DNA of 64,000 nucleotides from Acidimicrobiaceae bacterium. GTDB lineage: Bacteria; Actinomycetota; Acidimicrobiia; Acidimicrobiales; RAAP-2. Below, in pieces: positions 1-64,000 of this stretch. Positions within the stretch are counted from its first letter, which is position 1, and each line of letters opens with the position of its first letter. The notes beneath the pieces were generated by a model. The model worked only from the letters and a program-made list of their open reading frames with translations, had not been told where the DNA came from and ran no database searches. The stretch spans positions 6,644 through 70,643 of the forward strand of contig DAIDKS010000001.1 of the NCBI GenBank assembly GCA_027449885.1, in the 5' to 3' direction. Both the position numbers and the translations under genes were made by a program.

Positions 1-5
1 TGTTC

Positions 6-899
6 TTGCAGCTTGTTCGGCGGCTTTTCATCGTGGTCCTCGTCGCCGCCCTCTTTGGCACCTACCTGCTCATTCACCCCTTCGTCGGATCGAGCGCTCC
101 GGACACGTCGGGGTTCTATCTCGACATCGGCGCCTCGGCGTCGTTGGGCTTCCAACCGACCGGCATTCCCAAGCACAACGGTCACCGCACGAACACTGGC
201 TACGCCAACGACGTCGTCAACTACCTGGCGACCAAAGCCGTCAATCTCCAACTACGCCAGATTGGATGCCCCGGCGAGACGGTCGAGTCCATGCTCCTGA
301 GTGGCGACCACTGCTATACCCTGCCCCAGCGTCAACTACTCGCCGCGGAGCAATTCCTTCGAGCCAACCACGACGCCGTCGGTTTGGTCACCATCGACCT
401 GGGTTTTAACGATGTGCGACCCTGTCTCGTCACGGCCGTGGTCGACGAAGCCTGCGTCACCTCGGGTTTGGCCTTCGTCAACCGCGATCTCTCACCCGTG
501 TTGGCGGCCCTCAAGTCGGCGGCGGGCCCCAATGTCCACTTCATCGGCCTCGACTACGGCGATCCGTTCCTCAACAAGTATCTGAAGGGCGGCGTGCACG
601 TCGCCGTGGCCACGCGCACGTTGGAGGTCATGTCGGCGCTGGACGCCGAACTCGTCCACGCCTATCAGTCGTCGAACATTCCGGTGGCCAATGTCGCCGG
701 GGCCTTTCAGCTCGATAATCGAAATCCCGCCGAACTGAAGGGCGTGGGCGTCGTGCCCCTCAACGTGGCCAAGACCTGTGAATTGACCTGGAACTGTGTG
801 GGTTACCCCTTCGGTCCCGACGACCACCCCAATAACAAGGGCTACAGCGTCATTGCGTCGGCGATCGAGGCGGTATTGCCCGCGGCCTGGCGAGGCTAA
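6..899 (+). CDS. Secreted or membrane-anchored SGNH/GDSL-family hydrolase (start uncertain, near window edge)
   Basis: N-terminal hydrophobic segment; block I-like LDIGASASLG, block III DLGFND, block V DDHPNNKGY; paralog of 5519-6421. Confidence 0.8.
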   Translation: MQLVRRLFIVVLVAALFGTYLLIHPFVGSSAPDTSGFYLDIGASASLGFQPTGIPKHNGHRTNTGYANDVVNYLATKAVNLQLRQIGCPGETVESMLLSGDHCYTLPQRQLLAAEQFLRANHDAVGLVTIDLGFNDVRPCLVTAVVDEACVTSGLAFVNRDLSPVLAALKSAAGPNVHFIGLDYGDPFLNKYLKGGVHVAVATRTLEVMSALDAELVHAYQSSNIPVANVAGAFQLDNRNPAELKGVGVVPLNVAKTCELTWNCVGYPFGPDDHPNNKGYSVIASAIEAVLPAAWRG

Positions 900-996
900 C
901 TTTTATGAGTATCGTGACGCAGACGTCGGTCCCCTGGGCCAGCGTCTGCGTTACCCGCGCCAGCGCGGCGCGTCGCAGCGAACGAAGGGGTATGTG

Positions 997-2496
997 ATGT
1001 CATCGGACCTGTCAATCCCCTCGTCGATTCGTCGATTCGTGACCGGCGAAAGTCCCGCCATGTTGATCGACGGCGCACACGTCCCCGCGGTTTCGGGTGA
1101 GACATTTGAGACGTTGAATCCAGCGACGGGCGAGTTGCTCGCCCACCTGCCCGCCGCCGACACGCCCGATGTCGACCGCGCCGTCGCGGCCGCCCGACGC
1201 GCGTTCGAGGATGGGCCGTGGGCGACCATGAAGCCGTTCGATCGTCAGCGGATCATGATGCGCTTCGCCGACCTCGTCGAAGCGAACCACGAGGACCTCG
1301 CCATCCTGGACACCCTTGACATGGGTGCGCCGATCCAGCGCATGCGCGGCAACCTTCGACGTGCGGTGGGAATGGCGCGCTTCTACGCCGGTCTCACGAC
1401 GGCGCTACGCGGTGAGACCATCGCCAACTCGATTCCCGGTGACTTCCAAACCCAGACGCTACGCGAGCCCGTCGGCGTGGTTGGCGCGATCATCCCGTGG
1501 AACAACCCACACATCGCGTTTATTTGGAAGGTCGGTGCTGCCATCGCCGCGGGGTGCACGGTCGTGCTCAAGCCCGCCGAGGAGGCGTCACTCAGCGCGT
1601 TGTGGCTGGGCGAAATGCTGCTCGAGGCCGGCCTGCCTAATGGTGTCGTTAACGTCGTCACGGGCTTTGGCGAGACGGCGGGCGCAGCGCTGAGCGCGCA
1701 CCCTGGCGTCGACAAGATCGCCTTCACCGGTTCGACCGCGACTGGTCAAGCCATTGTTCGCGCCGCCTCTTCGACGCTCAAGCGCGTGACCCTCGAACTC
1801 GGAGGCAAGTCGCCCAACATCGTCTTCAAGGACGCGGACCTCGATCTGGCCGTGCCGGGCGCCGCGATGGCGGCCTTCATCAACTCGGGCCAGGTCTGCA
1901 GCGCCGGGACGCGGCTGTTTGTCGAGCGCGACATCTACGACGATTTCGTCAGCGCCATGTCGGCGTACTCGCAGTCGCTCACCGTCGGCAACGGACTGGA
2001 CGCCACGACCCAACTCGGACCATTGGTCTCTCAGACCCAGCTCGAGCGGGTGACAAGTTACTTCGCGATCGGACGCGCCGAGGGGGCCGCCGTCTCCTCG
2101 GGGGGAGAACGTCTCGTCGAAGGCGACTTCGCCAGCGGCTACTACGTGGCGCCCACGATCTTTACCGACGTGCACAATGAGATGCGAGTCGCCACGGAAG
2201 AGATTTTCGGTCCAGTTGTCTCGGTCATGGCCTTTGACGACTACGAGTCCGTCGTTCGCCTCGCCAACGCCAGTCCCTTTGGTCTGGGCGGTGGTGTGTG
2301 GACGAACGATCTCAACAAGGCGAACCGCACCGTGAAGGCACTGCGCACGGGAACGGTCTGGGTGAACTGCTACGGCCAGATGGACCCCGCCGTGCCGTTC
2401 GGTGGGTACCGAATGAGCGGCTACGGCCGTGAGGGCGGCGTTCAGCACCTGGACGAGTTCCTCGAGACCAAGGCCGTCTGGATCCAGACCCATTGA
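997..2496 (+). CDS. NAD-dependent aldehyde dehydrogenase
   Basis: IIPWN, KPAEE, FTGSTATG, LELGGKSP, catalytic GQVCSAG, EEIFGPV, PFGGY; ATG at 997 after GAAGGGG. Confidence 0.95.
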   Translation: MSSDLSIPSSIRRFVTGESPAMLIDGAHVPAVSGETFETLNPATGELLAHLPAADTPDVDRAVAAARRAFEDGPWATMKPFDRQRIMMRFADLVEANHEDLAILDTLDMGAPIQRMRGNLRRAVGMARFYAGLTTALRGETIANSIPGDFQTQTLREPVGVVGAIIPWNNPHIAFIWKVGAAIAAGCTVVLKPAEEASLSALWLGEMLLEAGLPNGVVNVVTGFGETAGAALSAHPGVDKIAFTGSTATGQAIVRAASSTLKRVTLELGGKSPNIVFKDADLDLAVPGAAMAAFINSGQVCSAGTRLFVERDIYDDFVSAMSAYSQSLTVGNGLDATTQLGPLVSQTQLERVTSYFAIGRAEGAAVSSGGERLVEGDFASGYYVAPTIFTDVHNEMRVATEEIFGPVVSVMAFDDYESVVRLANASPFGLGGGVWTNDLNKANRTVKALRTGTVWVNCYGQMDPAVPFGGYRMSGYGREGGVQHLDEFLETKAVWIQTH

Positions 2497-2587
2497 TCGT
2501 GGTCGACCGGAGGATTCCCTGGTACTTCTCACCCATCGTCGCCCTTCGCGGGCCTCGTTGGCGAACTGGCCGAGCTCGGAGCCGCGC

Positions 2588-4096
2588 ATGAACGACGAGG
2601 ACTCGCTGCGCGAGCTCATCGCGCGCCAGTCGTCGCGCTTGGCGCGGGCGCCCTATCTACTGCGACTTCGCACCCCCGAGGCGGTTTCCTTCGCCGATCT
2701 CGAGCAGGTCGTCGGCCGGTGGTCGTCGTTGCTGCGCGAGCGCTCACTGCGACCTGGCGACCGCGTCGGACTCTTGATCGGTGACCCGCTGCACTTCGCC
2801 CAAACCTTCCTCGCGCTCATCGCGTGTGGACTCTGGGTGGCCCCGCTCGACCCAACCGTGAACCCGATCAACGCCGAGGTTCTCAACGCACGGCTCCGCC
2901 GACTCGGCGTGCACACGGTCGTCAGCGATGCCGACCGGCCCGCTTCGATCACGGCGAACTGGTTCGATGTTCGCACCGTCCACCTGACGAACCTCGACGA
3001 GTCCGTTCGAGCGTCAGAACGTTCCGGCGGCGTGATCCTCGCGTCCTCGGGCACGACCGGGACCCCGAAGGTGATCGCGTTGCCGGTGACCCAGCTGCTC
3101 CACGCAGCTTCGCTGATCGCGGTGCACAACCAGTTGACCCCATCGGACCGGGGACTGAACCCGCTGCCTCTTTGGCATATCAACGCCGAGGTCGTTGCCG
3201 TCCTGGCGTCTCTGGTGGCGGGCTCGTCAGTGGTGCTCGACGAGCGCTTCCACCGGACGGACTTCTGGACCCTCGCCGATATGTACGAGGTGACCTGGAT
3301 CAACGCCGTGCCCGCCATCATCGCGCGACTGTCCAACGTGACTGACGCCGAGCCGATACCGGAGCGCATCCGTTTCATTCGTTCAGCGTCGGCTCCCCTG
3401 TCGCCCGCCGTGCTCGAGCAGTTCCAATCGGCCGTCGGCATCCCGGTGGTCGAGTCCTACGGCATGACCGAGGCCGCGAGTCAGATCAGTGCCAACCCGC
3501 TCGACGGTGAGCGCAAGCCCGGCTCGGCCGGCGTACCCGTAGGCGTGGAGTTGCGCATCGTGCCCCTCGACCAGGACGAGGCTGAGCCCTCGCCGCCATC
3601 GGCGGCCGTGGGACACGTCGAGATCCGCGGGCCGTCGGTGATCACGCACTACGAGAGCGCCGGGTACGAGGATCGCTTCAGCCTCGACGGCTGGCTGCGC
3701 ACCGGGGACCTCGGGTACCTCGACGACGACGGCTATCTCTATCTCGTGGGCCGAAGTGACGACGTGATCAACCGCGGCGGCGAGAAGATCTTCCCGCGCG
3801 AACTCGAAGACGCCGTGCTCGGTGTGGTGGGCGTCCGCGGCGTCGCCGTGGTCGCACAGCCCGATGACGTTTTCGGCCAAGTCCCGACCGCCTACGTCGA
3901 ACTCGCCGAGGACTGCGACCAGCGCGCGGTGTTGGCCCAGTTGCGTCGCGTCGTCACCGAGGGGTTCCCCAAGACGCACTGGCCCGTCGCTTTCACGGTC
4001 GTCGCCCGCCTGCCCGCCCACGCCACGGGCAAGATCCAGAAGCACCGCCTCGCGAGCGAGCCAATCGACGTGATCACGACCTGGGACCTCGCGTGA
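2588..4096 (+). CDS. AMP-forming acyl-CoA synthetase (resembles oxalate/short-acid CoA ligases)
   Basis: SSGTTGTPK, RFIRSASAPL, ESYGMTEA, WLRTGDLG, INRGGEKI, TGKIQK. Confidence 0.9.
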   Translation: MNDEDSLRELIARQSSRLARAPYLLRLRTPEAVSFADLEQVVGRWSSLLRERSLRPGDRVGLLIGDPLHFAQTFLALIACGLWVAPLDPTVNPINAEVLNARLRRLGVHTVVSDADRPASITANWFDVRTVHLTNLDESVRASERSGGVILASSGTTGTPKVIALPVTQLLHAASLIAVHNQLTPSDRGLNPLPLWHINAEVVAVLASLVAGSSVVLDERFHRTDFWTLADMYEVTWINAVPAIIARLSNVTDAEPIPERIRFIRSASAPLSPAVLEQFQSAVGIPVVESYGMTEAASQISANPLDGERKPGSAGVPVGVELRIVPLDQDEAEPSPPSAAVGHVEIRGPSVITHYESAGYEDRFSLDGWLRTGDLGYLDDDGYLYLVGRSDDVINRGGEKIFPRELEDAVLGVVGVRGVAVVAQPDDVFGQVPTAYVELAEDCDQRAVLAQLRRVVTEGFPKTHWPVAFTVVARLPAHATGKIQKHRLASEPIDVITTWDLA

Positions 4097-4124
4097 CCGG
4101 CCAGCCCCGGTGCCAGGTGCGCCG

Positions 4125-5366
4125 ATGAGCGCCACCCCGGAGCCGGCCACTGCGCCGTCGGCGGGCACCCGCCGTCGACTCGACCACATCGACGCCATGC
4201 GACCGGTGAAACAAGCGGCCGTCATCTCGACCCACGCGCTCATCTTCTTCGCGCCGTTGGCCACCAGCACCACCGTCGTGGGGCTGATCATGCTGACCCG
4301 GTTCTCGCGCGACGCCTTCCTCTTCGTCTCGGCGTGCATGCTGACCTACAGCTATCGCAGCACGCCAAAGGTCGAGATCCGGACTTACACGAAGCGGCGC
4401 TTCCTGTCAGTCGGCGTGCCGTACCTGACTTGGACGCTGCTCTACTTCGTCTACACGTCCCTCGACAGCCGGTCGGCGTTTCCGTACTACGCGGTGAACA
4501 CCGCCCACCTCTTCAGCTGGAGCGCACTTCGGATCCTGATTCACCTCACGGCCACGGGGTACTACCACCTCTACTACCTGCTCGTCATCGCCGAGTTCTA
4601 CGTCTTGTTCCCGCTCATGCTGCGCGTCATCCGGCGACACCCCACCTGGCACTGGCGGATTTTGGCGGGGTCACTCATCTGGCAGATCGCCTACGGCGCG
4701 TGGGTGAGCTCGCACCACTCCGTGCTCGACATCTCGGGATTATTGCAAACGCGAATGATCCTCTCGTACGTCATCTACATCGTGGGCGGCGTCATAGTGG
4801 CGCTGCACCTCGACGAAGTACACCAGTGGATCGTGCGTCACGTCGCGTTGATCCTCGTTGGCACACTCGGCGCCATGGCCCTCGCCGAAGTCCTTACCTA
4901 CGTCGGCGTCGCCCACGACCTCCCCACCTACCTTCGTACCGGTACCTACGTCTTCTCACCGCTGATCATCCCCTACAACGTCGGCGCGATCCTGTGCGTC
5001 TACCTGCTCGGGGTGTTCCTCACCGCTCCGGCTCGCCGGGCGAGGATCCGCGCGATGGTCCAGTCCGGCTCGGACAACTCCTACGGCGTCTATCTCTCGC
5101 AGATGGTATGGATTCCCGCCTTGGTTCGGCTCCGCGGCGCCAGTGGCGTCCACCTGCCCTGGCAGGTCGCGGCCCCGCTCGCGCTGGTCATCGTCTACAG
5201 CGTCGGCTTCGTCTTCACCGCCCTCATGGCTCGAACCTGGTTCGCCAGGGGCGTGACCGGTCGGAGCCGAGCGACCTGGGCGAGCCTACTGCCTCGCCGA
5301 ACGCTCCCAACGGTCGTCGAGCACGGTGACGTCGCTGACGGACCGATGGACGTCGTCGAGCCCTAA
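4125..5366 (+). CDS. Acyltransferase-3 family integral membrane O-acyltransferase
   Basis: RLDHIDAMR...STH, FLFVSA, KRRFLSVGVPYLTW, YHLYYLLVIAEFY, SYGVYLSQ; about 10 TM segments. Confidence 0.85.
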   Translation: MSATPEPATAPSAGTRRRLDHIDAMRPVKQAAVISTHALIFFAPLATSTTVVGLIMLTRFSRDAFLFVSACMLTYSYRSTPKVEIRTYTKRRFLSVGVPYLTWTLLYFVYTSLDSRSAFPYYAVNTAHLFSWSALRILIHLTATGYYHLYYLLVIAEFYVLFPLMLRVIRRHPTWHWRILAGSLIWQIAYGAWVSSHHSVLDISGLLQTRMILSYVIYIVGGVIVALHLDEVHQWIVRHVALILVGTLGAMALAEVLTYVGVAHDLPTYLRTGTYVFSPLIIPYNVGAILCVYLLGVFLTAPARRARIRAMVQSGSDNSYGVYLSQMVWIPALVRLRGASGVHLPWQVAAPLALVIVYSVGFVFTALMARTWFARGVTGRSRATWASLLPRRTLPTVVEHGDVADGPMDVVEP

Positions 5367-5518
5367 CGACGCAACGGACCGTGAATTCTTATGGATTTCT
5401 TCGTCTTTGATACGTATGTGAACCCCGTTTCGCCCTACCGTGGATGGGATTCAGAACTGGATCCGCGACGGACCCTCCTAACAGGTCGCCGTCGCGCAGT
5501 TACCGTCAAGGAGACTGG

Positions 5519-6421
5519 GTGCTTCGTTCCCGAGGAGTTTTTTCGCGTGGCGCATCAGTGGTGGCGGCCGCGTTGACGGTGCTCGTAGGGGCGGGACTCG
5601 CGGATGTCGGCGCCGCGGGCGCCGCAACCACTACGACCACCACGACTGGCTTCTACCTCGATTTGGGCGCCTCGGTATCGGTCGGCGTCCAACCCACCGC
5701 GCTGCACCCGACCGGCCATCGCACCCACCACGGCTTCTCCAATGATTTGATCGCCTACGAAGCCAGTCGTGGCATCTCCCTGAGTCTGACCGAGCTGGGC
5801 TGCCCCGGTGAGTCAGTCGCCACGATGGTGAACGGACAGGACGGCTGCTATCACGCCGGTGACTCCCAGCTCGCTGACGCCATCACGTTTTTGAACGCCC
5901 ACCACGATCAGACCGGACTCGTCACCATCGATCTTGGCTTCAATTCGGTGGTCGGGTGTCTGCGAACCCACACTGTGGACCCGGCCTGCGTTCAGCAGAG
6001 CCTCGCGACGATGGGGCCACAGCTCTCGAGCATCCTCACGGTGCTGAAGTCGGCCGCCGGGCCGAACGTGACCTTCGTGGGCATCAGCTTCGCCGATCCC
6101 TACCTCGCCCAGGCGGCCAACGGCGCCTCGGGTCGGGTCCACGCGCACGCGAGCCTCCAGGCCATCAGCCAGCTCGACCAGACCCTCGCCGCGATCTACC
6201 AGGCGCACGGCATGCCGATGGCGAACGTCGCGAGCGTCTTCCACTTGCACCAGACGACGACCAGGTCTGGGTCCCGTGTACCTGAGAACGTCGCCACAGT
6301 CTGCCAACTCACCTGGATGTGCGCTTCCGCGCCCTACGGTCCCAACATTCACCCCAACCGCGCCGGCTACGAGGCGATCGCCGACGCCATCATCGCCGTC
6401 CTCCCGCCGCCGTTCCATTAG
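5519..6421 (+). CDS. Secreted SGNH/GDSL-family hydrolase
   Basis: GTG at 5519 after AAGGAG; signal peptide and Thr linker; LDLGASVSVG, DLGFNS, NIHPNRAGY. Confidence 0.8.
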   Translation: MLRSRGVFSRGASVVAAALTVLVGAGLADVGAAGAATTTTTTTGFYLDLGASVSVGVQPTALHPTGHRTHHGFSNDLIAYEASRGISLSLTELGCPGESVATMVNGQDGCYHAGDSQLADAITFLNAHHDQTGLVTIDLGFNSVVGCLRTHTVDPACVQQSLATMGPQLSSILTVLKSAAGPNVTFVGISFADPYLAQAANGASGRVHAHASLQAISQLDQTLAAIYQAHGMPMANVASVFHLHQTTTRSGSRVPENVATVCQLTWMCASAPYGPNIHPNRAGYEAIADAIIAVLPPPFH

Positions 6422-6812
6422 CCACGCAGCTCAGCGGCCCGCGGCCCGCGGCCCGCGGCAAGGGCGCTGGCACCACACGACGAATCCGTTCGAGCACGTC
6501 GCCCCACGCAACTGTCGTGTCACGGTACTCTGCCCTGACCACGGCAGAAGTCGCCCGATGACACCGCAGGAATCGGCCGTCGTCGCTCCCGGGATGCACG
6601 AACCAATCGAGCGGTCCGACGCCAATCGAACGAACCAGCCGTGCAACGCGTGCCGGGGCTGGGCCGTGCATCGAGACGTTCGCTGCCGCGTCGCAGGCAA
6701 GCTCCGAGGCACCCCTCGGGGGACCAGTCGTCCCTGATCAGGTGTTCGCTCGCGTTCCGGTGCAAGGAGGGGTGCTGGTGACCACAGTCACCTGTGCCGT
6801 CGTTTGCCGTCT

Positions 6813-7256
6813 CTACCAGCCGCCGGGCGCGCAACCGTTTTGATCCGGGACCCAGCCACCCGTGACCCGCATGCCGATCAAGATCTGAGCGTCGCGCGGT
6901 GCCTCACCGGCCAGGGGCGCGAACTGCGTCCCGCCGTACTCGAGCCACGTGGAGTTGGCGAAACCAATCCCCGAGTAGAACGGCCCCTCCATCGACCAGT
7001 TTCCCGCGACCTCACAGATGGCCACGTGTTGCCACTCAGCGCGCAGCTGATTGACGGTCACGCGTGCGAGCGTCGCCACGTACGTGAGAATGGACGGATG
7101 ATGGATCACCCTTGTGACGTGGGGTTTTGACCGATGCCGCGTCGCAACGACGTGCTTGACGCGTGCGGTTGGCGGCGTGCTCGCCGCTCCACCGGACGAT
7201 GGCAGAATCGCCGCGCTCGTGAGCAACGCCATGGTCGCATACAAGATTCTTCGCAT
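6813..7256 (-). CDS. Resuscitation-promoting-factor-like secreted lytic transglycosylase
   Basis: Signal peptide; WQHVAICEVAGNW, STWLEYGG, APLAGEAPRDAQI match the Rpf core; AAGGAG RBS. Confidence 0.8.
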   Translation of the reverse strand: MRRILYATMALLTSAAILPSSGGAASTPPTARVKHVVATRHRSKPHVTRVIHHPSILTYVATLARVTVNQLRAEWQHVAICEVAGNWSMEGPFYSGIGFANSTWLEYGGTQFAPLAGEAPRDAQILIGMRVTGGWVPDQNGCAPGGW

Positions 7257-7661
7257 GGTTTCTCCTTTGGCGTGCACGGCACCCGTGCCACGCCGCGCTA
7301 CGGACGGAGACACTGGGCGCACGACTTGGTGTCAAACCGAAAAGGTCCACCAAGCGGCACGGTCAATTGGCCACTTAACCCACTCGAATGTGAGGTGACA
7401 TCGAAGCAGTCTTTGCTGCGGGGTTTATTCTACGGCACTAACATCATCTGTGACGCACGTTGGAGTGATTTTCTTCCTTGTTGGCCCTTTGATCAGGGTT
7501 TCTGAGAATCACATTTTCTTCGCCCGATGATAACCAATTGCACAACTTCTGGTAATTCGTATGCATCACCTGCCCGAACATGCTCGCCACCTCGGGTTAT
7601 GCAGGGCGAAATGATGGGGGCTCAATGGGTTTGCGTACTGGCTGGTCAGCGAAGTGGCGCG

Positions 7662-9113
7662 TTAGGGTCGACCCTTGCCAATTCCCTTGCCGTGGCCGTT
7701 TCCCGGTGCCGAACCCGCGAACGTCGTGGTCGTGGTGGTCGTGCTCGGGGCGCCGACCCCGAGGGCGGCCGCGAGTTCGGTGACGTCGTGCTCGAGCACC
7801 GGTGCGATCGTGGCCGAGACGGTACCGTCGGTGACGCCGCTGACGATCAACGTCATCGCCTGCTGCAGAACGTTCGCAACGGCGGGGAGATTGGCGTTCG
7901 CACCATCGCTGAGTGATTGTTGCGCCAGCTGTTCGATGCGTTGGGCCACGGCGGGATCGATGGCGTTCGCGGCTTGACTCGCGACGAGATCAGCAGTCAA
8001 GGAGGCCTCGATCGATGAACTTGATCGGACCGTCGTCGACGTGGACGGTTGAATCGTGGTCGACGTCGACGGTCCAGCCGGCGGCGATGAGCTGGTCAAC
8101 AGCGAGATCAACGCGTAGAGCAGCGCGCCGATGATGACCAGGACACCCGCAATGGCCCACGGTCGACGCTCGTCGTGCCCGCTCGATCGTGGCGGTGGCG
8201 CGAGAACGGTGTCGTCACTCGACCGACGCGGGGGCGGGTCAAACGCCACGCTGGTCTTCGCCGCCAAGCTATCGCGCTCAATGACCATCGTTGCAGCCTC
8301 GTCGCGCGGCTCCCAGGCCGTCGCGTACGCCGAAGTCTCGAGCAGGGACGCGACCTCGGCACCGCTCAGTCGGCGTTCGGGTCGAGAATCCAGCATGCCT
8401 CTAAGCAGGACCGACCACGGCGCCGGCAGGTCCGCGGGAAGCTCGACGGGTCCAGTCAATCGCTTCGCCACGATCTCGCTCGGCGAACCCTCGAAGACGC
8501 GCCGCCCGGTGAGACACTCGAGAATCACGATGCCCAGGGACCAGACGTCGCCGCTCGGGCCCACTCGCTGGCCGTCGAGTTGCTCGGGCGCCATATACAT
8601 CACCGTCCCGATCGTCGTGCCCGGAGCGGTGATCGTCGTCGCGCCATCGAACTTGGCGATGCCGAAGTCGGCGAGCCAAACCTCCCCCGTCGTCGAACGC
8701 AAGATATTCGAGGGCTTGACGTCGCGGTGCACCACGCCGCGCTCGTGCACGTAGCTCAGGGCGTGGGCCACTTTGGCCGCCATCGACGCCGTAGCGGGAG
8801 CACCGAGCGGGCCGGTCTTGAGCGACTGCGCCAGGGTCGTGCCGTCGACGTACTCCATGACGAGGTACGCCAGGTCACCCACCATTCCCGTGTCGAGTAG
8901 TCGCACGAGACCCGGCCCGTCGAGGCTCTCGAGCGCGCGCGCCTCCTCGACCAGCCGGCGCGCGAACTCCGGGTCGCTCGATCGGACGACTTTGACCGCC
9001 ACGGCCTCCGCGGTGCGCTCGTCGCGTGCCTCGTAGACGTCAGCGGTCCCACCCCGTCCGAGGAGTCTGCTGATGCGGTACCGATCTCCGATGACCTCGC
9101 CACTCATGGACAT
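7662..9113 (-). CDS. Transmembrane Ser/Thr protein kinase (Hanks type)
   Basis: LGRGGTADVY, VAVK, HRDVKPSN, DFG, YMAPE, DVWSLG; one TM helix and Ser/Thr-rich linker. Confidence 0.93.
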   Translation of the reverse strand: MSMSGEVIGDRYRISRLLGRGGTADVYEARDERTAEAVAVKVVRSSDPEFARRLVEEARALESLDGPGLVRLLDTGMVGDLAYLVMEYVDGTTLAQSLKTGPLGAPATASMAAKVAHALSYVHERGVVHRDVKPSNILRSTTGEVWLADFGIAKFDGATTITAPGTTIGTVMYMAPEQLDGQRVGPSGDVWSLGIVILECLTGRRVFEGSPSEIVAKRLTGPVELPADLPAPWSVLLRGMLDSRPERRLSGAEVASLLETSAYATAWEPRDEAATMVIERDSLAAKTSVAFDPPPRRSSDDTVLAPPPRSSGHDERRPWAIAGVLVIIGALLYALISLLTSSSPPAGPSTSTTIQPSTSTTVRSSSSIEASLTADLVASQAANAIDPAVAQRIEQLAQQSLSDGANANLPAVANVLQQAMTLIVSGVTDGTVSATIAPVLEHDVTELAAALGVGAPSTTTTTTTFAGSAPGNGHGKGIGKGRP

Positions 9114-9579
9114 GCGTTTCTACTCACGATCCTCGGGTGTCTCGTTCACGGCCTCACAGCAATCGGCGCCGCGCGCGCCGCGCGCGCTAGTAGACCGCGT
9201 CGCCGCCACCACCGTAGCGAGCCGTCGTCCCTCGCGTGGCGCCGAAGTGTCCACTAGCGACGATGACCAGGGACGTTGCGAGGACCACGGTACACGTTGC
9301 GAGATTCGTCCCCTCATCGCGAGTCATCGGCGACACCGGACGACGTGCGGGATCATCATCGCCCGAGATGTCAACAACCCGGACCCCAGGGCCAGCACCC
9401 CACGAGTGGACGCGTCGACTCCACCTTGGCGTCGCATCGTCCCACGGTTGAGCCGTGCACCGTTGTCGGCTCACCGTGACCACGGGACTGCCCGAGGCCG
9501 GCACGTCGCTGAAACAACTTGATGGGACAGTCCGAGTCCATCGCTGGCCCCAACGGGACCGCGAGGGAGAGCGAGTACC

Positions 9580-10335
9580 TTGGACGTCGTGCGAGGACTC
9601 GGGACCATCATTGACGTGGTCGCGATCATCGTCGGCGCGGCCATCGGCGTGCTGATTGGCAATCGCCTCCCCGCCCGGACTCGCCACACCGTCACCGACG
9701 CGCTCGGACTCGTCGTGCTCGTGATCGGCGCACTCAACATCGCAGCCATTTCCGATCGCGCGTTTCGCCACGCCGTTGGCGCGAGTTGGACCCTGCTGGT
9801 GGTCCTCGGAGCGTTGATCGTCGGCGGCATCGGTGGTTCGCTGTTGCGCATCGAGGAGCGAGTGGCGATATTCGGTGGTTGGATCCAGAATCGCCTGACT
9901 CGAGGACGGGTCAGTGATTCGCGGGAACGCTTCATCGAGGGATTCGTGGCTGCTTCACTCTTGTTTTGCATCGGACCACTCGCCATCCTTGGCGCGCTGA
10001 GCGATGGACTCGGTCACGGGATCAGCCAGCTCGTGCTGAAGTCGGCCCTGGACCTTTTCGCGGCGATCGCCTTCTCGGCCACACTCGGCTGGGGCGTCGC
10101 GGTCTCGGCACTGCCCGTGGGCATCTTCCAAGGCTTCGTCACCGTGCTGGGCGTGCTCGCCGGCTCGTTCCTGCCAGCCTCGATGATCGCCGCCATCACC
10201 GCCACCGGTGGCGTCTTGTTGCTCGGCATCGGCATGCGCCTCTTGCAGATCAAGTCAGTGCCGGTCGCCGACCTCTTGCCGTCACTCGTCGTGGCACCGA
10301 TCATCGTGGGAGCGATCAGCGCGTTTCACGGCTAG
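9580..10335 (+). CDS. DUF554 (YdfK/YqgA-like) membrane protein
   Basis: GTIIDVVAI, FIEGFVAASLLFCIGPLAILG, KSALD. Confidence 0.85.
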   Translation: MDVVRGLGTIIDVVAIIVGAAIGVLIGNRLPARTRHTVTDALGLVVLVIGALNIAAISDRAFRHAVGASWTLLVVLGALIVGGIGGSLLRIEERVAIFGGWIQNRLTRGRVSDSRERFIEGFVAASLLFCIGPLAILGALSDGLGHGISQLVLKSALDLFAAIAFSATLGWGVAVSALPVGIFQGFVTVLGVLAGSFLPASMIAAITATGGVLLLGIGMRLLQIKSVPVADLLPSLVVAPIIVGAISAFHG

Positions 10336-10388
10336 GTGGCGTCGAGTCTTGCCGGCCCCGTCGTCTTCGCCGATGGCCACGCTCGCAT

Positions 10389-11321
10389 TCAGGTCGCTCG
10401 GACGATGACGATTCGTCCGATGCCAACCCGCGCGTCGATCACGAGGTGTGGCGCCCGCGACAGCGACGCCGGCCGTACCACCGGGAGCGCGGAGAACGCT
10501 GAACCGTCGGGTGACCCCAGCAGTTCGACCGGCCCTAGTCCCACGTGCGTCGTGATCGAGACGACGGCGTTCGCTGGCACGTCGATCCAAACTGATCCGA
10601 TGGCCGCCGACACGTCGATCGCGTAACCCTTCGATGGGAACCTGACGGATTGCAGGTCGACCGTCGTCGTTCCGAACTCGGTCGTGTACTGGTGCTGGAC
10701 GTCGCTCAGTGACGTGGGCCGCCAGCTGTGCGCGCCGTTGCCACCCGATAGGGGGACGCCCGTCGAGGCGACGAATCCCATGACGGCGCCAATGAACACG
10801 ATGAGCACGCTGAGTGCGGCGAGGAACGCGACGGCGACGACCCGGCCCAACGTGATCCGCAGCGCCGGTGTTCGCAAGGCGACAATCGCGAGCGCGACCA
10901 AGAAGACCAGCCAGAACAGGGCAAGACTTGGCCCACCGTGCGCGGCCAGCCCGCCGCGCGCGAAGGCGGCGACCAGTGCGCCGATGGCTACGACGGCTCC
11001 GATCATGAGGACGACCCCTAAACGACGCGACCGCGACACCGGAGGCCGAGTTCGCGCCACGACCCCTTCATCCTCTGCTCGAGGCACGAAGACCCAGAGG
11101 GCAAGGTAGAGCGCGACGCCTAGTCCCCAGAAGAGCGCGAGAAGGACGAACAGGACGCGAAAGATGTTGGCGTCGATGTCGAAACGATTGGCGAGGCCGC
11201 GCGCGACACCGGCGATCACCTTGCCGTCGTAGCTGCGACGGAACTGACGCGGCGATTCGCGGACGGTGTCGGACGAGATCGAATCGTCGGACTGGCTCAT
11301 CGGGTTGTGTGTCTCGGACAT
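10389..11321 (-). CDS. PspC-domain membrane protein with LiaF-like C-terminal beta domain
   Basis: RRSYDGKVIAGVARGLANRFDID PspC motif, several TMs, C-terminal beta-rich repeats. Confidence 0.8.
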   Translation of the reverse strand: MSETHNPMSQSDDSISSDTVRESPRQFRRSYDGKVIAGVARGLANRFDIDANIFRVLFVLLALFWGLGVALYLALWVFVPRAEDEGVVARTRPPVSRSRRLGVVLMIGAVVAIGALVAAFARGGLAAHGGPSLALFWLVFLVALAIVALRTPALRITLGRVVAVAFLAALSVLIVFIGAVMGFVASTGVPLSGGNGAHSWRPTSLSDVQHQYTTEFGTTTVDLQSVRFPSKGYAIDVSAAIGSVWIDVPANAVVSITTHVGLGPVELLGSPDGSAFSALPVVRPASLSRAPHLVIDARVGIGRIVIVRAT

Positions 11322-11356
11322 GACCTCACGGTACGCCGAGGCCCGCGCCCTCGTCA

Positions 11357-11403
11357 TCAGGGACAACCCTGAGTTGGTCAGGCGACCTCCGGGTTGTCCC
11401 GTA
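11357..11403. promoter_or_regulatory. Palindromic operators between divergent pspC genes, probably bound by the response regulator at 12728
   Basis: TCAGGG-ACAA-CCCTGA (11357-11372) and related TCCGGG-TTGT-CCCGTA (11388-11403). Confidence 0.55.
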
Positions 11404-11459
11404 GCGCTCGCGAGACCCAGGGGTGTAATGCTGGAGTCGCAACCGGCGAGGACGACACG

Positions 11460-12728
11460 ATGACGACCACTACCCACTTGCAGCACGTTCGACTCGGGGT
11501 GCCCCAGCATCCGCTTCGACGCAACGTTCCCGAGGCGACGCTCGGTGGCGTCTGCGCGGGGATCGCGTGTCGACTGGGCATTCGTACCACGTACGTTCGC
11601 CTGGCCACGGCGCTGGCGAGCCTCGTTTTCGGCGTCGGCCTCGTCGTCTACATGATCATGTGGCTCGCGATATGCCGAGATGGCGAAGACCAGCCGATCG
11701 CCCGCCGACTCGAAGGGCAGCGACGCACCTCGTCCGTCGTACTGTGGCTCCTCGCCGCGGTCCTCGCGATCCTGATCCTGATCACACGGCTCGGCCTCGC
11801 CTTATTGAGTCCCTACGCGTGGTCGGTCCTGCTCAGTCTCGTGTTCCTCGTCGTGATCTGGCGCGGGTCATCTGCCAATGAGCGGGCCCACCTCGAGGAC
11901 TTCGCCCAAGCGCTCCCCGTGCTCGGCGTCGCCTCCATGCGTGGATGGCGAGCGATCGCCTGGCGACTGATACCCGCGGCGGTCCTCATCGTGGTCGGAC
12001 TGCAGATCCTCCAACAGGTCGGCGGGGTCTGGGGCGCCGCCGTCCCAGCCCTCATCGGCGGCGTCGCACTCATCGTCGGCGTGCTCGTCCTGCTCGCCCC
12101 GTGGTGGCTCCAAACGGTTCGCGACCTGTCCAGGGAGCGACGCGTGCGCGTGCGCGCCGAGGAGCGGGCCGCACTCGTGGCCCACGTCCATGATTCGGTA
12201 CTACAGACGCTCACCTTGATCGAGCGCTCAGCCGCGGATCCTGCGGCCGTGCGACGGCTCGCCCGCGCCCAAGAGCGTGAACTGCGCACCTGGTTGTTCG
12301 CCCCGGACCAGGTCGGAGCGACGACGCCGACGGACGAAACCTTCGCGACCCAACTCCGTTCGATCCAGCACGATGTCGAACGCGACTACGGCGTGCGCAT
12401 CGAGCTGGTCGTCGTCGGCGATGCACCGATCGATGAGCGGATCAGCGGGCTGCTGGCGGCGACGCGCGAGGCGGCGATCAACGCCGCGAAGTGGTCCGGC
12501 GACGATCACTTCAGCATCTACGGCGAAGTCGAGCCCGCCGCGATTTCGGTCTACGTTCGCGACACCGGCGTCGGGTTTGATCCCGCCACTGTTCCCGATG
12601 ACCGCCAAGGTCTCGCCCTCTCCATCCGTGCACGAGTGGAGCAGATCGGTGGCTCGAGTAGCGTTCGAACGAAAGTCGGCGCAGGTACCGACGTGGCACT
12701 CACGATTACGCGGGAGGTCGCCGAGTAA
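11460..12728 (+). CDS. PspC-domain sensor histidine kinase
   Basis: N-terminal GGVCAGIA PspC motif, TMs, AHVHDSVLQ H-box, EAAINAAKW, VRDTGVGF. Confidence 0.9.
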   Translation: MTTTTHLQHVRLGVPQHPLRRNVPEATLGGVCAGIACRLGIRTTYVRLATALASLVFGVGLVVYMIMWLAICRDGEDQPIARRLEGQRRTSSVVLWLLAAVLAILILITRLGLALLSPYAWSVLLSLVFLVVIWRGSSANERAHLEDFAQALPVLGVASMRGWRAIAWRLIPAAVLIVVGLQILQQVGGVWGAAVPALIGGVALIVGVLVLLAPWWLQTVRDLSRERRVRVRAEERAALVAHVHDSVLQTLTLIERSAADPAAVRRLARAQERELRTWLFAPDQVGATTPTDETFATQLRSIQHDVERDYGVRIELVVVGDAPIDERISGLLAATREAAINAAKWSGDDHFSIYGEVEPAAISVYVRDTGVGFDPATVPDDRQGLALSIRARVEQIGGSSSVRTKVGAGTDVALTITREVAE

Positions 12729-13381
12729 TGAGTCGACCGCGCGTCTTTCTCGTTGACGACCACGAGCTCATCCGCTCGGGCATCAAGGCCGAGATCGCCG
12801 ACGCGGTCGACATCGTCGGCGACGCTGACGAAGTCGTCGCGGCCACCGAAATGATCATTGAGCGACGACCCGACGTCGTGCTGCTCGACGTGCACATGCC
12901 CGACGGAGGCGGCCTGCGGGTGCTTCGCGACGTTCGCGCATCCTGCACCGACGTGCGCTTCCTCGCGCTGTCGGTCTCGGACGCGGCCGAAGACGTCATC
13001 GCCGTCGTGCAAGCGGGAGCGAGCGGGTATGTCACCAAGAACATCTCGGGCGCCGATCTGATCGAGGCCATCGAGCGGATTCGTACCGGCGACGCGGTCT
13101 TTTCACCAATGCTGGCCGGCTTCGTACTCGAGGCATTCGCCAGCGGCACGACGAGCTCCGCCGCGCCTAGCACCGGCGACCCCGACTTGGATCAATTGAC
13201 CGCACGCGAGCGTCAGGTGCTGCGACTCATCGCACGGGGTTACACCTACAAGGAGGCCGGCGTCGAACTGGGCATCTCATCGCGCACCGTGGAGACCCAC
13301 GTCTCCTCGGTGCTGCATAAGCTCCAGTTGTCGAACCGGCACCAGCTCTCAAACTGGGCGAACGAGCGTCGATTGACGTGA
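12728..13381 (+). CDS. NarL/LuxR-family response regulator
   Basis: LVDDH, LLDVHMP, LTARERQVL...TVETHV HTH. Confidence 0.95.
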   Translation: MSRPRVFLVDDHELIRSGIKAEIADAVDIVGDADEVVAATEMIIERRPDVVLLDVHMPDGGGLRVLRDVRASCTDVRFLALSVSDAAEDVIAVVQAGASGYVTKNISGADLIEAIERIRTGDAVFSPMLAGFVLEAFASGTTSSAAPSTGDPDLDQLTARERQVLRLIARGYTYKEAGVELGISSRTVETHVSSVLHKLQLSNRHQLSNWANERRLT

Positions 13382-13453
13382 CCGCAAAGCGGCGGTTGGC
13401 GATCTAGGGCGCTGCAACGCTATGTCTGCGAGCCGAGTCGGCCCGCCGTTCGC

Positions 13454-13654
13454 TCAGATGGCGCGAACGTTGAGGGCCTCTTCGCCCTTGCGACCGGGCG
13501 CAACGTCGAACTCGACCTGCTGACCCTCTTCGAGACTCCGGTAACCGTCGCCCTGGATGTTGGAGAAATGCACGAAGACGTCATCACCCTGCTCACGCGA
13601 GATGAATCCGAATCCCTTTTCTGCGTTGAAAAACTTCACGGTACCGTTTGCCAC
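13454..13654 (-). CDS. cspA: Cold-shock protein
   Basis: [15 protein letters not shown] (RNP1), DVFVHFS (RNP2). Confidence 0.95.
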
Positions 13655-14177
13655 GATCACTCAATTCTCAAAGCGACGGGCCAACCATTTCGGCCCGCTC
13701 GCTCCTTGAAGTGTACTCACCCCCGCGTTCCGCACCGGCACGGCTCCGACGCGACCCGCCGGGCGCGACGAAGCGGCCGATCCACCGGGGTTTTACGAGG
13801 TCACGCGATGTTCACTATTGGACTAGGCCCAAAAGCGGTGACGTCAATGAATTCGCGTGTTCGCACCCAATTCCCGTGGGCTGCACCGCGACGTGTATCG
13901 CTGACCCCTTGAAACCGCCGTCCAGTTTTCGCCCTTCATCGACAACGTGGAACTCAACGCGTACATTTGGCCGGACTCGTTTACGCCCCAGCGATGCGTA
14001 CCAGGCTGCCCAAGAGGTCTCGGAACGCGAAGTCGCGCACACCTCTCGACTCCGGGTCTGCCGGTCCGCGTGGCCGGTCCGTCGCACGACGTCATGGGCG
14101 GCAGACGCCGCGCCATGGGAAATTGCGTGTCCGGGATCGGAAGGCGGCACCGCCTCGACTCCCGTAGGTTACGTGTC

Positions 14178-15242
14178 GTGAATGACGTCGAGGAGTTCCG
14201 CTGGATCGCAATCATCAATCGCGATCGCTCGGTCGCCGACACGTTCGTCTATGGCGTGACATCGACGGGCATCTACTGCCGCAGCGGATGTCCGTCGCGC
14301 CGGCCCCTGCGACGAAACGTCGTGTTCTTCGCGACGCCCGCCGAGGCCGCCGAAGCCGGACTCCGTCCCTGCCAACGGTGTCGCCCCGAACTCGCGGTTG
14401 CGCCCGATCCCGGCGTTGACGCCGTCGTCGAGCTCTGCCGGCGGCTGGAGGACTCGAGGGAGCCCGTGGACGTCGCCACGTTCGCCGCCGACCACGGCTA
14501 CAGCGAGCGTCACCTGCGACGTCGATTCACCGAACTGATTGGCGTTCCGGTCGCCACCTACGCCCGGATCGCGCGCGATCAGCGCGTGCGTCGATCACTG
14601 CGGTCCCGGGTGCCCGTGACGCAGGCCATCGTGGATGCCGGCTACGGCTCGAGTCGTGCCTTCTACGAGCAGGGTGCGGCTCGCTTGGGCATGCCGCCGA
14701 GTCGATTTAGCGACGGTGCCCGCGGTGAGCAAGTCACATTCACGTCACTGGACACCCCGTTGGGCACGGTCGTCGCCGCAGCCACGTCCCGAGGCGTCTG
14801 CGCCGTGCGGATCGGTGATGATGAAACCACGCTCGTCGACGAACTTCGCCACGAATTCCCGCTCGCCTCGTTGGTCCGTGGCGACGAGGAACTCGAGGAA
14901 GTGGCCCACGTGCTCGCCGGCGCCGTGCGCGGCGAAGCCGACGCCTCACGGCTGCCCATCGACCTGGAGGGTACCGCGTTCCAGATGCGAGTATGGGATG
15001 TGCTTCGCCACGTCCCCCTCGGCCAGACGCTCACGTACTCGCAGTTGGCCGAGCGCACTGGAACGCCACGAGCGGTACGAGCCGTGGCATCGGCGTGCGC
15101 GGCTAATCCGGCCGCGCTCGTCGTGCCGTGTCACCGGATCATCCGGCGTGACGGAACCCTCGGCGGCTATCGCTGGGGACTCGACGCTAAGGCGGCGCTG
15201 CTCGAGAACGAGCGCGCCACCGTTGCGGGGGTGCGGCCGTGA
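14178..15242 (+). CDS. ada: Bifunctional Ada transcriptional activator / O6-methylguanine-DNA methyltransferase
   Basis: TGIYCRSGC and RPCQRCRP Zn motif, AraC HTH, VPCHRII active site. Confidence 0.92.
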   Translation: MNDVEEFRWIAIINRDRSVADTFVYGVTSTGIYCRSGCPSRRPLRRNVVFFATPAEAAEAGLRPCQRCRPELAVAPDPGVDAVVELCRRLEDSREPVDVATFAADHGYSERHLRRRFTELIGVPVATYARIARDQRVRRSLRSRVPVTQAIVDAGYGSSRAFYEQGAARLGMPPSRFSDGARGEQVTFTSLDTPLGTVVAAATSRGVCAVRIGDDETTLVDELRHEFPLASLVRGDEELEEVAHVLAGAVRGEADASRLPIDLEGTAFQMRVWDVLRHVPLGQTLTYSQLAERTGTPRAVRAVASACAANPAALVVPCHRIIRRDGTLGGYRWGLDAKAALLENERATVAGVRP

Positions 15243-16180
15243 CGATGGCGAAGCCGAAGCCTCGCACCCTGGGCTGGCAGGTGAGCTTCGTGCTCCTGGG
15301 CGCCATCTGGGGCTGTTCGTTCTGGTGGATCAAGCTCGGTCTGCGGGCGATGTCGCCGGTGGACGTCGCGCTCGTTCGACTGGCCGCGGGCGCCGTCACC
15401 CTGCTCACCCTGACCGCTATTACGCGCACGCCACTGGCGCGACGGCTCAGTACGTGGGGGCACCTCTTCGTGCTCGCGCTGCTCTTGAACAGCGTGCCCT
15501 TTACGCTCTTCTCCTACAGCGAGACGCACATCTCGGCGGTCTTGGCTGGACTCATCAACGCCTGTACGCCCTTGTCGACCCTTATCGTGGCGCTCTTCAT
15601 TCTTCGCCAGGAACCCGTCCGTCCAATGGTAATGGGCGGGCTCGCGATTGGACTCGTGGGCGTCTTGGTCGTCATCGGCGTGTGGAACGGATTCGGCGCC
15701 GGCCAGCGCCTCGGTATCATCGCGTGTCTCGGCGCCGTCGTTTGCTACGGCTTCGGGTTCACCTACGCCCGACGGCACCTCGCGGGACTGCCTGAAAATC
15801 CGATTGCGCTCGCGACCGGCCAGATCGTGTGCGGGACGCTACAAATGGTGCCCTTCGCCCTCGCGTTTGGGCACTTCGACGCCATTCGCCCGACGTCGTC
15901 CCTCCTCGCCCTCGGTGCCTTGGGCGTGCTCGGTACCGGATTCGCCTACGTGCTCAACTTCGACGTCGTACGCAATGCGCCGGCCACGGTGGCGAGCAGT
16001 GTCACCTACCTCACGCCCGTGTTCGCCGTGATCGTCGGCATCGCCTTCCTCGGCGAATCGCTCAGCTGGAATGAGCCTGCCGGCGCGCTGCTCATTCTCC
16101 TCGGTGTCGCAATCTCACAGAATCGATTTCGCCGGCGAGTGCGACGTCCAGCCGGCGAATTGGTAGACGAGCCCGCCTAA
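15239..16180 (+). CDS. EamA/DMT-family transporter
   Basis: IWGCSF start, about 10 TMs, SSVTYLTPVFAV...LGE. Confidence 0.9.
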   Translation: MTMAKPKPRTLGWQVSFVLLGAIWGCSFWWIKLGLRAMSPVDVALVRLAAGAVTLLTLTAITRTPLARRLSTWGHLFVLALLLNSVPFTLFSYSETHISAVLAGLINACTPLSTLIVALFILRQEPVRPMVMGGLAIGLVGVLVVIGVWNGFGAGQRLGIIACLGAVVCYGFGFTYARRHLAGLPENPIALATGQIVCGTLQMVPFALAFGHFDAIRPTSSLLALGALGVLGTGFAYVLNFDVVRNAPATVASSVTYLTPVFAVIVGIAFLGESLSWNEPAGALLILLGVAISQNRFRRRVRRPAGELVDEPA

Positions 16181-16432
16181 CAAGCAGTCACCTGGCGCCG
16201 TAGGACACCGCCGATGTCGGAGTGCACGCCGATGGTGGTGTTGCCCGGCACCAGTGAGTTCACGCCGAGCACCGGGGCAGCACGAAGCAACGTGATTTAC
16301 CCGAGCGAAAACTCACATTTCACCGCCAAGAACCAGTGGGAACCCCGCGTCTCATCGAATCGAGCGGCGCACCGCATTGCCCACCGAGCCCCAGACCGCG
16401 GGGACATTTATAGCATTTGATCAGGAACTGCT

Positions 16433-16509
16433 TGGTGGGCCGTACAGGACTTGAACCTGTGACCCCTTGCGTGTCATGCAAGTGCGCTACCAGACTGCGC
16501 CAACGGCCC
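16433..16509 (-). tRNA. tRNA-Val(GAC)
   Basis: GGGCCGTTGGCGCAGTCTGGTAGCGCA-CTTGC-ATGACAC-GCAAG...GTTCAAGTC...CGGCCCACCA cloverleaf with encoded CCA. Confidence 0.97.
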
Positions 16510-16523
16510 TTAGGGGGTCCACC

Positions 16524-17174
16524 CTACCATCTCGGCCCGCTCGGTCCGGCGAGCACCATCTGACCCTGGTGGTTGTGCTCGACCTGGCGCAAGAAGACCT
16601 CGACGGCCGCCCGTGCGTCGCCCACCGCGTCGTGCCCCCCGGGTTCGACGCCGTAGTGCTGGCACAGGTGCGTGAGCGTCCGACGGGGACGACGCTCCCG
16701 ACTGGGCTCGATCACGAGGTCGTGGTCGATCACGTCGACCACGTCGAGCTCGTCGATCGCCTGCACATCCTCGGCTCCCTCACCGAGGTCGAGGAGCGTC
16801 GCCCGCAGCATCGCGAGGTCGAAGCCCACCACGTTCGCCCCGACGATCGCCGCGCCCTCGCGTGACCACGCCCCGAGGATCTCGCGGGCCCGACGCGCGC
16901 CCGCGAGCGGCGCGAGCACGTCGTGGTCGGCGCGCAGGCTCTCCAGGCGCTCCCGGTCCAGCCCGTGCACGCGTCGCGACCCCTCGGAGATCTCCCGGTC
17001 GGGGATGACGTAGAAGCGGTCGACGCGCGCGGGCGCCCCGAGCCGCCAGGCGTAGAGGCCGTAGGCGATGGCTCGATCGTGAGCCACGTCGAGGCCCGTC
17101 GTCTCGGTGTCGAAGCCCACGAGCAGCGGCGGGACCCACTCGAACAACTCGGTGCGTCGACGCCGGGGAGCCAC
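16524..17174 (-). CDS. DEDDh 3'-5' exonuclease (DNA polymerase III epsilon-like); start uncertain
   Basis: FDTETTGLD, GANVVGFDL, HDAVGDA. Confidence 0.85.
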   Translation of the reverse strand: MAPRRRRTELFEWVPPLLVGFDTETTGLDVAHDRAIAYGLYAWRLGAPARVDRFYVIPDREISEGSRRVHGLDRERLESLRADHDVLAPLAGARRAREILGAWSREGAAIVGANVVGFDLAMLRATLLDLGEGAEDVQAIDELDVVDVIDHDLVIEPSRERRPRRTLTHLCQHYGVEPGGHDAVGDARAAVEVFLRQVEHNHQGQMVLAGPSGPRW

Positions 17175-17250
17175 CGCACGAGCCTGCCACACCACTCTGA
17201 CCCCACCGGTCGAGTTGCGACCGGTCGCCGCGGGCGGGCAGAGTGTCTCG

Positions 17251-18048
17251 GTGAGCGAACGCGTCGCCCTGGTCACGGGATCGTCGTCGGGCATCGGACG
17301 GGCGTGCGCCGACCGGCTCGCCGCCGACGGTTGGACCGTCGTGGGAGCCAGCCGCCGGGGCGTCGCCGGTGACGGCTGGCGCGGGATCAGCGTCGACGTC
17401 GACGTCGATCGTGAGGTCCGGTCGGGAGTCGAGGACGTCCTCGGTCGCGAGGGTCGACTCGACGCCGTCATCGCCGCGGCCGGCTGGGGGCTCGCCGGGG
17501 CCGTGGAGGACGCGACGACCGACGAGGCGCGAGCCCAGTTCGAGACGAACTTCTTCGGCGTCGATCGGGTCGTACGGGCCGCGCTGCCCCACCTGCGCGA
17601 GCGACGGGGGCGCGTCGTCATCATCGGCTCCATCGGCGGCGTGATCGGCCTGCCCTTCCAGGCGTACTACAGCGCCACGAAGTTCGCGCTCGAGGGCTAC
17701 GCCGAGGCGCTCGCGGGCGAGGTCCGCCCCTTCGGGGTCACCGTCTCGGTCGTCCAGCCCGGGAACTTCCGCACCGAGTTCACCGACCGCCGCCGCCACA
17801 GCTCGCCCGCCGAGGGCGACCCCTACGGCCCGGCCCGCGCTCGCGCCCTCGAGACGATGGCGCGCGACGAGGCGGGGGGCGCCTCGCCCGAGGCCGTCGC
17901 CGCACGGGTCGCGGGCCTCCTCGCGGCCCGTCGGCCCCCACTACGCGTGAGCGTGGGCCCGGCCAGCGAGCGCGTCGGCGTCGTGGCGAAGCGCCTCCTC
18001 CCCTACCGCGCCTTCGAGCGCGCCTCGCGCAAGAGCCTCGGGCTGTGA
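17251..18048 (+). CDS. Short-chain dehydrogenase/reductase
   Basis: TGSSSGIG, YSATK. Confidence 0.92.
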   Translation: MSERVALVTGSSSGIGRACADRLAADGWTVVGASRRGVAGDGWRGISVDVDVDREVRSGVEDVLGREGRLDAVIAAAGWGLAGAVEDATTDEARAQFETNFFGVDRVVRAALPHLRERRGRVVIIGSIGGVIGLPFQAYYSATKFALEGYAEALAGEVRPFGVTVSVVQPGNFRTEFTDRRRHSSPAEGDPYGPARARALETMARDEAGGASPEAVAARVAGLLAARRPPLRVSVGPASERVGVVAKRLLPYRAFERASRKSLGL

Positions 18049-19490
18049 CCGGTCCCGTCGACGACGTCACCGCCGCCGGCTACCGGCCCGAGCTGCGACG
18101 ATCCCTGCACACCTTCTCGATGTTCGCGATCGCCTTCTCGGTGATCTCCATCACCACGGGCATCTTCCTCAATTACGGTTTCGGGCTCACCTGGTTCGGG
18201 CCGGCCTCCATCTGGACGTGGCCCCTGGTGGCCGTCGGCAACGTCTTCATCGCCCTCATCGTGGCCGAGCTCGGCGCGCGCATCCCGCTCGCCGGCTACG
18301 CCTACCAGTGGAGCTCGCGCCTCGTGAACTCGACCTACGGGTGGTTCGTGGGATTCGCGGGCCTCCTCTACATGGCCGTCGGTGGCGGAGCCATCATACT
18401 CGTCGCCGCGAGCCCGCTGCTGCTCTCGGAGTTCGGCGTCAGTGCCGCCACCCACCCCCACCTCAACCTCGCCGTCTCCATCGTCCTCATGGTCGTAGCG
18501 ACGATCGTCAACGTGATCAGCGTCCAGGTCAGCGCCCGCGTGAACAACATCGCGGTCTTCACCGAGATCCTGGGCACGCTCGTCTTCAGCGTCCTCCTGA
18601 TCGTCCTGTGGGGGCTGCAGGTGAAGCACACCCCCTACGGCGTGGGCATCCTCACCAGCACCTCCCGCGCGACCCACCAGCCCGCCCTCTACTCCTTCGG
18701 GCTCGCCGGCATGCTCGGCGCCTTCACCCTGATCGGATTCGAGCTGTCCGCCGACATGTCGGAGGACGCCGTCAATCCCCGCCACAGCGTCCCTCGCGCC
18801 GTCGTCGCCGCCCTCGTCCTCGCCGCCGTCCTCGGCATGGTCACCCTCGTCGGCTTCACCCTGGCCATCCCGAACCTTCACACGGTGGAGGCGTCGCCTC
18901 TGCCCCTGCTCACGATCGCCCAGTTCTGGCTCCCCGACTGGCTGGTGAAGGTCTTCGTCGCCTTCGTGGTCTTCTCGATGTTCGCCATCGCCGTCGTGGG
19001 CGCCGGCACCCAGTCCCGCCTCGCCTTCGCCATGGCGCGCGACGACATGTTGCCCGGGTCGCGGGCCCTGCGCCGGGTCCACGGGCGGACTCAGACGCCG
19101 ATCGTGGCCCTCGCGGTCCTCGGCGTCATCGATCTCGCGATCCTCGTCTACGGCTACACCCAGCCCAACTCCTTCGGGACGCTGGTAGGCGCCACGGCGA
19201 TCATCCCCTACCTCATCTACCTCGCGATCACCGTCGCCTACGCCCGCCGACGCCACCGCCTGCCTAGCCACGAGGGGGCCTTCGACCTCGGACGCTGGGC
19301 CCGCCCGGCGATCGTCATCGTGCTGGTGTGGACGATCCTCGTGCTGCTCGAGCTGACGCTCTCGTCGGTCTTCAACGGCGCGGACCAGTTCCTCGCCCTG
19401 GCCGCCGTGCTGGCCCTCGTCTGGTACGCCGTCCTGCGGCCCCGGCTCCGCCACGGGCGGGCCGGGGTTCCCCCCGCGCCCGAGGCCTAA
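18045..19490 (+). CDS. APC-family amino acid/polyamine permease
   Basis: FAIAFSVISITTG, AELGARIPLAGYAYQW, GFELSADMSED; about 12 TMs. Confidence 0.9.
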   Translation: MTGPVDDVTAAGYRPELRRSLHTFSMFAIAFSVISITTGIFLNYGFGLTWFGPASIWTWPLVAVGNVFIALIVAELGARIPLAGYAYQWSSRLVNSTYGWFVGFAGLLYMAVGGGAIILVAASPLLLSEFGVSAATHPHLNLAVSIVLMVVATIVNVISVQVSARVNNIAVFTEILGTLVFSVLLIVLWGLQVKHTPYGVGILTSTSRATHQPALYSFGLAGMLGAFTLIGFELSADMSEDAVNPRHSVPRAVVAALVLAAVLGMVTLVGFTLAIPNLHTVEASPLPLLTIAQFWLPDWLVKVFVAFVVFSMFAIAVVGAGTQSRLAFAMARDDMLPGSRALRRVHGRTQTPIVALAVLGVIDLAILVYGYTQPNSFGTLVGATAIIPYLIYLAITVAYARRRHRLPSHEGAFDLGRWARPAIVIVLVWTILVLLELTLSSVFNGADQFLALAAVLALVWYAVLRPRLRHGRAGVPPAPEA

Positions 19491-20263
19491 CGCTCCTCCG
19501 CGATCGCGCCGCCGCCGTCGATCACCAGGCACTGCCCGGTGGTGTACGCGGCTCCGGGGCTCAGCAGCCACGCGATGCCCGCACCCACCTCCTCCGGGCG
19601 CGCGCTGCGCCCGAGGGGGATCCGGCGTCCCTGCTCGGCCTCGTGGGGCGTCTGGCTACCCGTCGCGATCCAGCCGGGCGCGACGGCGTTGACCGTGATG
19701 GCGTCGGCCGCGAGATCGAGCGCGAGGGCCCGGGCGAGGCCGACCAGGCCGGCCTTCGCCGCCGCGTACACGGGCTCGTGGCGCATCGCCATGACGGGTC
19801 CGGTCACGCTCGCCACCAGGACGATCCGGCCGGCACCACTGCGGCGCAGGGCCGGCAGCGCCGCGCGAACCACGTGGTAGGCGGTGTCGAGGTTACGGGC
19901 GATCCCGGCGCGCCACGCGGCCGGCTCGATCTCCTCCAGGGGACCCGCGGCGACCAGCGGGTCGCTCACCGAGACCATTCCCGCGTTGGCGACCACGCCG
20001 TCGAGGCGCCCGAAGCCCTCGGTGGCGGCCGCGACCACGCGCTCGGCCGTCGCGGGGTCCGTGAGGTCGCCCACGACCCCGACGGCCGCCGGGCCGATCT
20101 CGGCCACCCGCTCGTAGACCCGCTCGGTGGTGGACGTGAGCACCACCCGCGCCCCGAGGTCGCACGCGACCCGGGCCGTCGCCACGCCGATGCCGGTCGG
20201 GCTCCCGGCACCGGTCACCAGGATCACGCGCTCGGAGAGGTCGAAGAGGGCGGGAAGTCGCAC
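19487..20263 (-). CDS. SDR oxidoreductase (FabG-like)
   Basis: TGAGSPTGIG, NAG, YAAAK, NAVAPG, TGQCLVIDGG. Confidence 0.9.
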   Translation of the reverse strand: MRLPALFDLSERVILVTGAGSPTGIGVATARVACDLGARVVLTSTTERVYERVAEIGPAAVGVVGDLTDPATAERVVAAATEGFGRLDGVVANAGMVSVSDPLVAAGPLEEIEPAAWRAGIARNLDTAYHVVRAALPALRRSGAGRIVLVASVTGPVMAMRHEPVYAAAKAGLVGLARALALDLAADAITVNAVAPGWIATGSQTPHEAEQGRRIPLGRSARPEEVGAGIAWLLSPGAAYTTGQCLVIDGGGAIAEER

Positions 20264-20410
20264 GGGGCGACTGTAGTGCGGCGTCGACGACTCCTCGACT
20301 CTCCACCGGCTCACGTGGAAAACGAGGGAATATCCCGGGAATTACGGGACTTTCGACTCACGGGAGCCCGGCGACCGCCCGCTACCCTGGCCTCGTCACG
20401 AGGAGGAGAC

Positions 20411-21070
20411 ATGGCGAACAAGAAGCCGGGATTCCGTCCCCCCGCCCGCCCCGCGAGCGCCGGGCGAGCCCGAGCCGACCACCGGCCGGCGCCCACGCCG
20501 CGCGTGCGAACCCAGGCGCAGCGGCGCCAGCGGCGTCGCACCCTGGTGGCGAGCGCGGTCGCCGTCGTCGTCCTCGGCACGGTCGCCACCTTCGCCATCG
20601 TGAACCGTGCCTCGACCGCCGGCTACTCCACCTCCCCCGAGGCCTGGAAGCTCCCCGTCCAGTCGGGCGGCACCGCCGTCTCCCTGACCTCGCTGCGCGG
20701 CACCCCGGTGGTGGTCAACTTCTTCGCGTCGTGGTGCCAGGTCTGTCGCGACGAGCTGCCCGTCTTCGCCGCCGACGGGCGAGCCCTCAAGGGCAAGGTC
20801 GACGTCGTCGAGGTCAACGCGCTCGAGACCGGCAACGGCACGTCCTTCGCCCAGCAGTTCCACCTCGCCTCGTCGGTGACCGCCGTCCTCTCGGACGTGG
20901 GCGGGTCGAACGGCGACGGCCTCTACTCGGCCCTCGGCGGGACCGGCAGCCTCCCCATGACCGCCTACTACAGCTCGAACGGGACCCTGCTCGGGACCCA
21001 CGTCGGCGGCTACGACGCCCAGACCCTCGCCCAGGCGATCAAGGGCTACTACGGCGTGACCGTGAAGTGA
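20411..21070 (+). CDS. Membrane-anchored TlpA/ResA-like thiol-disulfide oxidoreductase
   Basis: AGGAGG RBS; TM anchor; VVNFFASWCQVC; cis-Pro motif LPMT. Confidence 0.88.
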   Translation: MANKKPGFRPPARPASAGRARADHRPAPTPRVRTQAQRRQRRRTLVASAVAVVVLGTVATFAIVNRASTAGYSTSPEAWKLPVQSGGTAVSLTSLRGTPVVVNFFASWCQVCRDELPVFAADGRALKGKVDVVEVNALETGNGTSFAQQFHLASSVTAVLSDVGGSNGDGLYSALGGTGSLPMTAYYSSNGTLLGTHVGGYDAQTLAQAIKGYYGVTVK

Positions 21071-21074
21071 GCCG

Positions 21075-21791
21075 GTGGACGGCGTCAGCCTGATCGCGGC
21101 GTTCGGGGCCGGCATCGCCTCGTTCGCCTCGCCGTGCGTGCTCCCGCTCGTCCCGGCCTACCTCTCGATCGTCGCCGGCTTCGACGCGAGCGCGAGCAGC
21201 GGTCCGCGACGGGGCCTCGGTCGGCTCACGCGGGACACCCTGCTCTTCATCGCGGGCTTCGCCGTCGTCTTCATCCTGCTCGGGCTCTCGGCGAACGCCC
21301 TCGGCCGCAGCGTCATCCACCAGCAGGCCACGCTCACCCGCGTCGCCGGCGTCGTCATCGTCGCCATGGCCCTCTTCCTCCTCGTCACGTTGGTCGCCCC
21401 CACACCGGGGCTCGTGCGCGAGTACCGCACCCACCCGATCGTCGACCGCCTGGGCCCGTTCGCCGCCCCCGTCGCGGGAGCGGCCTTCGCCTTCGGGTGG
21501 ACCCCGTGCGTCGGGCCGATCCTCGCGTCGGTCCTGGCCGTCGCCGCGGAGCAGGGTCACGGCGCGAGCGGTGCCCTGCTGCTCGCCGCCTACACCGCGG
21601 GCCTCGGCGCGCCCTTCCTCGCGGTGGCGCTCGCCTTCGAGCGCCTGCGACGACCACTCGACTGGCTGAAGCGCCACGGCAACGTGGTCACCGCCGTCAG
21701 CGCCAGCCTCCTCCTCGTCCTCGGCCTCCTCCTCGTCCTCGATCGGCTGGCCTGGATCACGAGCCTCGCCCAGCGCGTCGGGCGCCTCTGA
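21075..21791 (+). CDS. ccdA: CcdA/DsbD-type membrane electron transporter
   Basis: SFASPCVLPLVPAY and FGWTPCVGP. Confidence 0.92.
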   Translation: MDGVSLIAAFGAGIASFASPCVLPLVPAYLSIVAGFDASASSGPRRGLGRLTRDTLLFIAGFAVVFILLGLSANALGRSVIHQQATLTRVAGVVIVAMALFLLVTLVAPTPGLVREYRTHPIVDRLGPFAAPVAGAAFAFGWTPCVGPILASVLAVAAEQGHGASGALLLAAYTAGLGAPFLAVALAFERLRRPLDWLKRHGNVVTAVSASLLLVLGLLLVLDRLAWITSLAQRVGRL

Positions 21792-21792
21792 G

Positions 21793-22239
21793 CTACGCGC
21801 CCGGCGCGGGCAAGGAGGCGAGGAGCGCCCCGAGGCCGACCGCGACGAGCGAGAGGACGAGCGTGAGCCGCGCGTAGCGTCCCGCCCGCTCCGAGCGAGC
21901 CCTCGCGGCGCGCCCGTGCGCGAGGCTCGCGGCGACGAGCCCCACCACGACGACCATCTTCAGCCCGAAGGCGACCCCGAGCGCACTGCGCCCGCCGCGG
22001 ACGAGCACGTGGTCGTGCACCGCGAGCAGGACGCCGGTGACGAGGAGGAGGGGCCACGCGACGTGGTGCGAGCCCCGGGTGAAGCGCTGACCCATCGGCC
22101 GCAGGGCCGCACCGAAGACCCGGGGCTCCAGCGCCTCGCGCAGCGACGGCGTGATCGAGCGCAGCAGCAGCTGTCCCCCGACCCACCAGGCCATGGCCAG
22201 CACGTGCCCGGCCAGGACGACGGCCCACACGTACGACAC
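21793..22239 (-). CDS. Four-TM membrane protein (CopD/DUF4149-like)
   Basis: HVLAMAWWVGG, LLVTG, LKM...AHG pattern. Confidence 0.6.
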   Translation of the reverse strand: MSYVWAVVLAGHVLAMAWWVGGQLLLRSITPSLREALEPRVFGAALRPMGQRFTRGSHHVAWPLLLVTGVLLAVHDHVLVRGGRSALGVAFGLKMVVVVGLVAASLAHGRAARARSERAGRYARLTLVLSLVAVGLGALLASLPAPGA

Positions 22240-22299
22240 GGCGCCTCCTCTCCGGGGGGCACACTAGCCCCGGAGAGGAGGCGCCTCGCCGCCGGACGG

Positions 22300-23124
22300 C
22301 TACGCGTCGCGGCGAACCAGCAGGTAGCCCCCGACGCCCAGGGCGACGGCCGCGTAGAGCGCCAGCACCCCCGCGCCGGCCCACGGGCTGAGCGACGACC
22401 CCTGACCCGCCGTCACGACCGAGGTCATCACGTCGCTGATGTGGAAGGGCATGAACTTGAGGATCGGCTGGCTGAACGAGGACGGGAGGGTCTGCAGGAT
22501 GATCGGCACCACGAGCAGGAGCCCCACGTAGGTGGTGATCGCCCCGGCCGAGTGGCGGATGATGGCGGCGATGCCCAGCGCGAGGAGCCCGAGCAGCCCG
22601 ATCACGACGCCGCCACCGACCACGGCCCGTAGGACGCCGGGCTGACTGAGCAGGGCGTGGGGCGCCGGGTGGCGCAGGAGTCCCTGCCCGAGTAGGAACG
22701 CACCGAAGGACAGCACCTCACCGGCCACCAGCGCGAGGGCGCCGACCAGAGCGGCCTTGGCTCCGAGCACGCGCGCCCGCCGCGGCGTCGCCGCGAGGGT
22801 CGAGCGAATCGTCCCGGTGCCGTACTCGGCACTCATGACGAGGACGCCGAGCACCCCGATGATCAACTGACTGAAGAGCAGCCCCTTCAGCGTGATCCCG
22901 GTCGGGTCGAAGGTCGCGCGCTGGATCACGTTGAACGTGTGCCAGTTGTGCGAGACGGTGGCGCCGGCGATCGCGGCGACCCCGAGGGTCACGACGGCCA
23001 TGGCGAACAGGGTCCACCAGGTCGACCGCACGGTGCGCAGCTTCGTCCACTCGGCGCGCAGCAGGTGGGAGCGGCCGGCGGTGGCGCTCGAGGTGTGGGT
23101 GGGAGGGATGGTCAGGGTCGTCAT
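22300..23124 (-). CDS. ABC-2-type exporter permease
   Basis: AEWTKLRTVRS, EYGTGTIRSTLAATPRR, C-terminal RRDA. Confidence 0.9.
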   Translation of the reverse strand: MTTLTIPPTHTSSATAGRSHLLRAEWTKLRTVRSTWWTLFAMAVVTLGVAAIAGATVSHNWHTFNVIQRATFDPTGITLKGLLFSQLIIGVLGVLVMSAEYGTGTIRSTLAATPRRARVLGAKAALVGALALVAGEVLSFGAFLLGQGLLRHPAPHALLSQPGVLRAVVGGGVVIGLLGLLALGIAAIIRHSAGAITTYVGLLLVVPIILQTLPSSFSQPILKFMPFHISDVMTSVVTAGQGSSLSPWAGAGVLALYAAVALGVGGYLLVRRDA

Positions 23125-23130
23125 CGGGGC

Positions 23131-24063
23131 CTACTTTGCGGTCGGGACCGGGACGTCGGTCGTCCGGCCGTGGTATTCGACGCTGTCGCGCGTCAGGGAC
23201 ATGAAGGCCTCCTCGAGGGAGGCCGTCTGGGGTGAGAGCTCGTGGAGGACGAGGCGGGCCGCGGCGGCGAGCTCGCCGATCGCCGCGGCGTCGAGGCCGT
23301 GGACCGCGAGGGCGTCGTCACCCTCCGCCACGACGTTCGCGCCCTCGCGCTCCAGCACACCGGTGATATCGGCGAGGCGCGGACCGCGCACCCGCACGAA
23401 GGTGCCGGCGGTCTCGGCGATGAAGTCGTCGACCGTGCCCTCGGAGATCAGGGCGCCGCGTCCGATCACCACGAGGCGATCCGCGGTCAGGGCCATCTCG
23501 CTCATCAAGTGGCTCGACACGAAGACGCTGCGCCCCTCGGCCGCCAGGCCCTTCAGGAGGTTGCGGACCCAGAGGATCCCCTCGGGATCGAGACCGTTGA
23601 TCGGCTCGTCGAACAGCAGGACGCCGGGGTCACCGAGCAGGGCGGCCGCGATGCCCAGCCGCTGTCCCATGCCGAGCGAGAACTTGCCCACGCGGCGCCG
23701 GGCGACGTCACCGAGGCCCACCATGTCGAGGACCTCGTCGACCCGGTGGCGGGAGATGCCGTTGGTCTCGGCCAGGTACTGGATGTGGTGGTAGGCGCTG
23801 CGACCCGGGTGGATCGCCTTCGCCTCGAGGAGCGCCCCGACCTCGCGCAGGGGGTGAGCGAGGTCGTGGTAGGCGCGACCGTTGATCGCGACCGATCCGT
23901 GGTCGGGACGATCGAGGCCCATGATCATGCGCATGGTGGTCGACTTGCCCGAGCCGTTCGGCCCGAGGAATCCCGTCACGACGCCCGGCGGGACCTCGAA
24001 GGAGAGGTCGCGCACGGCGACCGTGTCGCGATACTGCTTGGTTAGTTCCCGTACCTCGATCAC
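23131..24063 (-). CDS. ABC exporter ATP-binding protein
   Basis: GPNGSGKST, FSLGMGQR, LFDEP, SSH. Confidence 0.95.
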   Translation of the reverse strand: MIEVRELTKQYRDTVAVRDLSFEVPPGVVTGFLGPNGSGKSTTMRMIMGLDRPDHGSVAINGRAYHDLAHPLREVGALLEAKAIHPGRSAYHHIQYLAETNGISRHRVDEVLDMVGLGDVARRRVGKFSLGMGQRLGIAAALLGDPGVLLFDEPINGLDPEGILWVRNLLKGLAAEGRSVFVSSHLMSEMALTADRLVVIGRGALISEGTVDDFIAETAGTFVRVRGPRLADITGVLEREGANVVAEGDDALAVHGLDAAAIGELAAAARLVLHELSPQTASLEEAFMSLTRDSVEYHGRTTDVPVPTAK

Positions 24064-24171
24064 CGGTTCCTCCGTTCTCGTGGGTCTCCAGTGTCGCGGG
24101 TCCGCCCCCCGGGTCGACTCCGCCGGGCGGCTACTTGTGCGCGTCGCCCGGACGACCTCCGCGCTCCGATC

Positions 24172-24191
24172 CGTCCTCCGCACGGAGGACG
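24172..24191. promoter_or_regulatory. Palindrome between divergent ABC and two-component genes (likely response-regulator site)
   Basis: CGTCCTCCG-CA-CGGAGGACG. Confidence 0.45.
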
Positions 24192-24245
24192 TCCGTCATC
24201 CCCGCGACGGACCCACGAGCCGCCCCGGCTCGGTAGCGTCGAGGC

Positions 24246-25409
24246 GTGAGCGAGTCCACCGGCGACGCCGCGCTGCCCTGGGTCGAGCGAATGACGCCGG
24301 CCGCATGGACGGCCGTCGACGCCGCCGTCGCCGTCCTGCTCGCGGCGGCCACCCTCACCCACCTCTACGCCTTTCCCTCGTCGATCCCCCGTGCCGCCCT
24401 CGTCCCCGTCGACCTCGCCGCCACCCTCCCCGTCGCCGTCCGGCGACGCTTCCCCGGTGCGATCCTGATCGTCGTGACGCTGGCGGTCACGATCTCGACG
24501 GCCGCGGGACGCTCCCTCGCCCCGGCACCGGTGATCGCCCTGCCCCTCTACTCCCTCACCGTCACGACCGGCCGGCGGCGCTCCCTCTACGCGCTCGTCG
24601 CCGTCGAGGCGTCCCTCCTCGGCGGACTCCTCGGGGCCTCCCTAGCCCACCACGCCCAGGGCGACGTCACGTTCAACCTGGTCCTCGCCGGGGCCAGCTG
24701 GGTCGTGGGCGACGCGGTGCGCACCCGGCGGGGCTACCTCGCCGAGCAGGAGCGCGAACGCCGGCGCCGAGCGGTCGACGACGCCACCCGCGCCGTCGTG
24801 GACGAGCGACTGGCCATCGCTCGCGAACTGCACGACGTCCTCGCCCACAGCCTCGCGGTGATCGCCATCCAGTCCGGCGTAGGGCGTCACGTCCTCGACA
24901 CGCAGCCCGACCAGGCTCGCGAGGCGCTCGAGGCCGTCGAGCACACCAGCCGCAGCGCACTCGACGAGCTCCGACGCGTTCTCGGTGCCCTGCGATCGGA
25001 CGACGTCGAGCGCGTGCCGACGCCCGGCGTCGCTGACCTCGGCGACCTCGCCGCACGGGTCAGCGCGACGGGCACCCCCGTCGAGATCTCCGTCGAGGGT
25101 GACCCGAACCGCCTCGCCCCGGGACTCCAACTGTCGCTCTACCGAATCGCCCAGGAGGCCCTCACGAACGTGGTGAAGCACGCCCCCGGGGCGCGAGCCC
25201 GGGTGGACCTGCGGGTCGACGCCGACGAGGTCCGTCTCGAGGTCACCAACACCCCGAGCGCCCGCACCCGTCCGGCCGGACCGCCGGGTCACGGCCTCGT
25301 CGGCATGCGCGAGCGGGCGTCCCTCTACGGCGGGACCCTGACGGCCGAGCCGCGGGTGCGCGGAGGGTTCGCCGTCACCGCCCACTTCCCCCACCGGAGC
25401 CCGACGTGA
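24246..25409 (+). CDS. Sensor histidine kinase (HisKA_3)
   Basis: ERLAIARELHDVLAH, QEALTNVVKHA, GHGLVGMRER. Confidence 0.93.
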   Translation: MSESTGDAALPWVERMTPAAWTAVDAAVAVLLAAATLTHLYAFPSSIPRAALVPVDLAATLPVAVRRRFPGAILIVVTLAVTISTAAGRSLAPAPVIALPLYSLTVTTGRRRSLYALVAVEASLLGGLLGASLAHHAQGDVTFNLVLAGASWVVGDAVRTRRGYLAEQERERRRRAVDDATRAVVDERLAIARELHDVLAHSLAVIAIQSGVGRHVLDTQPDQAREALEAVEHTSRSALDELRRVLGALRSDDVERVPTPGVADLGDLAARVSATGTPVEISVEGDPNRLAPGLQLSLYRIAQEALTNVVKHAPGARARVDLRVDADEVRLEVTNTPSARTRPAGPPGHGLVGMRERASLYGGTLTAEPRVRGGFAVTAHFPHRSPT

Positions 25410-26059
25410 GCATCCGCGTCATGGTCGCTGACGACCAGGCCCTCATTCGGGCCGGGTTCCGGGTGCTGATCGACTCCTCACCCGACTGCCTCGTCGTCGC
25501 CGAGGCGTCCGACGGCGCCGAGGCCGTGCGCCAGGCGAGTCACACCCGACCCGACGTGGTCCTCATGGACATCCGGATGCCCGTCATGGACGGGATCGAG
25601 GCCACTCGACTCATCGCCTCCGACCCGGCGCTCGGCGACACGCGCGTCGTCATCCTCACCACCTTCGACCTCGACGAGTACGTCTACGAGGCCCTCCGGG
25701 TCGGGGCGAGCGGCTTCTTGCTGAAGGACACGCCCCCCGAGGACCTGCTCGCCGCCATCCGGGTGGTCGCGCGGGGCGACGCGCTCCTCTCCCCCAGCGT
25801 CACTCGTCGTGTGATCGCGCAGTTCAATCGACTGGCTCCTCCCTCGCCCACCGGGGAGTCCTCCTTCGCGGCCCTCACCGACCGCGAGCGCGAGGTCCTC
25901 TCCGCGGTCGCCCGGGGGCTCACCAACTCCGAGATCGCCGACGACCTCCACATGAGCGTCGCCACGGTGAAGACCCACGTCAGTCGGATCCTCGCCAAGC
26001 TCGACGCACGGGACCGAACCCAGCTGGTCGTCCTCGCCTACCAGGCCGGTCTCGCCTAG
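25406..26059 (+). CDS. NarL-family response regulator
   Basis: [21 protein letters not shown]...TVKTHV. Confidence 0.95.
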
Positions 26060-26862
26060 TTGCCCAACTCGTCGGCGAGCACCGCGACCGAGCTGACGAT
26101 GCGCGAGGGCCGGTAGGGGAAGTGCTCGGCGGCGTGGGCCTCGGACACCCCGGAGAGGACCAGGACCGTGTGCAGTCCCGCCTCGAGTCCGGCGACCACG
26201 TCGGTGTCCATGCGGTCGCCGACCATGGCGGTCGTCTCGGAGTGGGCCTTCAGCTCCCGCAACGCCGAACGGATCATCAGGGGATTCGGCTTGCCCACGA
26301 AGTACGGCGAGCGTCCCGTCGCCTTCGAGAGGAGCGCCGCGACGGCCCCCGTCGCGGGCAGCGGACCCTCGAGGCTCGGGCCGGTGGGGTCCGGGTTGGT
26401 CGCGATGAACCGCGCGCCCCGGTTGATCAGCCGCACCGCCGTCGTGAGCTGCTCGAAGGAGAGGTTGCGCGTCTCCCCGACGACGACGTAGTCGGGCGAC
26501 ATCTCGGTGAGCGTGTAACCCACCTGGTGCAGTGCGGTCGTGAGGCCCACGTCACCGATGGCGAAGGCCGTGCCGTGGGGGCGCTGGGTGTGGAGGAACG
26601 AGGCCGTGGCCAGCGCCGACGTCCAGATGCGCTCCTCGGGCACCTCGAGTCCGTTGTGGCGCAGCCGCGCCGCGAGGTCGCGGCGCGTGTAGATCGAGTT
26701 GTTGGTGAGGACGAGAAACGGGGTCCCCCGGCGCGACAGCGCGTCGAGGAAGCGATCCGCCCCCTCGACCAGGTGCTCCTCGCGCACCAGCACGCCGTCC
26801 ATGTCGAGCAGCCACGCGCCGACCTCGGTGGCCGACGTGATGGGGGTGGGATCGTTGCTCAC
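26056..26862 (-). CDS. HAD-IIA hydrolase (NagD-like)
   Basis: [30 protein letters not shown]. Confidence 0.92.
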
Positions 26863-26916
26863 GGTTCTCCTCGGGCGATGGCTCCCCCGGACCGTACCAT
26901 CGCGATCCGCGACGCC

Positions 26917-27273
26917 CTACGCGAAGCGAGCGATCGCCCACGGGACGGTGACCCAGAGCGGCCACCACCCCTGCACCCCGCCACCGGTGACCCAGATCAC
27001 CAGCCAGATACCCCACAACCCTCCCACCGAGCCCACGAAGGCACGGACGTGCCGCGGGGCTCGGCGGCGCCAGGGCACCGCCTCGGGCGGTGGATCGGGT
27101 AGGTCGTGGGTCAGTGCGGCCACCTCGCCATGCGTCGTGGACCTCAGCAGGACGTCGATCCGACGCTCGAACTCCACCACGTCCAGCCGGCCCTCCGCGC
27201 GGGCCTCGCGCAAACGTGCAGCGATCGCGTCGCGCTCCCGATCGGACAGGCGCAGGTCGGGCGAGTCGGGCAC
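26917..27273 (-). CDS. DUF1707-domain membrane protein
   Basis: LRLSDRERD...EGRLDVVEFERR...LTHDLP plus 2 TMs. Confidence 0.8.
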   Translation of the reverse strand: MPDSPDLRLSDRERDAIAARLREARAEGRLDVVEFERRIDVLLRSTTHGEVAALTHDLPDPPPEAVPWRRRAPRHVRAFVGSVGGLWGIWLVIWVTGGGVQGWWPLWVTVPWAIARFA

Positions 27274-27330
27274 GGCTCAGTGTCGCACGCCGTCGCGTTC
27301 CCGTCAACGGACATTGACCCGATCGGACAT

Positions 27331-27346
27331 ATACCCCCCGGGGTAT
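27331..27346. promoter_or_regulatory. CsoR/CstR-type operator
   Basis: ATACCCCCCGGGGTAT pseudo-palindrome with C/G tracts upstream of the rhodanese gene. Confidence 0.7.
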
Positions 27347-27387
27347 CTGTATACTGGAGCGATCTCACCCGAGCAAAGGAGAGTGAC

Positions 27388-27714
27388 GTGTTCCAGGAAG
27401 TCGACCTGAGCCACTTCAGCGCGGCCCACGCCGACGGGGCCCTCGTCGTGGACGTGCGCGAGCCCCACGAGTACGAGTCCGGCCACGTGCCCGGCGCCCG
27501 CCTGATCCCTCTGGGCATCCTCGCCCACCACGCCGCCGACCTCCCGTCCGATCGCCCCATCTACGTCGTCTGCCAGAGCGGCGGTCGCAGCCGTAGCGCG
27601 GCCGCCTTCCTCCACCAGCTGGGGCACGACGTGCGGTCCGTCCTCGGCGGCACCGGCGCGTGGATCGCGGCGGGGCGTCCCGTCGTGCGCGGCGTCCGCG
27701 CGAACGCGGTCTGA
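27388..27714 (+). CDS. Single-domain rhodanese/sulfurtransferase
   Basis: VDVREPHEYESGHVPGA, active-site CQSGGRS; AAGGAG RBS. Confidence 0.92.
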   Translation: MFQEVDLSHFSAAHADGALVVDVREPHEYESGHVPGARLIPLGILAHHAADLPSDRPIYVVCQSGGRSRSAAAFLHQLGHDVRSVLGGTGAWIAAGRPVVRGVRANAV

Positions 27715-27807
27715 GCCTCGGCCCACCCCCTCGACCCCCCTCGAGGGGGTGGGCCCCTCTCGAGGGCGCGAGCCACGCGGCACCGGGTCACACGGCACAC
27801 TGGATCG

Positions 27808-28299
27808 GTGCTCGACCACTTCGCACCACTCGCCACTCCCCGACTCGAGCTGCGGCCCATCGGGCGCGACCTCGCCCGATCGATAGCCGGCGGTGACGTC
27901 AGCGCCCTGCGAACGGCGCCCGGCTGGCCGCAGCCCGGCACCGTGAACGGCGTTCGGATGGCTCTCGAGCGGGGGCAGCCCGCCGGGTGGCTCGTCATCC
28001 TCGACGACGAGGTCGTCGGTGACTGTGGCGTCCACGCACCCGTCGACGAGGACGGTCGCGTCGAGATCGGCTACGGCCTGGCCGAGCCCTTTCGCGGCCG
28101 CGGACTCGGAACCGAGCTGGTGTCGACGGTGTCCGGGTGGCTGCTCGACCATCCCGACGTGCGAGAGGTGTCCGCGCGAATCGAGCGCGACAACGCGGCG
28201 AGTCGCCGCGTCCTCGAGAGGGCCGACTTCGAGCCGCTCCGGGCGGCGTCACCGAGCGACGACCTCCTCACCCTCGTGCGCCGTCGACCGAAGGCGTGA
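27808..28299 (+). CDS. GNAT N-acetyltransferase (RimJ/RimL-like)
   Basis: VEIGYGL...FRGRGLGTE, NAASRRVLER. Confidence 0.85.
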   Translation: MLDHFAPLATPRLELRPIGRDLARSIAGGDVSALRTAPGWPQPGTVNGVRMALERGQPAGWLVILDDEVVGDCGVHAPVDEDGRVEIGYGLAEPFRGRGLGTELVSTVSGWLLDHPDVREVSARIERDNAASRRVLERADFEPLRAASPSDDLLTLVRRRPKA

Positions 28300-28455
28300 C
28301 GCTCCGTCCCCGGGCCCGCACGGCCCAGGGACCGAGCGACCGGGAGCCACTCGACGAGCCGCGCCGCCGCACTCGTACCGCCCCTCCGGCGGGATGCCGG
28401 ACGGGGTGCACAATGGTCTCAACGGGCGCGCGGCGCCCCCACGAAGGAGGTCACC

Positions 28456-29502
28456 ATGAAGGCCGTCCAGTATCGCGAGTTCGGCGGACACCCGGAGGTC
28501 GTGGAGATCGATCGACCGACCCCCGGGCCGGGCCAGGTCCTGCTGCGCGTCACCGCGGCCGGACTGTGCCACTCCGACGTCTTCGTCATGAGCCTGCCCC
28601 GCGAGCAGTACTTCCTCGGCACCCTGCCCCTGACGCTCGGCCACGAGGGGGTCGGCGTCGTCGCCGAGCTGGGGCCGGGCGTCTCCTCCGTGGCCGTCGG
28701 TGACGCCGTGGCCGTCTACGGTCCGTGGGGCTGTGGGACCTGCCACCAGTGCGCCCAGGGTCACGAGAACTACTGCGAGCGAGCGAGCGACCTCGGCATC
28801 CTCGCCCCGGGACTCGGCGCCCCGGGGGCCATGGCCGAGTACATGCTCGTCGACGACCCCCGACACCTCGTGCCGATCGTCGACCTCGATCCGGCGGAGG
28901 CGGCCCCCCTCACCGACGCCGGCCTCACTCCCTACCACGCGATCAGGCCCTCCCTCCCGAAGCTCGGGGCGGGGTCCTTCGCCGTCGTCCTGGGGGCGGG
29001 CGGACTCGGGCACGTGGGCATTCAGATCCTGAGAGCCCTGTCGGGGGCACGGATCATCGCCCTCGACGTCGACGACGCCAAGTTGGCCCTGGCTCGCGAT
29101 TGCGGGGCCGACGAGGCCCTGCGCTCCGACGACCCCGAGGTGGTCGAACGGGTCCGCTCCCTCACCGGGGGCCGGGGAGCCGCCGGCGTCTTCGACTTCG
29201 CCGGCTTCCAGTCGAGCCTCGACGTCGCGACCCAGCTCGTCGCCGTGGGCGGGGACTTCAAGATCGTCGGCCTCGGGATGGGCGGCGCGACGGTCCCGGT
29301 GGGCTTCTTCACCACCCCCTACGAGGCGACGGTGAGGACGACCTACTGGGGATACCGTCACGAGTTGGCCGAGGTGATCGAGCTCGCCCGCCGGGGCCAG
29401 ATCCGGGTCCACGTCGAACGATTCTCCCTCGACGACGCCCCGGAGGCCTACGAGCGGCTGCACCGGGGGACCCTCACCGGCCGCGCCGTCGTCATCCCCT
29501 AG
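28456..29502 (+). CDS. Zn-dependent NAD alcohol dehydrogenase
   Basis: GLCHSD, GHEGVG, CGTCHQC...C, GAGGLG. Confidence 0.95.
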   Translation: MKAVQYREFGGHPEVVEIDRPTPGPGQVLLRVTAAGLCHSDVFVMSLPREQYFLGTLPLTLGHEGVGVVAELGPGVSSVAVGDAVAVYGPWGCGTCHQCAQGHENYCERASDLGILAPGLGAPGAMAEYMLVDDPRHLVPIVDLDPAEAAPLTDAGLTPYHAIRPSLPKLGAGSFAVVLGAGGLGHVGIQILRALSGARIIALDVDDAKLALARDCGADEALRSDDPEVVERVRSLTGGRGAAGVFDFAGFQSSLDVATQLVAVGGDFKIVGLGMGGATVPVGFFTTPYEATVRTTYWGYRHELAEVIELARRGQIRVHVERFSLDDAPEAYERLHRGTLTGRAVVIP

Positions 29503-29600
29503 GCGGGCCCGTCCGGCGAACGGTCGATCGACCCGCCGGCCCCGGCGACATACGCCACGACCAGGGAGAACACTCTCTCGACGCACGTCTCACCGGATTA

Positions 29601-29618
29601 TCACAGGATCCTCACAGG
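29601..29618 (+). promoter_or_regulatory. Direct repeat TCACAG-N5-TCACAG (OmpR/PhoP-type box)
   Basis: TCACAGGATCCTCACAGG, 11-bp period, about 85 bp upstream of the dapB-like gene. Confidence 0.4.
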
Positions 29619-29702
29619 GTCGTGCCAGGCACTCCGAGCAGCGTAGGAGAGGGGCGGTCCCGGACCCGGGCCTCCCCCGCCACCGACGTAGGGAGGTGAA
29701 CC

Positions 29703-30635
29703 GTGCGCGTAGGTCTCATGGGCTTTGGCACGACCGGATCCGCCGTCGCCCGCGTGCTGCTCGGCAGCCCGACGACGTCGCTCGAGTGGGTCGTTCGCGA
29801 CAGCGACCGTCACGGACAGCGCTCCGCGGGCGACGTGCTCGACGTCCCCTCGTCCTCGCCCGCCCTGATCGTCTCGCGGTGGGACCTCACGGCCGGCGAC
29901 CTCCTCGAACGTCATCCCGTCGACGTGATCATCGACTTCTCGAGCGAGGACGGGCTCGACTACTACGGGGAGGCGGCGGCGGCGCGCGGGGTGAGCATCG
30001 TCTCGGCCATCTCGCACTACTCGGTCGTGAAGCAGCGCAAGCTGGAACGGCTGAGTCGGACGACCGCCGTGCTGTGGTCCCCCAACATCACGCTCGGCAT
30101 CAACTTCCTGATCCTCGCGGCCCAGACGCTGCGGCGCATCGCGCCCTCCGTCGACGTCGAGATCATCGAGGAGCACTTCAAGGACAAGCGCAACGTCTCG
30201 GGCACGGCGAAGGTCATCGCGGGAGCCCTGGACCTTCCCGAGCAGGACATCAAGTCGGTCCGCGCGGGCGGCATCGTCGGGGTCCACGAGATCCTCTTCG
30301 GCATGCCACACCAGACGATCCGCCTTCGCCACGAGTCGGTCTCGCGCGAGGCGTTCGGGACCGGGGCCCTTTTCGTCTCGGAGCGCCTCGAGGGCAAGCC
30401 ACCCGGTCTCTACAAGATGGACGACCTGCTACTCCCCTTCTTCGCGACCACCGAGGAGACGCGCCGGCCGTCCTGGCGCGAGCGGCTCTTCCGCGTCGGC
30501 GCCCGTAGCGCCGCGCGACGTCGTCGTCGCGAGGAGATCCAGGCCGCGATCGACACCCTCAGCCACCCGTCCACGACGCATCTGGTCGTCGACGACGTCG
30601 TCCCCCACCCCGCCCGCGACGACGCGCGACACTAG
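29703..30635 (+). CDS. Dihydrodipicolinate-reductase (DapB)-like oxidoreductase
   Basis: GFGTTG, IIDFS, SPNITLGIN, IIEEHFKDK...SGTA, RAGGIVGVH. Confidence 0.78.
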   Translation: MRVGLMGFGTTGSAVARVLLGSPTTSLEWVVRDSDRHGQRSAGDVLDVPSSSPALIVSRWDLTAGDLLERHPVDVIIDFSSEDGLDYYGEAAAARGVSIVSAISHYSVVKQRKLERLSRTTAVLWSPNITLGINFLILAAQTLRRIAPSVDVEIIEEHFKDKRNVSGTAKVIAGALDLPEQDIKSVRAGGIVGVHEILFGMPHQTIRLRHESVSREAFGTGALFVSERLEGKPPGLYKMDDLLLPFFATTEETRRPSWRERLFRVGARSAARRRRREEIQAAIDTLSHPSTTHLVVDDVVPHPARDDARH

Positions 30636-30681
30636 GCGGTAGCGACGCTCGCCGCTGGCGGCGACGCCCTGCCGGGGACCC

Positions 30682-31026
30682 TCAGCCCGCGTAGCGGGCC
30701 AGGGCCTCGAAGTTCTCGTAGAGCCGCGGCTCGCTCGCGTGCGCGCGCATCGCGAGGGCGTAGGCCGACACCCGCGACCAGACACCCGCGACCCAGTAGG
30801 TGTCGTGGAGCAGGTCGATGTCGAGGACGCCGTGCTTGACGAGGGCCCCGGCCGTCTCGAAGAACGTGAGCGCGACCCCGACGGCGGGATCACCGCCGGA
30901 CGCGTCGGGGTCCGGGTGCACGGCGAACGCCGGGTCGAAGACCCGACGGAGCGCGTCCTCGAGTCCCGAGGTCGCCCCCCACTGGAGCAACTGCAAGAGC
31001 ACCGACGCATCCTCGTACGTGGCCAT
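30682..31026 (-). CDS. Small hypothetical protein (DUF4760-like)
   Basis: FFETAGALVKHG...YENFEALA; GGAAGGGGAGG RBS. Confidence 0.6.
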   Translation of the reverse strand: MATYEDASVLLQLLQWGATSGLEDALRRVFDPAFAVHPDPDASGGDPAVGVALTFFETAGALVKHGVLDIDLLHDTYWVAGVWSRVSAYALAMRAHASEPRLYENFEALARYAG

Positions 31027-31142
31027 GGCCTCCCCTTCCTCGCGAAGGGGGACCGAGCTGCCCGACGAACGCCATTCCGCCGACGGGCCCGACCCTAGTG
31101 CTCGACGCTCCGCCGCGCGAGTGGGACCCCAACCGGTCCGAC

Positions 31143-31168
31143 GGTCGGTCCCGGAGCCGGCACCGACC
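31143..31168 (-). terminator. Hairpin beyond the outermost att copy, probably the displaced original tRNA-Cys terminator
   Basis: GGTCGGT..CCGG/CCGG..ACCGACC inverted repeat 9 bp past the CCA end. Confidence 0.4.
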
Positions 31169-31176
31169 TCACTCGT

Positions 31177-31225
31177 TGGAGGCGGCGTCCGGATTCGAAC
31201 CGGAGTACGGGGCTTTGCAGGCCCC
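31177..31225 (-). repeat. att copy 1: 49-bp duplicate of tRNA-Cys from anticodon stem to CCA
   Basis: Identical to 46062-46110 and 52535-52583. Confidence 0.97.
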
Positions 31226-31232
31226 GGCAACC

Positions 31233-31358
31233 TGTGCCAGGGTGTGCCTCGCTGTGCCAGGAGTCAGTAAAACACTGGAGTTTGCCCGGATTCCTTGACA
31301 CCCCTTGGGCTCTGCTACAGCACGAAATTGACCCTTTACCGTGGCAAATGCCGTGGCA
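31233..31358 (+). repeat. Left-end motifs of element A: TGTGCC x3 at 10-bp period, and a CCGTGGCA pair
   Basis: TGTGCC at 31233, 31243, 31253; CCGTGGCA at 31339 and 31351. Confidence 0.8.
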
Positions 31359-31488
31359 GACCCAGTCCGGTCTTGGCGCTGCTGTCGGTTAGTTGTCACT
31401 GACTAACCAGACCACCGTTGACGTCCCCTGAAGTTGTGTAACTTCATGCTCGCGGAGGGCCAAGGCCGTACAGCCACAGGAGGTGGCA

Positions 31489-32592
31489 ATGCCCGACCCG
31501 AAATTCTTGAAGCCCTGGCACGGAGTTCCCCGCGAGATGATTGAGTGGCATCCCACCGTCCACGAGGACGCATGCATCGGCTGCGGCACCTGCGTGACCG
31601 GCTGTAGTCGGTTGGTCTATCGCTTCGACTACGACCGGATGAAGGCGATGGTCTTCGACCCCCTCAACTGCATGGTGGGCTGCACGACCTGCGCCAACAC
31701 ATGCCCAACTAACGCAATCGCCTTTCCACCGCTGCGCGACGTACTCGACCTTGAGCTGCGCGTGGACGTCCACCACGCAATCGAAGACGATCTAATATCG
31801 CGCCGTGATCAACTGCGGGCCGAGGACGTTACGCCACATCCCGACCGGGCGGTAGAGCTTCGCGTTGCTCACATCAACGACGCTACGCCCACCACGCGGC
31901 TCATCACACTGGTTCCGAGCAGTTCAGGTGACCACCTGGGTCAGTTCATTCCTGGGCAGTATCTCGAGGTCCAGGTGCCCGGCTCGCCATGGCTAGCCCG
32001 CGCGTACTCAATAGGCAACGCGCCCCGACCAGACGACTCGATCGAGTTGCAGATCCGACGTGTTTCGCACGGCCGATTCTCGAACTGGGCTTTCACGGAC
32101 GCGAGAGTCGGTGACTTGGTGGTCGGACGCGGGCCCGCGGGCCACTTCACGATGCGCTCACCGCTCGAGCGCCCCCTGATCTTCGTCGCGGGCGGCACGG
32201 GCTTCGCACCAGTCAAGGCGTTGATCGAGCAGCAGTTCGCTGAAGGCCATGAGCGCCGAATGCTGCTTGTCTGGGGAGTCAGCGATGCGATGGATTTCTA
32301 CGAGCTTGACATCATCGAGAACTGGCTCGACGATCATCCCCTCTTCGACTGCACACTAGCTGCGACGTCTTGGCCGGTGCAGGTGCACGTCCCGGCCAGG
32401 GCGAGCATCTTCACCGGCCTCGTCTCGGACGCGATCGCATCTTGCGGACTCGATCTGAGCGACTATGACGCTTACGTCGCTGGCCCGGCGGTGGCCATCG
32501 TGAACGTTGCCGCCTCACTTGGAGAGCGCGGTGTTGCTCACCAAAGGATCCTCGCAGACTCATTTGGCCTGCAGGCCCCTGACGTGAACTGA
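31489..32592 (+). CDS. 2x[4Fe-4S] ferredoxin fused to an FAD/NAD(P)-binding reductase
   Basis: CIGCGTCVTGC and CMVGCTTCANTCP; RAYSI, GRFS, GPAG, VAGGTGFAP, YVAGP, DSF. Confidence 0.85.
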   Translation: MPDPKFLKPWHGVPREMIEWHPTVHEDACIGCGTCVTGCSRLVYRFDYDRMKAMVFDPLNCMVGCTTCANTCPTNAIAFPPLRDVLDLELRVDVHHAIEDDLISRRDQLRAEDVTPHPDRAVELRVAHINDATPTTRLITLVPSSSGDHLGQFIPGQYLEVQVPGSPWLARAYSIGNAPRPDDSIELQIRRVSHGRFSNWAFTDARVGDLVVGRGPAGHFTMRSPLERPLIFVAGGTGFAPVKALIEQQFAEGHERRMLLVWGVSDAMDFYELDIIENWLDDHPLFDCTLAATSWPVQVHVPARASIFTGLVSDAIASCGLDLSDYDAYVAGPAVAIVNVAASLGERGVAHQRILADSFGLQAPDVN

Positions 32593-33013
32593 CGCACTCG
32601 TCCCAACGCGTCAGTTGTCGTCGAGCACGACGCACGTCACGGCACCCGCAGCGTCCCCATGGAGAAGTGACACGGCGAGTCGCCTTCCCAGCGTGCTTCA
32701 AGTACTCGATGCTTGACTCTTGACACTGGCGCTAGGGGGCGGGAGGGTGGATAATGATCAGGTGAGTGCATCGTATATCGACGATGGACGGAAGATCGTC
32801 GTCCCCCGTACTCGCGATCAGACCTGGCGAGAGTGGTCTGGGCGATCGAGTGCTACGCGCCGGAACCCCGAACACCAACCTCACGTTGGATTGGCGTGCG
32901 AACGCACGAGGTTTCGCGCGGGGAGGTGAACCTGAGGTGATCATCCGCCAAGGCTTATTGACTCCAGCAGTCACCGCCGACGTGGTCGTCGGCCTAGAGG
33001 AAGGGAGAGGGCA

Positions 33014-34264
33014 ATGAGCACCAGTCGACCGCGAGTTGTGATTCTTGGAGGGGGCTTCGCAGGCCTGCGATCCCTCTTTCGACTGCGCTCCCTGAGTCAT
33101 CGTGTCGACCTGACGCTCGTCGATCCCCGCGACTCGAGTCTGGCCCGGCCCTCACTGCCGGAAGTGGCTCTCGCCGGCAAGTCGGTCGAGCACTCGCGAT
33201 TCCCACTGCGAGGGCCAGTCACGCGCAGTGGCGCGACCTTCATACACCAGGCCGCGGAACGCGTCGAGGCCAGCGAGAGACGCGTGATCTTCCAGAACGG
33301 TGACGTCCTTCACTATGATTTTCTGCTGCTCGCCGTCGGCGCCCACAAGGACTACGACGCGATCGACGGCTTCCGGGAGTTCGGCTTCTCGCCCTGCGAC
33401 GACGAACAGGCTCCACGCCTCGCCCACGCCCTAGAGGCCTTCACGGGTGGGCCAATCGTCATCGGCTCAGCCAAGAGCAGTTGGGGCACTCGCGTGGAGG
33501 CCCCGCCGCTAGCCGCGCCGTGCGAGGGACCAGTCGCCGAGATCATGTTCATGCTCGACCATGAACTGCGTCAACGCGGACTTCGCGACAACAGCTCGAT
33601 ACGGGTCTTCAGCCCGGGGCACATCTTCTTCGAAGATGTCGGCCCACGGGTTCACGCTGACGTCGAGCCTCTTGTCAAGAGGGCTGAGATACAGGTGACG
33701 ACCGGCAAGGTGCTGCAGAGCCTCTCCGAGGGGAAGGTGCAGTTCGAAGACGGCTCGAGCTGGGACAGCGCACTCTCGATCGTGCTGCCTCCCTACGTGG
33801 GTAGTCCGCTGGTGGCGCGTTCGACGGGCCTTGGCGATGAGCGCGGCTTCGTGCCGACTGACACGACGATGCGCCACTTGGACTTCGAGCGCGTCTACGC
33901 CGCCGGCGATGGCACCTCGCTGTCGATGCCCAAGCTGGGCCACATCGCCGTGCAACAGGCCGACGTCGCAGCGGCCGCACTGGCCCAGGACCTCACCGGA
34001 CAGGGCGAGGTGCCCATCTATCGTCCAGAAGTCTTTTGCATCGCCAACCGTGGCGGGACTGAGGCGACCCTGATCTACTCGAACACTCTCTTCGGGGGCA
34101 CGACCGACCTCACCCTGGAGGGTCCGGCTGCTCATCTCATGAAGTGGGGCTTTGACGAGTACTACTTCCACACGGCCGGGCACCTTCCACCCGACATGGC
34201 CTCTGACGCTCTGGAGTTCATGCTGAAGAGCACACACGCGAGCAGCCGAGAGTCTGATGAGTAG
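33014..34264 (+). CDS. Sulfide:quinone-oxidoreductase-like flavoprotein
   Basis: ILGGGFAG, YDFLLLAVG, APCEGP and VFCIAN Cys pair, VYAAGD, PKLGHIA. Confidence 0.75.
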   Translation: MSTSRPRVVILGGGFAGLRSLFRLRSLSHRVDLTLVDPRDSSLARPSLPEVALAGKSVEHSRFPLRGPVTRSGATFIHQAAERVEASERRVIFQNGDVLHYDFLLLAVGAHKDYDAIDGFREFGFSPCDDEQAPRLAHALEAFTGGPIVIGSAKSSWGTRVEAPPLAAPCEGPVAEIMFMLDHELRQRGLRDNSSIRVFSPGHIFFEDVGPRVHADVEPLVKRAEIQVTTGKVLQSLSEGKVQFEDGSSWDSALSIVLPPYVGSPLVARSTGLGDERGFVPTDTTMRHLDFERVYAAGDGTSLSMPKLGHIAVQQADVAAAALAQDLTGQGEVPIYRPEVFCIANRGGTEATLIYSNTLFGGTTDLTLEGPAAHLMKWGFDEYYFHTAGHLPPDMASDALEFMLKSTHASSRESDE

Positions 34265-34306
34265 GCCTGGTTCCGAGCGCGGTCCTCGGCGCGAGTGCGA
34301 CGGACT

Positions 34307-36697
34307 ATGAGCACTCAGGACGGCCCTGGCCTCGAGGCCGAGGCGACACGCGACGCCGTCATGAACGAGGTCGGCCTTAGCCAAGTGGAAGCCGCCCGGC
34401 GCCTTGCCCTCGAGGGACCCAATGCGATCGCCGACGTGCGGCCACGGCGCTTCCTTGTGCTCGTCCACGAGTTCTGGGGTCTCGTTCCCTGGATGCTCGA
34501 AGCAGCCATCATCATCGACCTCTACTTGGGCAACTGGGTCCAGGCCGTCGTCATCGCTGCGCTACTCGTCTTCAACGCCGGTCTCGGCTTCTTCCAGCAG
34601 TCTCGGTCGCAGCGGGCTCTAGCGCTACTGCGCGAGAGACTCGAGATCACAGCACGGGTTCGCCGGGACGGCGTCTGGCAAGAGATCGCGGCGAACCAAC
34701 TGGTCAGCGGGGATCTGGTGCACCTGCGTGTCGGCGACATCGTCCCGGCCGACATCGTCGTCTCCAGCGGCTTCGCTCGCATCGACCAGTCCCAGTTGAC
34801 CGGTGAGTCGACCCCCGTCGAAGCGAGTGCCGGCACAGTGGTCTACGCCGGCTCACACGTGATCCACGGCGAGGTGGGAGGTTCGGTAACGGCGACCGGC
34901 CCACGTTCCTTCTACGGTAGAGCCGCCGAACTGGTGCGCGTGGCCGCTGCACCTCGCCGGCTGCAGATCCTGATCCTGCGGATCGCCCGCTATCTAGCCG
35001 TCGTTGTTGTAGCGCTGGCTCTCGCGGTCTTCCTGTACTGGGGCCTGACAGGTCGCTCGATCGTCGACATGCTGCCCTTCGGACTGATGCTGCTGGTCGC
35101 CTCGGTGCCGGTCGCCCTGCCCGCCATGTTCACCATGTCCGCCACTCTCGGCGCCCAGGGCCTAGCGAAGAATGGGATCCTGGTGACCCGTCTCTCGACA
35201 ATCGAGGACGCGGCCAGCATGGACGTCATCTGCCTGGACAAGACGGGCACCGTGACCGAGAACCACCTCCGCGTCGAGTCAATCCAGACCGTGGGTCCGA
35301 CCGAGGCCGATGAGGTGCTGCGTTGGGCGGCCCTCGCCTGTGACGAGGCCACCCAGGACCCAATCGATCTCGCCATCTTGGCGCGAGCACGCGAGCGCGG
35401 CGTGCGCGTCGACACGCCTCTGGAGTCCTTCATCCCCTTTGACCCCGTGACCAAGCGCTCCGAGGCACTCTGGCTCGAGCACGGTGAGGCGCGCCGGTCT
35501 GTCAAGGGCGCCCCCGCCGTGGTGGCCAGCCTCACTGGCGAGTCGGCGGAGCGCGTCGAGGCCGCAGCAGAGGAGATGTCGGCACGCGGTTTGCGCGTGC
35601 TGGCGATCGCCGCGGGTACCCCCACGCAGCTCGACGTCGTCGGATTCGTGGCCCTCGCCGATCCGCCACGCCCGGAGTCGAGTGAGGTGATCGCGCACCT
35701 GCGTGGCGCCGGTGTGAGAACGCTGCTCGTCACCGGCGACTCCGCCGCCACCGCGCACGCGATCGCCCAACAGATCGGCATCTCCGGCCCAGTGGCCCCG
35801 CCGGGAACACTGCGAGAGGGACTGAGCCCAGTGGACATCGAGGGCTTCGAGGTGTTCGCGGGTGCCCTGCCCCAGGACAAGTTCTTCCTCGTCGAAGCCT
35901 TGCAGAGGGCGGGACACGTGGTCGGCATGACCGGCGATGGGGTCAACGACGCGCCGGCATTGCGCCAGGCCGACGTGGGCATCGCTGTCGCTGGCGCCAC
36001 CGACGTGGCCCGCGCGGCGGCCAGTCTTGTCCTGACTCGTCCTGGACTCACCGAGCTCATGATGGCGGTGCAGGGCAGTCGGCGCATCTACCAGCGGATG
36101 AAGACCTTCGTCGTCACGATGCTCGCCCGCAAGATTGGCATTCCCGTCTTCCTCGCCGGCGGAGTCGTGCTGGCGAAGACTTTCGTCACGACGCCCACGC
36201 TGATCGTGCTTCTCATGTTCGGTACCGACATCGCGACGATGACGCTCTCGACCGACCAGGTGGTCGCGTCCCCCGGACCGGATCGCTGGTCAGTCTCCTC
36301 GCTCGTGTCCACGGGCGCGATCATTGGTGCCTTGCTCGTGGGCATCAGCACGGCCGTGTACCTGAGTCGGTACATCTTCTCCCTGACGCTGGGCCAGACG
36401 CAGACTCTCGTCTTCGTCTGGTTGGTCTTCGGCGCTGCCCAGGGGATCCTCTACCTCATGCGCAACCCGAAGTGGTTCTGGACTCGCCCGTACCCCAGCC
36501 GGATGCTGGCGCTGAGCACCGTCCTCGATGTCGTGCTCGTGGGCGTCATCGCCTGGGCGGGTTGGCTCACCGCGCCCCTCTCCCCGGTGCTGATCGCCGC
36601 GACACTGGGCCTCGCTGTGATCTTTCTGCTGATCGCCGACGTGGTGAAGGTCTCCCTAGCAAGCGCCAATGCGCGCCCGGCGCGTCACCACAACTAA
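34307..36697 (+). CDS. P-type ATPase, P3A proton-exporting type
   Basis: PWMLEAA, LTGES, VPVALPAM, DKTGT, QDPID, FDPVTKR, KGAP, TGD, MTGDGVNDAPAL, TM6 Asp in GTDIA. Confidence 0.85.
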   Translation: MSTQDGPGLEAEATRDAVMNEVGLSQVEAARRLALEGPNAIADVRPRRFLVLVHEFWGLVPWMLEAAIIIDLYLGNWVQAVVIAALLVFNAGLGFFQQSRSQRALALLRERLEITARVRRDGVWQEIAANQLVSGDLVHLRVGDIVPADIVVSSGFARIDQSQLTGESTPVEASAGTVVYAGSHVIHGEVGGSVTATGPRSFYGRAAELVRVAAAPRRLQILILRIARYLAVVVVALALAVFLYWGLTGRSIVDMLPFGLMLLVASVPVALPAMFTMSATLGAQGLAKNGILVTRLSTIEDAASMDVICLDKTGTVTENHLRVESIQTVGPTEADEVLRWAALACDEATQDPIDLAILARARERGVRVDTPLESFIPFDPVTKRSEALWLEHGEARRSVKGAPAVVASLTGESAERVEAAAEEMSARGLRVLAIAAGTPTQLDVVGFVALADPPRPESSEVIAHLRGAGVRTLLVTGDSAATAHAIAQQIGISGPVAPPGTLREGLSPVDIEGFEVFAGALPQDKFFLVEALQRAGHVVGMTGDGVNDAPALRQADVGIAVAGATDVARAAASLVLTRPGLTELMMAVQGSRRIYQRMKTFVVTMLARKIGIPVFLAGGVVLAKTFVTTPTLIVLLMFGTDIATMTLSTDQVVASPGPDRWSVSSLVSTGAIIGALLVGISTAVYLSRYIFSLTLGQTQTLVFVWLVFGAAQGILYLMRNPKWFWTRPYPSRMLALSTVLDVVLVGVIAWAGWLTAPLSPVLIAATLGLAVIFLLIADVVKVSLASANARPARHHN

Positions 36698-36954
36698 ACG
36701 TCTCCCTCGCGACTCGCCCGGGACCTTCGGTGGCGAGCTGTCGAGTGTCACCAATCGCCGCTCCACCGACTTCGGTGCGACTCGTGACCCAACGTCGCCC
36801 CGCCGTTGAACGCCACGCGCCGGTCAACACGCCCGAGCGCCGGTCGGGACTTTCGACCCTAGTGGCGATCCATCCATACATCTACATTGATCAATAGAGC
36901 AATCTAGAGGCCAGACGGGGGGCGGGCCTCGACCGACGGGATGGGAGGCTTCCC

Positions 36955-38181
36955 ATGAGCAGGATCGACCCTCGAGCTCAGTACGAGATCATCGGCGTGG
37001 AGGTGGTCGAGGAGGTGGACCTCGACGGCGACGGCTCGGTCAGCGAGCGCATCGCCCAACCCGGCGACTCGAGCGGCGCGCCGCTCAGCGGGCTGCGAGG
37101 ATTCCATCCCGGCTGGTTCGGCGCGGTCATGGGCACGGCGATCATCGGTGTGGCCGCCTCCCTGAATCCCGGCCACCTCCCGTCGCTCGCCTCGAGCGCG
37201 CGCGTGACCGGCCAGATCATGACCATCGTCTCCTTCGCACTCGCCCTCGGGTTGGTCATCCCTTACCTCGGGCGCATATTCCTTCACCCCGAGGCTGCTC
37301 TGGCGGACCTGCGTAGTCCGAGCGTGGGTGCGTTGTATGGCACTCTCCCGGGCGGGATCCTCGTGCTCGCCGCGACCTTCGCGTCCGTGGGCCCGACCTG
37401 GTTCGCCGCTTCAACCGTGCACACGACCGTCGCCTGGCTCGACTGGGTGGGCATCCCGCTCGCCCTCGGCGTGAGCGTCCTGTTCGCCTTCCTCCTCTTC
37501 GTGCGCGCCGAGCTCGATCCCGAGGCGGTGAACGGCAGCTGGTTCATCCCGCCCGTCGTCAACATCGTCGTGCCGCTGGTGCTCACCCCCCTCGTGCCCG
37601 GCGTCTCGCCGACCTCGGCGCGCACCCTGCTCTTCCTCGGCTACGGGTTCTGGGGCATGGGCTTCATCCTCTACCTCGTGCTGCTGACCATGCTCTACCA
37701 GCGCCTGACGATGCACGCCCTGCCCCACGCCGGTCTGGCACCCTCGCTGTGGATCGGGCTCGGACCCATTGGCGTCGGCAGCCTCGCGCTACTCAGGCTC
37801 GCCGCGGTGAGCGCGCCCGTGTTCGGGATCTACGCGACGAGCGTGCAACTCGCCTCCAAGATCGTCGCGACCATGCTCTGGGGATTCGGCGCGTGGTGGC
37901 TGCTCGCGGCCGTCGCGCTCCTCGCCCACTACCTTCGTTCGGGTGCTCTGCCCTACGGCGTGGGTTGGTGGGGCTTCACCTTCCCACTCGGTGCCTTCAC
38001 GGTGTCGACGCTGGCGCTGGCCGGAGCCTGGAGCCTCACCAGCCTCCAGTGGGTGGGAGCGGGGCTGTTCGTGCTACTGGTCGCCTTCTGGGTGCTCGTA
38101 GCCGTCGGCACACTTCGTTCGCTCGGCGCCCAGCGCCGCAGCGCACTGTCCTCGCCAACGATTTCGTTCTCACACCGATAG
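36955..38181 (+). CDS. TDT/SLAC1-family anion transporter (tellurite/dicarboxylate/sulfite)
   Basis: PGWFGAVMGT, WFIPPV, WIGLGPIG, WWGFTFPLG. Confidence 0.88.
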   Translation: MSRIDPRAQYEIIGVEVVEEVDLDGDGSVSERIAQPGDSSGAPLSGLRGFHPGWFGAVMGTAIIGVAASLNPGHLPSLASSARVTGQIMTIVSFALALGLVIPYLGRIFLHPEAALADLRSPSVGALYGTLPGGILVLAATFASVGPTWFAASTVHTTVAWLDWVGIPLALGVSVLFAFLLFVRAELDPEAVNGSWFIPPVVNIVVPLVLTPLVPGVSPTSARTLLFLGYGFWGMGFILYLVLLTMLYQRLTMHALPHAGLAPSLWIGLGPIGVGSLALLRLAAVSAPVFGIYATSVQLASKIVATMLWGFGAWWLLAAVALLAHYLRSGALPYGVGWWGFTFPLGAFTVSTLALAGAWSLTSLQWVGAGLFVLLVAFWVLVAVGTLRSLGAQRRSALSSPTISFSHR

Positions 38182-38189
38182 GAGACACC

Positions 38190-38570
38190 ATGAGCCAGAA
38201 CACCGCCAGTCCCGTTGACGTGGAGACGATCCTCGCGGGCATGTGGGCCTCGATGGGCGAGGTCCCGTCCGCCATCCAGAAGGCCGCCGCGGTGGACGTA
38301 GCCATGGTGGCCGAGCAAGTGCGCTCCAGCGCCTTCGCCATGCCCCCTGAGAACGGCTCGCTGAGCCCGGAGACCCGCACGCTTATCTACCTCGCCGTCG
38401 CCCTGGCGACCTCCAACGCCGCCTGCACGCGCGCCATGGTGAACAAGGCGCGCGTGCAGTCCATCGAGTCAGACAAGCTGCTCGAGGCGCTGCACATCGC
38501 TCGCTACGCCATGGCCACCCAGGTCATCGGCAACGCCGAGCCCGTCTACGACCTCATCAGCGAGCGCTGA
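38190..38570 (+). CDS. CMD/AhpD-like protein
   Basis: LSPETRTLIYLAVALA...CTRAM...EALHIA; AGGAGA RBS. Confidence 0.7.
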   Translation: MSQNTASPVDVETILAGMWASMGEVPSAIQKAAAVDVAMVAEQVRSSAFAMPPENGSLSPETRTLIYLAVALATSNAACTRAMVNKARVQSIESDKLLEALHIARYAMATQVIGNAEPVYDLISER

Positions 38571-38711
38571 GTCGGTGCCAGGGCCCGCGTCGCCAGCCAT
38601 GGTGTCACGTCGTGCCGCCGCCGCAGACGCCCGGGGCCCATCGTGCGTTGAGGATCACGATCGATCGGCGACGAGCGGCACCCGGCGCACGCCCAAGGAG
38701 AGGAGAGAGAC

Positions 38712-39389
38712 ATGCTGACTCTGGCTGCGCGACTCGTCCGAGCAACGCTTCGGCGCGCCGGTCGCGCGCGTCTCGAGTCCCGCCAGTTGCTCTCGATGAG
38801 CATTCTGGCGGGCGTCGCGATGCTCATCCCCTGGACGTCGTTCCTCGCCGTGACGCTGCCCTCGCACTTTCGCGCCCACAACTGGAGTGTGACCTGGGTC
38901 GGCTTCGACGCGGCCCTGATGCTGGTGCTCATCGCCACCGCCTGGGCGGCGTGGTTCCGCCGACAGGTACTCGCCGCCCTGTCCGTGGTTGCGGCCACGA
39001 TGCTGCTGTGTGATGCGTGGTTCGACGTCAACACCGCATGGGGAACCCACGGAGTGAAGGTGAGCATCGCCACGGCGCTGGCTGGCAACATCCCGCTGTC
39101 TCTCGCGCTCCTCTGGCTGACGAGGCGGATTCTGCTCGGCACCGCTGCGGTCGTGGCCGTTGCCACGCACCGAACCGAGGTTCCGCACCGGGCGATCGAT
39201 GTTGCCATCCCCGTTCTCGGCACACGTCGCGGCGCGCACGCCCGCCCGGCGCGCGAGCTTCAGTCGCGGTCGAGCGTGACTCCCAGCTCGGCGAGCAACG
39301 CCCTCACGCGCGCATCCACGTCGTCCACGATGCGCCGCACGGTCTCGAGGTCCTGCCCGGCGGGATCCTCCACCTCCCAGTCGAGATAG
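38712..39389 (+). CDS. Hypothetical membrane protein; 3' end overlaps arsC
   Basis: AGGAGAG RBS; four TMs, WVGFD and CDAWFDV. Confidence 0.6.
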   Translation: MLTLAARLVRATLRRAGRARLESRQLLSMSILAGVAMLIPWTSFLAVTLPSHFRAHNWSVTWVGFDAALMLVLIATAWAAWFRRQVLAALSVVAATMLLCDAWFDVNTAWGTHGVKVSIATALAGNIPLSLALLWLTRRILLGTAAVVAVATHRTEVPHRAIDVAIPVLGTRRGAHARPARELQSRSSVTPSSASNALTRASTSSTMRRTVSRSCPAGSSTSQSR

Positions 39390-39721
39390 CGCTTACCGGG
39401 AAAGAAGGGGCACGTTTCCCCGCAGCCCATGGTCACGACGACGTCAGCGTCCTCGACCAGGTCAGAGGTCAGCAGCGTGGGCACCTCGTCGTCGGTACGC
39501 AGTCCGCGCTCGGCGAGCACCGCGGCCACCAGCGGGTTGACGCCCGAGCCCGGCTCCGAACCCGCTGAGGCGACGCCGACACGTCCACGCGCATAGTGCT
39601 CGGTGAGGATCTTGGCTGCGACCGAACGACCGGAGTTGTGGATGCAGGCATAGAGCACGACGGGAAGCCGCGCTGGCACACCCTCTGTGCCAGCTGCGCG
39701 CGACTGGATCGGTTCACTCAT
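39260..39721 (-). CDS. arsC: Arsenate reductase, LMW-PTPase fold
   Basis: CIHNSGRS, SAGSEP, TMGCGETCP, WEVEDPAG. Confidence 0.92.
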   Translation of the reverse strand: MSEPIQSRAAGTEGVPARLPVVLYACIHNSGRSVAAKILTEHYARGRVGVASAGSEPGSGVNPLVAAVLAERGLRTDDEVPTLLTSDLVEDADVVVTMGCGETCPFFPGKRYLDWEVEDPAGQDLETVRRIVDDVDARVRALLAELGVTLDRD

Positions 39722-40809
39722 GCGGTTGTCTCCTTGGTCGAGGGATAGAAGCGCCGACGGGCCCAGAGCGAGACGTACACCAGTCCCACCAAGGCGGGCA
39801 CCTCGATCAGGGGACCCACCACACCCGCCAGCGCCTGGCCCGAGGTCACGCCGAATGTGCCGATGGCGACGGCGATGGCCAACTCGAAATTGTTGCCGGC
39901 CGCCGTGAAGGCCAGGGTGGCCGTGCGCGGATAGGACAGTCCCAACGCTCGGCCGGTGAAGAACGCAACACCCCACATGATGGCGAAGTAGCACAGCAGG
40001 GGGAGTGCGATGCGAGCCACGCTCATCGGCTCGTGGGTGATGGCGCTGCCCTGCAGGGCGAAGAGTATGACGATCGTAAAGAGCAGACCGTACAGCGCGA
40101 AGGGCCCAAGACGCGGGAGAAGGCGCGTCTCGTACCACTCGCGCCCGCGACGGCGCTCGCCGAATGTGCGCGTGAGGTATCCGGCCAGGAGCGGGATCCC
40201 CAGGAAGATCAGCACGCTGCGCGCGATCCCCCACATCGACACGTCCACCTGAGTCGTGGGCAGGCCCATCCAGCCGGGCAACACCTTCAGATAGAAGTAG
40301 CCGAGAATCGCGAAGGCCACGATCTGAAACAGCGAGTTGATGGCCACGAGTACCGCGGCGGCCGTGTCATCGCCACAGGCCAGGTCGTTCCAGATGAGGA
40401 CCATCGCAATGCAGCGAGCCAGGCCGACGAGAATCAGTCCGGTGCGATAGGCCGGCAGGTCGTAGAGGAAGATCCACGCCAGAGCGAACATCAGCGTGGG
40501 CCCCACCACCCAGTTGAGAATCAGTGAGGGCATGAGAAGACGCCGATCAGCGGTCACCCGGTTGATCTCGCCATAGCGAACCTTGGCGAGTACGGGGTAC
40601 ATCATGACCAGCAGTCCTAACGCGATGGGCAGGCTAGTGCCGGCAATCTGCACGTGCTCCAGCGCAGTGTTCAAGCTCGGAACGAGGCGCCCCAGTCCAA
40701 TGCCCAGGACCATGGCCAGCCCGATCCACACCGGCAAGAACCGATTGACCACTGAGAGGTGCCCGACAACATGGGCCTCGGCGTCCGTGACCGCGCGCTC
40801 AGCGACCAC
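39718..40809 (-). CDS. acr3: Acr3 arsenite efflux permease
   Basis: MMYPVLAKV, LNWVVGP, GLARCIAMV, GNNFELAIAV, GPLIEVP. Confidence 0.95.
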   Translation of the reverse strand: MVAERAVTDAEAHVVGHLSVVNRFLPVWIGLAMVLGIGLGRLVPSLNTALEHVQIAGTSLPIALGLLVMMYPVLAKVRYGEINRVTADRRLLMPSLILNWVVGPTLMFALAWIFLYDLPAYRTGLILVGLARCIAMVLIWNDLACGDDTAAAVLVAINSLFQIVAFAILGYFYLKVLPGWMGLPTTQVDVSMWGIARSVLIFLGIPLLAGYLTRTFGERRRGREWYETRLLPRLGPFALYGLLFTIVILFALQGSAITHEPMSVARIALPLLCYFAIMWGVAFFTGRALGLSYPRTATLAFTAAGNNFELAIAVAIGTFGVTSGQALAGVVGPLIEVPALVGLVYVSLWARRRFYPSTKETTA

Positions 40810-40985
40810 GGGTCCACCGAGCGTTCTCCGATGTGGGCCGCGTACGCCGTGGGGCGACCCCAGACGCACCTGACTTCTCGATCACCGCGACGCCTTTCGT
40901 GCTAAGCCTATTGACGCATCTGAATGTATCATGGAGTCATCGCGGCTCCGACCGTCCTCGCCGCGACGGAGAGACTGGACACATC

Positions 40986-41348
40986 GTGAGTGCTACCCGA
41001 TCCACTACCCGAGCGGCACAGGCGGGCGATGCCGTGCGCGTGCTTGTGGCGCCGGACGCCGAGCCCATCGACGTGCGCGACGCTGAAGCCTTGGCGCGCA
41101 CGATGAGCGCCTTAGCGGACCCAGTGCGAATCCAGTTGCTCTCCATCGTGGCCAGTCGCGGCGAGGTCTGCTCCTGCGAGCTGATTGAGCCACTGGGTAA
41201 GAGCCAGCCCACCGTCAGCCATCACACGACAGTGCTCGCCAACGCCGGGCTCTTGCTGGGAGAGAAGAGGGGCCGATGGACGTGGTGGCGCGTTGATCCT
41301 CAGGCGCTCGGCGACGTGCGCCGCGCTCTGGGAGGTTCGAGCGCATGA
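40986..41348 (+). CDS. arsR: ArsR/SmtB repressor
   Basis: ALADPVRIQLL, EVCSCEL, SQPTVSHH. Confidence 0.88.
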   Translation: MSATRSTTRAAQAGDAVRVLVAPDAEPIDVRDAEALARTMSALADPVRIQLLSIVASRGEVCSCELIEPLGKSQPTVSHHTTVLANAGLLLGEKRGRWTWWRVDPQALGDVRRALGGSSA

Positions 41349-41393
41349 ACCGCAGAGCGCGCTCGCGAACACCTTTGATCGCTACCATGAGCG

Positions 41394-41747
41394 GTGATGA
41401 CTGACACGGCGGCAATGAGTCACGCCAGCACGTCGGCGTGCTGCGAGAGCACCTCTGTCCAGCCTCTCGCACTGTCTCGCGACGACGAGGAGAAGCTCGC
41501 AACCTTGGCCAAGGCTCTCGGTCATCCGATGCGCGTGAGGATCCTGCGCCTGCTCGCGGAGAGCAACTCCTGCGTGACCGGCGACCTCGTCTCGCAACTG
41601 CCGATCGCCCAGTCCACCGTCTCCGAGCACCTGAGGATCCTTCGCGAGGCTGGACTGGTCCAGGGAGAGATCGAGGGCCCCCGAACGTCCTACTGCCTCA
41701 GCCAGGACGGCGTCGCCCGTCTGAAGGCGATCGTCGCGGCACTCTGA
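41394..41747 (+). CDS. arsR: Second ArsR/SmtB repressor
   Basis: N-terminal CC, KALGHPMR, CVTGDL, AQSTVSEHL, YCL. Confidence 0.88.
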   Translation: MMTDTAAMSHASTSACCESTSVQPLALSRDDEEKLATLAKALGHPMRVRILRLLAESNSCVTGDLVSQLPIAQSTVSEHLRILREAGLVQGEIEGPRTSYCLSQDGVARLKAIVAAL

Positions 41748-41767
41748 GCGACGGCGACGCCACGTCG

Positions 41768-41811
41768 TTGACAGGACACGGTGATACGCATATAATCGTT
41801 CTTCGACGATT
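41768..41811 (+). promoter_or_regulatory. Consensus housekeeping-sigma promoter of arsDA with overlapping ArsR-type operator
   Basis: TTGACA (41768)-N17-TATAAT (41791); AATCGT-N6-ACGATT inverted repeat at 41794-41811. Confidence 0.8.
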
Positions 41812-41835
41812 ACCGATTACCACCGGAGGAGCCCA

Positions 41836-42573
41836 ATGTCCGTGATCGAAGTCTTTGACCCGCCGATGTGCTGCTCAACCGGAGTCTGCGGACCCCGTGT
41901 CGACCCGGCCCTGGCAGCGTTCGCCTCCGACCTCGGCGAGCTCGCCGCGCGAGGGGTGAGCGTCACGCGCCACAACCTCTCCCAGGAGCCGGCGGCCTTC
42001 GCCGAAGACGAACTGGTGCGCGGCCTGCTTCACGAGCACGGCGACGAGGTCCTGCCGGTCATCAAGGTCAATGGCGAGCTTCGCTCGTCCGGGCGCTACC
42101 CCAGCCGTGAGCAGCTGGAGTCATGGACCCTCGGTGACGCCGAGACGTCCCTCGACGCCCGGACGGCGGAGTTGGTGGCCCTGGGGGCCGCGATAGGGGC
42201 CAACTGTGAGTCCTGCCTCAAGTACCACTACAACCAGGCGCGTCTCCTCGGAGTCAGCTCGGCGACGATGGTGGCCGCCGCGCGCGTCGCTCAAACGGTT
42301 AAGGATGCTCCCGCCGCCTCGATGCTGGCCCTGGCCGCCAAGCTTCTGGAGACGACTCCCGAGTCACTCGGCGCCACGGCGACGGGTGCCACTACAGCGA
42401 GCGACGCCGGGCCGTCGCCAGATGACTCCGCGTGCTGCTCGCCCGCCACGGACCTCGAGGTGGCGAGCTCGTCGGACGAGGACTGCGGATGCGGCGACGG
42501 CGGCTGCGCCAGTCCCAGTTCCGAGTCTCTGAGCATCGGGGCGAATCCGAAGTCGGAGAGCTGCTGTGGCTGA
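41836..42573 (+). CDS. arsD: ArsD metallochaperone fused to an AhpD/CMD domain and a Cys-rich tail
   Basis: FDPPMCCSTGVCGP; ELVALGAAIGANCESCLKYH; tail with CC, CGC, C and CC. Confidence 0.85.
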   Translation: MSVIEVFDPPMCCSTGVCGPRVDPALAAFASDLGELAARGVSVTRHNLSQEPAAFAEDELVRGLLHEHGDEVLPVIKVNGELRSSGRYPSREQLESWTLGDAETSLDARTAELVALGAAIGANCESCLKYHYNQARLLGVSSATMVAAARVAQTVKDAPAASMLALAAKLLETTPESLGATATGATTASDAGPSPDDSACCSPATDLEVASSSDEDCGCGDGGCASPSSESLSIGANPKSESCCG

Positions 42574-44389
42574 GTCGCCCTCAGCTCTGAGTTCCCTTCT
42601 CGTGCACTCGCCCAAGTTCCTCTTCTTCACGGGCAAGGGTGGAGTCGGCAAGACGTCGATCGCCTCGGCGACGGCGGTGGCGCTCGCGGACCTGGGACGG
42701 CGCGTCCTTATTGTCTCCACCGATCCGGCCTCGAACCTTGACGAGGTGCTCGAGACACCCTTGGACGCCACGCCACGCGCCGTGGCGGGCGTTCCTGGGC
42801 TGGACGCGTCCAACCTCGACCCGCTGGTGGCCGCGGCCGCCTATCGCGAGCGGGTGGTCGGCCCCTACCGTGGCGTGCTGCCCGAGCTGACGGTGGCGAA
42901 CATTGAGGAGCAGCTCTCGGGAGCCTGCACGGTGGAGATCGCCGCCTTTGATGAGTTCGTGACCCTCCTGGCCAACCCCGAGGCGACCGCCGCGTACGAG
43001 CACGTCATCTTCGACACCGCGCCCACCGGGCACACACTTCGCATGCTCTCTCTGCCGGGAGCGTGGGACGAGTTCATGGACGCGAGTACCCTCGGCGTCT
43101 CCTGCATCGGACCCTTGGCCGGACTGACCCAGCAACACGAGGCGTACCGCCGCGCGATCGCAGCGCTGGCCGACGCCGAGCGCACCCTGCTCGTCCTGGT
43201 CACACGGGCCGACGACATCGCCCTGGACGAGGCCGCCCGCGCCTCGCGCGAGCTAGCGGCACTCGGCATTGTGAACCAGCGCCTGGTCCTCAACGGCGTG
43301 CTGCACGCGCCCAACTCGGAGGACTCCTTGGCCGTGGCACTCACGGCGCGAAGCGCGCGCGCGATCGCCGAGGCCCCCGCGATCCTCCAGGATCTGCCCC
43401 GAGACGTGATCCCGCTGTTCGCGTGGTCCCCTCGCGGCGTCGACGCACTGCGCGCCGTAGGCTCGCACGCCCCGGCTCCCGCCCCAGCACCGTTGCGTGA
43501 GCTCACCTCGCCGACCGAGGGCCTGAGTGAACTGATCGACGCTGTGAGCGCCAACGGGAGCGGACTGGTGATGACGATGGGCAAGGGCGGAGTCGGAAAG
43601 ACCACGCTCGCCGTGGCGGTGGCGCTCGAGCTGGCTCGGCGCGGGCACCGGGTCCACCTGTCGACCACTGACCCGGCCGCGCACCTGGACGCGGTGCTCG
43701 CCGAGTCAGCAACTGGGCTCACGGGGCTCACGGGGCTCAGCGTGCATCGCATCGACCCCGAGGCGGTCACTGCCGAGTACACGGCGGAGGTGATGGCAGA
43801 GGCCGGCGCCGACCTCGACGACGCCGCACGCGCTGTGCTCGAGGAGGATCTTCGATCACCCTGCACGGCAGAGATCGCGGTCTTTCGCGCCTTCGCTCGT
43901 ACCGTGGGCGAGGCGGTCGAGGGCTTCGTCGTGCTCGACACCGCCCCGACGGGACACACTCTGCTATTGCTCGACTCGGCTCGCGCCTACCACCAGGAGG
44001 TTCTGCGACAAGGTGGCGTCGTGCCCGAGGACGTTGAGCGGCTGCTTGAACGCCTGGGCGATCCCGACTTCACCAGTGTGCTGATCGTGACCCTGCCCGA
44101 AGCGACGCCGGTGCACGAGGCAGCCGCGCTGCAGGACGACCTGCGCCGCGCCGGCATCGAGCCTCGCGCCTGGATCGTCAACCAGAGCCTCTTTGCGGCG
44201 GGCGTTACGGAGCCAACCCTCTCCGCACGCGCCGACGCCGAGACGAACGTCATCAACGAGGTACTGGAGATGTACAGCCCGACGCTGGTCCTGCTGCCGA
44301 TGCTGGGTGAGCCCCCGATCGGCACCGCTGGCATCAAACGCCTGCTGGCGACGTCGGCGAGCGCCGCCACCACGACCGCTGACGCGTGA
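42566..44389 (+). CDS. arsA: Arsenite-stimulated ATPase
   Basis: Two GKGGVGKT, two DTAPTGHT, SGACTVE, SCIGP, SPCTAE. Confidence 0.96.
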   Translation: MAESPSALSSLLVHSPKFLFFTGKGGVGKTSIASATAVALADLGRRVLIVSTDPASNLDEVLETPLDATPRAVAGVPGLDASNLDPLVAAAAYRERVVGPYRGVLPELTVANIEEQLSGACTVEIAAFDEFVTLLANPEATAAYEHVIFDTAPTGHTLRMLSLPGAWDEFMDASTLGVSCIGPLAGLTQQHEAYRRAIAALADAERTLLVLVTRADDIALDEAARASRELAALGIVNQRLVLNGVLHAPNSEDSLAVALTARSARAIAEAPAILQDLPRDVIPLFAWSPRGVDALRAVGSHAPAPAPAPLRELTSPTEGLSELIDAVSANGSGLVMTMGKGGVGKTTLAVAVALELARRGHRVHLSTTDPAAHLDAVLAESATGLTGLTGLSVHRIDPEAVTAEYTAEVMAEAGADLDDAARAVLEEDLRSPCTAEIAVFRAFARTVGEAVEGFVVLDTAPTGHTLLLLDSARAYHQEVLRQGGVVPEDVERLLERLGDPDFTSVLIVTLPEATPVHEAAALQDDLRRAGIEPRAWIVNQSLFAAGVTEPTLSARADAETNVINEVLEMYSPTLVLLPMLGEPPIGTAGIKRLLATSASAATTTADA

Positions 44390-44443
44390 GACGGATTCAG
44401 CGCTGTAGCCGCGAGAGCATCACCAATAGGAATAGGAGAATCC

Positions 44444-44800
44444 ATGTCCAAGGTCGTAGTCCATATCTTTCACGGCGACGATGACTCGCTGTCCGCTGGC
44501 TCGCACGTCAGCGAGCGCATCCGTCAGGTCGCCGCTGAACAGGGCGTCTCGCTCGAGGTCTTCTGCTTTGGTCCGGCCCAAGGCGCCCTGAGCGCGTCGG
44601 GTGACTCCGTCGTTAGATCCGAGTACAACCAGCAGATAGACGAACTCATCGACGCGGGAGTGCCCGTAGGCGCCTGTCTCAACGCTGCGCGCGCGGCCGG
44701 GACCGAGGAAGCACTCTCGGCCCGCGGCATCACCCTGCAGTTCGCTCGTGACGCCTTCGTGCGCTATGCACTTGAGGGCGCCACCGTGATCAATTTCTAG
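44444..44800 (+). CDS. DsrE/F-like sulfur-relay protein
   Basis: KVVVHIF, EVFCFGPA, GACLNAA, EGATVINF. Confidence 0.65.
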   Translation: MSKVVVHIFHGDDDSLSAGSHVSERIRQVAAEQGVSLEVFCFGPAQGALSASGDSVVRSEYNQQIDELIDAGVPVGACLNAARAAGTEEALSARGITLQFARDAFVRYALEGATVINF

Positions 44801-44804
44801 ATTC

Positions 44805-45593
44805 GTGGCACTCGAAGATCAGGCCTCGGAGGAGCCGAGGAGCGACGAGGTGACCTGGTCTCTCGCAGCGTGGCTGGAGCGGGCGACCTTGCCGAGTTTC
44901 TCGGTCCTCGACACTCGCTCGGCCCAGGGCCGACTCGACCCGAGGGTGAAGACCGTTCGCGTGGCGGACCTCATCCTGGCGCACGGGCACCCTTGTGACG
45001 GACTCTTGCGCGGCGTCTGGGCGATGCGGGCCCTGGCCGACGTCGCCTTCGGAGATGACCCTTTCGACCGCAGCGACCTGCTCGTGGTCTCCAAGAATTC
45101 GCCGTGCCTCGGTGACGTGGCGGCCTACCTTACCGGCGCTCGCGTGCGCTTCGGCACGCACCGTCTCGACGACTCGCTGGGCGTGGGCTTTCAGGTTCAG
45201 CGCCTATCGAGCGGCGAGGCCTGGGAAGTTCGCGAGGAGCCGGGGTTCTTTCCCGCCGAGATCAGCGCCTGGGAGTCGAGCCTGCTAAGCGAGACGTATT
45301 CGGAGTCCGAGAAGCGCGAGATCCTCGCGGTTCACGAATCCGCTCAATGGAACTGGGTCCGCGACGTCTTGTTTCAGAGCGCGCCGAGCGAGCACTATCA
45401 CGCGAGACGCCTCGAGAGCTTCGATCCCCCCGCGCCGCTCCACGAAGCCCGGCGCACCGACACCGTGAACCGCTCAGTGCCTCCTCCTCTCGAGGTTCCG
45501 AGTCCGGACGATCCAGGTGTTCACATACTGCCCAGCAAGCCCGCCGAGTCCCGCTGGCAGCACACGTACGATATTGGGCCGAGCGCGTCGTAG
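44805..45593 (+). CDS. FmdE-family protein
   Basis: AHGHPCDGLLRG and NSPCLGD His/Cys motifs. Confidence 0.65.
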   Translation: MALEDQASEEPRSDEVTWSLAAWLERATLPSFSVLDTRSAQGRLDPRVKTVRVADLILAHGHPCDGLLRGVWAMRALADVAFGDDPFDRSDLLVVSKNSPCLGDVAAYLTGARVRFGTHRLDDSLGVGFQVQRLSSGEAWEVREEPGFFPAEISAWESSLLSETYSESEKREILAVHESAQWNWVRDVLFQSAPSEHYHARRLESFDPPAPLHEARRTDTVNRSVPPPLEVPSPDDPGVHILPSKPAESRWQHTYDIGPSAS

Positions 45594-45827
45594 GCGTTCT
45601 AGAGTCACGTGCCAGCGGGTTGGCGCTCCGGGATCATGCGCTGGCGGTGCACTGACCGGTCCCCGATTGCTGGTCCACTCACGATGCGAGGAACTGCTTC
45701 TGTCGGGTGAGCCACTGATCAACGAACACGGCTGGGGTCTTTCACCCATGAGTGCTGTGGGCTCGGTTGATGTCGTCGTCGATGCCGCCGTGTTGTCCGC
45801 TCCTGACGACCCGAATTGTGCCGAATA

Positions 45828-46061
45828 CCGTGGCAGGGTCAACGGCAAGAAGTCCACACGCCTGTGTTTGCTTGACGCTTCGCTCACAAGAAAGGGGCTT
45901 GCAGGGCCCCGTACTTGTGTGTCACTCAGTCGAAACTTCTCCATCGCTAAGCACCACAAATGGGGCGTCATGAGGGTAGTCCCATCGCTCGGGTGCGAGC
46001 CTTCTCGCCTGGTCCGCGCGAAAATGCCGTGGCAACTACCGAGGCAGCGCTGCCTCGATCC
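45828..46061 (+). repeat. Right end of element A, homologous to 52300-52534
   Basis: CCGTGGCA at 45828 and 46027, CCGAGGCA at 46039; core-like GGGGC-TTGCAGG-GCCCCGTACT at 45894-45915. Confidence 0.88.
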
Positions 46062-46110
46062 TGGAGGCGGCGTCCGGATTCGAACCGGAGTACGGGGCTT
46101 TGCAGGCCCC
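46062..46110 (-). repeat. att copy 2 (junction between elements A and B)
   Basis: Identical 49 bp of the tRNA-Cys 3' part. Confidence 0.97.
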
Positions 46111-46242
46111 GACAACGTGGGCCAGGGCGCGCCTGACTGTGCCAGGAGTCCTTGAAACACTGATGATTGTCCCACTTTCCTGACACCACTTGGTATCTGC
46201 CCCGCACGGATTACGTCAGTTACCGTGGCAATTACCGTGGCA
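46111..46242 (+). repeat. Left end of element B, homologous to 31226-31358
   Basis: TGGGCC, CGCGCC, TGTGCC at 46118, 46128, 46138; CCGTGGCA at 46223 and 46235. Confidence 0.85.
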
Positions 46243-46579
46243 GCCTTCCTTACGGTTTGTCATCATTCTGCAATATCCCCAATAGCATCGCTTGCTGACG
46301 ACGTCAGCGACGCTCGCAAAGAGGGCCGGCCGCGCCTCTGATTCCGACTCAGACGACCTTCGGCACCTCGTTCGGTTTCTTTGCCAACCGAGTTGGCATG
46401 AGACGCTACCGACGACCAGTGACACCAAATGCTCCGGCGACAGTGCTCACGCTGCCGCCATGAGGGGACCGGCAGGCCGCCCAGCAGGACCGCTGCGCCA
46501 ACGGAGAGGCCGTCATAGATTCCATGCCCTCAGTGCCAAACCCCGCCACCAGGTCGGCACGAGCAGGGATAATTGGGGC

Positions 46580-46966
46580 ATGGCTGGCACCGTGCACGAC
46601 ACTCACGACCTCGCCGAGCAGGTACATGCCGCCTTCACGGCTCGGGACCTCCAGGCGTTCGGCGTTCTGCTCAGCAGCGATGTTCGCTGGGGTGACGACG
46701 ATCTCCCTCGACGGTGCCGGAGCCGTTCGGACGTGCTCGCGACGTTCCGTCGGCTCATGGATGAAGGCATGGAAGCCGACGTCACCGAATGCGTCGCAGG
46801 AACGAATGGACTCCTCTGCGGTCTTGCCGTGACGCTCCCGGGTCGGGGCAACCATCCAAGCGAGCGGAACCTCTTCCACGTCTACCTCGTGCGCGACAAC
46901 CGCATTGTCGAGATTCAGCCTTACGACGATCGAACGTCGGCTGCTATGGCAGCAGGCATCGCGTAA
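46580..46966 (+). CDS. SnoaL/NTF2-like protein
   Basis: AFTARDLQAFGVLLSSDVRW...VYLVRDNRIVEIQPY. Confidence 0.7.
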   Translation: MAGTVHDTHDLAEQVHAAFTARDLQAFGVLLSSDVRWGDDDLPRRCRSRSDVLATFRRLMDEGMEADVTECVAGTNGLLCGLAVTLPGRGNHPSERNLFHVYLVRDNRIVEIQPYDDRTSAAMAAGIA

Positions 46967-46993
46967 GGCACCAACGGTGAAGGGAGCCGACGC

Positions 46994-47215
46994 ATGTCTG
47001 CGGTGACCATCTACGGCGTGTGCGCCGTGACCTTCATGATGGCGATGTATGCCCTTGAGCGTCGGGGCCGGAGGTTCATCCTGGCGTTCGCGCTCGGCTG
47101 TCTCTTGTCGAGCGCCTACGGCTTCCTTTCTGGAGCATGGCCATTTGGCGTCGTCGAGTTCATTTGGTCCGGCGTTGCCATCCGGCGGTATCAGACCAGC
47201 GGCCTTCACCGGTAA
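46994..47215 (+). CDS. Small three-TM hypothetical protein
   Basis: AAGGGAG RBS; hydrophobic; AYGFLSGAWPFGVVE. Confidence 0.65.
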   Translation: MSAVTIYGVCAVTFMMAMYALERRGRRFILAFALGCLLSSAYGFLSGAWPFGVVEFIWSGVAIRRYQTSGLHR

Positions 47216-47252
47216 GCGGCACTCGGGTCCAGCGGGACGGATTTTCAGCTAA

Positions 47253-47900
47253 CTAATGCCCACGTATGGCGCCCGCTGCGCGGAGTAGCTGACGCATGGT
47301 ACTGACAGGGACGCTGTTGCGGTACACGACGTGTCCTGCTGCGTCGATGAGGAAGTAGTCGTCCGGAGTGCCGCTGGGATCGTAGGAAAGCGACAGCGAT
47401 TCCGACGCAGTTCCCCACGTCCAGCCTGGGGAACTGAGGGTGCCACCGGCTGAGCTTCCGAATGCTGCAAGCTCGGTGAGCCCCGAGCGTCCCGGCGGGA
47501 ACGCGCCCCAGAGGCCGAGGGTCACGACATGAATGCCATCTCGATGGAGGGCTGTGAAGTGCGAAGCGACCGCGGGGATGCTCGCTGCGCAGCTCGCACA
47601 CCCGCCAGCCACGAACCACAGCAAGATCGGTTGACCACGAAGTGACGTCACGGTCACGCTCTCGCCCGCGAGCGTGGTGAACGGCCCGTTCGGTGCGATC
47701 AATGGGGTGATCGATTTCGCCTGACGAGCCCTGGCGACGGCTTGCGCCGCTGGTCTGCCGTGGTCCATGTGAATGAAACCGACAGTGCCAGCCGCTGCCA
47801 CGATGGCAGCGATGAGCAGATAGCGAATCACGCGCCGTCCTCGATTCGGCTGCGTCGCGCTGAGAGATTCGGCATCGTCCGAGGCAAGGTCTGTGGTCAT
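47253..47900 (-). CDS. Membrane-anchored thioredoxin-fold (redoxin) protein
   Basis: TM anchor; LLWFVAGGCASC; YFLIDAAGHV. Confidence 0.8.
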   Translation of the reverse strand: MTTDLASDDAESLSATQPNRGRRVIRYLLIAAIVAAAGTVGFIHMDHGRPAAQAVARARQAKSITPLIAPNGPFTTLAGESVTVTSLRGQPILLWFVAGGCASCAASIPAVASHFTALHRDGIHVVTLGLWGAFPPGRSGLTELAAFGSSAGGTLSSPGWTWGTASESLSLSYDPSGTPDDYFLIDAAGHVVYRNSVPVSTMRQLLRAAGAIRGH

Positions 47901-48526
47901 TTCAGCCGTCCAATTGCTGCAAGAAGCTGGGGCATGGTTGCCCCTGGCGAGCTATTCACGTAGGCCACGTGTCCACCAGCATCGAGCAGGTAGTAGATGT
48001 CGAGGTAACTCTGGGGATCGTAGGTTCGGGTGAGCGCGGGAGAGGAAGTTCCGAACGTCCAGTCCGGACTCTTGGCCCCAGGTCCGGCCAGTACATGGGC
48101 GAATTTCGTCATCGACGGGCCAGACTGGCCGAGGTCGTCATACAACTCCACTTCCTCGACGTGCACCCCGTCAGAGCGCATCGTCGCTATCTGCTGCGCC
48201 ATGGCTTGGGTGCCCGCCTGGCATGACGAACACCAAGTAGACACGAACCACAACAACGTCGGCTGGCCGCGAAGTGACGACACTTCTACCCTCGTGCCCG
48301 CGAGGGTCGTGAATGTCCCGTTCGGGGCAAGCTGGCCGACGGCCGGCGTCGCGCTCGCGGTTCCTGACGGCCGATTGGCAAAATGCAGGACAAGCACGAT
48401 GCCTGCGATGACGATGACCGCCACGCCTATGCCGCCAAACCAGCGTCGTCGTTTGCGCGCGACGGCTTCGGCCTTGCGTCGTGCCCGATTGGACATCCCC
48501 CGGGGTGGCTGTGTCGTCTTGCTCAT
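47897..48526 (-). CDS. Membrane-anchored thioredoxin-fold (redoxin) protein, paralog
   Basis: TM anchor; LLWFVSTWCSSC; YYLLDAGGHV. Confidence 0.8.
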   Translation of the reverse strand: MSKTTQPPRGMSNRARRKAEAVARKRRRWFGGIGVAVIVIAGIVLVLHFANRPSGTASATPAVGQLAPNGTFTTLAGTRVEVSSLRGQPTLLWFVSTWCSSCQAGTQAMAQQIATMRSDGVHVEEVELYDDLGQSGPSMTKFAHVLAGPGAKSPDWTFGTSSPALTRTYDPQSYLDIYYLLDAGGHVAYVNSSPGATMPQLLAAIGRLK

Positions 48527-49176
48527 CGGGAACCGCTGTCTTCAGACTGCAGGGCGCCAGGCGACCGGGCAGCATCGCAGTCCGGACCGATATCGCATCC
48601 TGGTCCGACAAGACACGAGGCTGCGGCCACCTTTCGAAGTCCCCACCATGAGGAGAGGACGAGCAGCGCGAGGCTTCCTCCAAGAAACTCCGACTGGTGC
48701 GTGGCAAAGAAGTGCTGAAGGGTGCCAGTCGTGCCATACAGGCCGACTCCCGAAACGCCGACAAACGACAGCACCGTCGGGATGATCGGGGTGCAGCACA
48801 GGAAGCTCGGCAACAGGCTTCCGACAAATGCGAGACCGCCTGCAATTCCACTAGATGCACGAGCCCGGACGATCCGGCGCATGGCGTGGACCTGCACGCT
48901 GACGACGACACCCATCCCCGCTGCGAGCACGATCGCCCAGATGAGGAGGTACGCATTGAGGTACTGCCAGTTCTGGAACGAGACGCGCTGGGTGTAGTCG
49001 AATGGCAGTAGCACGCTGTAGAAGAAGGCGACAACGAGCGTTGCGACAGCGAACACGCTCAGGCTCACCCGGTCCCTGACGATGTCTCCCACGACGCGCG
49101 GGACAGATCGTCGTGGGGACAGTTGGACGAACTGCGCTGCTTCCTGCTTCATATCCGCAAGCTCCGTACTCACCAC
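48523..49176 (-). CDS. Four-TM membrane protein with an intramembrane CC pair
   Basis: SFLCCTP within a TM; Cys-rich C-terminus. Confidence 0.65.
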   Translation of the reverse strand: MVSTELADMKQEAAQFVQLSPRRSVPRVVGDIVRDRVSLSVFAVATLVVAFFYSVLLPFDYTQRVSFQNWQYLNAYLLIWAIVLAAGMGVVVSVQVHAMRRIVRARASSGIAGGLAFVGSLLPSFLCCTPIIPTVLSFVGVSGVGLYGTTGTLQHFFATHQSEFLGGSLALLVLSSWWGLRKVAAASCLVGPGCDIGPDCDAARSPGALQSEDSGSR

Positions 49177-49460
49177 CTCGTCTCCCTGACCGGAGGCTTG
49201 GTCGCGATCGGCTCACAGCACGTCCCTTTCGATCGCGATCGGCGGCGGAGAACGATGACGGCGATGCTGCCGATGACAGCGACAAGAGCGCCGATGACGA
49301 GTCCCCTGGCGAGTGCGCTCGCGGCCGCAAGCACCGCGATGATGAACGGGCCGCCGCAACACAGCACAGGAAGAAGGAAGAGCAGTCCTGCCCACGCACC
49401 AGTTCCTCCCTGTGGCTGTTCGCTTTGCTGGCCTGACTGGAGCTGAGGCTGCTCGCTCAT
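49170..49460 (-). CDS. Small MerF/MerT/MerE-like mercury transporter
   Basis: VLCCGGP in TM1, second TM, cytoplasmic TCCEP; overlaps the merA stop. Confidence 0.65.
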   Translation of the reverse strand: MSEQPQLQSGQQSEQPQGGTGAWAGLLFLLPVLCCGGPFIIAVLAAASALARGLVIGALVAVIGSIAVIVLRRRSRSKGTCCEPIATKPPVRETRW

Positions 49461-50908
49461 GCTGCACAACACGACAATGCAGCGACGTCCCGGGAGAACG
49501 ACTGCGCGGTGAGTTTGATCGCTTCTGCCATCGTGAGGTACGGCGTCCACACGGTGGCAAGCTGTTCGACAGTGAAGTTCGCTTCCAAGGCGTAGACCCC
49601 GGCCAGGATGGCGTCTGCTGCACCGTCAGCAAGGAGGTGGATGCCGAGGACACGGCCGGTGCCCTGCTCAGCAACAATCTTTGCGACCCCGCGAGTATCG
49701 CGATTGACGATGGCACGAGGCACATTCGCGAGCGGGAGCACTCGGCACTCACAGGAGATGCCGCTCCGGACGGCCTCCTCGTCCGTCATGCCTACGGATG
49801 CAATCTGGGGCGAGGTGAAGGTGACCCGCGGGAGCGTGCGGTAGTCCACGCGGCGATGGGAGCCCGACAGGGCATTGTCTGCGACAATCCCGCCGTGCAG
49901 CCCCGCGACGTAGACGAACTGGGGATGTCCTGTGACGTCCCCGGCTGCGAAGATGCGCGGATTCGTCGTACGCAGTTCGTCGTCAACGATGACCTCGCCA
50001 CGCGATCCGACGCGGACACCGACAGCATCGAGTCCAAGGCCGCTCGTGTTCGGACGGCGGCCAGTCGCAACGAGCAGGGCTTCAGCACGAAGTGACCGGG
50101 ACCCGCTGGAAGTGTCGATTCCGACGGCGACGACCCCGTTCTCCTGAAGCACCTTCGTTACAGTCACGCCAGCTTCGACAGCGATCCCCTCGTCGTCGAA
50201 GATGCGCGTGAGTGCCTCGGACACCTCTGGTTCCTCGAACGGGGCGATGCGGGAAATGGCCTCCACGATGGTGACCTTCGAGCCGAGGCGGCCGAAGAGC
50301 TGCCCCTGTTCGAGACCGACGGCATTGCCCCCGATGACAATGAGCGACTCCGGGACATGGTCCAGCTCCATGGCCGTCGTCGATGTCAGGTAGTGGACCT
50401 GCTCAAGACCCGGGATGGGAGGTACCCAGGGTGCAGCACCGGTAGCGATGACGTAGTGACCGGCAACGACCGTGGCCCCGTCTACGGTCAACGTGCCATT
50501 GGCACTGAAGCGACCGTGTCCGTGGATGATGTCGAAGCCATATAGGTCGGCGAGGTTCTCGTACTTCTCGTGGCGCAGCGCCTCGACGATCGCACCCTTG
50601 CCCGCGATGAGAGCCGACATGTCCACGGCCTGGGCGCCTGTCTCGATACCGGGAAATCGCCCGGAAACAGCCGTGTGACGCACCTCGGCGGCGGCCAACA
50701 AGGCCTTAGACGGGACGCATCCGACATTCACACAGGTGCCGCCGACGAGTCCCTCCTCGACCATGACGACTGACGCGCCTATTCGCTTCGCGGCAATGGC
50801 CGTTGCGAAGGCGGCGCTCCCCGACCCGACAATCGCTAGGTCGTACCGTGCGTGACTCGAGGCGTCCTCACGCCTCTTCTCCGGGCCTCCATCGCAGCAC
50901 TCCATCAT
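49457..50908 (-). CDS. merA: Mercuric reductase lacking an NmerA domain
   Basis: GSGSAA, GGTCVNVGCVPSK, QFVYVA, PYLTMAE, C-terminal LSCCAA. Confidence 0.95.
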   Translation of the reverse strand: MMECCDGGPEKRREDASSHARYDLAIVGSGSAAFATAIAAKRIGASVVMVEEGLVGGTCVNVGCVPSKALLAAAEVRHTAVSGRFPGIETGAQAVDMSALIAGKGAIVEALRHEKYENLADLYGFDIIHGHGRFSANGTLTVDGATVVAGHYVIATGAAPWVPPIPGLEQVHYLTSTTAMELDHVPESLIVIGGNAVGLEQGQLFGRLGSKVTIVEAISRIAPFEEPEVSEALTRIFDDEGIAVEAGVTVTKVLQENGVVAVGIDTSSGSRSLRAEALLVATGRRPNTSGLGLDAVGVRVGSRGEVIVDDELRTTNPRIFAAGDVTGHPQFVYVAGLHGGIVADNALSGSHRRVDYRTLPRVTFTSPQIASVGMTDEEAVRSGISCECRVLPLANVPRAIVNRDTRGVAKIVAEQGTGRVLGIHLLADGAADAILAGVYALEANFTVEQLATVWTPYLTMAEAIKLTAQSFSRDVAALSCCAA

Positions 50909-50973
50909 CGGCTCCTTCCAGGCTGAATTTGCGATACCCCACTGGCCCAGATGCTCCGGTGGGCCACGCATCC

Positions 50974-51005
50974 AGGATAAACCCTCCAGTGTGATGGAGA
51001 GTCAA
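50974..51005 (-). promoter_or_regulatory. MerR-type promoter/operator
   Basis: TTGACT-N20-TATCCT on the minus strand with CTCCA-N6-TGGAG dyad in the long spacer. Confidence 0.8.
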
Positions 51006-51021
51006 GAGGTATATTTGAGAA

Positions 51022-51432
51022 ATGCGCATCGGGGAGTTGGCACGACAGACAGAGGTTCCGATCAAGACGATCCGGTACTACGAAGAGATCGGAGTGCTCC
51101 CCAGCCCCACGCGAGCGCCCTCCGGGTACCGGGAGTACGATGCCGGAGTCATTGATCGGCTGCGCTTTATCCGCACAAGCCAAACGGTGGGCTTTACGCT
51201 TGGAGAGATCCGCGAGATCGTCGCTTACCGCGACCGCGGGGAGGTCCCGTGCGTCCACGTACTCGACCTGCTACGCCGTCACCGCGAGGACTGCGCCAAG
51301 AAGATCGCCGATTTGCAGGAGGCCGAACGAGCGCTGGATACGCTCGTTGAGCGAGCTACGAAACTGCGCGAAGAGGACTGCTCGGCCGAGACTGTCTGTC
51401 ACCTCATTCCACGGGCAGTGGAACGGCTTTAG
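51022..51432 (+). CDS. merR: MerR-family metal-responsive regulator
   Basis: MRIGELA...TIRYYEEIG, GYREY, VPC and CSAETVC cysteines; divergent from merA. Confidence 0.9.
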   Translation: MRIGELARQTEVPIKTIRYYEEIGVLPSPTRAPSGYREYDAGVIDRLRFIRTSQTVGFTLGEIREIVAYRDRGEVPCVHVLDLLRRHREDCAKKIADLQEAERALDTLVERATKLREEDCSAETVCHLIPRAVERL

Positions 51433-51759
51433 AAACACCTTGCGATTGGTCGATGGGCGGCAGGAACGGATATACAGTCTCCCGGATTCGGTCCAGGTTC
51501 CGTCGAGACGGTGTTGGGGTCAGCGACACGGCGATGGGGTGATTGAACCGAGGTGGAGTCCGCGGGTGGACCGCGCCCGACCAAGGAGAAGACGCAATCG
51601 GCGCTGATGTTGCGCAGTCAGGAGATGACGCTGAAGGAGTTGGCGCGTCAAGTCTCCTGCGCTACCTCTTTCGTCTAGATCCCGCCGCGGCGCTCGTAGA
51701 CTCCAGGACCGCCACCGAAGGAGCGGCCGCCGCGAGAGCGTCAGCTCACGATTGGAAAG

Positions 51760-52140
51760 CATGGGCAGATCCTCACGGTTCTGGCGCGAAAGGAGTCACT
51801 CAGCGCCATCGCCCGTTCACTCGGACGGTGGCCATCGACGGTGGCCCTGCACGGTCGCGGCCATCGGTAGGCGTAGCGACGATTCCCTCCACGATGCTCA
51901 GCGACGCGCCCAGTGCCAGGCTCAACGTCCCAAGAGAGCCAAACTCTGCGCCGAGCAGTTGTCGAAGGACGTGTCAAGGCGGCTGGAGACGCTGCGAAGT
52001 CCCGAGAAGATCTCGGCGCCGCTGCCAGCGGCCGACCGGCGACGAATCCATGCGAGCATCAACGGGCGTCCGCGTGCCACCCTTGGCCACGTGACACCGT
52101 TGGAAAGGTTCGCCAACCTCGTTGCGCTCACTGTTAAACC
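51760..52140 (+). pseudogene. IS30-family transposase remnant (frameshifted, catalytic core deleted)
   Basis: SLSAIARSLGRWPSTV HTH in one frame; AQRPKRAKL...SPEKIS joined to the C-terminal INGRPRATLGHVTPLERF...VALTV in another. Confidence 0.7.
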
Positions 52141-52299
52141 GCCTCCATCGAACTAAGAGTGATTCAAACCTCTACCTCAGAGACATCGTGGCGAAGGACC
52201 TTCGAGCGCGCTTGGCTCGAGGATCCGACCCGCCCGCTCTCTTCACCATCGGCACGCGAATGGCGTCCTCGACCGGGCCCGTGAAATCAGCGTCGAATG

Positions 52300-52534
52300 C
52301 CGTGGCACGTTGGGAGGCAAGACATCCAAGACCCATTTGTTTGCTTGGCTTCTCGTCCAAAAGTACGGGGCTTGCAGGGCCCCGTACTCGCGTGCCAATC
52401 AGTCGAAGCACTCCCATCGCTGACCACATCAGGAAGAACCACGCAGAGGCCATCCCATGGTTACGGTCTCAGCCTTCTCTCCTGGTCCGCCAGAGAATAC
52501 CGTGGCAACTACCGAGGCAGCACCAACCCGATCC
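52300..52534 (+). repeat. Right end of element B
   Basis: CCGTGGCA at 52300 and 52500, CCGAGGCA at 52512; AGTACGGGGC-TTGCAGG-GCCCCGTACT at 52362-52388. Confidence 0.88.
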
Positions 52535-52608
52535 TGGAGGCGGCGTCCGGATTCGAACCGGAGTACGGGGCTTTGCAGGCCCCTGCCTAACCACTCGGCC
52601 ACGCCGCC
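52535..52608 (-). tRNA. tRNA-Cys(GCA)
   Basis: GGCGGCGTGGCCGAGTGGTTAGGCA-GGGGC-CTGCAAA-GCCCC-GTACTCCGGTTCGAATCCGGACGCCGCCTCCA. Confidence 0.98.
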
Positions 52609-52654
52609 AGGACGTCTCATCCTAACCGGTCGCCGCGAAAAGCCCGTCCCCTCG

Positions 52655-53935
52655 TCACCCCTGCGCGTCCGGACCGAAGGCGCGCTCTCGCCGTCGGGCG
52701 ACGCGCAACCCCTCCTCACCGAGGTCGGCTCCCGTGGCGACCGCGTCGGAGCCGAACCGCTCACGGATCTCGTCGAGCGCGTCGCGCAGGGCCTCCCCCG
52801 CCGCCTGGTGGGCCCGCGAGGCCTCGACGGCCCCGACCCGCCCCGCCCCCGACTCGTCGACGTCGAGCGCGAGCTGCACGGCGTTTCTCGCCCGGGCGAC
52901 GAGCCCCGATCCGTAGAGGCCGATGAGCCGCACCGCCTGGCCCAGGGGCACCGACGCCGCGAGGGCCTCGGCGACCGCCGCCAGGCCGGCGGCGTCGTCC
53001 ACTCCGAAGGGCAGCGTCTGCGATCGACTGACGGAGGTCCGGTCGTCGAAGCGAATCTGGATCGAGACCGTTCGAGCGACGACCCCCTCGTGGCGCAATG
53101 CCCGCGCCACGACCCCGGCGTGATGGCGAAGCGCCGCGGCCACCTCCGCGCGGCCCCGGAGCGAGACCGCGAAGGTCTGGTCGTGTCCGATCGACTTCGG
53201 CGCGCGGTCGACGACCACCTCCCGCGGGTCCTCACCTCGCGCGAAGGCGGCGAGCGTCGCGGCCATCGCTGGTCCCACGATGCCCGCGAGGTCGCTCACC
53301 TCGACGCTCGCCAGGTCGCGGACCCGACGCAGCCCCACCCGTCGCAGCCGCTCGGACGTCGCCGGCCCGACCCCCCAGAGGGCGTCGACCTCCAACTCGT
53401 CCAGCCAGCGCGCCTCCGTCGCCCGATCGACCACGACGACGCCCACCCCCGCGCTCACGCCCCCCGCCGTCACCCGGGGCTTGGCGCGTCGCGACCCGAG
53501 CTTGGCGAAGAGCTTGTTGCGGGCGAGTCCGATCCCGCACTCGAGCGACAACTCGTCGCGAATGCGCCGGCGGAGGTCCCGCGCGCCGTCCAGGGGACGG
53601 ATGCCCAGGCGATGCAGGCCGCGCAGGTCCGCGAAGAGCTCGTCCAGGCCGATCGGCTCGACGCGGGGAGTGAGGTCCTCGACCAGGGCGCGGAAGCGTC
53701 GCGAGTACTCCTCGTAGCGCTCGAAGCGACCCGGCCGGATGACGAGGTCGGGGCAGCGCCGGCGAGCGAGGATGCTCGACATGCCGCTGCGCACGCCGTA
53801 GCGGCGGGCCTCGTACGTGGCGCTCGCGATGACGCCCCGCTCCCCCGACCCGCCTACCGCGAGAGGCACCCCCCGCAGGGAGGGATCGTCGAGGACCTCC
53901 ACGGAGGCGAAGAAGGCGTCGAGGTCCACGTGCAT
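52655..53935 (-). CDS. dinB: DNA polymerase IV (Y family)
   Basis: HVDLDAFFASVE, ATYEARRYGV, IGLDELF, LWGVG. Confidence 0.93.
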   Translation of the reverse strand: MHVDLDAFFASVEVLDDPSLRGVPLAVGGSGERGVIASATYEARRYGVRSGMSSILARRRCPDLVIRPGRFERYEEYSRRFRALVEDLTPRVEPIGLDELFADLRGLHRLGIRPLDGARDLRRRIRDELSLECGIGLARNKLFAKLGSRRAKPRVTAGGVSAGVGVVVVDRATEARWLDELEVDALWGVGPATSERLRRVGLRRVRDLASVEVSDLAGIVGPAMAATLAAFARGEDPREVVVDRAPKSIGHDQTFAVSLRGRAEVAAALRHHAGVVARALRHEGVVARTVSIQIRFDDRTSVSRSQTLPFGVDDAAGLAAVAEALAASVPLGQAVRLIGLYGSGLVARARNAVQLALDVDESGAGRVGAVEASRAHQAAGEALRDALDEIRERFGSDAVATGADLGEEGLRVARRRERAFGPDAQG

Positions 53936-53963
53936 GACGGGCGCCTCGTCGAGGCTCGGCTCC

Positions 53964-54667
53964 TCAGCGCGCGAACTCAAGGGCCCGAAAGGCCTCTCCG
54001 TAGCGCACCCCGACCTCGCGCCCCGTCTGGGCCGCGCGCCGGCGAACCGCGTCGTCGACGGCCTCGGCGTCACCGGCGACCTGCGAGGCGTGCGCCCGGA
54101 CGGCGGCCGACTTCACGTCGATCGCCCCGGTCACGTCGACCACCACGTCGGGCTCGTGCGTGCCCGACAGCAGCATCACCGCCACCCCGTGCGCCGGGCC
54201 ACACTCGGGGTAGTAGGCGGGCATGGACGCGGCCGGCGCGACCGCATCGAGCAGGGCCCAGCCGGTCTCGCGGTGGTCCCGGTGGTTCACGTAGACCCCG
54301 CCGAAGAACACGGCGGTCGGATCGGGCCCGATCACCATGTCGGGCCGCACGTCGCGGATGACGCCCACGAGGCGTGACCGGAGGGCGTCGTCGTTCGTCA
54401 CGGCCCCGTCCGGAATGCCGAGGAGCTGGACGCTCGCGAGCCCCAGAAGCGCTCCGGCGCTCTCGATCTCGGCTCGACGTACCTCGGGCAGGGCGACCCC
54501 TTCGGTGGAGTCGTGCGAACCCTTGTCGCCCTGGCAGACGACCACCAGGTGGACGCTCGCCCCCTCGCGCGCGAAGGTGGCGAGGGCTCCTCCCGCGGCG
54601 ACGTCGGCGTCGTCGGGATGGGCGTAGACGGCGAGGACGCTCGTCGGGCGAGGGTGGTACAGCCGCA

Positions 54668-54668
<1 letters not shown>
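53964..54668 (-). CDS. PIG-L/LmbE-family deacetylase
   Basis: AHPDDAD, RRAE, NHRDH. Confidence 0.9.
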
Positions 54669-55138
<470 letters not shown>

Positions 55139-55173
55139 GCGGCCACGTTACACCCGTCCCCGCGACCGCCGTC

Positions 55174-55593
55174 CTAGGGGACGAGCACGTGCTCGCCGGG
55201 GACGACGACGTCCGAGCGCAACTCGCGAACGAGGGCCCCTCGCGCGAGCGCGGGGTCGAGCGGATTGATCGCTCGGGCGATCGAGCCCACCGTGTCGCCG
55301 GCCCGGACGACGTAGACCGTCCCCGAGGCGAGGGCCGACCCGGTCGCGAGGTCGGTCGGCAGCCCCGACCCCGTGACCCCTCCGAGGGCGGATCCGGGAG
55401 AGCCGAGCACCGCGAGACCCCCGATCGCGGCGAGAGCCATGGCCGCCACGCGCCGACGAGCGCGCGTCCGGGCCCGGCGCGCCCGACGTACCGCCCACCC
55501 GGGTCCCGTGCGCCCCGGGTCACTCGGCGCCGCCACGAGCCGCAGCGCGGGTCGGGTCGGGGGGTAAGCGACCTCGAGGTTGAGCAGAGCCAC
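55174..55593 (-). CDS. Membrane-anchored LysM protein (YneA/ChiZ-like SOS division inhibitor)
   Basis: TM then YVVRAGDTVGSIA...VPGEHVLVP; LexA boxes upstream; precedes nrdR. Confidence 0.82.
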   Translation of the reverse strand: MALLNLEVAYPPTRPALRLVAAPSDPGRTGPGWAVRRARRARTRARRRVAAMALAAIGGLAVLGSPGSALGGVTGSGLPTDLATGSALASGTVYVVRAGDTVGSIARAINPLDPALARGALVRELRSDVVVPGEHVLVP

Positions 55594-55607
55594 GGCTCTC
55601 CTTTCAG

Positions 55608-55644
55608 CGAACACCTGTTCGTCACTATACCGAACAGGTGTTCG
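55608..55644. promoter_or_regulatory. Two LexA (SOS) boxes
   Basis: CGAAC-ACCT-GTTCG (55608-55621) and CGAAC-AGGT-GTTCG (55631-55644). Confidence 0.9.
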
Positions 55645-55647
55645 CTG

Positions 55648-56988
55648 TCAACGAGTGACCAGTTCCCCCAGGGCGCGCCCGACGCGCCCGAACCGGTTCA
55701 GATCGGTCCCGACCAGGGATGACGCCCGGTGAATGGCCTCGGGCGCCTCGTCGACGGATCGCACCAGGCGCACCCGCCCCTCCCACACCAGTCGGGCGCA
55801 CGCCCGGGTGATCGCCTCGTCGGGCTGATCGTTCGAGTCCGTCACCTGACCATCGGTGACCCAGACGACGGGCTCACTGGGGCGGCGGCGGCGGAGGGAC
55901 CACTCGAGAACCGACTGGTCCGCGCCGTTGCCCACGTTCCCGTGCGGCACGGGTGATCGCACGCGCCCCTCGTCCGCGACGATCCAGGCGTTCGGCGTTG
56001 CGCCGGGATCCCCCGGTCGGTGGCTGTAGCCCACGACGAGGGACCGCGTCGCCCGAGCGATGACGCGCTCAAGTACGGCGGCGTCCAGATCCATCGAGCC
56101 CGACTGGTCGACGATCACGATCCCGCCCGCCCGGGAGCGACAGTGCGCGAAGGCACGACGTGAGGGATCGGTCAGCAGTCGACTGGGGTAGCGCAGCACC
56201 GCTCCCGTGGCCGCTCCGCCGATGGCCCGAGGGGCTCGGCCACCCCCCGGCTCGACGCCGCTCGACGGGACGGCCCAGACGAGCGGTGCCGGCCGACCAC
56301 TCGGCACGCGCCGGCCCCCCGGTGCGAGGGACCGGCGAAAGCCCTCCATCTCGCGACGATCGCGCGGGACCCTCGCCGAACCGGCGCGATCGGCCATCCG
56401 GGCGATCTCCACGCTCACGTCGTAGCCGCGGGGCAGGCCCCGCGCCCCCGGAACGGTGGCCCCCAGGTCGGACGTGCGGTGCTCGGCCAGCATGGCCTTC
56501 ACTCGTCGGCGCACCACGACGAGCGCCGACGCCCACGTCGCGTCGACGCGACGGACCGCCGCGAGATACGGCCGTTCGCCCCCGGTGCCGAGCACGGCCA
56601 GCCACAGGCACACGACCTCGGACCACGCGCCCGACTGGGCCAGCCGCCGGGCCCCCTCCGCCTCCGTCCCGTCGCGCAGGCACTCGACCGCGAAGCCGAG
56701 GCGACCGAGCAGGGAGTTGACCCGCAGCTCCTCGGCGCACTCGAGAGCCCGGGCCGAGACGCCGAGCTCACTGGGCGAGACCGGTTCGTCGGGACTGACG
56801 CGGGCGTGGGCGAGCTCGTGGGCGCGCACCACGCGCTCCACCGCGCTCTCCCCCAGCGGCACTTCGAGCACCCGGCGCGTGAAGTCGCAACTCGCCCCAC
56901 CGCGTCGGGCGCTCCCCGGAACGACCCGCCACGAGCGGGCCGACTCCGCGTCGCGAGCCCCGCTCACCAGCTCCGGGTAGACGCTCAC
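55648..56988 (-). CDS. HExxH-motif plus VWA-like (MIDAS) protein
   Basis: AHELAH near the N-terminus; IVIVDQSGSM and VVWVTDG. Confidence 0.7.
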   Translation of the reverse strand: MSVYPELVSGARDAESARSWRVVPGSARRGGASCDFTRRVLEVPLGESAVERVVRAHELAHARVSPDEPVSPSELGVSARALECAEELRVNSLLGRLGFAVECLRDGTEAEGARRLAQSGAWSEVVCLWLAVLGTGGERPYLAAVRRVDATWASALVVVRRRVKAMLAEHRTSDLGATVPGARGLPRGYDVSVEIARMADRAGSARVPRDRREMEGFRRSLAPGGRRVPSGRPAPLVWAVPSSGVEPGGGRAPRAIGGAATGAVLRYPSRLLTDPSRRAFAHCRSRAGGIVIVDQSGSMDLDAAVLERVIARATRSLVVGYSHRPGDPGATPNAWIVADEGRVRSPVPHGNVGNGADQSVLEWSLRRRRPSEPVVWVTDGQVTDSNDQPDEAITRACARLVWEGRVRLVRSVDEAPEAIHRASSLVGTDLNRFGRVGRALGELVTR

Positions 56989-57701
56989 GCGAGAGCTCCG
57001 AGACGTAGGGCGTCCAGGAGGTCGTCGGCCTCGCTGCCGAAGACGAGGTCGGCGGCCCGGCGCGCACCGTGATGACGCCGCAGGCGATCGAACGCCGCGA
57101 ACCGTCGCAGCGAGACGCGGCGTCCGTGCTCTCCCGCCGACCCCGCGAGGGCCGGACCGCGCAGGTCCTCGCTGAGCGCCGCGACGGCGGCCGTCGGTGG
57201 GCGATCGATGCGCACCGCGACCGGGAACCGGTCACGCAGGGGGGCGGGCAGTAGCGACAGGTCCTCCAGGTTGGTCGTCATGACGACGCTGAAGGAGGGG
57301 CCCGGGCGTCGCCACTCGCCGCTGCGCGGGTCGCGCCACGCGGCCGACTCGCGCGAGTCGGTGACGGCGAGCAGGGCGCTCAGGGCGTCCCCCGACGCCC
57401 GATCGACCTCGTCGACGACGAGCCGCCCTCCCCCGCCTCCCGCCGACCACGCCCGCAGGGCCGGTCCATCGAGCCAGGTCCAGGTGGCCTCACCGGTCGG
57501 CATCCACGTGCCCGTCACCTCGGCGCTCGTGAGGTCTTCCGTGCACACGAGCCGCTCCGCGGGGCCCTCGACGACCCCGAGGTGCAGCGCGGCGTAGGTC
57601 TTGCCGGTTCCCGGGGGACCGTAGAGGATCAGCCGGTCGATGCCGGCCGCCAGCACGTCCGTGACGTCACTCCAACAGTCCCCCCAGGTCTCTCGCTCCA
57701 C
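56985..57701 (-). CDS. MoxR/CbbQ/NirQ-type AAA+ ATPase
   Basis: LYGPPGTGKT, LVVDEVDRA, VMTTN, PLRDRF. Confidence 0.85.
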   Translation of the reverse strand: MERETWGDCWSDVTDVLAAGIDRLILYGPPGTGKTYAALHLGVVEGPAERLVCTEDLTSAEVTGTWMPTGEATWTWLDGPALRAWSAGGGGGRLVVDEVDRASGDALSALLAVTDSRESAAWRDPRSGEWRRPGPSFSVVMTTNLEDLSLLPAPLRDRFPVAVRIDRPPTAAVAALSEDLRGPALAGSAGEHGRRVSLRRFAAFDRLRRHHGARRAADLVFGSEADDLLDALRLGALA

Positions 57702-57736
57702 GATGGCGCCTCCTTCTCGGGAGGACCAACGGTCGC

Positions 57737-58168
57737 TCAGGCGTCGCGGCCGAGCTTCTCGAGGATCGGCAGGCTTCGCTCGAGGAGGCGTCGCTCGGCG
57801 GTCGTCAGCGTCGCGAGGCGCTGTTCGATGCCGAGGGAGCGCGCCGCCCGCAGCGTGGCGAGGGTATCGTGACCGGCGGCCGTGAGCGCGACCCGCCACG
57901 CACGACCGTCGTCCGGATCGGGCTCCCGGCTGAGCAGCCCGATCTCCTCCAGGCTGGCCACGACCCGGGTCGCGGCGGGGGCCCCGAGCATCTCGAGCGT
58001 CGCGAGCGTGCTGATCCGCATCGGCTCGCCCTCCTCGATCGTCACCAGGGCCGAGACCTGACTGGGCGAGAGGCCGGCCGCGCCGTGGCGGCGGATCATG
58101 CGCATGAGTCGGGTCGCCACCAACTGCAGCCGAGCCGCCGTCGTCGCTTCGAGGGTCCCGGCGATCAT
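57737..58168 (-). CDS. MarR-family regulator
   Basis: [35 protein letters not shown]. Confidence 0.88.
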
Positions 58169-59946
58169 CGGACGATCTCGTTCTCGATGGCGAGCTCCCC
58201 CGGGACGGCGCCCGCGGTCGACGAGAGGTCGCCCACGTGCTCCTGCACGGTCTTCTCCTCGTGGACGTACCGCCGCCCGCGGAGCGCGGAGAAGACGGCG
58301 GCGATCACCGACATCGCGATGGCCATCGAGAAGACGATGATCAGGCCGTGGTGGAACGGCGACTCGATGAGGCTCGGGAAGAAGTGCTTGCCCGTCAGCG
58401 TCGTCCACTGCGCGCTCGAGACGTGCGCCGCGCTCTGGGACCCCAAGAGGCTCTTCAGGGGATTGAAGCCCAGGAAGGAGGAGAAGAGGCTCGCCACGGC
58501 GGGGAGGCTCGCGACGGAGTGCACGAGCGGCGCCGACACGCCGTGCGCACTGAGCCCTCGCGTCAGGGCGCCGGGCAGCGAGGACGTCAGTCCCACGATC
58601 ATCAACGAGAAGAAGACGCCGATCGACAGCACCATGCCGGCATTCATGAAGGCCCCCTGGATGCCCGCCGCGGAGCCGCGCTGGTCGGCCGGCACGCTGT
58701 TCATGATCGCCGTCGAGTTCGGGGCCGAGAACATCCCACCGCCGACGCCGTTGAGGCCGACGAGGAGGGCGAAGACCGGGTACGAGAAGTTGGTCGGGAT
58801 CGTGAGCAGGCCCACGAAGCTCGCCCCGAAGATCACCAGTCCCACAGTGGAGAGCACGCGAGCGCCGTGTCGGTCCGAGAGGTATCCCGACAAGGGGCCC
58901 GCGAGGAGGAATCCCGCCGTCAGGGGCACGAGGTAGATCCCCGCCCACAGTGGCGTCGACGCGTAGCTGTAGCCGTGGACCGGCAGCCAGATGCCCTGGA
59001 GCCAGATGATCAACATGAATTGGAGCCCGCCCCGGGCGATCGCCGTCAAGAGGCCGGCCACCGAGCCGGCGAGGAAGGCCCGGATCCGAAAGAGCCGCAG
59101 GTTGAACATGGGTGACTCGACCTGGTTCTCGATGACGATGAAGGCGACGAGGAAGACCAGCGCGATCGCGAAGGCGAGTAGGACCCGCGGTGACGTCCAC
59201 CCCATGGACGAGTGACCGTAGGGCTGGATGCCGTAGACGGTCGCGACGAGCAGGGAGGTCAGGCCGATCGCGAAGGTGAGGTTCCCCCACCAGTCGATGC
59301 GCGCCTGGGCTCGCTTGCCGTTGTCGTGCAGGCTCACGTAGCCCCAGATCGTGCCGATCACGCCGACGGGCACCGAGACCCAGAAGACCAGGCGCCAGTC
59401 GCCGATCGACAGCAGCCCGCCCAGGATCAGACCGACGAACGATCCGCCGATCGCCGCCACCTGATTGATCCCCATGGCGAAGCCTCGCTGCTCGACCGGA
59501 AAGGCGTCGACGATGATCGCGCTCGAGTTCGCGAAGAGCATCGCTCCCCCTACGCCCTGGACCAGTCGCCAGAGGACCAGCCACAGGGCCCCGTGCCCGC
59601 CGTGATAGGGATCGAGCGACAACGCGACCGAGGCGAGGGAGAAGACCGCGAATCCCAGGTTATAGATGCGCACTCGGCCGAAGATGTCACCGAGCCGACC
59701 GAGGCTCACCACCAGCACCGCCGTCACGAGCAGGTAGCCCTGGAGGAGCCACAGCAGGTAGCCGACGTTTCCCGGCGACAGCGGATTCACCCCGATGCCG
59801 TTGAAGATCGCCGGCAGCGAGATGAGGATGATCGACGAGTTGATCGTCGCCATGAAGATCCCGAGCGTCGTGTTCGTCAAGGCGATCCACTTGTAGCGCT
59901 CGGGATGCCGGTGCGGGTGCGACAGGCGCAGCACGTAGCCTCCCAT
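58165..59946 (-). CDS. MFS drug/H+ antiporter (DHA2-like)
   Basis: [23 protein letters not shown]; about 14 TMs. Confidence 0.92.
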
Positions 59947-59970
59947 TAGTTACTTGCTAACAAGTAACTA
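59947..59970. promoter_or_regulatory. MarR-type operator palindrome directly before the MFS start codon
   Basis: TAGTTACTTG-CTAA-CAAGTAACTA, overlapping a TATAGT -10 on the minus strand. Confidence 0.75.
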
Positions 59971-59979
59971 TATCGGCCG

Positions 59980-60550
59980 TCATTCCACCCCGGGCGACAC
60001 CCCCGAGAGCTCCGGGGCGAACCGAGCGAAGCGCTGGTCGACCGGTGCGTGAATCACGTGGTTCGTGTCGTTGCTGATCGTCGTCATCGCGTTGGCGAGG
60101 ATGACCTCCAGAACCTGGCGCTCCATATAGCCGACGGCCACGAGCTCGGCGGGGGTCTCGTCACTCGGGTGGCCGCGCCGCTCGACGAGTTCGAGCGTCC
60201 GGCGACGCAACGCCTCGTGGCGTGGTGACGCGAGGGGCGTCGTCCAGACGACAGCGTGCACCACGTCAGGATCGACGCCATTCGCCGTGACGATCGCGCC
60301 GTGTGCCGCCGGGCAGTACCGGCAGTCGTGACACTGACTCGCGGCGAGCACGACGTTCTCCTGCTCCGTGGCGTCGACGCCTCCGCCGTCGCGGAACGCC
60401 TCGTAGCCGTGACGGTAGGTCGACAGGAGGCCGGGCGAGTTCGCCCGAGCCGCGCAGTGGTGGGGAATCCTCGCCCGAAGGGGCTCCCGATCTCTCGCGA
60501 ACCCTCCGGGGCGTCGTCGTAGGTGAGCGGCGGGAGCAACCGAGGGATGC
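59980..60550 (-). pseudogene. CMD/AhpD-family gene, apparently frameshifted
   Basis: LPPLTYDDAPEGSR in one frame; RIP...ANSPGLL...CRYCPAAH continues in another. Confidence 0.6.
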
Positions 60551-60741
60551 CGGACGTGGCAGACCTTTCCGTGCATTTGCCCCACTCGAGACAGATCGGT
60601 ACATGTCGGATGCTCGGCGGGAGGGACAACGTATCGAGATCCTGAAGAGCGTCTCAGCCAGCCTCGTTCTAGACAAGAAACATTCTTTGAGTCCGGTCCC
60701 CTTCCCGATATGGTCGCTGGAAGTTATCGAGAGGGGGGCGC

Positions 60742-61503
60742 ATGCGATTCCGAACTCCGTCAATCCCGCGTCGGTCGACCACTAGCTCACGACGCCGGGT
60801 GGCGTCGATCGTGACGGCGGCGGGTCTCGTCGCCCTTCCCCCGCTCGCCTTGATCCCCTGGGCCGCTCCGGCGTCGGGCAGCCCCTCCACACCCTTCAAC
60901 TTCCTCGTGCGGCACCAGGCCTACCTGGTGCTCCGCACGCGTGCGGGGGCCGTGTCGTACATCCCGATCTCCGCGTACTCCTGGGGCCTACATCGCGTGA
61001 TGGAGTCGTCACCCACCAGTCTCAGTGGGCCCGTGATCGGACCGGTTCGGATGGACGACCTCGTCGTGACGCGTCAGATCGACCAGTCGAGCCCCAGCCT
61101 CGTGGCGCAACTCGCCAACGCGACAGCCTTCGACAGCGTCCTCCTCGAGATCCCCGTACTGGCCAATCGGTACGCGAACGTCCCCGAGAACTACTACCAG
61201 CCGGTGGAGTTCCGGAACCCGGTCCTGATCTCCGATGCGTGGAGCGCATCCCCGACGAACGTCAACCAGGGAGTGCTGGTGTCCAGCGAGCGTCTCGAGT
61301 TCACGTACGACAAGGCCACCGTGCTGACACCGGTCCACACGTACAACCCGCCCACCACGGTGCCGCCCACGACGGTGCCGCCCACGACGTCCACGAGCAC
61401 GTCGACGACCACGACGACGGCTCCGCCACCACCCCCGCCACCGCCGACGACCGCTCCCACGACGACAACGACCGGCATCCCCAACTCCATCCCGCTGGGA
61501 TAA
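60742..61503 (+). CDS. Secreted Hcp-like (T6SS/phage tube fold) protein with Pro/Thr-rich tail
   Basis: Signal peptide; IPISAYSWG, DLVVTRQIDQSSPSL, YYQPVEFRNPVLIS, SERLEFTYDK resemble Hcp1 motifs. Confidence 0.65.
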   Translation: MRFRTPSIPRRSTTSSRRRVASIVTAAGLVALPPLALIPWAAPASGSPSTPFNFLVRHQAYLVLRTRAGAVSYIPISAYSWGLHRVMESSPTSLSGPVIGPVRMDDLVVTRQIDQSSPSLVAQLANATAFDSVLLEIPVLANRYANVPENYYQPVEFRNPVLISDAWSASPTNVNQGVLVSSERLEFTYDKATVLTPVHTYNPPTTVPPTTVPPTTSTSTSTTTTTAPPPPPPPPTTAPTTTTTGIPNSIPLG

Positions 61504-61609
61504 CGGAGGGCGCCGAGCGCCCGCCATCGACCGGAGACGTCACGGCCGGGTCCTGGTTCGACCCACGACAGGAGATCTCCGGGGCCTCGGTGGAGGGTCC
61601 TGACGGGGC

Positions 61610-62320
61610 TCAGCCCTCGACGGCTTCTCCGAGGTAGACGGCTCGAACCCGGGGGTCAACGAGGAGGTTGGCGGCGCTGTCTCCGAAGACGATCCGACCG
61701 TTCTCCATCACGTAACCCCGGTCCGCGAGCTGCAGGGCCTGAGAGGCGTTCTGCTCGACCACGAGGACCGTCGTCCCACTGTCGCGGATCTCACCAATGA
61801 TCCGGAAGATCTGCTCGATGATCATCGGAGCGAGGCCCATGGACGGCTCGTCGAGCAAGATGAGGCGCGGCTGGCTCATCAGTGCTCTGCCGATGGCCAG
61901 CATCTGCTGCTCCCCTCCGGAGAGATTGCCGCCGAGTTGCTTGCGACGCTCCTTCAGGATCGGGAAGGTCGAGTACATCCGCTCGATGTCGTCGGAGATG
62001 GAGCCTCGCCGTCGGAAGGCGCCCATCTCGAGGTTCTCCTCCACCGTCATCTGTGGGAAGATGCGACGCCCCTCGGGCACGTGGCTGATGCCCCGTGCGC
62101 TCATCTCGTGCGCCTTGACGCGTGACACGTCCTTCCCCTCGAACCACACCGATCCACTCGCCGGTGCGTGCAGTCCCGAGATCATGCGCAGAGTGGTCGA
62201 CTTGCCCGCCCCGTTCGCGCCGAGCAGGGTCACGATCTCCCCCTGCTGCACCTCGAACGAGATTCCGTGGAGCGCGGTGATGGCCCCGTAACTGACGACG
62301 GCGTCGCGAACCTCCAGCAT
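61610..62320 (-). CDS. livF: Branched-chain amino acid ABC ATPase
   Basis: GANGAGKST, HVPEGRRIF, LSGGEQQMLAIGR. Confidence 0.93.
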   Translation of the reverse strand: MLEVRDAVVSYGAITALHGISFEVQQGEIVTLLGANGAGKSTTLRMISGLHAPASGSVWFEGKDVSRVKAHEMSARGISHVPEGRRIFPQMTVEENLEMGAFRRRGSISDDIERMYSTFPILKERRKQLGGNLSGGEQQMLAIGRALMSQPRLILLDEPSMGLAPMIIEQIFRIIGEIRDSGTTVLVVEQNASQALQLADRGYVMENGRIVFGDSAANLLVDPRVRAVYLGEAVEG

Positions 62321-63126
62321 CAGCGCCCTCCCGTCTCGCTGGCCGACGACCCGAGGTAGGCCTCGATCACCACGGGGTTGGCCCGAATCTCGTCGGGCGT
62401 CCCCTCGGCGATCACACTGCCGAAGTTCAGCACGTAGAGCCGTTCCGCGAGGGACATCACGAGCTTCATGTCGTGCTCGATGAGGAGGATCGACACGCCC
62501 ATCTCGTCGCGGACCTTGCGGATGAGGTCCGTCAGCTCGATCTTCTCGGCCGGATTCGTCCCGGCCGCGGGCTCGTCGAGCAGGAGTACCTGGGGCTTCG
62601 TCGCGAGACCGCGGGCGATCTCGAGGCGCCGGCGATCACCGTAGGAGAGCGACGCCGACACCGTATTGGCCTGGTTCCGCAGTCCGACGAACTCGAGGAG
62701 GCGCAGGGTGTCTCGATCCGACTCCCGCTCGTCGCGCCGCGTCCCGGGCCCGCGGAGCATCGCGCCAACGGCCCCGAGACCTCGGTGGGACTCGGCGCCG
62801 ATCTTCACGTTCTCGAAGACGGTGAGTGCGCTGAACATGCGTGACGCCTGGAAGGTTCGCGCGACGCCCAGAGACGCCACCCGGTGGGCCTTCTTGCCGA
62901 TGATCGAGGTCGTGCGACCGTCGGCGTCGGTGAAGGTGATGGTCCCCTCCTGGGGCTGATAGACGCCGGTCAAGGAGTTGAAGAGCGACGTCTTGCCCGC
63001 CCCGTTGGGCCCGATGACCGCGAGGATCTCACCCGACTTCTGGAAGAGGGTGACGTGCGACAGCGAGACCACCCCACCGAAGCGCAGGGTTACGTCCTGG
63101 ACGTTGAAGGTGCGGGTCTCGCTCAC
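62320..63126 (-). CDS. livG: Branched-chain amino acid ABC ATPase
   Basis: GPNGAGKTS, ARTFQ, LSYGDRRRLEIAR, IEHDM. Confidence 0.93.
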   Translation of the reverse strand: MSETRTFNVQDVTLRFGGVVSLSHVTLFQKSGEILAVIGPNGAGKTSLFNSLTGVYQPQEGTITFTDADGRTTSIIGKKAHRVASLGVARTFQASRMFSALTVFENVKIGAESHRGLGAVGAMLRGPGTRRDERESDRDTLRLLEFVGLRNQANTVSASLSYGDRRRLEIARGLATKPQVLLLDEPAAGTNPAEKIELTDLIRKVRDEMGVSILLIEHDMKLVMSLAERLYVLNFGSVIAEGTPDEIRANPVVIEAYLGSSASETGGR

Positions 63127-64000
63127 GGTTGATCCCCCGTCAGCACCTCGTTCATGTGACCCTCGCCGGCCTCCGAGAGGCCGATCTCGCGCTTGCGCCG
63201 CCGCGACGGGATGAGACCCGCGGGCCGCAGGATCATCATCACCATCAGAAGGGCACCGATGTACAAGAAGAGGTCGGCGGGGTTGTAGCCCGCCGGCGGA
63301 GAGTGGAACAGGTACGAGGAGAGGACCTCGATCACCGTGGCCCCGACCACCACACCGGCGATCGATCCCATCCCTCCGAAGATGACGAGCACGAGGACGT
63401 TGATCGACACCTGGAGGACGAACGACGTCGGCAAGACGAAGTTCGACTGGCCCGCCGTCATCACGCCCGCGAAGCCGGCGCTCGCCGCGCCGATAGCGAA
63501 GGCCATCACCTTGTACTTCAGGGGATTGATGCCGAGGGACTCGGCGGCGACCTCGTCCTCGCGAATCGCCGTCCAGGCCCGACCGACTCGTGAGTGCTCA
63601 AGCAACGAGAAACCGATGATGAACGCGACGATGAAGACGAGGGTTAAGTAGTAGTAGGGAACGGGATTCAGCGTCCAGACGTACCGGATCGGCCCGAGGT
63701 GGATCGAGAAGTGCGGGATGGGGTGCTTGCCGGTCACCCCACCCGTCCCGTACGCGCCGCCGGTGATGCCGAAGAGGTTGTTCGCGAAGATCGTCACGAT
63801 CTCCCCGAAGCCCAGCGTGACGATGGCCAGGTAGTCGCCCCGCAACCGCAGCGTGGGGGTGCCGAGGAGGACGCCCGCCAGCATGGCCAGCACGATGGCC
63901 ACGGGAATCGCCCAGAACGTGTTGACGGGATGGTGGAACGGTGCGGGCGTCGGGAGCGAGCCCGTCACCCACGCCGTCGCGTAGGCGCCGATCGCGTAGA
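63123..64000 (-). CDS. livM: Branched-chain amino acid ABC permease (5' end outside window)
   Basis: LRLRGDYLAIVTLGFGE, AIREDEVAA, GGMGS. Confidence 0.92.
   Translation of the reverse strand, partial: YAIGAYATAWVTGSLPTPAPFHHPVNTFWAIPVAIVLAMLAGVLLGTPTLRLRGDYLAIVTLGFGEIVTIFANNLFGITGGAYGTGGVTGKHPIPHFSIHLGPIRYVWTLNPVPYYYLTLVFIVAFIIGFSLLEHSRVGRAWTAIREDEVAAESLGINPLKYKVMAFAIGAASAGFAGVMTAGQSNFVLPTSFVLQVSINVLVLVIFGGMGSIAGVVVGATVIEVLSSYLFHSPPAGYNPADLFLYIGALLMVMMILRPAGLIPSRRRKREIGLSEAGEGHMNEVLTGDQP

Follow-up and report, generated by a model that had tools for sequence, protein, structure and literature searches.

In OatA and OafA/OafB an acyltransferase-3 (AT3) membrane protein with the motifs by which the family binds its donor, R-X10-H and RxxR (defined in PMC9558356), works with an extracytoplasmic partner of SGNH fold, and an acyl group from CoA crosses the membrane to a glycan (PMC7448272, PMC9558356). 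AT3 proteins are also able to move anionic or non-acetyl groups, namely ExoH and OpgC/MdoC (succinyl) and CarE (isovaleryl) (PMC9558356); ExoH and OpgC/MdoC are stand-alone proteins acting on succinoglycan and periplasmic glucans, respectively, and use succinyl-CoA from central metabolism, with no dedicated ligase. The Dlt system divides the labour between the cytoplasmic ANL enzyme DltA, by which the acid is activated, the polytopic membrane acyltransferase DltB, which hands it on, and the SGNH-like DltD, which completes the transfer outside, and in PatA/PatB/Ape a transferase is paired with an esterase (see also PMC12148441). A cassette for an acyl group has been described for misaugamycin, a type V glycopeptide of Streptomyces sp. 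WAC00631: its gene cluster contains misNOPQ, comprising an ACP gene together with acyl-CoA ligase, phosphosulfolactate synthase and glyoxalase genes, which is predicted to provide the cap, 2-sulfoacetyl (or malonyl); feeding of sulfite shifted the product towards the sulfonated form (PMC9136965).

We analysed a locus within a stretch of 64,000 nucleotides, here called the window, from an uncultured member of the Acidimicrobiaceae. As in OatA and OafA/OafB, an AT3 protein carrying both motifs is found with proteins of SGNH fold; however, the AT3 protein is unfused, the SGNH proteins are encoded by separate genes of two types, have no Asp at the third position before the His and are similar to Streptomyces esterases, and the presence of a dedicated ligase implies that the donor is not acetyl-CoA. 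The ligase likewise distinguishes the locus from ExoH and OpgC/MdoC, with which it shares a stand-alone AT3 protein and, presumably, the transfer of an anionic non-acetyl group to an extracytoplasmic glycan; no relationship of the AT3 protein to these proteins was detected beyond the family level, and it has no match in NCBIfam. The split of labour recalls Dlt and PatA/PatB/Ape, which we regard as analogy and not as membership: the membrane proteins of Dlt and PatA/PatB are MBOAT proteins instead of AT3, and Dlt employs the carrier protein DltC where the module would use CoA.

Pfam searches confirmed all six genes at the positions given by a first-pass annotation, i.e. five co-oriented genes converging on an Rpf-like gene (Table 1). 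The five genes are separated by 97, 91, 28 and 77 nt, counted from the likely starts, with 4125 taken for AT3. An alternative start of the SGNH1 reading frame may be a GTG lying 1 nt before the first base of the window (contig position 6643), the likely start of ALDH is preceded by GAAGGGG, and the ATG of the Rpf-like gene at 7256 by AAAGGAG.

Table 1. Genes of the proposed acylation locus and its convergent neighbour, in window coordinates.
Feature	Position	Strand	Description	Evidence
SGNH1	6..899	+	SGNH-fold protein, secreted or membrane-anchored; 'upstream' orthogroup	Lipase_GDSL_2, E 6.7e-6
ALDH	ORF 796-2496, likely start ATG 997	+	NAD(P)-dependent aldehyde dehydrogenase	PF00171, 579 bits
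LIG	ORF 2429-4096, likely start ATG 2588	+	Adenylate-forming acid-CoA ligase, ANL superfamily	AMP-binding and AMP-binding_C
AT3	4110/4125-5366	+	Stand-alone acyltransferase-3 membrane protein, 413 aa	PF01757, 87 bits (cut-off 31)
SGNH2	5444-6421	+	Secreted SGNH-fold protein, 'downstream' orthogroup	Pfam, E 4.3e-6
Rpf-like transglycosylase gene	6813-7256	-	Convergent neighbour outside the module	PF06737, E 8.6e-12

At the core of the module, an acid-CoA ligase gene directly precedes the gene of a stand-alone AT3 membrane acyltransferase. In all 68 related Acidimicrobiales loci with enough upstream sequence the ligase gene lies directly upstream of the AT3 gene, on the same strand and within 300 nt, and the arrangement is thus far beyond chance. 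The adjacency persists down to AT3 identities of 43-45%, with the surroundings of the pair being reshuffled. Among 24 genomes of the same genus, ligase orthologues, separated from paralogues by a clean gap (E 1e-144 or better versus 1e-56 or worse), were detected in 10, nine of which also carry AT3; in the tenth the ligase gene is cut by the contig end. Both genes are missing from the other 14 genomes. Co-occurrence of ligase, AT3 and SGNH genes across related genomes, on which the first-pass annotation had staked its proposal, was indeed found. In the AT3 protein R31-X10-H42 is invariant in an alignment of 12 homologues, as is R67 of R64-x-x-R67, R64 being the consensus residue. The protein has no fused SGNH domain, and a database protein 99% identical to it is 413 aa long. 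The five-gene set is best explained as a derived copy of a module that one clade of uncultured Acidimicrobiaceae, with members from peat, palsa and acid-mine sites, has retained.

In most relatives the pair is accompanied by three further genes, which escaped the first-pass annotation because they are missing from the window. Phosphosulfolactate synthase (ComA) and a VOC (glyoxalase-fold) protein are encoded within 4 kb of the pair in 39 and 38 of the 47 well-flanked loci, respectively, and a branch-1 histidine phosphatase, sought in a range from 6 kb upstream to 3 kb downstream, is present in 38. The phosphatase gene precedes ComA in one clade and follows AT3 in the other, yet is adjacent in both. 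Where the three genes have left the locus they remain together (L107, L108, L153, L118 and L119), sometimes again accompanied by SGNH genes, and ComA is present in 10/10 ligase-bearing genomes of the genus versus 1/14 ligase-less ones. The window has ALDH and none of the three, and is best read as a derived version in which ALDH stands in place of these supply genes.

The ancestral partners point to a sulfonated acid. Synthase, glyoxalase and ligase, compared at the level of families, occur together in 38-39 of the 47 loci as they do in misNOPQ, and since that set is predicted to supply the 2-sulfoacetyl group of misaugamycin, the acid is likely to be 2-sulfoacetate or a close relative (malonate or 3-sulfolactate, for example). 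The two systems differ in that an ACP and an NRPS product would receive the acid of misNOPQ, whereas the module has no ACP and its ligase is coupled to AT3; moreover, neither ComA nor VOC is present in the window, and the role of misNOPQ is itself a prediction. As neither ComA nor VOC was found in the window genome (an assembly 84% complete), nor ComA in its closest relative, the sulfonate reading is weakest in this very genome.

The motifs RFIRSASAPL and ANPL..RKPGS, which had led the first-pass annotation to oxalate-CoA ligases, are real, and the three best solved relatives of the ligase are enzymes of this type (5ie0, E 3e-59; 8aff; 6qjz), the closest ones activating oxalate or malonate. 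RFIRSASAPL aligns with RFIRSCSASLAP of AtAAE3 (PDB 5ie0/5ie3), the best solved relative, whose Ser289, Met314 and catalytic Lys motif are kept. However, the pocket has smaller residues than AtAAE3 at four positions (His319 to Ser, His216 to Asn, Cys288 to Ala and Ala313 to Gly), and its motifs are nearly invariant across 62 orthologues regardless of the neighbouring genes. The FadD7 family model scores 267 bits on the ligase, against a cut-off of 650. Its sequence thus suggests an oxalate/malonate-CoA-ligase-like enzyme with an altered acyl pocket, and because one of two specificity residues is lost (His319) the substrate is probably not oxalate; the change of His216 likewise argues against the oxalate-type substrate proposed earlier. 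No cationic residue obviously fit to bind a sulfonate was seen among the mapped pocket residues.

ALDH is found in 5/47 well-flanked loci and seems to be a module-specific accessory of some lineages, not part of the core. Genes encoding ALDH with 71-90% identity are confined to the module, where each of them lies between SGNH1 and either ComA or the ligase; outside it, matches in 40 relatives reach 43-49% at best. No NCBIfam equivalog applies at its cut-off; among solved structures the enzyme is nearest to betaine-aldehyde and phenylacetaldehyde dehydrogenases, and it falls in a broad ALDH1/2/BADH-like class without a specific assignment. A candidate substrate is sulfoacetaldehyde. In the window genome a divergently transcribed SsuA/TauA-type ABC importer lies near ALDH, and the top models for its binding protein are SsuA/TauA sulfonate models, with scores below their cut-offs. 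Of the donor pathway proposed earlier, the non-acetyl donor made by a dedicated ligase stands as the most economical reading, but the aldehyde oxidation step does not belong to the core.

In the branch to which the window belongs, the ligase-AT3 pair lies between two secreted SGNH paralogues that belong to two distinct, conserved types, with at least two copies within 6.5 kb in 23/26 loci. Upstream copies carry the block V motif GPDDHPN and downstream copies GPN(I/L)HPN, and both types are therefore retained. Both proteins start with a hydrophobic segment, in SGNH1 a helix of residues 9-27 and in SGNH2 a signal-like N-terminus followed by a Thr-rich linker. Both score weakly in Pfam, SGNH1 below the cut-off, but three lines of evidence confirm their fold: 34 homologues share invariant Ser, Gly, Asn and His residues together with six invariant Cys, the AlphaFold2 model of SGNH2 has a mean pLDDT of 86, and Foldseek matches this model to SGNH esterases and lipases (E ~1e-8; best 4hyq and 5mal). 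By the same search they are closer to secreted Streptomyces lipases/esterases than to OatA, PatB or Ape. In the other clade an SGNH gene adjoins the module in just 1/21 loci; SGNH genes also adjoin relocated or second ComA copies (L108, L118, L119), and the window genome has only these two copies.

MurNAc O-acetylation blocks lytic transglycosylases, and the first-pass annotation had proposed on this basis that ALDH oxidises an aldehyde, the product is activated in an oxalate-like manner, exported by AT3 and transferred or trimmed by the SGNH proteins, and the resulting peptidoglycan change gates Rpf. The gene order of the window fits and the ligase-AT3-SGNH coupling is real, but beyond the rarity of ALDH and the altered oxalate-specific residues, Rpf lies near the module in only 2/47 well-flanked loci (L024, L025), where it is at least 2 kb further off with other genes intervening. 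Because Rpf neighbours the module only in the window's own lineage, the gating idea is unsupported; the Rpf gene stands beside it by chance, and the full model is very improbable. The order might instead be inherited without a common function, the ligase being a catabolic or detoxifying enzyme for oxalate or malonate and AT3 an ordinary O-acetyltransferase using acetyl-CoA. All loci belong to a single clade at family level, in which shared ancestry could preserve the order, and the ligase is overall nearest to oxalate-CoA ligases; nevertheless, the persistence of the pair amid reshuffled surroundings, the strict match of ligase and AT3 presence and absence, the Ser in place of His319 and the lack of oxalyl-CoA decarboxylase or formyl-CoA transferase among the annotated recurrent neighbour families make this explanation improbable.

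That ligase and AT3 act unaided, with the SGNH proteins being ordinary lipases or esterases secreted for feeding, for instance on plant lipids in peat, and only syntenic with the pair, is unlikely but deserves more weight. The top structures are a Streptomyces phospholipase A1 and an extracellular lipase, the other clade nearly always does without adjoining SGNH genes, and stand-alone AT3 proteins have been argued to work alone (PMC9558356). Against it stand the two SGNH types that flank the pair despite rearrangements, their association with displaced ComA copies and the lack of further copies in the genome. Finally, the acyl group might be placed on a secreted small molecule such as a natural product, or a sulfite-derived acid might be disposed of outwards, with no decoration of the envelope. 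The sole literature precedent for the ComA/glyoxalase/ligase set is an antibiotic gene cluster (PMC9136965), AT3 proteins acylate macrolides and ansamitocins (PMC9558356), and there are no wall-synthesis genes nearby; however, no NRPS, PKS or glycosyltransferase is found among the annotated neighbour families of 80 loci and the genomes are small (1.4-3 Mb), so that we give this reading little credence.

Judged from gene neighbourhoods in related genomes, which do not count as independent samples, we favour on balance that the module would use AT3 to attach a small anionic acyl group, perhaps sulfoacetyl, to an extracellular acceptor; that the group is sulfoacetyl itself is a tentative and rather doubtful assignment. 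In the proposed mechanism the cytoplasmic ligase would convert a small, polar acid other than acetate into its CoA thioester, AT3 would transport the acyl group to the far side of the membrane, and the two SGNH proteins would attach and/or remove it on the acceptor, most plausibly an envelope glycan, although the module holds no glycosyltransferase or wall-synthesis gene. In this genome the same acid may arise through oxidation of the corresponding aldehyde, sulfoacetaldehyde, by ALDH. Our literature search found no paper describing such a decoration. If the proposal holds, an uncultured actinobacterium of acid soil would decorate an extracellular acceptor with a non-acetyl acyl group.

All genes named in the first-pass annotation were recovered by Pfam searches, and the likely starts of the ALDH, ligase, AT3 and Rpf genes were judged by homologue alignments and ribosome-binding sites. 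The window covers positions 6644-70643 of contig C1 of its assembly. SGNH1 is the first gene of the cluster; in the 6.6 kb inspected before the window, the genes next to it lie on the opposite strand. These are an ABC importer and an enoyl-CoA hydratase, and the top models for the importer binding protein are the SsuA/TauA aliphatic-sulfonate and taurine types, with scores below their cut-offs. Some 4 kb ahead of the window (locus L002, 1187-2584) a membrane-anchored redoxin of the AhpC/TSA family adjoins a DsbD-like transmembrane protein; as a pair, the two may reduce thiols outside the cell. An Rfam search of window positions 1-9500 returned no RNA family, and a promoter and terminator scan gave no usable operon boundary, terminator-like sites being at background level (5 versus 5.0 expected). 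The convergent spacer between SGNH2 and the Rpf-like gene (6422-6812, 391 nt) contains neither an Rfam match nor a terminator-like hairpin.

Positions of the module genes and their neighbours in the window
Feature	Position (nt)	Likely start	Strand	Basis or remark
SGNH1	6-899		+	Pfam, weak score
ALDH	ORF 796-2496	ATG 997	+	Pfam PF00171, 579 bits
Ligase	ORF 2429-4096	ATG 2588	+	Pfam AMP-binding
AT3, stand-alone	4110-5366	ATG 4125	+	Pfam PF01757
SGNH2	5444-6421		+	Pfam
Rpf-type transglycosylase	ORF 6813-7322	ATG 7256	-	Pfam PF06737
Ser/Thr kinase	7662-9113		-	just upstream of Rpf

The gene context of the module was analysed by related-locus and genome searches, tblastn and ORF clustering. A locus scan with one genome per species yielded 80 loci, almost all of them labelled as Acidimicrobiales/Acidimicrobiaceae MAGs, with bog, palsa and acid-mine samples among the sources; the compared genomes are kin and the evidence is comparative. 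Two genomes flagged as unpublished (G213, G159) underlie none of the statements made here. AT3 is present in 9/24 genomes of the same genus and ligase orthologues in those nine plus one more, where the ligase is cut by the contig end, both genes being absent from the other 14. In every locus with at least 1.7 kb of upstream sequence (68/68) the ligase is located no more than 300 nt upstream of AT3 on the same strand. Searching 300 other Actinomycetota genomes with the AT3 profile gave no member at an E-value of 1e-25 or better. In the AT3 tree the loci fall into two clades. The one without the window carries CLC channel and GNAT genes after AT3 and has an SGNH gene nearby in 1/21 loci, and in 23/26 loci of the window's clade two or more SGNH genes are found within 6.5 kb. 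The ligase-AT3 pair is conserved, as are two secreted SGNH types in the window's clade, and a failure to co-occur in other genomes, which the first-pass annotation had named as refuting its pathway, is clearly not seen for the ligase, AT3 and SGNH genes.

The scan also returned loci of unusual form or label. A second, divergent AT3 paralogue (39-45% identity) is located just upstream of the module's histidine phosphatase gene in L063, L065, L070, L075, L077 and L081, all of which belong to the CLC-linked clade, a 'twin AT3' form of the module. Four loci on contigs labelled Saccharibacteria or Acidobacteria (L035, L053, L058 and L089) are nested within the Acidimicrobiales tree, and their bins are probably mis-assigned. 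An in-frame TGA splits AT3 on contig C38 of genome G019 (L005/L014), and another interrupts a gene for the phosphosulfolactate synthase ComA in genome G018 (C136:31035-31747); either the copies are decaying or the assemblies contain errors.

The AT3 protein of the window matches PF01757 with 87.1 bits against a gathering cut-off of 31. A crude hydropathy scan recognised six clearly hydrophobic regions, the family having about ten transmembrane helices. AT3 proteins are characterised by an R/K-X10-H motif in TM1 and an RxxR motif in the first cytoplasmic loop, and it is established that some members transfer succinyl, isovaleryl or propionyl groups (PMC9558356). In an alignment of 12 homologues R31-X10-H42 is invariant; of the two arginines in R64-F-S-R67, the second does not vary and the first is the consensus residue (numbering of the 418-aa ORF). 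Both donor-binding motifs are kept. In contrast to the OatA/OafA type, where SGNH is fused to AT3 via an 11th transmembrane helix, the window AT3 (413 aa) stops after the AT3 domain and the SGNH proteins are encoded by separate genes. A PDB profile search with AT3 gave no match.

Enzymes of the SGNH superfamily share catalytic Ser, Gly, Asn and His residues in blocks I, II, III and V. SGNH1 and SGNH2 are paralogues with 43% identity, the only two copies in the assembly, each with an N-terminal hydrophobic segment. The Pfam score (27.8) is below the cut-off of 32.9; the tetrad S77, G119, N167 and H303 as well as six Cys residues are invariant in 34 homologues. An AlphaFold2 model of SGNH2 (mean pLDDT 86) retrieved SGNH esterases and lipases in a Foldseek search with E-values of about 1e-8, the best being a secreted Streptomyces phospholipase A1 and lipase. 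The tetrad and the modelled fold place the proteins in the SGNH superfamily, and the invariant tetrad, the hydrophobic segments and the model together predict that both are catalytically competent and extracytoplasmic. The Foldseek search pointed to generic esterases and lipases only, with nothing to link the proteins specifically to OatA, PatB or Ape; a PDB profile search with the SGNH family gave no match, and a DxxH motif is absent, Pro being located three residues before the catalytic His in nearly all copies. Around this His the upstream copies read GPDDHPN and the downstream copies GPN(I/L)HPN, and by these signatures the two types are two old orthogroups, both of which are kept.

The resemblance of the ligase to oxalate-CoA ligases, proposed from its motifs, was borne out, oxalate-CoA ligases being its three closest relatives with a solved structure. 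In the solved oxalate-CoA ligase AtAAE3 the oxalate pocket is formed by V215, H216, C288, S289, A313, M314, H319 and K500, with S289 and H319 proposed to set specificity (PMC8905533). At the first seven of these positions the aligned ligase has I, N, A, S, G, M and S, thus carrying smaller side chains at four of them. Of the AAE3 specificity pair Ser289 is kept and His319 is replaced by Ser in 61/62 orthologues, a departure from AAE3 itself, and the substrate is probably, judging from the aligned pocket, small and polar and slightly larger than oxalate. As three pocket motifs are nearly invariant in the 62 orthologues, whatever the neighbouring genes, the substrate is probably the same everywhere. 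Family models did not narrow the assignment: FadD7 (NF004511) scored 267 bits against a cut-off of 650, no NCBIfam equivalog was reached, and an ESM Atlas search returned 'AMP-binding' clusters only.

In most relatives the ligase is preceded by ComA (PF02679, 276 bits; arch_ComA, 230 bits) and by a 137-aa protein of the VOC/glyoxalase fold. One such VOC partner (L021:10816-11229) matches PDB entry 3rri with an E-value of 1.8e-54, a 135-aa chain named no more specifically than 'glyoxalase/bleomycin resistance protein/dioxygenase', so that a solved structure exists for this partner. In both clades the block is adjoined by a branch-1 histidine phosphatase (about 204 aa): in one clade the gene is located upstream in divergent orientation, in the other it follows AT3 and runs in the direction of SGNH2. 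Among 47 well-flanked loci ComA lies within 4 kb in 39 and VOC in 38, and the phosphatase is nearby in 38 (range searched: from 6 kb upstream to 3 kb downstream), demonstrating that the association with these three genes is a repeated one. The trio has departed from the locus yet stays together in L107 and L153, and two of the three are kept in L109. In one genome (L108) two more SGNH genes bracket the relocated trio, and second ComA copies of the SGNH-less clade directly adjoin an SGNH gene (L118, L119). ComA is present in 10/10 ligase-bearing and 1/14 ligase-less genomes of the genus, and no copy was found in 16 other families of the order. In unrelated Actinomycetota ComA is often directly followed by a branch-1 histidine phosphatase (L126, L128, L136, L139), an adjacency that fits a putative role of this protein as phosphosulfolactate phosphatase; it may stand in for ComB in these loci.

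Neither ComA nor VOC was found in the window or its 84%-complete genome assembly, and ComA was likewise not found in the closest relative. Three other genomes of the window's lineage keep the trio elsewhere in the genome, and comparison of the 14-18 kb around ComA of two relatives with the window's assembly brought up a single syntenic gene, located where contig C2 ends. The window is probably a derived form of the module, without ComA and VOC in this 84%-complete assembly.

A comparable gene set is known from the misaugamycin cluster, whose cassette misNOPQ encodes an ACP as well as an acyl-CoA ligase, together with phosphosulfolactate synthase and glyoxalase, and is the predicted source of an N-terminal 2-sulfoacetyl group; a malonyl congener is also known, and feeding of sulfite tips production towards the sulfonated form (PMC9136965). 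The set of ligase, ComA and glyoxalase-fold protein is found in 38-39/47 related loci but not in the window or its genome, and in contrast to misNOPQ no ACP gene is among the recurrent neighbours of the module. The 2-sulfoacetyl prediction fits the ligase because its solved relatives activate oxalate and malonate, and by this analogy 2-sulfoacetate is the most likely candidate for the acid, with somewhat less than an even chance of being correct. A sulfolactyl group is a minor option, since no paper mentioning sulfolactyl-CoA was found, whereas sulfoacetyl has the misaugamycin precedent.

The ALDH had been proposed as a step of the pathway. It is not a core component, as it is present in only 5/47 well-flanked loci, but it appears module-specific where present: every copy at 71-90% identity belongs to the module, where it invariably separates SGNH1 from ComA or the ligase, and the best match outside it in 40 relatives reaches 43-49%. 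It appears to have joined the module in a lineage-specific manner and not to be a passer-by. The protein belongs to the PF00171 family, and its scores stay below the cut-offs of all 44 NCBIfam models. An assignment as sulfolactaldehyde dehydrogenase was rejected, the nearest models being of the StyD and betaine-aldehyde dehydrogenase types and not of the GabD/SSADH type.

The suggested link to Rpf, whose activity the modification may gate according to the first-pass annotation, did not hold. The gene does encode an Rpf-type transglycosylase domain (PF06737, 46 bits against a cut-off of 27), and the NCBIfam RpfC model scores far below its cut-off (34 versus 200). Among the 47 well-flanked loci it is near the module in two only, both of the window's own lineage, where it is at least 2 kb farther away with other genes intervening; its adjacency in the window is local synteny. 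In the window the kinase gene is located just upstream of Rpf on the same strand; the sister genomes (L024, L025) retain this pair and have other genes separating SGNH2 from Rpf. Two sigma-70-like sites are located upstream of Rpf (window 7427-7555, minus strand). No wall-synthesis genes are linked to the module.

[quoted passage not shown] The window ALDH, beside the sulfonate-type importer, could supply the same acid from sulfoacetaldehyde; this is speculation, the ALDH class being unspecific. The full scheme, in which these Acidimicrobiaceae decorate an envelope glycan with 2-sulfoacetyl esters via a ligase-AT3-SGNH relay, the second SGNH type perhaps acting as eraser, and in which the acid in the window derives from an imported sulfonate via ALDH, is an unlikely one as it stands. 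Ligase, ALDH and SGNH proteins are soluble enzymes for which the substrates to try are obvious, so that the idea lends itself to direct testing.

The window contributes an ALDH-bearing, ComA-less variant as well as the pairing of SGNH orthogroups. The ALDH of this variant would restrict the candidate acids to those with a stable aldehyde precursor and, if the scheme is true, dedicated ALDH and imported sulfonate would form an alternative to supply from PEP and sulfite via ComA, VOC and phosphatase. Known AT3 acyl donors come from central metabolism, such as acetyl-CoA or succinyl-CoA, and a donor made by an acid-CoA ligase dedicated to a stand-alone AT3 would depart from this supply. A sulfonate decoration would be permanently charged and still anionic at the low pH of the habitat. 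If true, a ligase-fed AT3 with two SGNH partners and an ancestral sulfite-fixing pathway would yield an ester of a chemically new class, on the cell surface or secreted, and would put phosphosulfolactate synthase to a new use beyond coenzyme M and spore sulfolactate.

Follow-up and report, generated by a model that had tools for sequence, protein, structure and literature searches.

Tandem integrase-free cassettes with shared ends and unrelated cargo at a tRNA-Cys gene of an Acidimicrobiaceae bacterium

The window, the whole stretch of 64,000 nucleotides (64 kb) that was analyzed, comes from a mine-drainage actinomycete and carries one intact tRNA-Cys(GCA) gene at 52535–52608 on the minus strand. 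This gene was called by ARAGORN, matched Rfam with 63 bits and is the single Rfam-backed tRNA-Cys here. The 49 bp of its 3′ half (52535–52583), which reach from the CCA as far as the 5′ side of the anticodon stem, recur at 31177–31225 and 46062–46110, both also on the minus strand, and there are no mismatches among the three copies. We found no fourth copy of this core in the 64-kb window, even when up to 14 mismatches were allowed. Core copy 1 is a displaced tRNA-Cys 3′ half and marks the outer boundary of a first element, E1; core copy 2, assigned by core comparison, lies at the junction of E1 with a second element, E2, and together with its neighbors resembles the order of an attP site (right end, core, left end); core copy 3 is the 3′ part of the intact gene. 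The core-to-core spacing is 14,885 bp for E1 and 6,473 bp for E2, exactly as the first-pass annotation had claimed. A 77-nt 'tRNA' that ARAGORN placed at 31177–31253 was rejected: it consists of the core plus the left end, and neither it nor core copy 1 was recognized as a tRNA by Rfam (no match at E ≤ 1). An intact tRNA gene proximally and a repeated fragment of its 3′ end distally is the arrangement found in tRNA-integrating islands. On the other side, the neighbor of the tRNA-Cys gene is dinB, and this flank is syntenic in at least eight genomes of the genus.

E1 is a 14.9-kb ars/acid-stress element and E2 a 6.5-kb mer element, lying adjacent to each other at tRNA-Cys. From the Pfam matches, we observed that the cargo of E1 (31483–45593) includes a ferredoxin/FAD reductase-like protein, an SQR-like flavoprotein, a P-type ATPase, a SLAC1/TehA channel, an ArsC-type low-molecular-weight phosphatase, ACR3, two ArsR proteins, ArsD-CMD and ArsA, together with CMD, DsrE-like and FmdE-like proteins. 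The cargo of E2 (46292–51432; Pfam matches and gene calls on a Logan contig) is unrelated to it and comprises a SnoaL-like protein, two redoxin/AhpC-like proteins, membrane ORFs of unknown function, MerA and MerR; about 830 bp of E2 adjoining its right end contain no called gene. An exact look-up of MerA returned a 6,474-bp Logan contig as its sole match. The G+C content is 0.62–0.70 within the island as against 0.70–0.75 in the flanks. For a community living in mine drainage, cargo of arsenic and mercury genes is consistent with local adaptation.

We compared the ends of the two elements for repeats and motifs. The left ends, which span about 135–140 bp following the core, are colinear between E1 and E2 with 74–84% identity, and the right ends, which span about 230–270 bp preceding the core, are colinear with 73–76% identity. 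On the plus strand, the E1 left end (31226–31365) contains three 10-bp-phased GTGCCA repeats (31234–31259), a conserved box GTGCCAGGAGTC-N4-AAACACT (31254–31276) and a 12-bp-phased arm pair consisting of two copies of CCGTGGCA (31339–31358). The E2 left end (46111–46250, plus strand) has the 10-bp repeats in a degenerate form (46119–46144), followed by the conserved box (46139–46161) and again an arm pair of two CCGTGGCA copies (46223–46242). In the E1 right end (45790–46061, plus strand), a distal arm site (45828–45847) is followed by a core-like palindrome, GAAAGGGGCTTGCAGGGCCCCGTAC (45890–45914), which is terminator-like on the minus strand, and by a proximal arm pair, CCGTGGCA/CCGAGGCA (46027–46046). 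The corresponding features of the E2 right end (52265–52534, plus strand) are a distal arm site at 52300–52319, a perfect palindrome GTACGGGGC-TTGCAGG-GCCCCGTAC at 52363–52387 and a proximal arm pair at 52500–52519. This single type of palindrome in the ends resembles a copy of the anticodon arm, and when the ends were searched for small RNAs, Rfam matched the tRNA alone. In the whole 1.98-Mb genome, the paired motif CCGTGGCA-N4-CCGNGGCA occurs at the four element ends only, so the likeness of the ends goes far beyond chance. Tandem cassettes with shared, diverged ends and unrelated cargo, as the first-pass annotation had described them, are thus confirmed at this tRNA-Cys gene.

Among 193 genomes of the genus, at least 16 have elements of the same type at tRNA-Cys, and such elements also occur on about 20 metagenome contigs. 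In total, the family comprises about 22 complete elements, which range from 1 to 15 kb and carry diverse cargo, and about 15 partial ones, all of them without an integrase. Genome G344 has a 3.8-kb TetR/RibD_C/AbiE element at tRNA-Cys and part of a second one in tandem, with the same ends; the same ends were also seen at tRNA-Cys in G179 (a 2.9-kb element) and in G424. Ten more core-flanked elements, of 1.0–5.9 kb, were found in other species of the genus, with methyltransferases, MFS proteins, an erythromycin esterase, ABC transporters, two-component systems, AbiEii and hydrolases among their cargo, and the metagenome contigs yielded eight more complete elements. Elements as small as 1.5–2.9 kb still have full ends, which enclose one or two cargo genes. 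The left cores carry 1–7 mismatches in several genomes. The core-like palindrome is present in 6 of the 193 genomes, invariably beside tRNA-Cys.

The organization of the arms is conserved in this family. Fifteen non-redundant elements have a 12-bp-phased pair at +110 to +122 of the left end, its right-end counterpart being usually at about −35; the 9-mer of the left pair recurs in the right end of the same element, and none of 10,000 permutations was as good. The arm 8–9-mer is identical on the two sides of one element and different between four classes, CCGTGGCA, CAGGGGCA, ACTGTGGTA and TAACTGCCA. Genome-wide, the exact pair motif is confined to cassette ends in G000, G344 and G424, and exact arm pairs to tRNA-Cys in G344, G424, G179, G412 and G446, where one-mismatch matches were at the level of the control. 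In nearly all classes, the triple GTGCCA array, phased at 10 bp, lies directly against the core. A tRNA-Val island of the same genus that bears its own integrase (in G438) follows the same arm logic, its pairs lying at −90 and +100 and its 10-bp repeats at +31. Judged from their sequences, the cassette ends look like working att arms, and position-conserved, class-specific matching repeat pairs fit functional arms better than decay.

We then consider the recombinase. It had been claimed at first reading that no ORF in either element resembles a recombinase, relaxase or phage gene, and this held: integrase and transfer genes are absent from E1 and E2 by Pfam searches of all major ORFs, six-frame searches with PF00589 and PF00239, tblastn, a local tyrosine-recombinase HMM and PHROGs. 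In the entire 64-kb window, the six-frame searches for tyrosine and serine recombinases gave no match and no integrase remnant inside the elements, tblastn with the eight tyrosine recombinases of the genome reached a best E of 0.04, and the local HMM returned nothing at E ≤ 10. In a leave-one-family-out control of this HMM, the omitted integrase family was still detected at E ≤ 1e-15. Applied to 64 loci, the HMM found no recombinase beyond the known tRNA-Val integrases and Xer, and the tRNA-Cys contig regions of 10 cassette-bearing genomes contained no tyrosine recombinase. Among the complete and partial elements, homologous ends were never seen beside an integrase of their own, the arrangement that the first-pass annotation had associated with simple decay.

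The first-pass annotation had also envisaged further cassettes in related genomes together with an integrase-bearing master having the same ends; the former were found in the genus and the latter was not. No cognate integrase or attP-form copy of the ends was detected in the MAG itself (84% complete), the 193 genomes of the genus or the GTDB species genomes, although absence from incomplete MAGs is no proof, nor in the JGI metagenome contigs, IMG/VR, the INPHARED phages or the PLSDB plasmids. Within its own MAG, the element ends occur in the island alone. Searching the arm-pair pattern across genome contigs gave one true match (the G344 contig), the other 18 being chance; a first pattern (right junction, CCGTGGCA class) had 0 matches in the metagenome contigs, two patterns in IMG/VR had 0 matches and 2 chance matches within coding repeats, and blastn of INPHARED and PLSDB with an attP-like junction matched only the tRNA part. 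Several candidate helpers were rejected. The integrase at C47:133650-134789 and its relatives lie beside tRNA-Val and have different cores and arms; a family of 367–386-aa integrases lies beside tRNA-Gly/tRNA-Glu, has TGGGCA/GGTCAC arms and is absent from G000; the genes at C1:112057 and C47:17834 are Xer-like. An SSV-type split integrase was dismissed as well, as ORFs running across right end, core and left end had no Pfam or PHROG match and the ends are too short.

We compared the cassettes with known systems. Classical tRNA-integrating islands with a tyrosine integrase include the Islander-type islands and the AICEs of actinomycetes, such as pSAM2 and SLP1. The tRNA-Cys elements share with them a direct repeat of the tRNA 3′ end, regeneration of the tRNA, a core over the anticodon arm and repeat-rich arms, but the defining integrase beside the tRNA is missing from every tRNA-Cys element examined. 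IMEX elements and pdif modules depend on Xer and on dif-like 28-bp sites. They too are recombinase-free, with the enzyme encoded elsewhere and tandem stacking possible; however, the site of the cassettes is not dif or pdif but the tRNA-Cys 3′ half with long arm regions, and no dif-like sequence was recognized. The analogy with an integron array, drawn at first reading, stands in part. Modular cargo is stacked at one site in cassettes without a recombinase, the enzyme being unlinked; however, there is no intI/attI/Pc platform beside the array (no PF00589 match in the 64-kb window, the nearest being an Xer-like gene about 53 kb away) and there are no attC-type folded sites here. Whereas an integron cassette is mostly one promoterless ORF plus attC, the tRNA-Cys cassettes contain operons of several genes and bring regulators of their own (ArsR, MerR, TetR), and their ends are duplex att-type arms of about 135 and 250 bp (135–270 bp overall) with direct repeats.

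The closest counterparts are CIMEs (cis-mobilizable elements), which have been described as decay products beside related ICEs or IMEs and which accrete one after another at the 3′ ends of tRNA or protein genes, as in ICESt1/ICESt3 of Streptococcus and the toxicogenic region TR1/TR2 of Streptomyces (PMC5704250). Like CIMEs, the cassettes lack integration and transfer genes, keep attL and attR (the 49-bp repeats and the arm-type repeats in the ends), stand in tandem at the 3′ end of the target gene and would be expected to move solely with the integrase of another element. In contrast to CIMEs, which derive by deletion from an ICE or IME carrying the cognate integrase, we saw no related autonomous element in the 193 genomes of the genus or the metagenome contigs; searches of the genus, GTDB genomes, JGI metagenomes, IMG/VR, phages and plasmids turned up no relative that combines these ends with an integrase. 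They are also numerous and often tiny (1.5–6 kb), with four arm-motif classes and a conserved architecture. A further parallel is offered by the tandem ssrA-specific islands of Dehalococcoides, which carry adaptive genes at one small-RNA gene and for which a site-specific mobilization common to the genus was proposed (PMC3146451); the target there is tmRNA and not tRNA.

The first-pass interpretation of non-autonomous cassettes is supported by these results. We consider, with a probability of about 0.6, that E1 and E2 are CIME-like non-autonomous site-specific integrative cassettes, which heterobivalent tyrosine integrases, themselves unseen, would move in trans. A circle whose attP, about 450 bp long, joins the right end, the 49-bp tRNA-Cys 3′ half and the left end would recombine with the tRNA-Cys gene; the element-borne 3′ half would restore the tRNA, and the displaced half would mark the far end. 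The likely region of crossover is the anticodon stem-loop, GGGGC-TTTGCAG-GCCCC. In the arms, the class-specific 8–9-mers in 12-bp-phased pairs, at about −234, −35 and +112, are putative sites for such an integrase, and the three 10-bp-phased GTGCCA repeats by the core are putative sites for a shared accessory factor. The integrase would come from outside the cassettes and act in trans, being encoded on a helper element or by an unlinked gene outside these assemblies. Cassettes could become stacked by inserting again and again at the regenerated tRNA or by entering an att site already present, and it is within this scheme that we infer present-day mobility and an order of arrival.

More tentatively, and with odds below even, tRNA-Cys might be a dedicated gene-capture site of the genus: miniature integrase-less cassettes with full attP arms would circulate among species, and unlinked class-specific integrases would insert, stack and exchange them. 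Functionally, such a system would match the integron, with a tRNA as its anchor and lambda-type att sites as its building blocks, and would be more than an occasional product of decay. Were the cassettes mobile, modules for metal resistance, antibiotic modification, toxin-antitoxin functions and regulation could be swapped at a safe chromosomal site without a recombinase of their own, and this gene flow would be missed by integrase-requiring island finders and most mobilome surveys. The family also offers a ready-made test system for candidate integrases: its attP arms, about 450 bp long, come in four motif classes.

The cassettes could instead be dead remnants of once-autonomous islands, now fixed after deletion of the integrase, whose ends are kept by recent common descent. 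Deletion of the integrase is the published origin of CIMEs (PMC5704250), no helper turned up in any searched set, the mismatches in the left cores of several genomes suggest ageing, and the gene-free stretch by the E2 right end is in line with it. However, we consider this unlikely: not one of the approximately 22 complete and 15 partial elements has an integrase or a remnant of one, whereas islands of the same genus at tRNA-Val, tRNA-Gly and tRNA-Glu retain their integrases. The position-conserved pairs with matching motifs on both arms in four diverged classes, the 1.5–2.9-kb elements having full ends, and the identity of all three cores in the window also argue against it.

Still less probable is that a host-encoded recombinase, either Xer-type as in IMEX or an unrecognized enzyme conserved in the genus, serves the site and makes tRNA-Cys a chromosomal gene-capture platform. 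Xer-type enzymes are the sole tyrosine recombinases present in every cassette-bearing genome checked, G179 having Xer-like genes and one tRNA-Glu integrase and nothing else, and the GTGCCA array common to the arm classes is what a common host-factor site would be expected to look like. However, one host enzyme does not account for the several cognate specificities that the class-specific arm motifs imply; Xer proteins are not known to have an arm-binding domain, and the target is the anticodon arm of a tRNA and not a dif site. Beside the tRNA, the syntenic neighbor is dinB, and there is no conserved recombinase.

Returning to the non-autonomous cassettes, we inspected their depth and flanks in sequencing runs. 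In three runs, the contigs of E1 and E2 have nearly equal depth (33/32, 260/255 and 392/395), which gives no sign of independent movement. Contigs identical to the island (0–1 differences) reach 33, 260 and 392×, as against only 3–9× for contigs matching the right flank exactly, and a flank variant diverged by about 8% reaches 300–447× in two runs. From these depths, the island may also be present in a relative of higher abundance, or the contig may be a mosaic of strains. In all four runs the Logan k=31 contigs end inside the cores, with breaks at 46082–46085 and 52555, and run X4 has no cover of E1 and E2, which carries no evidential weight. Excision left no direct sign, and neither a circular junction nor a matched empty site was found. 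The left flank of the window adjoins tRNA-Cys in no other genome, its homologues lying on other contigs in every genome. It is improbable that the order of E1 and E2 or the attachment of the flanks is an artefact of joining contigs of different strains through the identical tRNA/49-bp core, despite the depths, the breaks and the non-syntenic left flank, as near-equal E1/E2 depth is expected of linked DNA, k=31 breaks are expected at a 49-bp repeat and uninformative on the original assembly, and tandem or single cassettes recur at the same site in independent assemblies. Even in a mosaic, both elements remain bounded by tRNA-Cys cores.

The only genuine tRNA-Cys(GCA) in the window lies on the minus strand at 52535-52608 (ARAGORN; 63 bits with Rfam), and its 3′ part, a 49-bp core spanning the CCA end to the 5′ side of the anticodon stem, is repeated at 31177 and 46062 with 0 mismatches. 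No further copy was present in the window, even when 14 mismatches were allowed. The three identical segments (31177, 46062 and 52535), exactly as the first-pass annotation had claimed, delimit E1, which carries arsenic and acid-stress cargo, and E2, which carries mercury cargo, with core-to-core lengths of 14,885 and 6,473 bp. The two elements were colinear over 135–140 bp past the distal core (left ends, 74–84% identity) and over 230–270 bp ahead of the proximal core (right ends, 73–76% identity), which bears out the shared but diverged ends noted earlier. The G+C content was 0.62–0.70 in the island versus 0.70–0.75 outside. ARAGORN also called a 77-nt 'tRNA-Cys' at 31177-31253 with the anticodon at position 36, which we rejected; it had no Rfam tRNA match and consists of the displaced tRNA 3′ half plus the left-end GTGCCA repeats of E1.

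By Pfam, E1 encodes arsenic genes (LMW-phosphatase ArsC, ACR3, two ArsR, an ArsD-CMD fusion and ArsA), redox and transport functions (a ferredoxin/FAD reductase, an SQR-like flavoprotein, a P-type ATPase and a SLAC1/TehA channel), and CMD, DsrE-like and FmdE-like proteins, while E2 encodes a SnoaL-like protein, two redoxins, MerA and MerR. Gene calls on the Logan contig leave the ∼830 bp of E2 from merR to the conserved right end (51433-52260) empty, and the ORFs of this stretch gave no Pfam or PHROG match. It could be decayed coding sequence, though nothing in it can be recognised as a recombinase.

We then examined whether a recombinase is encoded in the window (C1:6644-70643 of a MAG of 1.98 Mb, 49 contigs and 84% completeness). 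Six-frame searches gave eight matches to PF00589 and three to PF00239 genome-wide and none to either in the window, where tblastn with the genome's eight tyrosine recombinases reached at best E = 0.04. A tyrosine-recombinase HMM purpose-built from 16 sequences had no match at E ≤ 10 in any of the six frames of the window; in a control with one integrase family left out, it still recovered that family in full (seven of seven members, E ≤ 1e-15). PHROGs found nothing phage-like among the unassigned ORFs. Hence, the absence of tyrosine and serine recombinases from E1 and E2, asserted from the sequence alone, was upheld by these searches, and the scan for integrase remnants came back empty. Across 64 genus and metagenome loci, the HMM detected no tyrosine recombinase besides the known tRNA-Val integrases and one Xer gene, and PF00589 searches of ten cassette-bearing genomes showed tRNA-Cys contig regions without an integrase. 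The tRNA-Val, tRNA-Gly and tRNA-Glu islands of the same genus retain an integrase beside the tRNA.

The search for further cassettes with the same ends was fruitful. Right-end relatives occurred in two same-genus genomes, G344 and G179. The 3.8-kb element of G344 has two perfect cores and carries TetR, RibD_C and AbiEi/AbiEii; it is flanked on the left by the right end of another element, and therefore G344 also holds a tandem. The 2.9-kb element of G179 encodes an Ig-domain protein, and its distal core is decayed. In pattern searches, 155 of the 193 genus genomes had the core and 22 had at least two copies, and retrieval of these loci confirmed junction-type copies in 16 genomes. The verified loci add ten complete elements of 1.0–5.9 kb, whose largest ORFs encode methyltransferases, an MFS pump, erythromycin esterase, an M50 peptidase, ABC transporters, two two-component systems, AbiEii, a BNR protein, a peptidase A4 surface protein and an alpha/beta hydrolase, and in no case a recombinase. 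The second of the pattern scans of metagenomes returned 25 contigs, ∼20 of them true left junctions, including eight further complete elements of 1.5–5.7 kb (GNAT, AbiEii, GrpB, DUF5343 and ABC cargo). Among the cargo, type IV toxin-antitoxin pairs (AbiEi/AbiEii) turn up again and again, in several tRNA-Cys cassettes that are otherwise unrelated (L031 3958-5614, L061 5674-6639, L113 1438-2400 and L126 4595-5557), which fits a stabilising or defence module travelling with the family.

The ends resemble att arms in their architecture. Three tandem 10-bp repeats containing GTGCCA lie within ∼6 bp of the core at the left end of nearly every element, independent of subfamily. Further inside, at +110 to +122, all 15 non-redundant elements have an 8–9-mer pair with 12-bp spacing; the same 8–9-mer usually appears again as a 12-bp pair ∼35 bp ahead of the core at the right end, and once more at about −234 in the window's subfamily. 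This motif falls into four classes (CCGTGGCA, CAGGGGCA, ACTGTGGTA and TAACTGCCA) that vary between elements, and is identical on both arms of one element. When left and right ends were shuffled, the observed match was equalled in 0 of 10,000 trials; because elements of the same class are related, the result demonstrates that the two arms are linked, not that they co-evolved in independent events. The pair motif is confined to the four island ends in the source genome, and in G344 and G424 exact arm pairs occur nowhere but at tRNA-Cys. Right ends of one subfamily carry a palindrome, GTACGGGGC-TTGCAGG-GCCCCGTAC, which nearly reproduces the anticodon arm; 6 of 193 genus genomes contain it, always beside tRNA-Cys. 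On the minus strand, it is terminator-like and downstream of the tRNA (clear in E1, less so in E2); it may be either another site of the core type or a replacement terminator.

In an integrase-bearing tRNA-Val island of G438, 10-bp repeats lie at +31 and identical 12-bp pairs at both −90 and +100. It resembles the tRNA-Cys cassettes in arm logic but, unlike them, carries its integrase. Given this shared arm logic, a heterobivalent tyrosine integrase of this general kind is the most likely candidate for the enzyme missing from the tRNA-Cys cassettes.

We also looked for a helper, as had been suggested. Neither a copy of the ends beside an integrase nor one in attP form was found in the MAG, the genus, GTDB species genomes, JGI metagenome contigs, IMG/VR, INPHARED or PLSDB. 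The dinB-side flank is syntenic beside tRNA-Cys in at least eight genomes, and single-core genomes have no right-end features. The window's left flank nowhere adjoins tRNA-Cys in the other genomes compared, and therefore no matched empty site was available.

We favour, at a probability of roughly 60%, a family of non-autonomous integrative cassettes that tyrosine integrases absent from these assemblies would move in trans; each integrase would be specific to one arm-motif class and act on the integrase-less cassettes. That the cassettes are fixed decay remnants is considerably less likely. Among described concepts, the CIME with tandem accretion (PMC5704250) comes nearest: the cassettes share two of its defining features, being att-bounded and integrase-less, but depart from it in the third, as no related autonomous parent can be seen and the cassettes are many, small and uniform in build. 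The proposed comparison with integron arrays holds for stacking and the unlinked enzyme and goes no further.

It is improbable that this particular E1–E2 tandem is an assembly mosaic. The island was present in three runs of a single mine-drainage study, where k=31 contigs end inside the 49-bp cores, as expected of such a repeat, and contigs identical to E1 and E2 had near-equal depths in each run (33/32, 260/255 and 392/395). For the dinB-side flank (52676-56000), identical contigs were only 3–9× deep, whereas those identical to the island (36001-52555) reached 33–392×; a flank variant, ∼8% diverged, was 300–447× deep in two of the three runs. Contig depth being a weak measure, this gap has two possible readings: the same island may also reside in a more abundant relative, which would suggest that it was transferred recently, or the MAG contig may combine different strains, joined at the tRNA. 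E1 and E2 are bounded by tRNA-Cys cores under either reading. An IMEX-like arrangement, with a host recombinase as platform, is about as improbable as an assembly mosaic of the tandem.

The genome's own integrases were considered as helpers and rejected; they target other tRNAs and have different arms. The tRNA-Val(GAC) at 16433-16509 has an identical counterpart (77/77) on contig C47, and after that copy come a tyrosine integrase of 380 aa and a core-flanked island of 2.6 kb (G000:C47:132259-134972; L073 7259-9972); the two contigs could represent the same locus in different strains, with and without the island. The homologous tRNA-Val island of G438 lies 7 kb from tRNA-Cys. Another family of 367–386-aa integrases, 57–79% identical, is convergent to tRNA-Gly(CCC/TCC) or tRNA-Glu (L083-L087, L092 and L093, in G424, G179, G344, G481, G311 and G412) and has arm repeats (TGGGCA ×4, GGTCAC ×3) with 10–11-bp phasing; at three of these loci, the gene is 0.9–3.3 kb from the tRNA and the repeats are still beside it. 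Finally, three clustered tyrosine-recombinase genes (421, 499 and 539 aa), with no tRNA nearby, form a recombinase-in-trio-like group at G000:C25:19831-26923 (L090).

Follow-up and report, generated by a model that had tools for sequence, protein, structure and literature searches.

Two tandem islands at the tRNA-Cys gene of an Acidimicrobiales MAG each carry, 200 bp inside their right (tRNA-side) end, a second core-like site: a AGTACGGGGC-type half-site-N7-GCCCC(GTACT), with an arm pair 71-72 bp ahead of it. Sequence comparison indicates that this internal unit is under selection, since three deeply diverged lineages retain an arm pair at 71-73 bp ahead of the internal spacer; in all three the corresponding distance to the att spacer is 71-72 bp. 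Our preferred reading, held tentatively and with somewhat less than even confidence, is that the internal site serves a trans-acting tyrosine integrase as an accessory binding module, without crossover, and is placed in the long tRNA-side P arm.

The window (the whole 64,000-nucleotide stretch analysed here) comes from a mine-drainage MAG whose assembly is 1.98 Mb and 84% complete. According to Pfam and NCBIfam matches, island A encodes ArsR, ArsD, ArsA, an ACR3-type SBF protein, a P-type ATPase and a SLAC1/TDT protein, while island B encodes MerA (49457-50971), MerR (51022-51432) and two thioredoxin-fold proteins. The islands stand in tandem and adjoin tRNA-Cys, their borders being three copies of the 43-bp tRNA 3' half plus CCGTGGCA arm sites; the 3' half of the present tRNA-Cys (52535-52577) has been contributed by island B. 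A three-way alignment shows the sequence from the tRNA 3' end through AGTACGGGGC TTTGCAG GCCCC to be identical at 31177, 46062 and 52535. An Rfam scan matched the tRNA alone, and the internal site falls in no Rfam family. The features are as follows (no strand is assigned where none is given).

31177-31225, plus strand: att copy 1, displaced tRNA 3' half and core, from repeat search and three-way alignment; its spacer TTTGCAG (31214-31220) marks the left boundary of island A
31221-46104: island A, arsenic and sulfide-stress cargo, no recombinase gene
31339-31358, plus strand: left-arm (P') arm pair of island A, 125 and 137 bp past the att spacer
45828-45847, plus strand: distal arm pair of island A (CCGTGGCA and CAACGGCA), 71 and 59 bp before the internal spacer
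45889-45915: internal core-like site of island A, AGAAAGGGGC TTGCAGG GCCCCGTACT
46027-46046, plus strand: proximal arm pair of island A (CCGTGGCA and CCGAGGCA), 72 and 60 bp before the att spacer and also 128 and 140 bp past the internal spacer
46062-46110, plus strand: att copy 2, junction of island A right arm and island B left arm, spacer TTTGCAG at 46099-46105
46105-52577: island B, mercury cargo, no recombinase gene
46223-46242, plus strand: left-arm (P') arm pair of island B, 124 and 136 bp past the att spacer
52300-52319, plus strand: distal arm pair of island B (CCGTGGCA and GGGAGGCA), 72 and 60 bp before the internal spacer
52362-52388: internal core-like site of island B, a perfect 10-bp inverted repeat, AGTACGGGGC TTGCAGG GCCCCGTACT
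52391-52397, plus strand: CGTGCCA motif of island B, 19-25 bp past the internal spacer start
52500-52519, plus strand: proximal arm pair of island B, offsets as in island A
52535-52608, minus strand: functional tRNA-Cys(GCA) gene (ARAGORN; Rfam tRNA, 63 bits)
52562-52588, plus strand: att copy 3, core in the anticodon stem-loop of the live tRNA, AGTACGGGGC TTTGCAG GCCCCTGCCT, spacer at 52572-52578

The coordinates that the initial annotation gave for the att spacers, internal spacers, inverted repeat and arm sites are all correct to the base, and its proposal that an arm-plus-core unit has been duplicated is borne out, with CCGTGGCA at 45828 and 52300 in the internal units and at 46027 and 52500 in the att units. 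The CCGTGGCA motif occurs nine times, together with three variant second pair members (CAACGGCA, GGGAGGCA, CCGAGGCA), all on the plus strand and clustered at -272/-260, -72/-60 and +125/+137 relative to the core; its background is 51 copies per 1.98 Mb. The internal site of island A is lengthened by an outer CACAAG/CTTGTG symmetry. A chance origin of the internal site is contradicted by three lines of sequence evidence: in the 1.98-Mb assembly GGGGC-N7-GCCCCGTA is confined to the three copies of the tRNA-Cys core and both internal sites; none of 2000 shuffles per 300-bp arm (A, B and five relatives) reaches the core-like score; and A and B share 22 identical nt at the site, with 76-78% identity in the surrounding arm.

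We found 14 related right ends, A and B included, and the internal site is present in 11 of them, across three lineages whose P arms are otherwise unalignable: those with CCGTGGCA arms (A, B, G179, SMAG, WY1_b and G629-Y), with CAGGGGCA arms (G194) and with CTGTGGTA arms (G610, G672, L081 and L082a). The canonical site is missing from the other three, being decayed in WY1_a, split into half-sites ~38 nt apart in G629-X and absent from L082b, so that either elements can do without the module or these three are dead. Compared between lineages, the 22-nt site has 77-100% identity, while its flanks show a global identity of 0.42-0.65 against 0.53-0.55 for shuffled sequence. Within the CCGTGGCA lineage conservation peaks at the site (74-93%) and at the arm pairs (68-88%), the rest of the arm standing at 55-77%. 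The left half-site followed after 7 nt by GCCCC scores 14-15/15 in seven of the nine scored right ends, with decayed copies in G179 and SMAG at 11-12/15; the left half-site matches the att half-site exactly in 7/9, and the inner GGGGC/GCCCC is retained. Searches further afield added nothing: P-arm BLAST at the order level gave only short chance matches in coding DNA, a left-arm search at the family level had no match outside this genome, JGI metagenomes had 0 matches to the arm-plus-tRNA pattern, and IMG/VR had 0 to either the hairpin or the arm-plus-tRNA pattern. The arm-pair pattern did give nine IMG/VR matches, each an unrelated coding repeat.

The exact 200-bp separation of internal and att spacers (internal TTGCAGG at 45899-45905 in A and 52372-52378 in B), singled out initially, holds for A and B because the two are homologous and have no indels between site and core, but relatives show distances between 189 and 220 bp. 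The values in the family are 189, 198-201, 209 (twice, independently) and 219-220 bp, close to 18, 19, 20 and 21 turns of 10.5 bp (a rough estimate of p 0.002-0.03, with about five independent values behind it). A 12-bp arm unit was lost twice independently, the net change in distance being -11 each time.

Could the internal unit be a relic without function? A tandem junction (right arm, core and left arm) in an ancestor, with the accreted element deleted down to ~200 bp and then inherited, would leave something that resembles a whole att junction, as the internal unit does with its arm pair, core and TGTGCCA motif. Tandem accretion and decay are known for cis-mobilizable elements (PMC5704250), and decayed forms exist in G179, SMAG, WY1_a and G629-X. 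We consider this origin unlikely, however, as neutral inheritance cannot hold 22 nt at 77-100% while the surroundings drift to shuffled-level similarity. The sequence between arm pair and internal site is, in all three lineages, unrelated to the tRNA half that occupies the att unit; on the relic reading a former tRNA half would have been wholly overwritten there, and neutral inheritance cannot account for the 71-73 bp distance being kept all the same. Island B's CGTGCCA is offset just as TGTGCCA is in left arms (31233-39), but this motif is shared only within the CCGTGGCA-arm lineage, and nothing in the right flank is significantly similar to the real left arms past these 7 nt at +19.

The conserved feature is the sequence and not the hairpin. 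The perfect 10-bp inverted repeat noted at the outset exists in B but is not conserved across relatives; pairing in the CTGTGGTA lineage is limited to 5 bp, although AGTAC, which is left unpaired there, and the spacer show 100% conservation. This bears on the possibility that an RNA or DNA hairpin acts as a terminator or insulator, ending tRNA-Cys read-through and blocking antisense cargo transcripts through the tRNA. Where an island takes the place of the sequence downstream of the tRNA, a terminator is required, and L082b, without the site, has a canonical hairpin and T tract directly after the tRNA. Folding energies of the A, B and G194 hairpins are indeed about -17 to -21 kcal/mol for either strand, and in A and B there is a T-rich tail on the tRNA strand (TTTCTTGTG; TTTTGG). 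Nevertheless, this function is very unlikely. By the usual definition of an intrinsic terminator (a GC-rich stem-loop followed by a U tract) only A passes the scan, on the minus strand, B having TTTT, and the T tract is missing on either strand in 7/9 right ends. Changes in the arms of the repeat are mostly disruptive, not compensatory, and a stem that would be free to drift stays identical to a recombination half-site; the site has no Rfam match, and a terminator needs neither an arm pair 72 bp away nor helical phasing with the core. The suggestion that a central GCA in the spacer mimics an inverted Cys anticodon arm is not supported by conservation of the GCA: relatives carry TTACAGG, TTGCCGG, TGGCAGG and TTACATA. 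Taken together, the unconserved spacer GCA, perfect palindrome and T tract are evidence against both an anticodon mimic and a terminator. The retention of a core copy in distant relatives makes an extra recombinase docking site most likely, rather than chance or a simple terminator.

The docking site might itself be an active crossover site, a second attP at which strand exchange between the internal spacers of islands swaps or deletes cargo or reshuffles the 200-bp end. The unit has the parts for this: a half-site on either side of a 7-bp spacer and, at -72/-60, an arm pair. In the CCGTGGCA lineage a TGTGCCA-type motif also sits at +19, as it does in genuine left arms, and the proximal arm pair, at +128/+140, comes close to the left-arm position of +125/+137 (exactly there in G194). 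The TTGCAGG spacer is identical in A, B, G610, G672, L081 and L082a, as exchange partners would need, and the 22 identical nt of A and B lie within one genome. Other members nonetheless differ in spacer (TTACAGG, TTGCCGG, TTACATA), the CTGTGGTA lineage does not keep the right half-site, and G672 and G610 have their proximal pair at +148/+160, not +125/+137. A cargo boundary at the site, as had been envisaged, is not seen in A versus B, whose homology begins at the distal arm pair (45815/52288) and extends on both sides of the site, leaving no mosaic boundary. Homology is lost at the internal site in one relative only, G629-Y, where similarity to the family ends at the site's left edge; a deletion explains this break equally well, the Ig-repeat cargo being the same as in G179. 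Contigs from four mine-drainage runs break at repeats and have no joints at internal or att sites, which speaks neither for nor against exchange, as contigs drop rare forms. On balance an active second crossover appears improbable. The related idea that the internal site provides an alternative target specificity is also unlikely, as integration through it would split tRNA-Cys without restoring the 3' half. A reading in which the proximal pair also serves the internal core as its left-arm pair (exact in G194 at +125/+137, rough in A and B at +128/+140) is not relied on here, because it fails in G672 and G610 at +148/+160.

Returning to the accessory module, its anatomy comprises an arm-type pair 72 and 60 bp ahead of a core-type site whose left half, AGTACGGGGC, is the conserved half-site of the real crossover core, so that the module repeats the real arm-plus-core geometry ~19 helical turns before the real unit. 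An integrase supplied in trans, the islands encoding none, may bind the module through its arm-binding and core-binding domains; the module would then loop to the true core, either loading or holding integrase there or imposing the right synapse. Integral helical turns between module and true core would make such looping possible. The module spacer TTGCAGG is one base out of register with the anticodon loop TTTGCAG, which would disfavour strand exchange with tRNA-Cys, an event destructive to the tRNA. Sequence, conservation, geometry and the missing integrase gene are observed; binding, looping and the absence of crossover we infer. The initial proposals of an integrase decoy or second integrase site belong to the same family of ideas, and it is the family that the duplicated and conserved unit fits. 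Some observations pull the other way. The TTGCAGG spacer is kept in two deep lineages, for which a pure binding site has no obvious need, and the integrase-bearing tRNA-Cys elements of sister genera work without an internal site, which counts against the accessory module.

In the eight complete elements of the island family no integrase gene was found (0/8), so that any integrase must act in trans. Six-frame searches gave no PF00589 match in the window (the nearest, Xer-like, is at C1:112096) and no PF00239 match on the contig. The cognate integrase was not found in the 84%-complete MAG, which has two Xer-like genes and, on another contig, a tRNA-Val-linked integrase. A candidate for it, beside tRNA-Val(GAC) in G194, G170 and G000-C47, has another tRNA target and shows no tie to the tRNA-Cys islands. 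The arrays of G000, G179, G194, G672, WY1, G629 and L082 revealed no integrase-bearing partner within their finite contigs, though one may lie farther away. The idea that the P arm is a decayed integrase 3' end was dropped, as the tRNA-Cys integrases of the sister genera, compared with all P arms by tblastn, matched only the tRNA part. With no integrase relic in the arm and no site in the integrase-bearing elements of sister genera, we see no link between recombination at this site and loss of the integrase gene, as had been proposed.

How do these ends compare with known systems? Like lambda/L5-type attP, they have a core that is an imperfect inverted repeat around a 7-bp overlap in a tRNA anticodon stem-loop, a 43-bp identity block up to the tRNA 3' end, and 8-bp arm repeats on both sides in one orientation and in 12-bp-spaced pairs; this agrees with the defining trait of such att sites, inverted half-sites flanking an overlap of 6-8 bp that is the same in attL and attR. 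Unlike lambda/L5-type elements, which contain their cognate integrase gene, the islands have none inside or adjoining, and in their P arm a further core-type site, accompanied by an arm pair, is present. We know of no described attP with this arrangement, and a non-exhaustive literature search turned up none. Accessory subsites such as res II and III of Tn3/gamma-delta, the DR1/DR2 of the Tn4430 IRS (TnpI) and cer/psi for XerCD are extra recombinase motifs beside the crossover, with altered spacer or geometry, that remain uncut and organise the synapse over ~200 bp of accessory DNA. The internal site is likewise a recognition motif beside a crossover site; its spacer out of register with the att overlap and its distances near whole helical turns are only indirect hints that it may be bound without being cut and needed for an efficient or selective synapse. 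The known subsites, however, resolve replicons or cointegrates and work without an arm-binding domain or with host accessory proteins, whereas here arm sites are present and the setting is that of integration and excision at a tRNA gene, and membership of this class is more than sequence alone can claim.

CIMEs are described as ICEs or IMEs that have decayed and depend on a functional neighbour for mobilisation (PMC5704250). Islands A and B conform to their structural definition and, like the relatives of ICESt1/ICESt3, are att-flanked, lack integration and transfer genes and are stacked one after another at the 3' end of their target gene (PMC5704250). They differ in that the island arrays show no functional integrase-bearing partner that could provide cis-mobilisation, and in that 8/8 complete family members are integrase-less yet have long, structured and conserved att ends, which from their sequence look maintained rather than decayed.

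Arm-type att sites are thought to carry one crossover core. A further site of the core type that is conserved, phased with the first and equipped with an arm pair would add a new design element to tyrosine-integrase intasomes, and it would suggest how integrase-less islands compete for a borrowed integrase. The islands concerned carry arsenic and mercury resistance in mine-drainage bacteria. The family covers three arm dialects and four spacing classes, with intact as well as decayed copies, and is a compact natural set which, given the integrase, would be suited to learning how accessory sites control integration, excision and tandem accretion.

Finally, integron attC/attI arrays resemble the islands in being promoter-poor, recombinase-less cargo units at one fixed site, each with a structured, imperfectly palindromic element for recombination. 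In contrast to attC, the island boundaries fall in the tRNA core, with the palindrome 189-220 bp away, the islands' sites exceed 400 bp and have arm repeats, and no IntI-like gene adjoins the array. It is a quite unlikely thought that the tRNA-Cys locus of these Acidimicrobiales is an integron-like capture platform, where a trans-acting tyrosine integrase stacks and exchanges small integrase-less cassettes with a ~430-bp "double attP"; the cassettes in such a scheme carry metal resistance, AbiE toxin-antitoxin pairs or ABC transporters. The internal unit would then be a dedicated second site, either loading the borrowed integrase or serving as the crossover point between cassettes, and a crossover there would leave the essential tRNA intact.

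The two islands of the window lie in tandem beside tRNA-Cys(GCA), and their borders are three copies of the 3' half and anticodon stem-loop of that tRNA, at 31177, 46062 and 52535.

Features of the tRNA-Cys locus and its islands
31177-31253, second tRNA-Cys call (ARAGORN): 77 nt, complete, anticodon at position 36
31221-46104, island A: arsenic and related genes
45889-45915, internal site of island A: AGAAAGGGGC TTGCAGG GCCCCGTACT
46105-52577, island B: MerA and MerR
52362-52388, internal site of island B: AGTACGGGGC TTGCAGG GCCCCGTACT
52535-52608, minus strand, tRNA-Cys(GCA) (ARAGORN)

The islands have a GC content of 0.62-0.69 against 0.70-0.73 in their flanks, and a six-frame search of the whole assembly found no tyrosine or serine recombinase gene in either of them. 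The call at 31177-31253 is tRNA-derived in its 3' half only, the apparent 5' half being the left arm of island A, and it is probably a pseudo-tRNA; the equivalent junction at 46062 gave no ARAGORN tRNA call.

The repeat CCGTGGCA occurs 51 times in the genome. Nine of these copies are within the att regions of the islands, all on the plus strand and mostly as pairs spaced by 12 bp, the second member of which is sometimes a variant. Counted from the core spacer, the arm pairs are at -272/-260, -72/-60 and +125/+137, and the junction at 46062 comprises a complete right arm, core and left arm. Judged by its sequence, this layout of arm repeats and core is that of an arm-type tyrosine-integrase att site; it is the same overall site as those of the lambda/L5 type, except that here the integrase gene is missing. 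In island A a perfect palindrome (CGAGGCAGC/GCTGCCTCG, 46040-46058) directly follows the tRNA 3' end and overlaps the second proximal arm site; island B is without it.

Inside the right, tRNA-side end of each island there is a second core-like site, for which the coordinates of the initial annotation all proved correct. The pattern GGGGC-N7-GCCCCGTA is unique in the assembly to the att cores and these internal sites, and CCGTGGCA lies 71-72 bp ahead of each internal spacer and 72 bp ahead of each att spacer. In both islands the internal spacer starts, as had been noted, exactly 200 bp ahead of the att spacer. This identical spacing follows from homology, which for the two right ends begins at the distal arm pair (45815/52288) and is free of indels between site and core; over the last 200 bp A and B differ at about 25% of positions. 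The exact figure does not extend to the family, where the spacing ranges from 189 to 220 bp.

Right ends of the island family were sought by BLAST in 193 genomes of the genus and 200 of the family, by pattern matching against a single genome for each species, and in metagenomes. This yielded 14, A and B included; the relatives are labelled Acidimicrobiales or 'Ferrimicrobium'. By their arm repeats, six belong to a CCGTGGCA lineage (A, B, G179, SMAG_U16010 (= G667), WY1.bin86-b (= G646) and G629-Y, the suffixes denoting separate right ends), one to a CAGGGGCA lineage (G194) and four to a CTGTGGTA lineage (G610, G672 (= Ga0307374), Ga0182024 and Ga0182015-a). All 11 of these ends carry the internal site, with decayed copies in G179 and SMAG. 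The canonical site is absent from the other three of the 14: it has decayed in WY1-a, G629-X has ACGGGG and CCCCGT about 38 nt apart, and none was found in the right end of Ga0182015-b.

When the three lineages are compared with one another, identity is 77-100% over the 22 nt around the site; the flanks (48 bp left, 100 bp right) have global identities of 0.42-0.65, no higher than those of shuffled sequence (0.53-0.55), and BLAST matches are confined to the tRNA and the internal site. Were the site a neutral relic, such near-identity would not persist while its surroundings randomise. Within the CCGTGGCA lineage, conservation peaks at the internal site and the arm pairs. The conserved part consists of the left half-site AGTACGGGGC, the same as that of the true core, then 7 nt of spacer, then GCCCC; as to the right half, some ends have a palindromic copy, GCCCCGTACT, and others the tRNA-side-like GCCCCTGTCA. 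The spacer is TTGCAGG in six ends, the others having TTACAGG, TTGCCGG, TGGCAGG, CTGCGGG and TTACATA. In view of this variation the central GCA, which had been read as mimicking an inverted Cys anticodon arm, is not a conserved feature.

That at least some islands bring a dedicated terminator for the tRNA is shown by Ga0182015-b (L082, reverse strand, before the att core at 6915), where a textbook hairpin (GATGAAACCC...GGGTTTCATC) followed by TTTGTTG stands directly after the tRNA 3' end. The internal site might itself be a transcription terminator, but this would require pairing and, classically, a T tract, and T tracts are present in A and B only; nor would termination call for the half-site used in recombination, for an arm pair at a distance of 72 bp or for helical phasing. 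In the CTGTGGTA lineage 5 bp at most can be paired and the unpaired AGTAC and spacer are invariant, which argues that it is the sequence, not a hairpin, that has been selected.

In all three lineages an arm pair precedes the internal spacer by 71-73 bp and the att spacer by 71-72 bp, the DNA between arm pair and core being the tRNA 3' half in the att unit and unrelated sequence in the internal unit. The distances from site to core are 189, 198-201 (five ends), 209 (two, reached independently in G194 and Ga0182015-a) and 219-220 bp (three ends), or about 18.0, 19.0, 19.9 and 20.9 turns at 10.5 bp; one 12-bp arm unit has been lost twice independently, with a shift in distance of 11 each time. 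The chance of one shared helical phase, roughly estimated from some five independent values, is 0.002-0.03, which is suggestive of a common phase for site and core. Ends of the CCGTGGCA lineage have a TGTGCCA-type motif at +19 to +25 from the internal spacer, an offset shared with real left arms; beyond this motif, the right flank of the internal site has no significant similarity to those arms.

The data fit a protein-DNA module that uses the arm and core specificities of the integrase, either as an accessory site, bound and not exchanged, or as a true second crossover site. We favour the accessory role, because crossover with tRNA-Cys would be expected to split the sole tRNA-Cys gene without restoring it, because the register of the internal spacer differs by one base from that of the att overlap, and because the phasing with the core suggests that the two sites cooperate. 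A real second crossover nevertheless keeps some weight: two deep lineages have the same spacer, as do A and B within one genome, and the homology of G629-Y ends at the left edge of the site, although a deletion accounts equally well for that loss. In its working, the internal module would most resemble the accessory subsites of recombinases, namely res II/III, the DR motifs of TnpI and cer accessory DNA; to assign it to any of these would take biochemistry. A non-exhaustive literature search turned up no account of an attP in which a second core-type site has an arm pair of its own. By sequence, the islands fall within the definition of cis-mobilizable elements (PMC5704250), but no mobilising partner was seen.

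No integrase gene was found in any of the eight complete family elements, nor a cognate integrase for the islands in the MAG (1.98 Mb, 84% complete) of which the window is C1:6644-70643. In other genera of the family, tRNA-Cys elements do have an integrase (G016 (L061), with two in tandem, G125 (L060) and G044 (L063)), the gene ending about 130 bp ahead of the core, with arm repeats TGTGCCAT; no internal site was found in these elements. The left arms of the islands in the window (31233-31262) repeat this TGTGCCAT hexamer with a 10-bp phase, a hint that the integrases concerned may be related. A tyrosine integrase of 380-400 aa directly follows tRNA-Val(GAC) in G194, in G170 and on contig C47 of the window's own genome, G000 (L057 6273-7595; L058; L003), and in G194 and G170 this tRNA is 6-8 kb from tRNA-Cys. 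These integrases were rejected as cognate, as they belong to another element. The tRNA-Val(GAC) of the window (16433-16509) has no adjoining integrase, and the assembly thus has two such loci, the other being that on C47.

DNA of the region is also present in mine-drainage metagenomes, whose assembled contigs over it end at repeats. In these runs, contigs over the chromosomal flank right of tRNA-Cys (52583-52900) have a k-mer depth of about 4-15, and island contigs of about 32, 255 and 395. Either most cells with A and B have a different right flank or the MAG contig was joined via the tRNA repeat.

The cargo of the eight complete elements includes metal resistance, AbiE toxin-antitoxin, sets of a regulator and an ABC transporter, an ECF sigma factor and Ig-repeat proteins. 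AbiEi/AbiEii pairs recur in WY1_b, G672 and Ga0182015-b, and a regulator with an ABC-2 transporter in G194, G629-X and Ga0182015-b. With a few cargo modules reused among them (L016, L074, L082, L036 and L079), these small integrase-less tRNA-Cys islands look like shuffled cassettes.

What the first reader, a model, noticed from the sequence alone, without database searches (positions are those of the whole stretch)
60742..61503. Orphan Hcp-like tube protein with signal peptide in a monoderm bacterium
Seen: basic N-region with SRRR, hydrophobic stretch and APA cleavage-like site, then motifs resembling Hcp1, then a PTT/PPP linker-like tail. Known: T6SS Hcp has no signal peptide and sits in T6SS loci of diderms; no T6SS or phage-tail genes are in this window. 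Inference: a domesticated tube-fold protein exported by Sec or Tat, perhaps forming surface rings or filaments.
Basis: partly seen in the sequence, partly recalled or inferred. Interest (0 to 1): 0.65.

Follow-up and report, generated by a model that had tools for sequence, protein, structure and literature searches.

The report
Exported orphan Hcp protein, Gram-positive host
An acid-loving actinobacterium with a single membrane and no type VI secretion machinery encodes a true copy of that machine's tube protein (Hcp), carrying an export leader and a threonine/proline-rich tail, so the fold has apparently been reused outside the cell for an unknown, probably cell-envelope, job.

Summary
Window 60742-61503 (+) encodes a 253-aa protein with three parts: an Arg-rich, hydrophobic leader ending APA|SG; an Hcp domain (Pfam PF05638, 38 bits against a 23.5 cut-off; model core pLDDT above 90; best structural match T6SS Hcp1, Z 14.3); and a 53-residue Thr/Pro tail.

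The host is an Acidimicrobiaceae-type actinobacterium. It has a sortase and no Omp85, so it is a monoderm. No TssC, phage-type sheath, gp25 or VgrG was found in its 84%-complete genome, and TssC was found in none of 400 genomes of its class.

A second copy with the same build lies on another contig. The seven tail-bearing proteins found in the database searches form one clade, next to leader-bearing forms from the same genus. The paralogue lineage is under purifying selection (dN/dS 0.25). The window copy's Hcp domain evolves about ten times faster than its flanking genes.

Leader-bearing Hcp proteins are common in metagenomes, and this scan has already met them on other DNA (Asgard archaea, Alphaproteobacteria, Acidobacteria). 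I found no paper describing them. This is therefore a monoderm, tail-bearing variant of a largely undescribed exported-Hcp group. Ring assembly and function remain inferred.

The parts
60729..60738 (+). Purine-rich Shine-Dalgarno-like run (GAGAGGGGGG), 3 nt upstream of the ATG
   Evidence: Read directly from the sequence. It supports the ATG at 60742 as the start, over the GTG at 60811.
60742..60873 (+). Predicted cleavable signal peptide, residues 1-44. It has an Arg-rich n-region (1-19, with SRRR), a hydrophobic h-region (20-41) and an APA|SG c-region.
   Evidence: hydrophobic window 2.2 at residue 19. The same three-part leader is seen in the paralogue and in clade relatives. No SignalP-type tool was available, so the cleavage site is inferred from the AxA rule.
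60910..61341 (+). Hcp (T6SS tube protein) fold domain, residues 57-200
   Evidence: Pfam PF05638 scores 38.1 bits over residues 68-194. The AlphaFold2 core has pLDDT above 90. Foldseek's top hits are Hcp1 structures 4w64, 3eaa, 1y12 and 4hkh, with target-normalised TM-score (TMt) up to 0.72. VIA-align gives 4hkh_A Z 14.3 over residues 57-200.
61342..61500 (+). Thr/Pro-rich low-complexity tail, residues 201-253, ending in IPLG
   Evidence: It is predicted disordered (pLDDT below 50 for most of it). 51 of 53 residues are identical in the orthologue P0002, against 78% identity for the Hcp domain. Equivalent tails are seen in the paralogue, P0008, P0011, P0012, P0016, L120, L124 and L125.
61501..61503 (+). 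TAA stop codon. The gene is monocistronic, lying between a divergent CMD-family gene (59980-60585, -) and a convergent LivF-type ABC ATPase gene (61610-62320, -).

Best explanation
This is a real, expressed-looking gene for an Hcp-fold protein that works outside the cytoplasm and independently of any contractile injection machine. Shown: the Hcp fold; the N-terminal leader; the Thr/Pro tail; a monoderm Acidimicrobiaceae-type host; none of the sheath, baseplate or spike genes searched for was found; membership in a conserved actinobacterial clade that all carries leaders. Inferred: the leader takes the preprotein through Sec (less likely Tat) and is cut after APA44. That releases a mature protein of about 209 aa, made of a 145-residue Hcp beta-barrel and a 53-residue extended Thr/Pro tail. 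By homology the barrel most likely assembles into six-membered rings, with six flexible tails projecting from each ring into or through the peptidoglycan layer. The ring would then be an envelope-associated scaffold or binding module, not part of a tube that is fired. The window copy is a fast-evolving paralogue, as expected for a surface-exposed protein.
For: Fold: Pfam PF05638 scores above its cut-off. The AlphaFold2 model from 82 sequences has a core pLDDT above 90. T6SS Hcp structures rank first in Foldseek (E 3e-8, target-normalised TM-score (TMt) up to 0.72) and in VIA-align (Z 12-14.3, against 8-11 for eCIS and phage tubes).

Export: the leader has basic, hydrophobic and AxA parts. All 10 members of the surrounding clade have a hydrophobic N-terminus; most also have a basic n-region (P0002 and P0008, as called, start inside the h-region). 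The leader region of the paralogue lineage is under purifying selection (dN/dS 0.36). In all nine Thr-rich proteins of this genome whose sequences I read (seven besides the two Hcp copies), a signal peptide or transmembrane segment precedes the Thr-rich stretch. TatC is present.

Independence from T6SS and eCIS: the genome has no VipB, Phage_sheath_1, gp25, Phage_GPD or T4 gp19. VipB was found in 0 of 400 genomes of the class, 20 of which have Hcp genes. Phage-type sheaths overlap only 3 Hcp-positive genomes, on other contigs, and were found in none of the same-genus genomes.

Monoderm host: the best LivG matches are Acidimicrobiaceae MAGs. Omp85 is absent and a sortase is present, and the control genomes separate as expected.

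Functional gene family: there are two paralogues in the genome. The tail-bearing proteins form one clade with support 97. dN/dS is 0.25 over dS 0.68.

Ring inference: the nearest non-orthologous hits are secreted proteins with tandem Hcp domains, six domains in 6 of 8 by my HMM (5 of 8 by Pfam).
Against: No signal-peptide predictor and no multimer prediction could be run, so cleavage and ring formation are inferences. The window copy is divergent: its Pfam score is only 38 bits, TIGR03344 scores 20 bits against a cut-off of 58.9, and it lacks the near-invariant G-E of the N-terminal GES motif. Its Hcp domain differs at 22% of residues from the orthologue, while the flanking genes differ at 2-3%. 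That could mean relaxed constraint instead of a surface arms race. There is no wall anchor: no LPXTG, no C-terminal transmembrane helix and no wall-binding domain. No protein O-mannosyltransferase (PF02366) was found, so how the tail would hold the protein in the envelope is unknown. No conserved neighbour gene gives a functional hint. The genome is 84% complete.
Confidence: 0.6

Rival explanations
1. The hydrophobic N-terminus is not cleaved and acts as a signal-anchor. The protein would then be a type II membrane protein, with the Hcp domain held at the outer face of the membrane and the Thr/Pro tail reaching outward through the wall.
For: The h-region is long, about 22 residues. There is no other anchor in the protein. 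Several class relatives have N-terminal transmembrane-like segments followed by long spacers before the Hcp domain (L091, L093, L106). If the GTG at codon 24 is the true start, as called for P0002, there is no basic n-region.
Against: AxA motifs follow the h-region in the window copy (APA|SG), in the paralogue (ASA|SR) and in P0012 (ALA|QA). Prolines lie inside and after the h-region, which is typical of cleaved leaders. In the wider family the leader ends in AxA exactly where leaderless Hcp proteins begin.
Confidence: 0.15
2. The exported Hcp domain works as a monomeric binding or adhesin-type beta-barrel module, not as a ring. The fold is reused only as a stable scaffold on a flexible stalk.
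For: Relatives fuse Hcp domains to dockerin, Big, MBG or collagen-like repeats, as adhesins do. The window copy has lost conserved N-terminal motif residues and evolves fast.
Against: Tandem relatives mostly have exactly six domains, which points to a six-membered unit. The model matches complete Hcp protomers end to end, with Z 14.
Confidence: 0.15
3. The window copy is a decaying or neutrally drifting duplicate with no current function.
For: It sits on a long branch of 1.34 and has a low Pfam score. Its domain diverges 22% from a genome whose flanking genes differ by 2-3%. No close orthologue was found in 100 other species of the genus.
Against: The frame is intact in both known copies. The leader and the low-complexity tail are 95-96% conserved although such tails normally vary in length. 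A strong ribosome-binding site is present. The model folds with a core pLDDT above 90.
Confidence: 0.07
4. It is the tube of an unrecognised or unassembled contractile system encoded in the missing 16% of the genome.
For: The genome is only 84% complete, and even rpoB is missing from the assembly.
Against: A signal peptide is incompatible with assembly inside a cytoplasmic sheath. TssC was found in 0 of 400 genomes of the class, and no phage-type sheath was found in 13 genomes of the genus.
Confidence: 0.03

Closest known systems
Hcp / TssD, the inner-tube protein of bacterial type VI secretion (PF05638; e.g. EAEC Hcp1 4HKH, P. aeruginosa Hcp1 1Y12, E. tarda EvpC 3EAA)
   Same: It has the same domain family and fold over the whole protomer. 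It is closer to T6SS Hcp than to eCIS or phage tubes.
   Different: It has a leader peptide and a Thr/Pro tail. The host is a monoderm. None of the T6SS core genes searched for (TssC, TssE/gp25, VgrG) was found in the genome, and no TssC in the sampled class. It scores below the TIGR03344 cut-off and lacks the GES motif residues.
Leader-bearing Hcp proteins of metagenomes and of other phyla. In databases they are labelled T6SS tube proteins. They have been noted earlier in this scan in Asgard archaea, an alphaproteobacterium and an acidobacterium. PEP-CTERM-bearing Hcp genes were filtered out by Howard et al. 2021, PMC8262886.
   Same: Both have an export leader in front of a full Hcp domain and lie away from any injection machinery.
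   Different: This clade is actinobacterial (monoderm). It carries a Thr/Pro C-terminal tail that arose once. It has no conserved partner gene, unlike the Asgard pairs. It is much more divergent in sequence.
Secreted proteins with six tandem Hcp domains (P0003, P0005, P0006, P0010, P0015)
   Same: These are the best non-orthologous sequence matches to the window protein. They are exported, carrying a Planctomycete extracellular motif or a dockerin.
   Different: Their six domains lie in one chain of 1000-1450 aa. The window protein has one domain and would need six chains for a ring.
Tube proteins of extracellular contractile injection systems and phage tails (e.g. Streptomyces CIS 8BL4/9GTP, PVC 6J0B, AFP 6RAO)
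   Same: They share the tail-tube fold superfamily (Z 8-11). Such systems do occur in Actinomycetota.
   Different: The structural match is weaker than to T6SS Hcp. There is no PF06841 match, no sheath or baseplate gene in the genome, and those tubes have no leader.

Membership tests
Pfam T6SS_HCP domain family (PF05638) | Score above the curated gathering cut-off over most of the model | tested here: met
   38.1 bits against 23.5, model positions 14-127 of 129. The paralogue scores 56.4 bits.
Pfam T6SS_HCP domain family (PF05638) | Hcp beta-barrel fold | tested here: met
   Model core pLDDT above 90. 4hkh_A gives Z 14.3, rmsd 3.3 A, 130 residues aligned. Foldseek probability is 1.00 to many Hcp structures.
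Functional T6SS tube protein TssD | NCBIfam TIGR03344 score above its cut-off | tested here: not met
   20.2 bits against a cut-off of 58.9
Functional T6SS tube protein TssD | No signal peptide; assembles in the cytoplasm inside the TssBC sheath | tested here: not met
   An N-terminal leader with basic, hydrophobic and AxA parts is present and conserved in the clade. This was judged by heuristics, not by SignalP.
Functional T6SS tube protein TssD | T6SS core genes in the same genome (TssB/C sheath, TssE/gp25, VgrG) | tested here: not met
   No VipB, GPW_gp25 or Phage_GPD in the 84%-complete genome. VipB was found in 0 of 400 genomes of the class.
Functional T6SS tube protein TssD | Diderm host | tested here: not met
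   The host has Acidimicrobiaceae affinity. Omp85 is absent and a sortase is present, and the controls behave as expected.
Functional T6SS tube protein TssD | Hexameric rings that stack into a tube | not testable with these tools
   Only single-chain prediction was available. There is indirect support from six-domain tandem relatives.
eCIS / phage tail tube proteins | Phage_T4_gp19-type tube family match and linked sheath and baseplate genes | tested here: not met
   The genome has no PF06841, PF04984 or PF04965. The PF06841 control search rang in no control genome, so that single result is weak. The structural match to these tubes is lower (Z 8-11) than to T6SS Hcp.
Tat substrates | Twin-arginine motif (S/T-R-R-x-F-L-K) before a mildly hydrophobic h-region, and a Tat machinery in the genome | tested here: inconclusive
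   SRRRVAS is present and TatC is encoded. However, the RR is not conserved across the clade (P0011, P0016, L086 and L122 lack it). A clear Tat motif (TRRNLLKGAG) occurs only in a different Hcp clade, L094/L104.
Sortase-anchored wall proteins | C-terminal LPXTG, a hydrophobic helix and a basic tail | tested here: not met
   The C-terminus is ...TTTTGIPNSIPLG, with no LPXTG and no helix, although a sortase gene exists.

The most novel reading that the evidence does not exclude
Monoderm actinobacteria export Hcp subunits that assemble outside the membrane into six-membered rings carrying six Thr/Pro stalks. This would be a T6SS-independent envelope structure, and part of a phylum-spanning and so far undescribed extracytoplasmic branch of the tail-tube fold. 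It would show that Hcp rings have a life of their own apart from contractile machines, and it might bear on how the T6SS tube originated.
Probability: 0.3. Interest if true: 0.75.

Novelty: new variant of a known kind. Interest (0 to 1): 0.55.

Why it matters
Hcp is taken as a hallmark of type VI secretion, and automatic annotation calls every PF05638 protein a 'T6SS tube protein'. Here the fold sits in a Gram-positive-type bacterium that cannot have a T6SS, behind an export leader, in a conserved and selected clade. That shows the annotation is wrong for this group, and that the Hcp fold has a second, extracytoplasmic use whose function is unknown. Acidimicrobiia include cultured acidophiles, so localisation, oligomeric state and knock-out phenotypes are testable. 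The result also extends the exported-Hcp group, seen earlier in diderms and archaea, to monoderm bacteria.

Tried and rejected
I therefore could not fetch the DNA or the context of the orthologue P0002, and could not compute dN/dS for the window copy.

2. The search for related loci with the alignment failed because it had no conserved stretch. With P0001 alone it found no relative in genome contigs.

3. Synteny: the two nearest Acidimicrobiaceae LivG loci have no Hcp gene. The MFS genes next to the window copy and next to L086 are only 27% identical, so they are not syntenic.

4. Conserved partner gene, as in the Asgard cases: none was found. The neighbours are CMD, MFS, LivF, YkuD, SLT, a SHOCT-like protein and a lipoprotein-like protein, different at each locus.

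5. C-terminal 'PLG' as a sorting motif: it looked conserved in the first seven proteins (PLG, ALG, VLG, PLQ, LPQ). Further genus members end in LGPQ, AALT and PIAG, so it is not a strict motif.

6. O-mannosylation of the tail: no PMT (PF02366) was found, so this is unsupported.

7. Promoter and terminator scans found nothing, and the 3' hairpin is no better than shuffled sequence.

8. PADLOC gave no hit. PHROGs gave only an unknown-function family for relatives.

9. rpoB for taxonomy: it is absent from the assembly.

10. The first structure model, from 8 sequences, was poor (pLDDT 55) and was replaced.

11. Six literature searches found no description of leader-bearing Hcp in monoderms or of tandem Hcp proteins.

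Full report
THE OBJECT. Window 60742-61503 (+) is an intact ORF of 253 codons. A purine-rich run (GAGAGGGGGG, 60729-60738) ends 3 nt before the ATG. The gene stands alone. Upstream lies a divergent carboxymuconolactone-decarboxylase-family gene and an MFS transporter gene. Downstream lie convergent LivF/LivG-type ABC ATPase genes. The simple scans found no promoter or terminator.

ANATOMY. Residues 1-19 are basic (seven Arg, including SRRR). Residues 20-41 are hydrophobic; the best 12-residue Kyte-Doolittle window is 2.2, against 1.0 or less in leaderless Hcp homologues. Residues 42-44 are APA, followed by SG. Residues 57-200 are the globular domain. Residues 201-253 are a Thr/Pro-rich tail ending in IPLG.

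THE FOLD.
- Pfam T6SS_HCP scores 38.1 bits (cut-off 23.5, E 2.3e-9) over model positions 14-127 of 129.
- NCBIfam TIGR03344 (TssD) scores only 20 bits against a cut-off of 58.9.
- A model from 8 sequences was poor.
- A model from an 82-sequence alignment (A2) gave pLDDT above 90 for most of residues 60-200, with a disordered leader and tail.
- Foldseek against the PDB lists only Hcp proteins at the top: 4w64, 3eaa, 1y12 and 4hkh (target-normalised TM-score (TMt) 0.72, rmsd 3.1 A).
- VIA-align against 48,161 representative chains, which does not depend on Foldseek, gives T6SS Hcp structures Z 12-14.3. eCIS and phage tail tubes follow at Z 8-11.

THE HOST. The window lies in a 1.98-Mb, 49-contig assembly that is 84% complete. 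The LivG-type protein of the window is 70% and 65% identical to two Acidimicrobiaceae MAGs and at most 53% identical to anything else. No Omp85/BamA is found, and that family rang in all seven diderm controls and in no monoderm control. A sortase is present, and that family rang only in the three Gram-positive controls. The host is therefore a monoderm.

NO INJECTION MACHINE. The genome has no match to VipB/TssC, Phage_sheath_1, GPW_gp25, Phage_GPD or Phage_T4_gp19. The last of these rang in no control genome, so that result is weak. Because the genome is incomplete, I also sampled 400 genomes of the class.
- 20 of them carry PF05638.
- None carries VipB.
- 23 carry a phage-type sheath. Only three of those also have an Hcp gene, on a different contig each time, and none is in the same genus.
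- In a sample of 401 genomes of the phylum, 14 carry PF05638. That tally includes one unpublished genome, G400, on which nothing else here rests.

RELATIVES AND THE CLADE. A second gene of the same build lies on contig 47 (L001:1369-2085, minus strand; 238 aa; Pfam 56 bits). It has a leader, an Hcp domain and a Thr-rich tail ending in ALG, and it sits next to a YkuD L,D-transpeptidase gene. An exhaustive phmmer search of 1.84 billion representatives gave only 14 hits:
- one orthologue, P0002, at 83% identity;
- three further single-domain proteins with leader, Hcp domain and Thr/Pro tail (P0008, P0011, P0012);
- three more single-domain proteins (P0009 and P0013 have a leader and no tail; I did not examine P0014);
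- seven large proteins with tandem Hcp domains.

A profile search found 87 proteins. Of the 82 single-domain hits that I scored, 56 have a hydrophobic leader. In many of them the leader ends in AxA exactly where leaderless forms begin (GYLKIGDIKGES). That proportion is biased, because the query alignment contained leaders.

Within the class, 11 of the 20 Hcp-positive genomes have leader- or TM-bearing forms and 8 have leaderless forms. One pair (L094/L104) has a textbook Tat motif, TRRNLLKGAG. A protein search of 100 further species of the genus found no close orthologue of the window copy. It did find more tail-bearing relatives (L119, L120, L124, L125) and more leader-only forms.

In a FastTree tree of 142 core-domain rows, the seven tail-bearing proteins from the database searches (the genus relatives L119, L120, L124 and L125 were found afterwards and are not in the tree) form one clade (SH-like support 97). 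That clade lies inside a ten-row clade (support 98) with the leader-bearing proteins of two same-genus genomes and one other actinobacterium. The window copy and P0002 share a long branch (1.34). Leaders are scattered over the tree, needing at least 8 changes on well-supported branches. So the tail arose once in an actinobacterial, already exported lineage, while leaders were gained or lost many times in the family.

SELECTION. For the paralogue lineage, G000 against G851, Nei-Gojobori dN/dS is 0.25 at dS 0.68. By part it is 0.36 for the leader, 0.26 for the Hcp domain and 0.14 for the tail. All three parts are therefore kept by selection. Its Hcp domain is 78% identical to the window copy, while the leader and tail are 95-96% identical. 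The flanking LivF and LivG proteins of the same two genomes are 98.3% and 97.0% identical. The domain thus evolves roughly ten times faster than its surroundings. This fits either diversifying selection on an exposed surface or relaxed constraint. The intact frame, the conserved low-complexity tail and the confident fold argue against decay.

MECHANISM.
Shown: the fold, the leader, the tail, the monoderm host, the lack of machinery and the conservation.
Inferred:
- Export is by Sec. The twin arginine is not conserved in the clade, so Tat is less likely, although TatC exists.
- The leader is cleaved after APA44.
- The domain assembles into six-membered rings. The support is that the nearest non-orthologous relatives are secreted proteins with tandem Hcp domains. 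By my HMM six of the eight large proteins have exactly six domains; the other two have seven and three. Pfam counts exactly six in five of the eight, with 7, 5 and 3 in the other three.
- The Thr/Pro tails act as extended stalks in the wall. In this genome, all nine Thr-rich proteins whose sequences I read, seven of them other than the two Hcp copies, have a signal peptide or membrane anchor before the Thr-rich stretch.

There is no wall anchor. No PMT-type O-mannosyltransferase was found. There is no conserved neighbour gene. The role, whether scaffold, binding ring or something else, therefore stays open.

COMPARISON WITH WHAT IS KNOWN. The protein is a member of the Hcp domain family. It fails the defining features of a working T6SS tube protein: it has a leader, its genome has no T6SS, its host is a monoderm, and it scores below the TssD cut-off. 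Six literature searches found no description of leader-bearing Hcp in monoderms or of tandem Hcp proteins. The one relevant trace is the methods section of Howard et al. 2021 (PMC8262886). [quoted passage not shown] This shows that exported forms were seen and set aside. This scan has already reported exported, machinery-less Hcp genes in Asgard archaea (with an anchored partner gene), in an alphaproteobacterium and in an acidobacterium. Those are AI notes and not independent evidence, but my searches show the same pattern directly. What is new here is the monoderm actinobacterial clade, its Thr/Pro tail and the fast-evolving paralogue.

VERDICT. This is a new variant of a known fold family. 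It is of moderate interest because the phenomenon recurs across phyla, is undescribed in the papers I could search, and is testable, but its function is unknown.

Noticed in passing
Proteins P0003, P0004, P0005, P0006, P0007, P0010, P0014, P0015 (metagenomic; not in the window): These are large secreted proteins with tandem Hcp domains. By my HMM, six of the eight have exactly six domains; Pfam counts exactly six in five of the eight (one more has 5, one 7, one 3). Some carry a Planctomycete extracellular motif, a dockerin, or Big or MBG domains. Six domains in one chain suggests a single-chain pseudo-hexameric ring. I found no paper on them.
   Followed up: partly
Loci L084, L085, L087, L088, L089, L096, L097, L100, L103 (Acidimicrobiia genomes): These are leaderless, canonical-looking Hcp genes (for example MAIFAKYDGIDGES...) in monoderm genomes without any TssC. 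In 3 of 8 genomes a phage-type sheath exists, but on another contig. How a leaderless Hcp would be used there is unexplained.
   Followed up: partly
L094 and L104 (G216:C170, two adjacent genes): Two tandem Hcp genes each carry a textbook twin-arginine leader (TTRRNLLKGAGAVAGG...). They are candidates for Tat export of a folded Hcp.
   Followed up: no
L112 (G535) and L101 (G370): In both loci, collagen-like Gly-X-Y repeats lie directly in front of an Hcp domain.
   Followed up: no
G000 contigs C3:1145-2411(+), C35:71356-72247(-), C47 and C1 Hcp genes: Four of five proteins of this genome with a C-terminal Thr-rich tail end in Gly (KAAG, APKG, ALG, PLG). The background is 12.5% for Gly as the last residue. 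Among genus relatives the ending is looser (LGPQ, AALT, PIAG), so this is probably not a strict signal.
   Followed up: partly
L001:348-1319(+) next to the paralogue; L086:414-1067(-) next to a same-genus relative: Two members of the exported-Hcp clade lie beside peptidoglycan-remodelling genes: a YkuD L,D-transpeptidase and an SLT lytic transglycosylase. With only two cases and different enzymes, this is a weak hint of a wall-related role.
   Followed up: partly
window 16000-30000 and 52000-58000: These stretches have 70-75% G+C, against 63-67% elsewhere in the window. They contain long ORFs without Pfam matches (28249-29586, 52457-54361, 55648-56988).
   Followed up: no
G000 (whole assembly): No RNA polymerase beta subunit domain (PF00562) was found in the assembly. 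This reminds us that 'not found' in this 84%-complete MAG is weak evidence.
   Followed up: no
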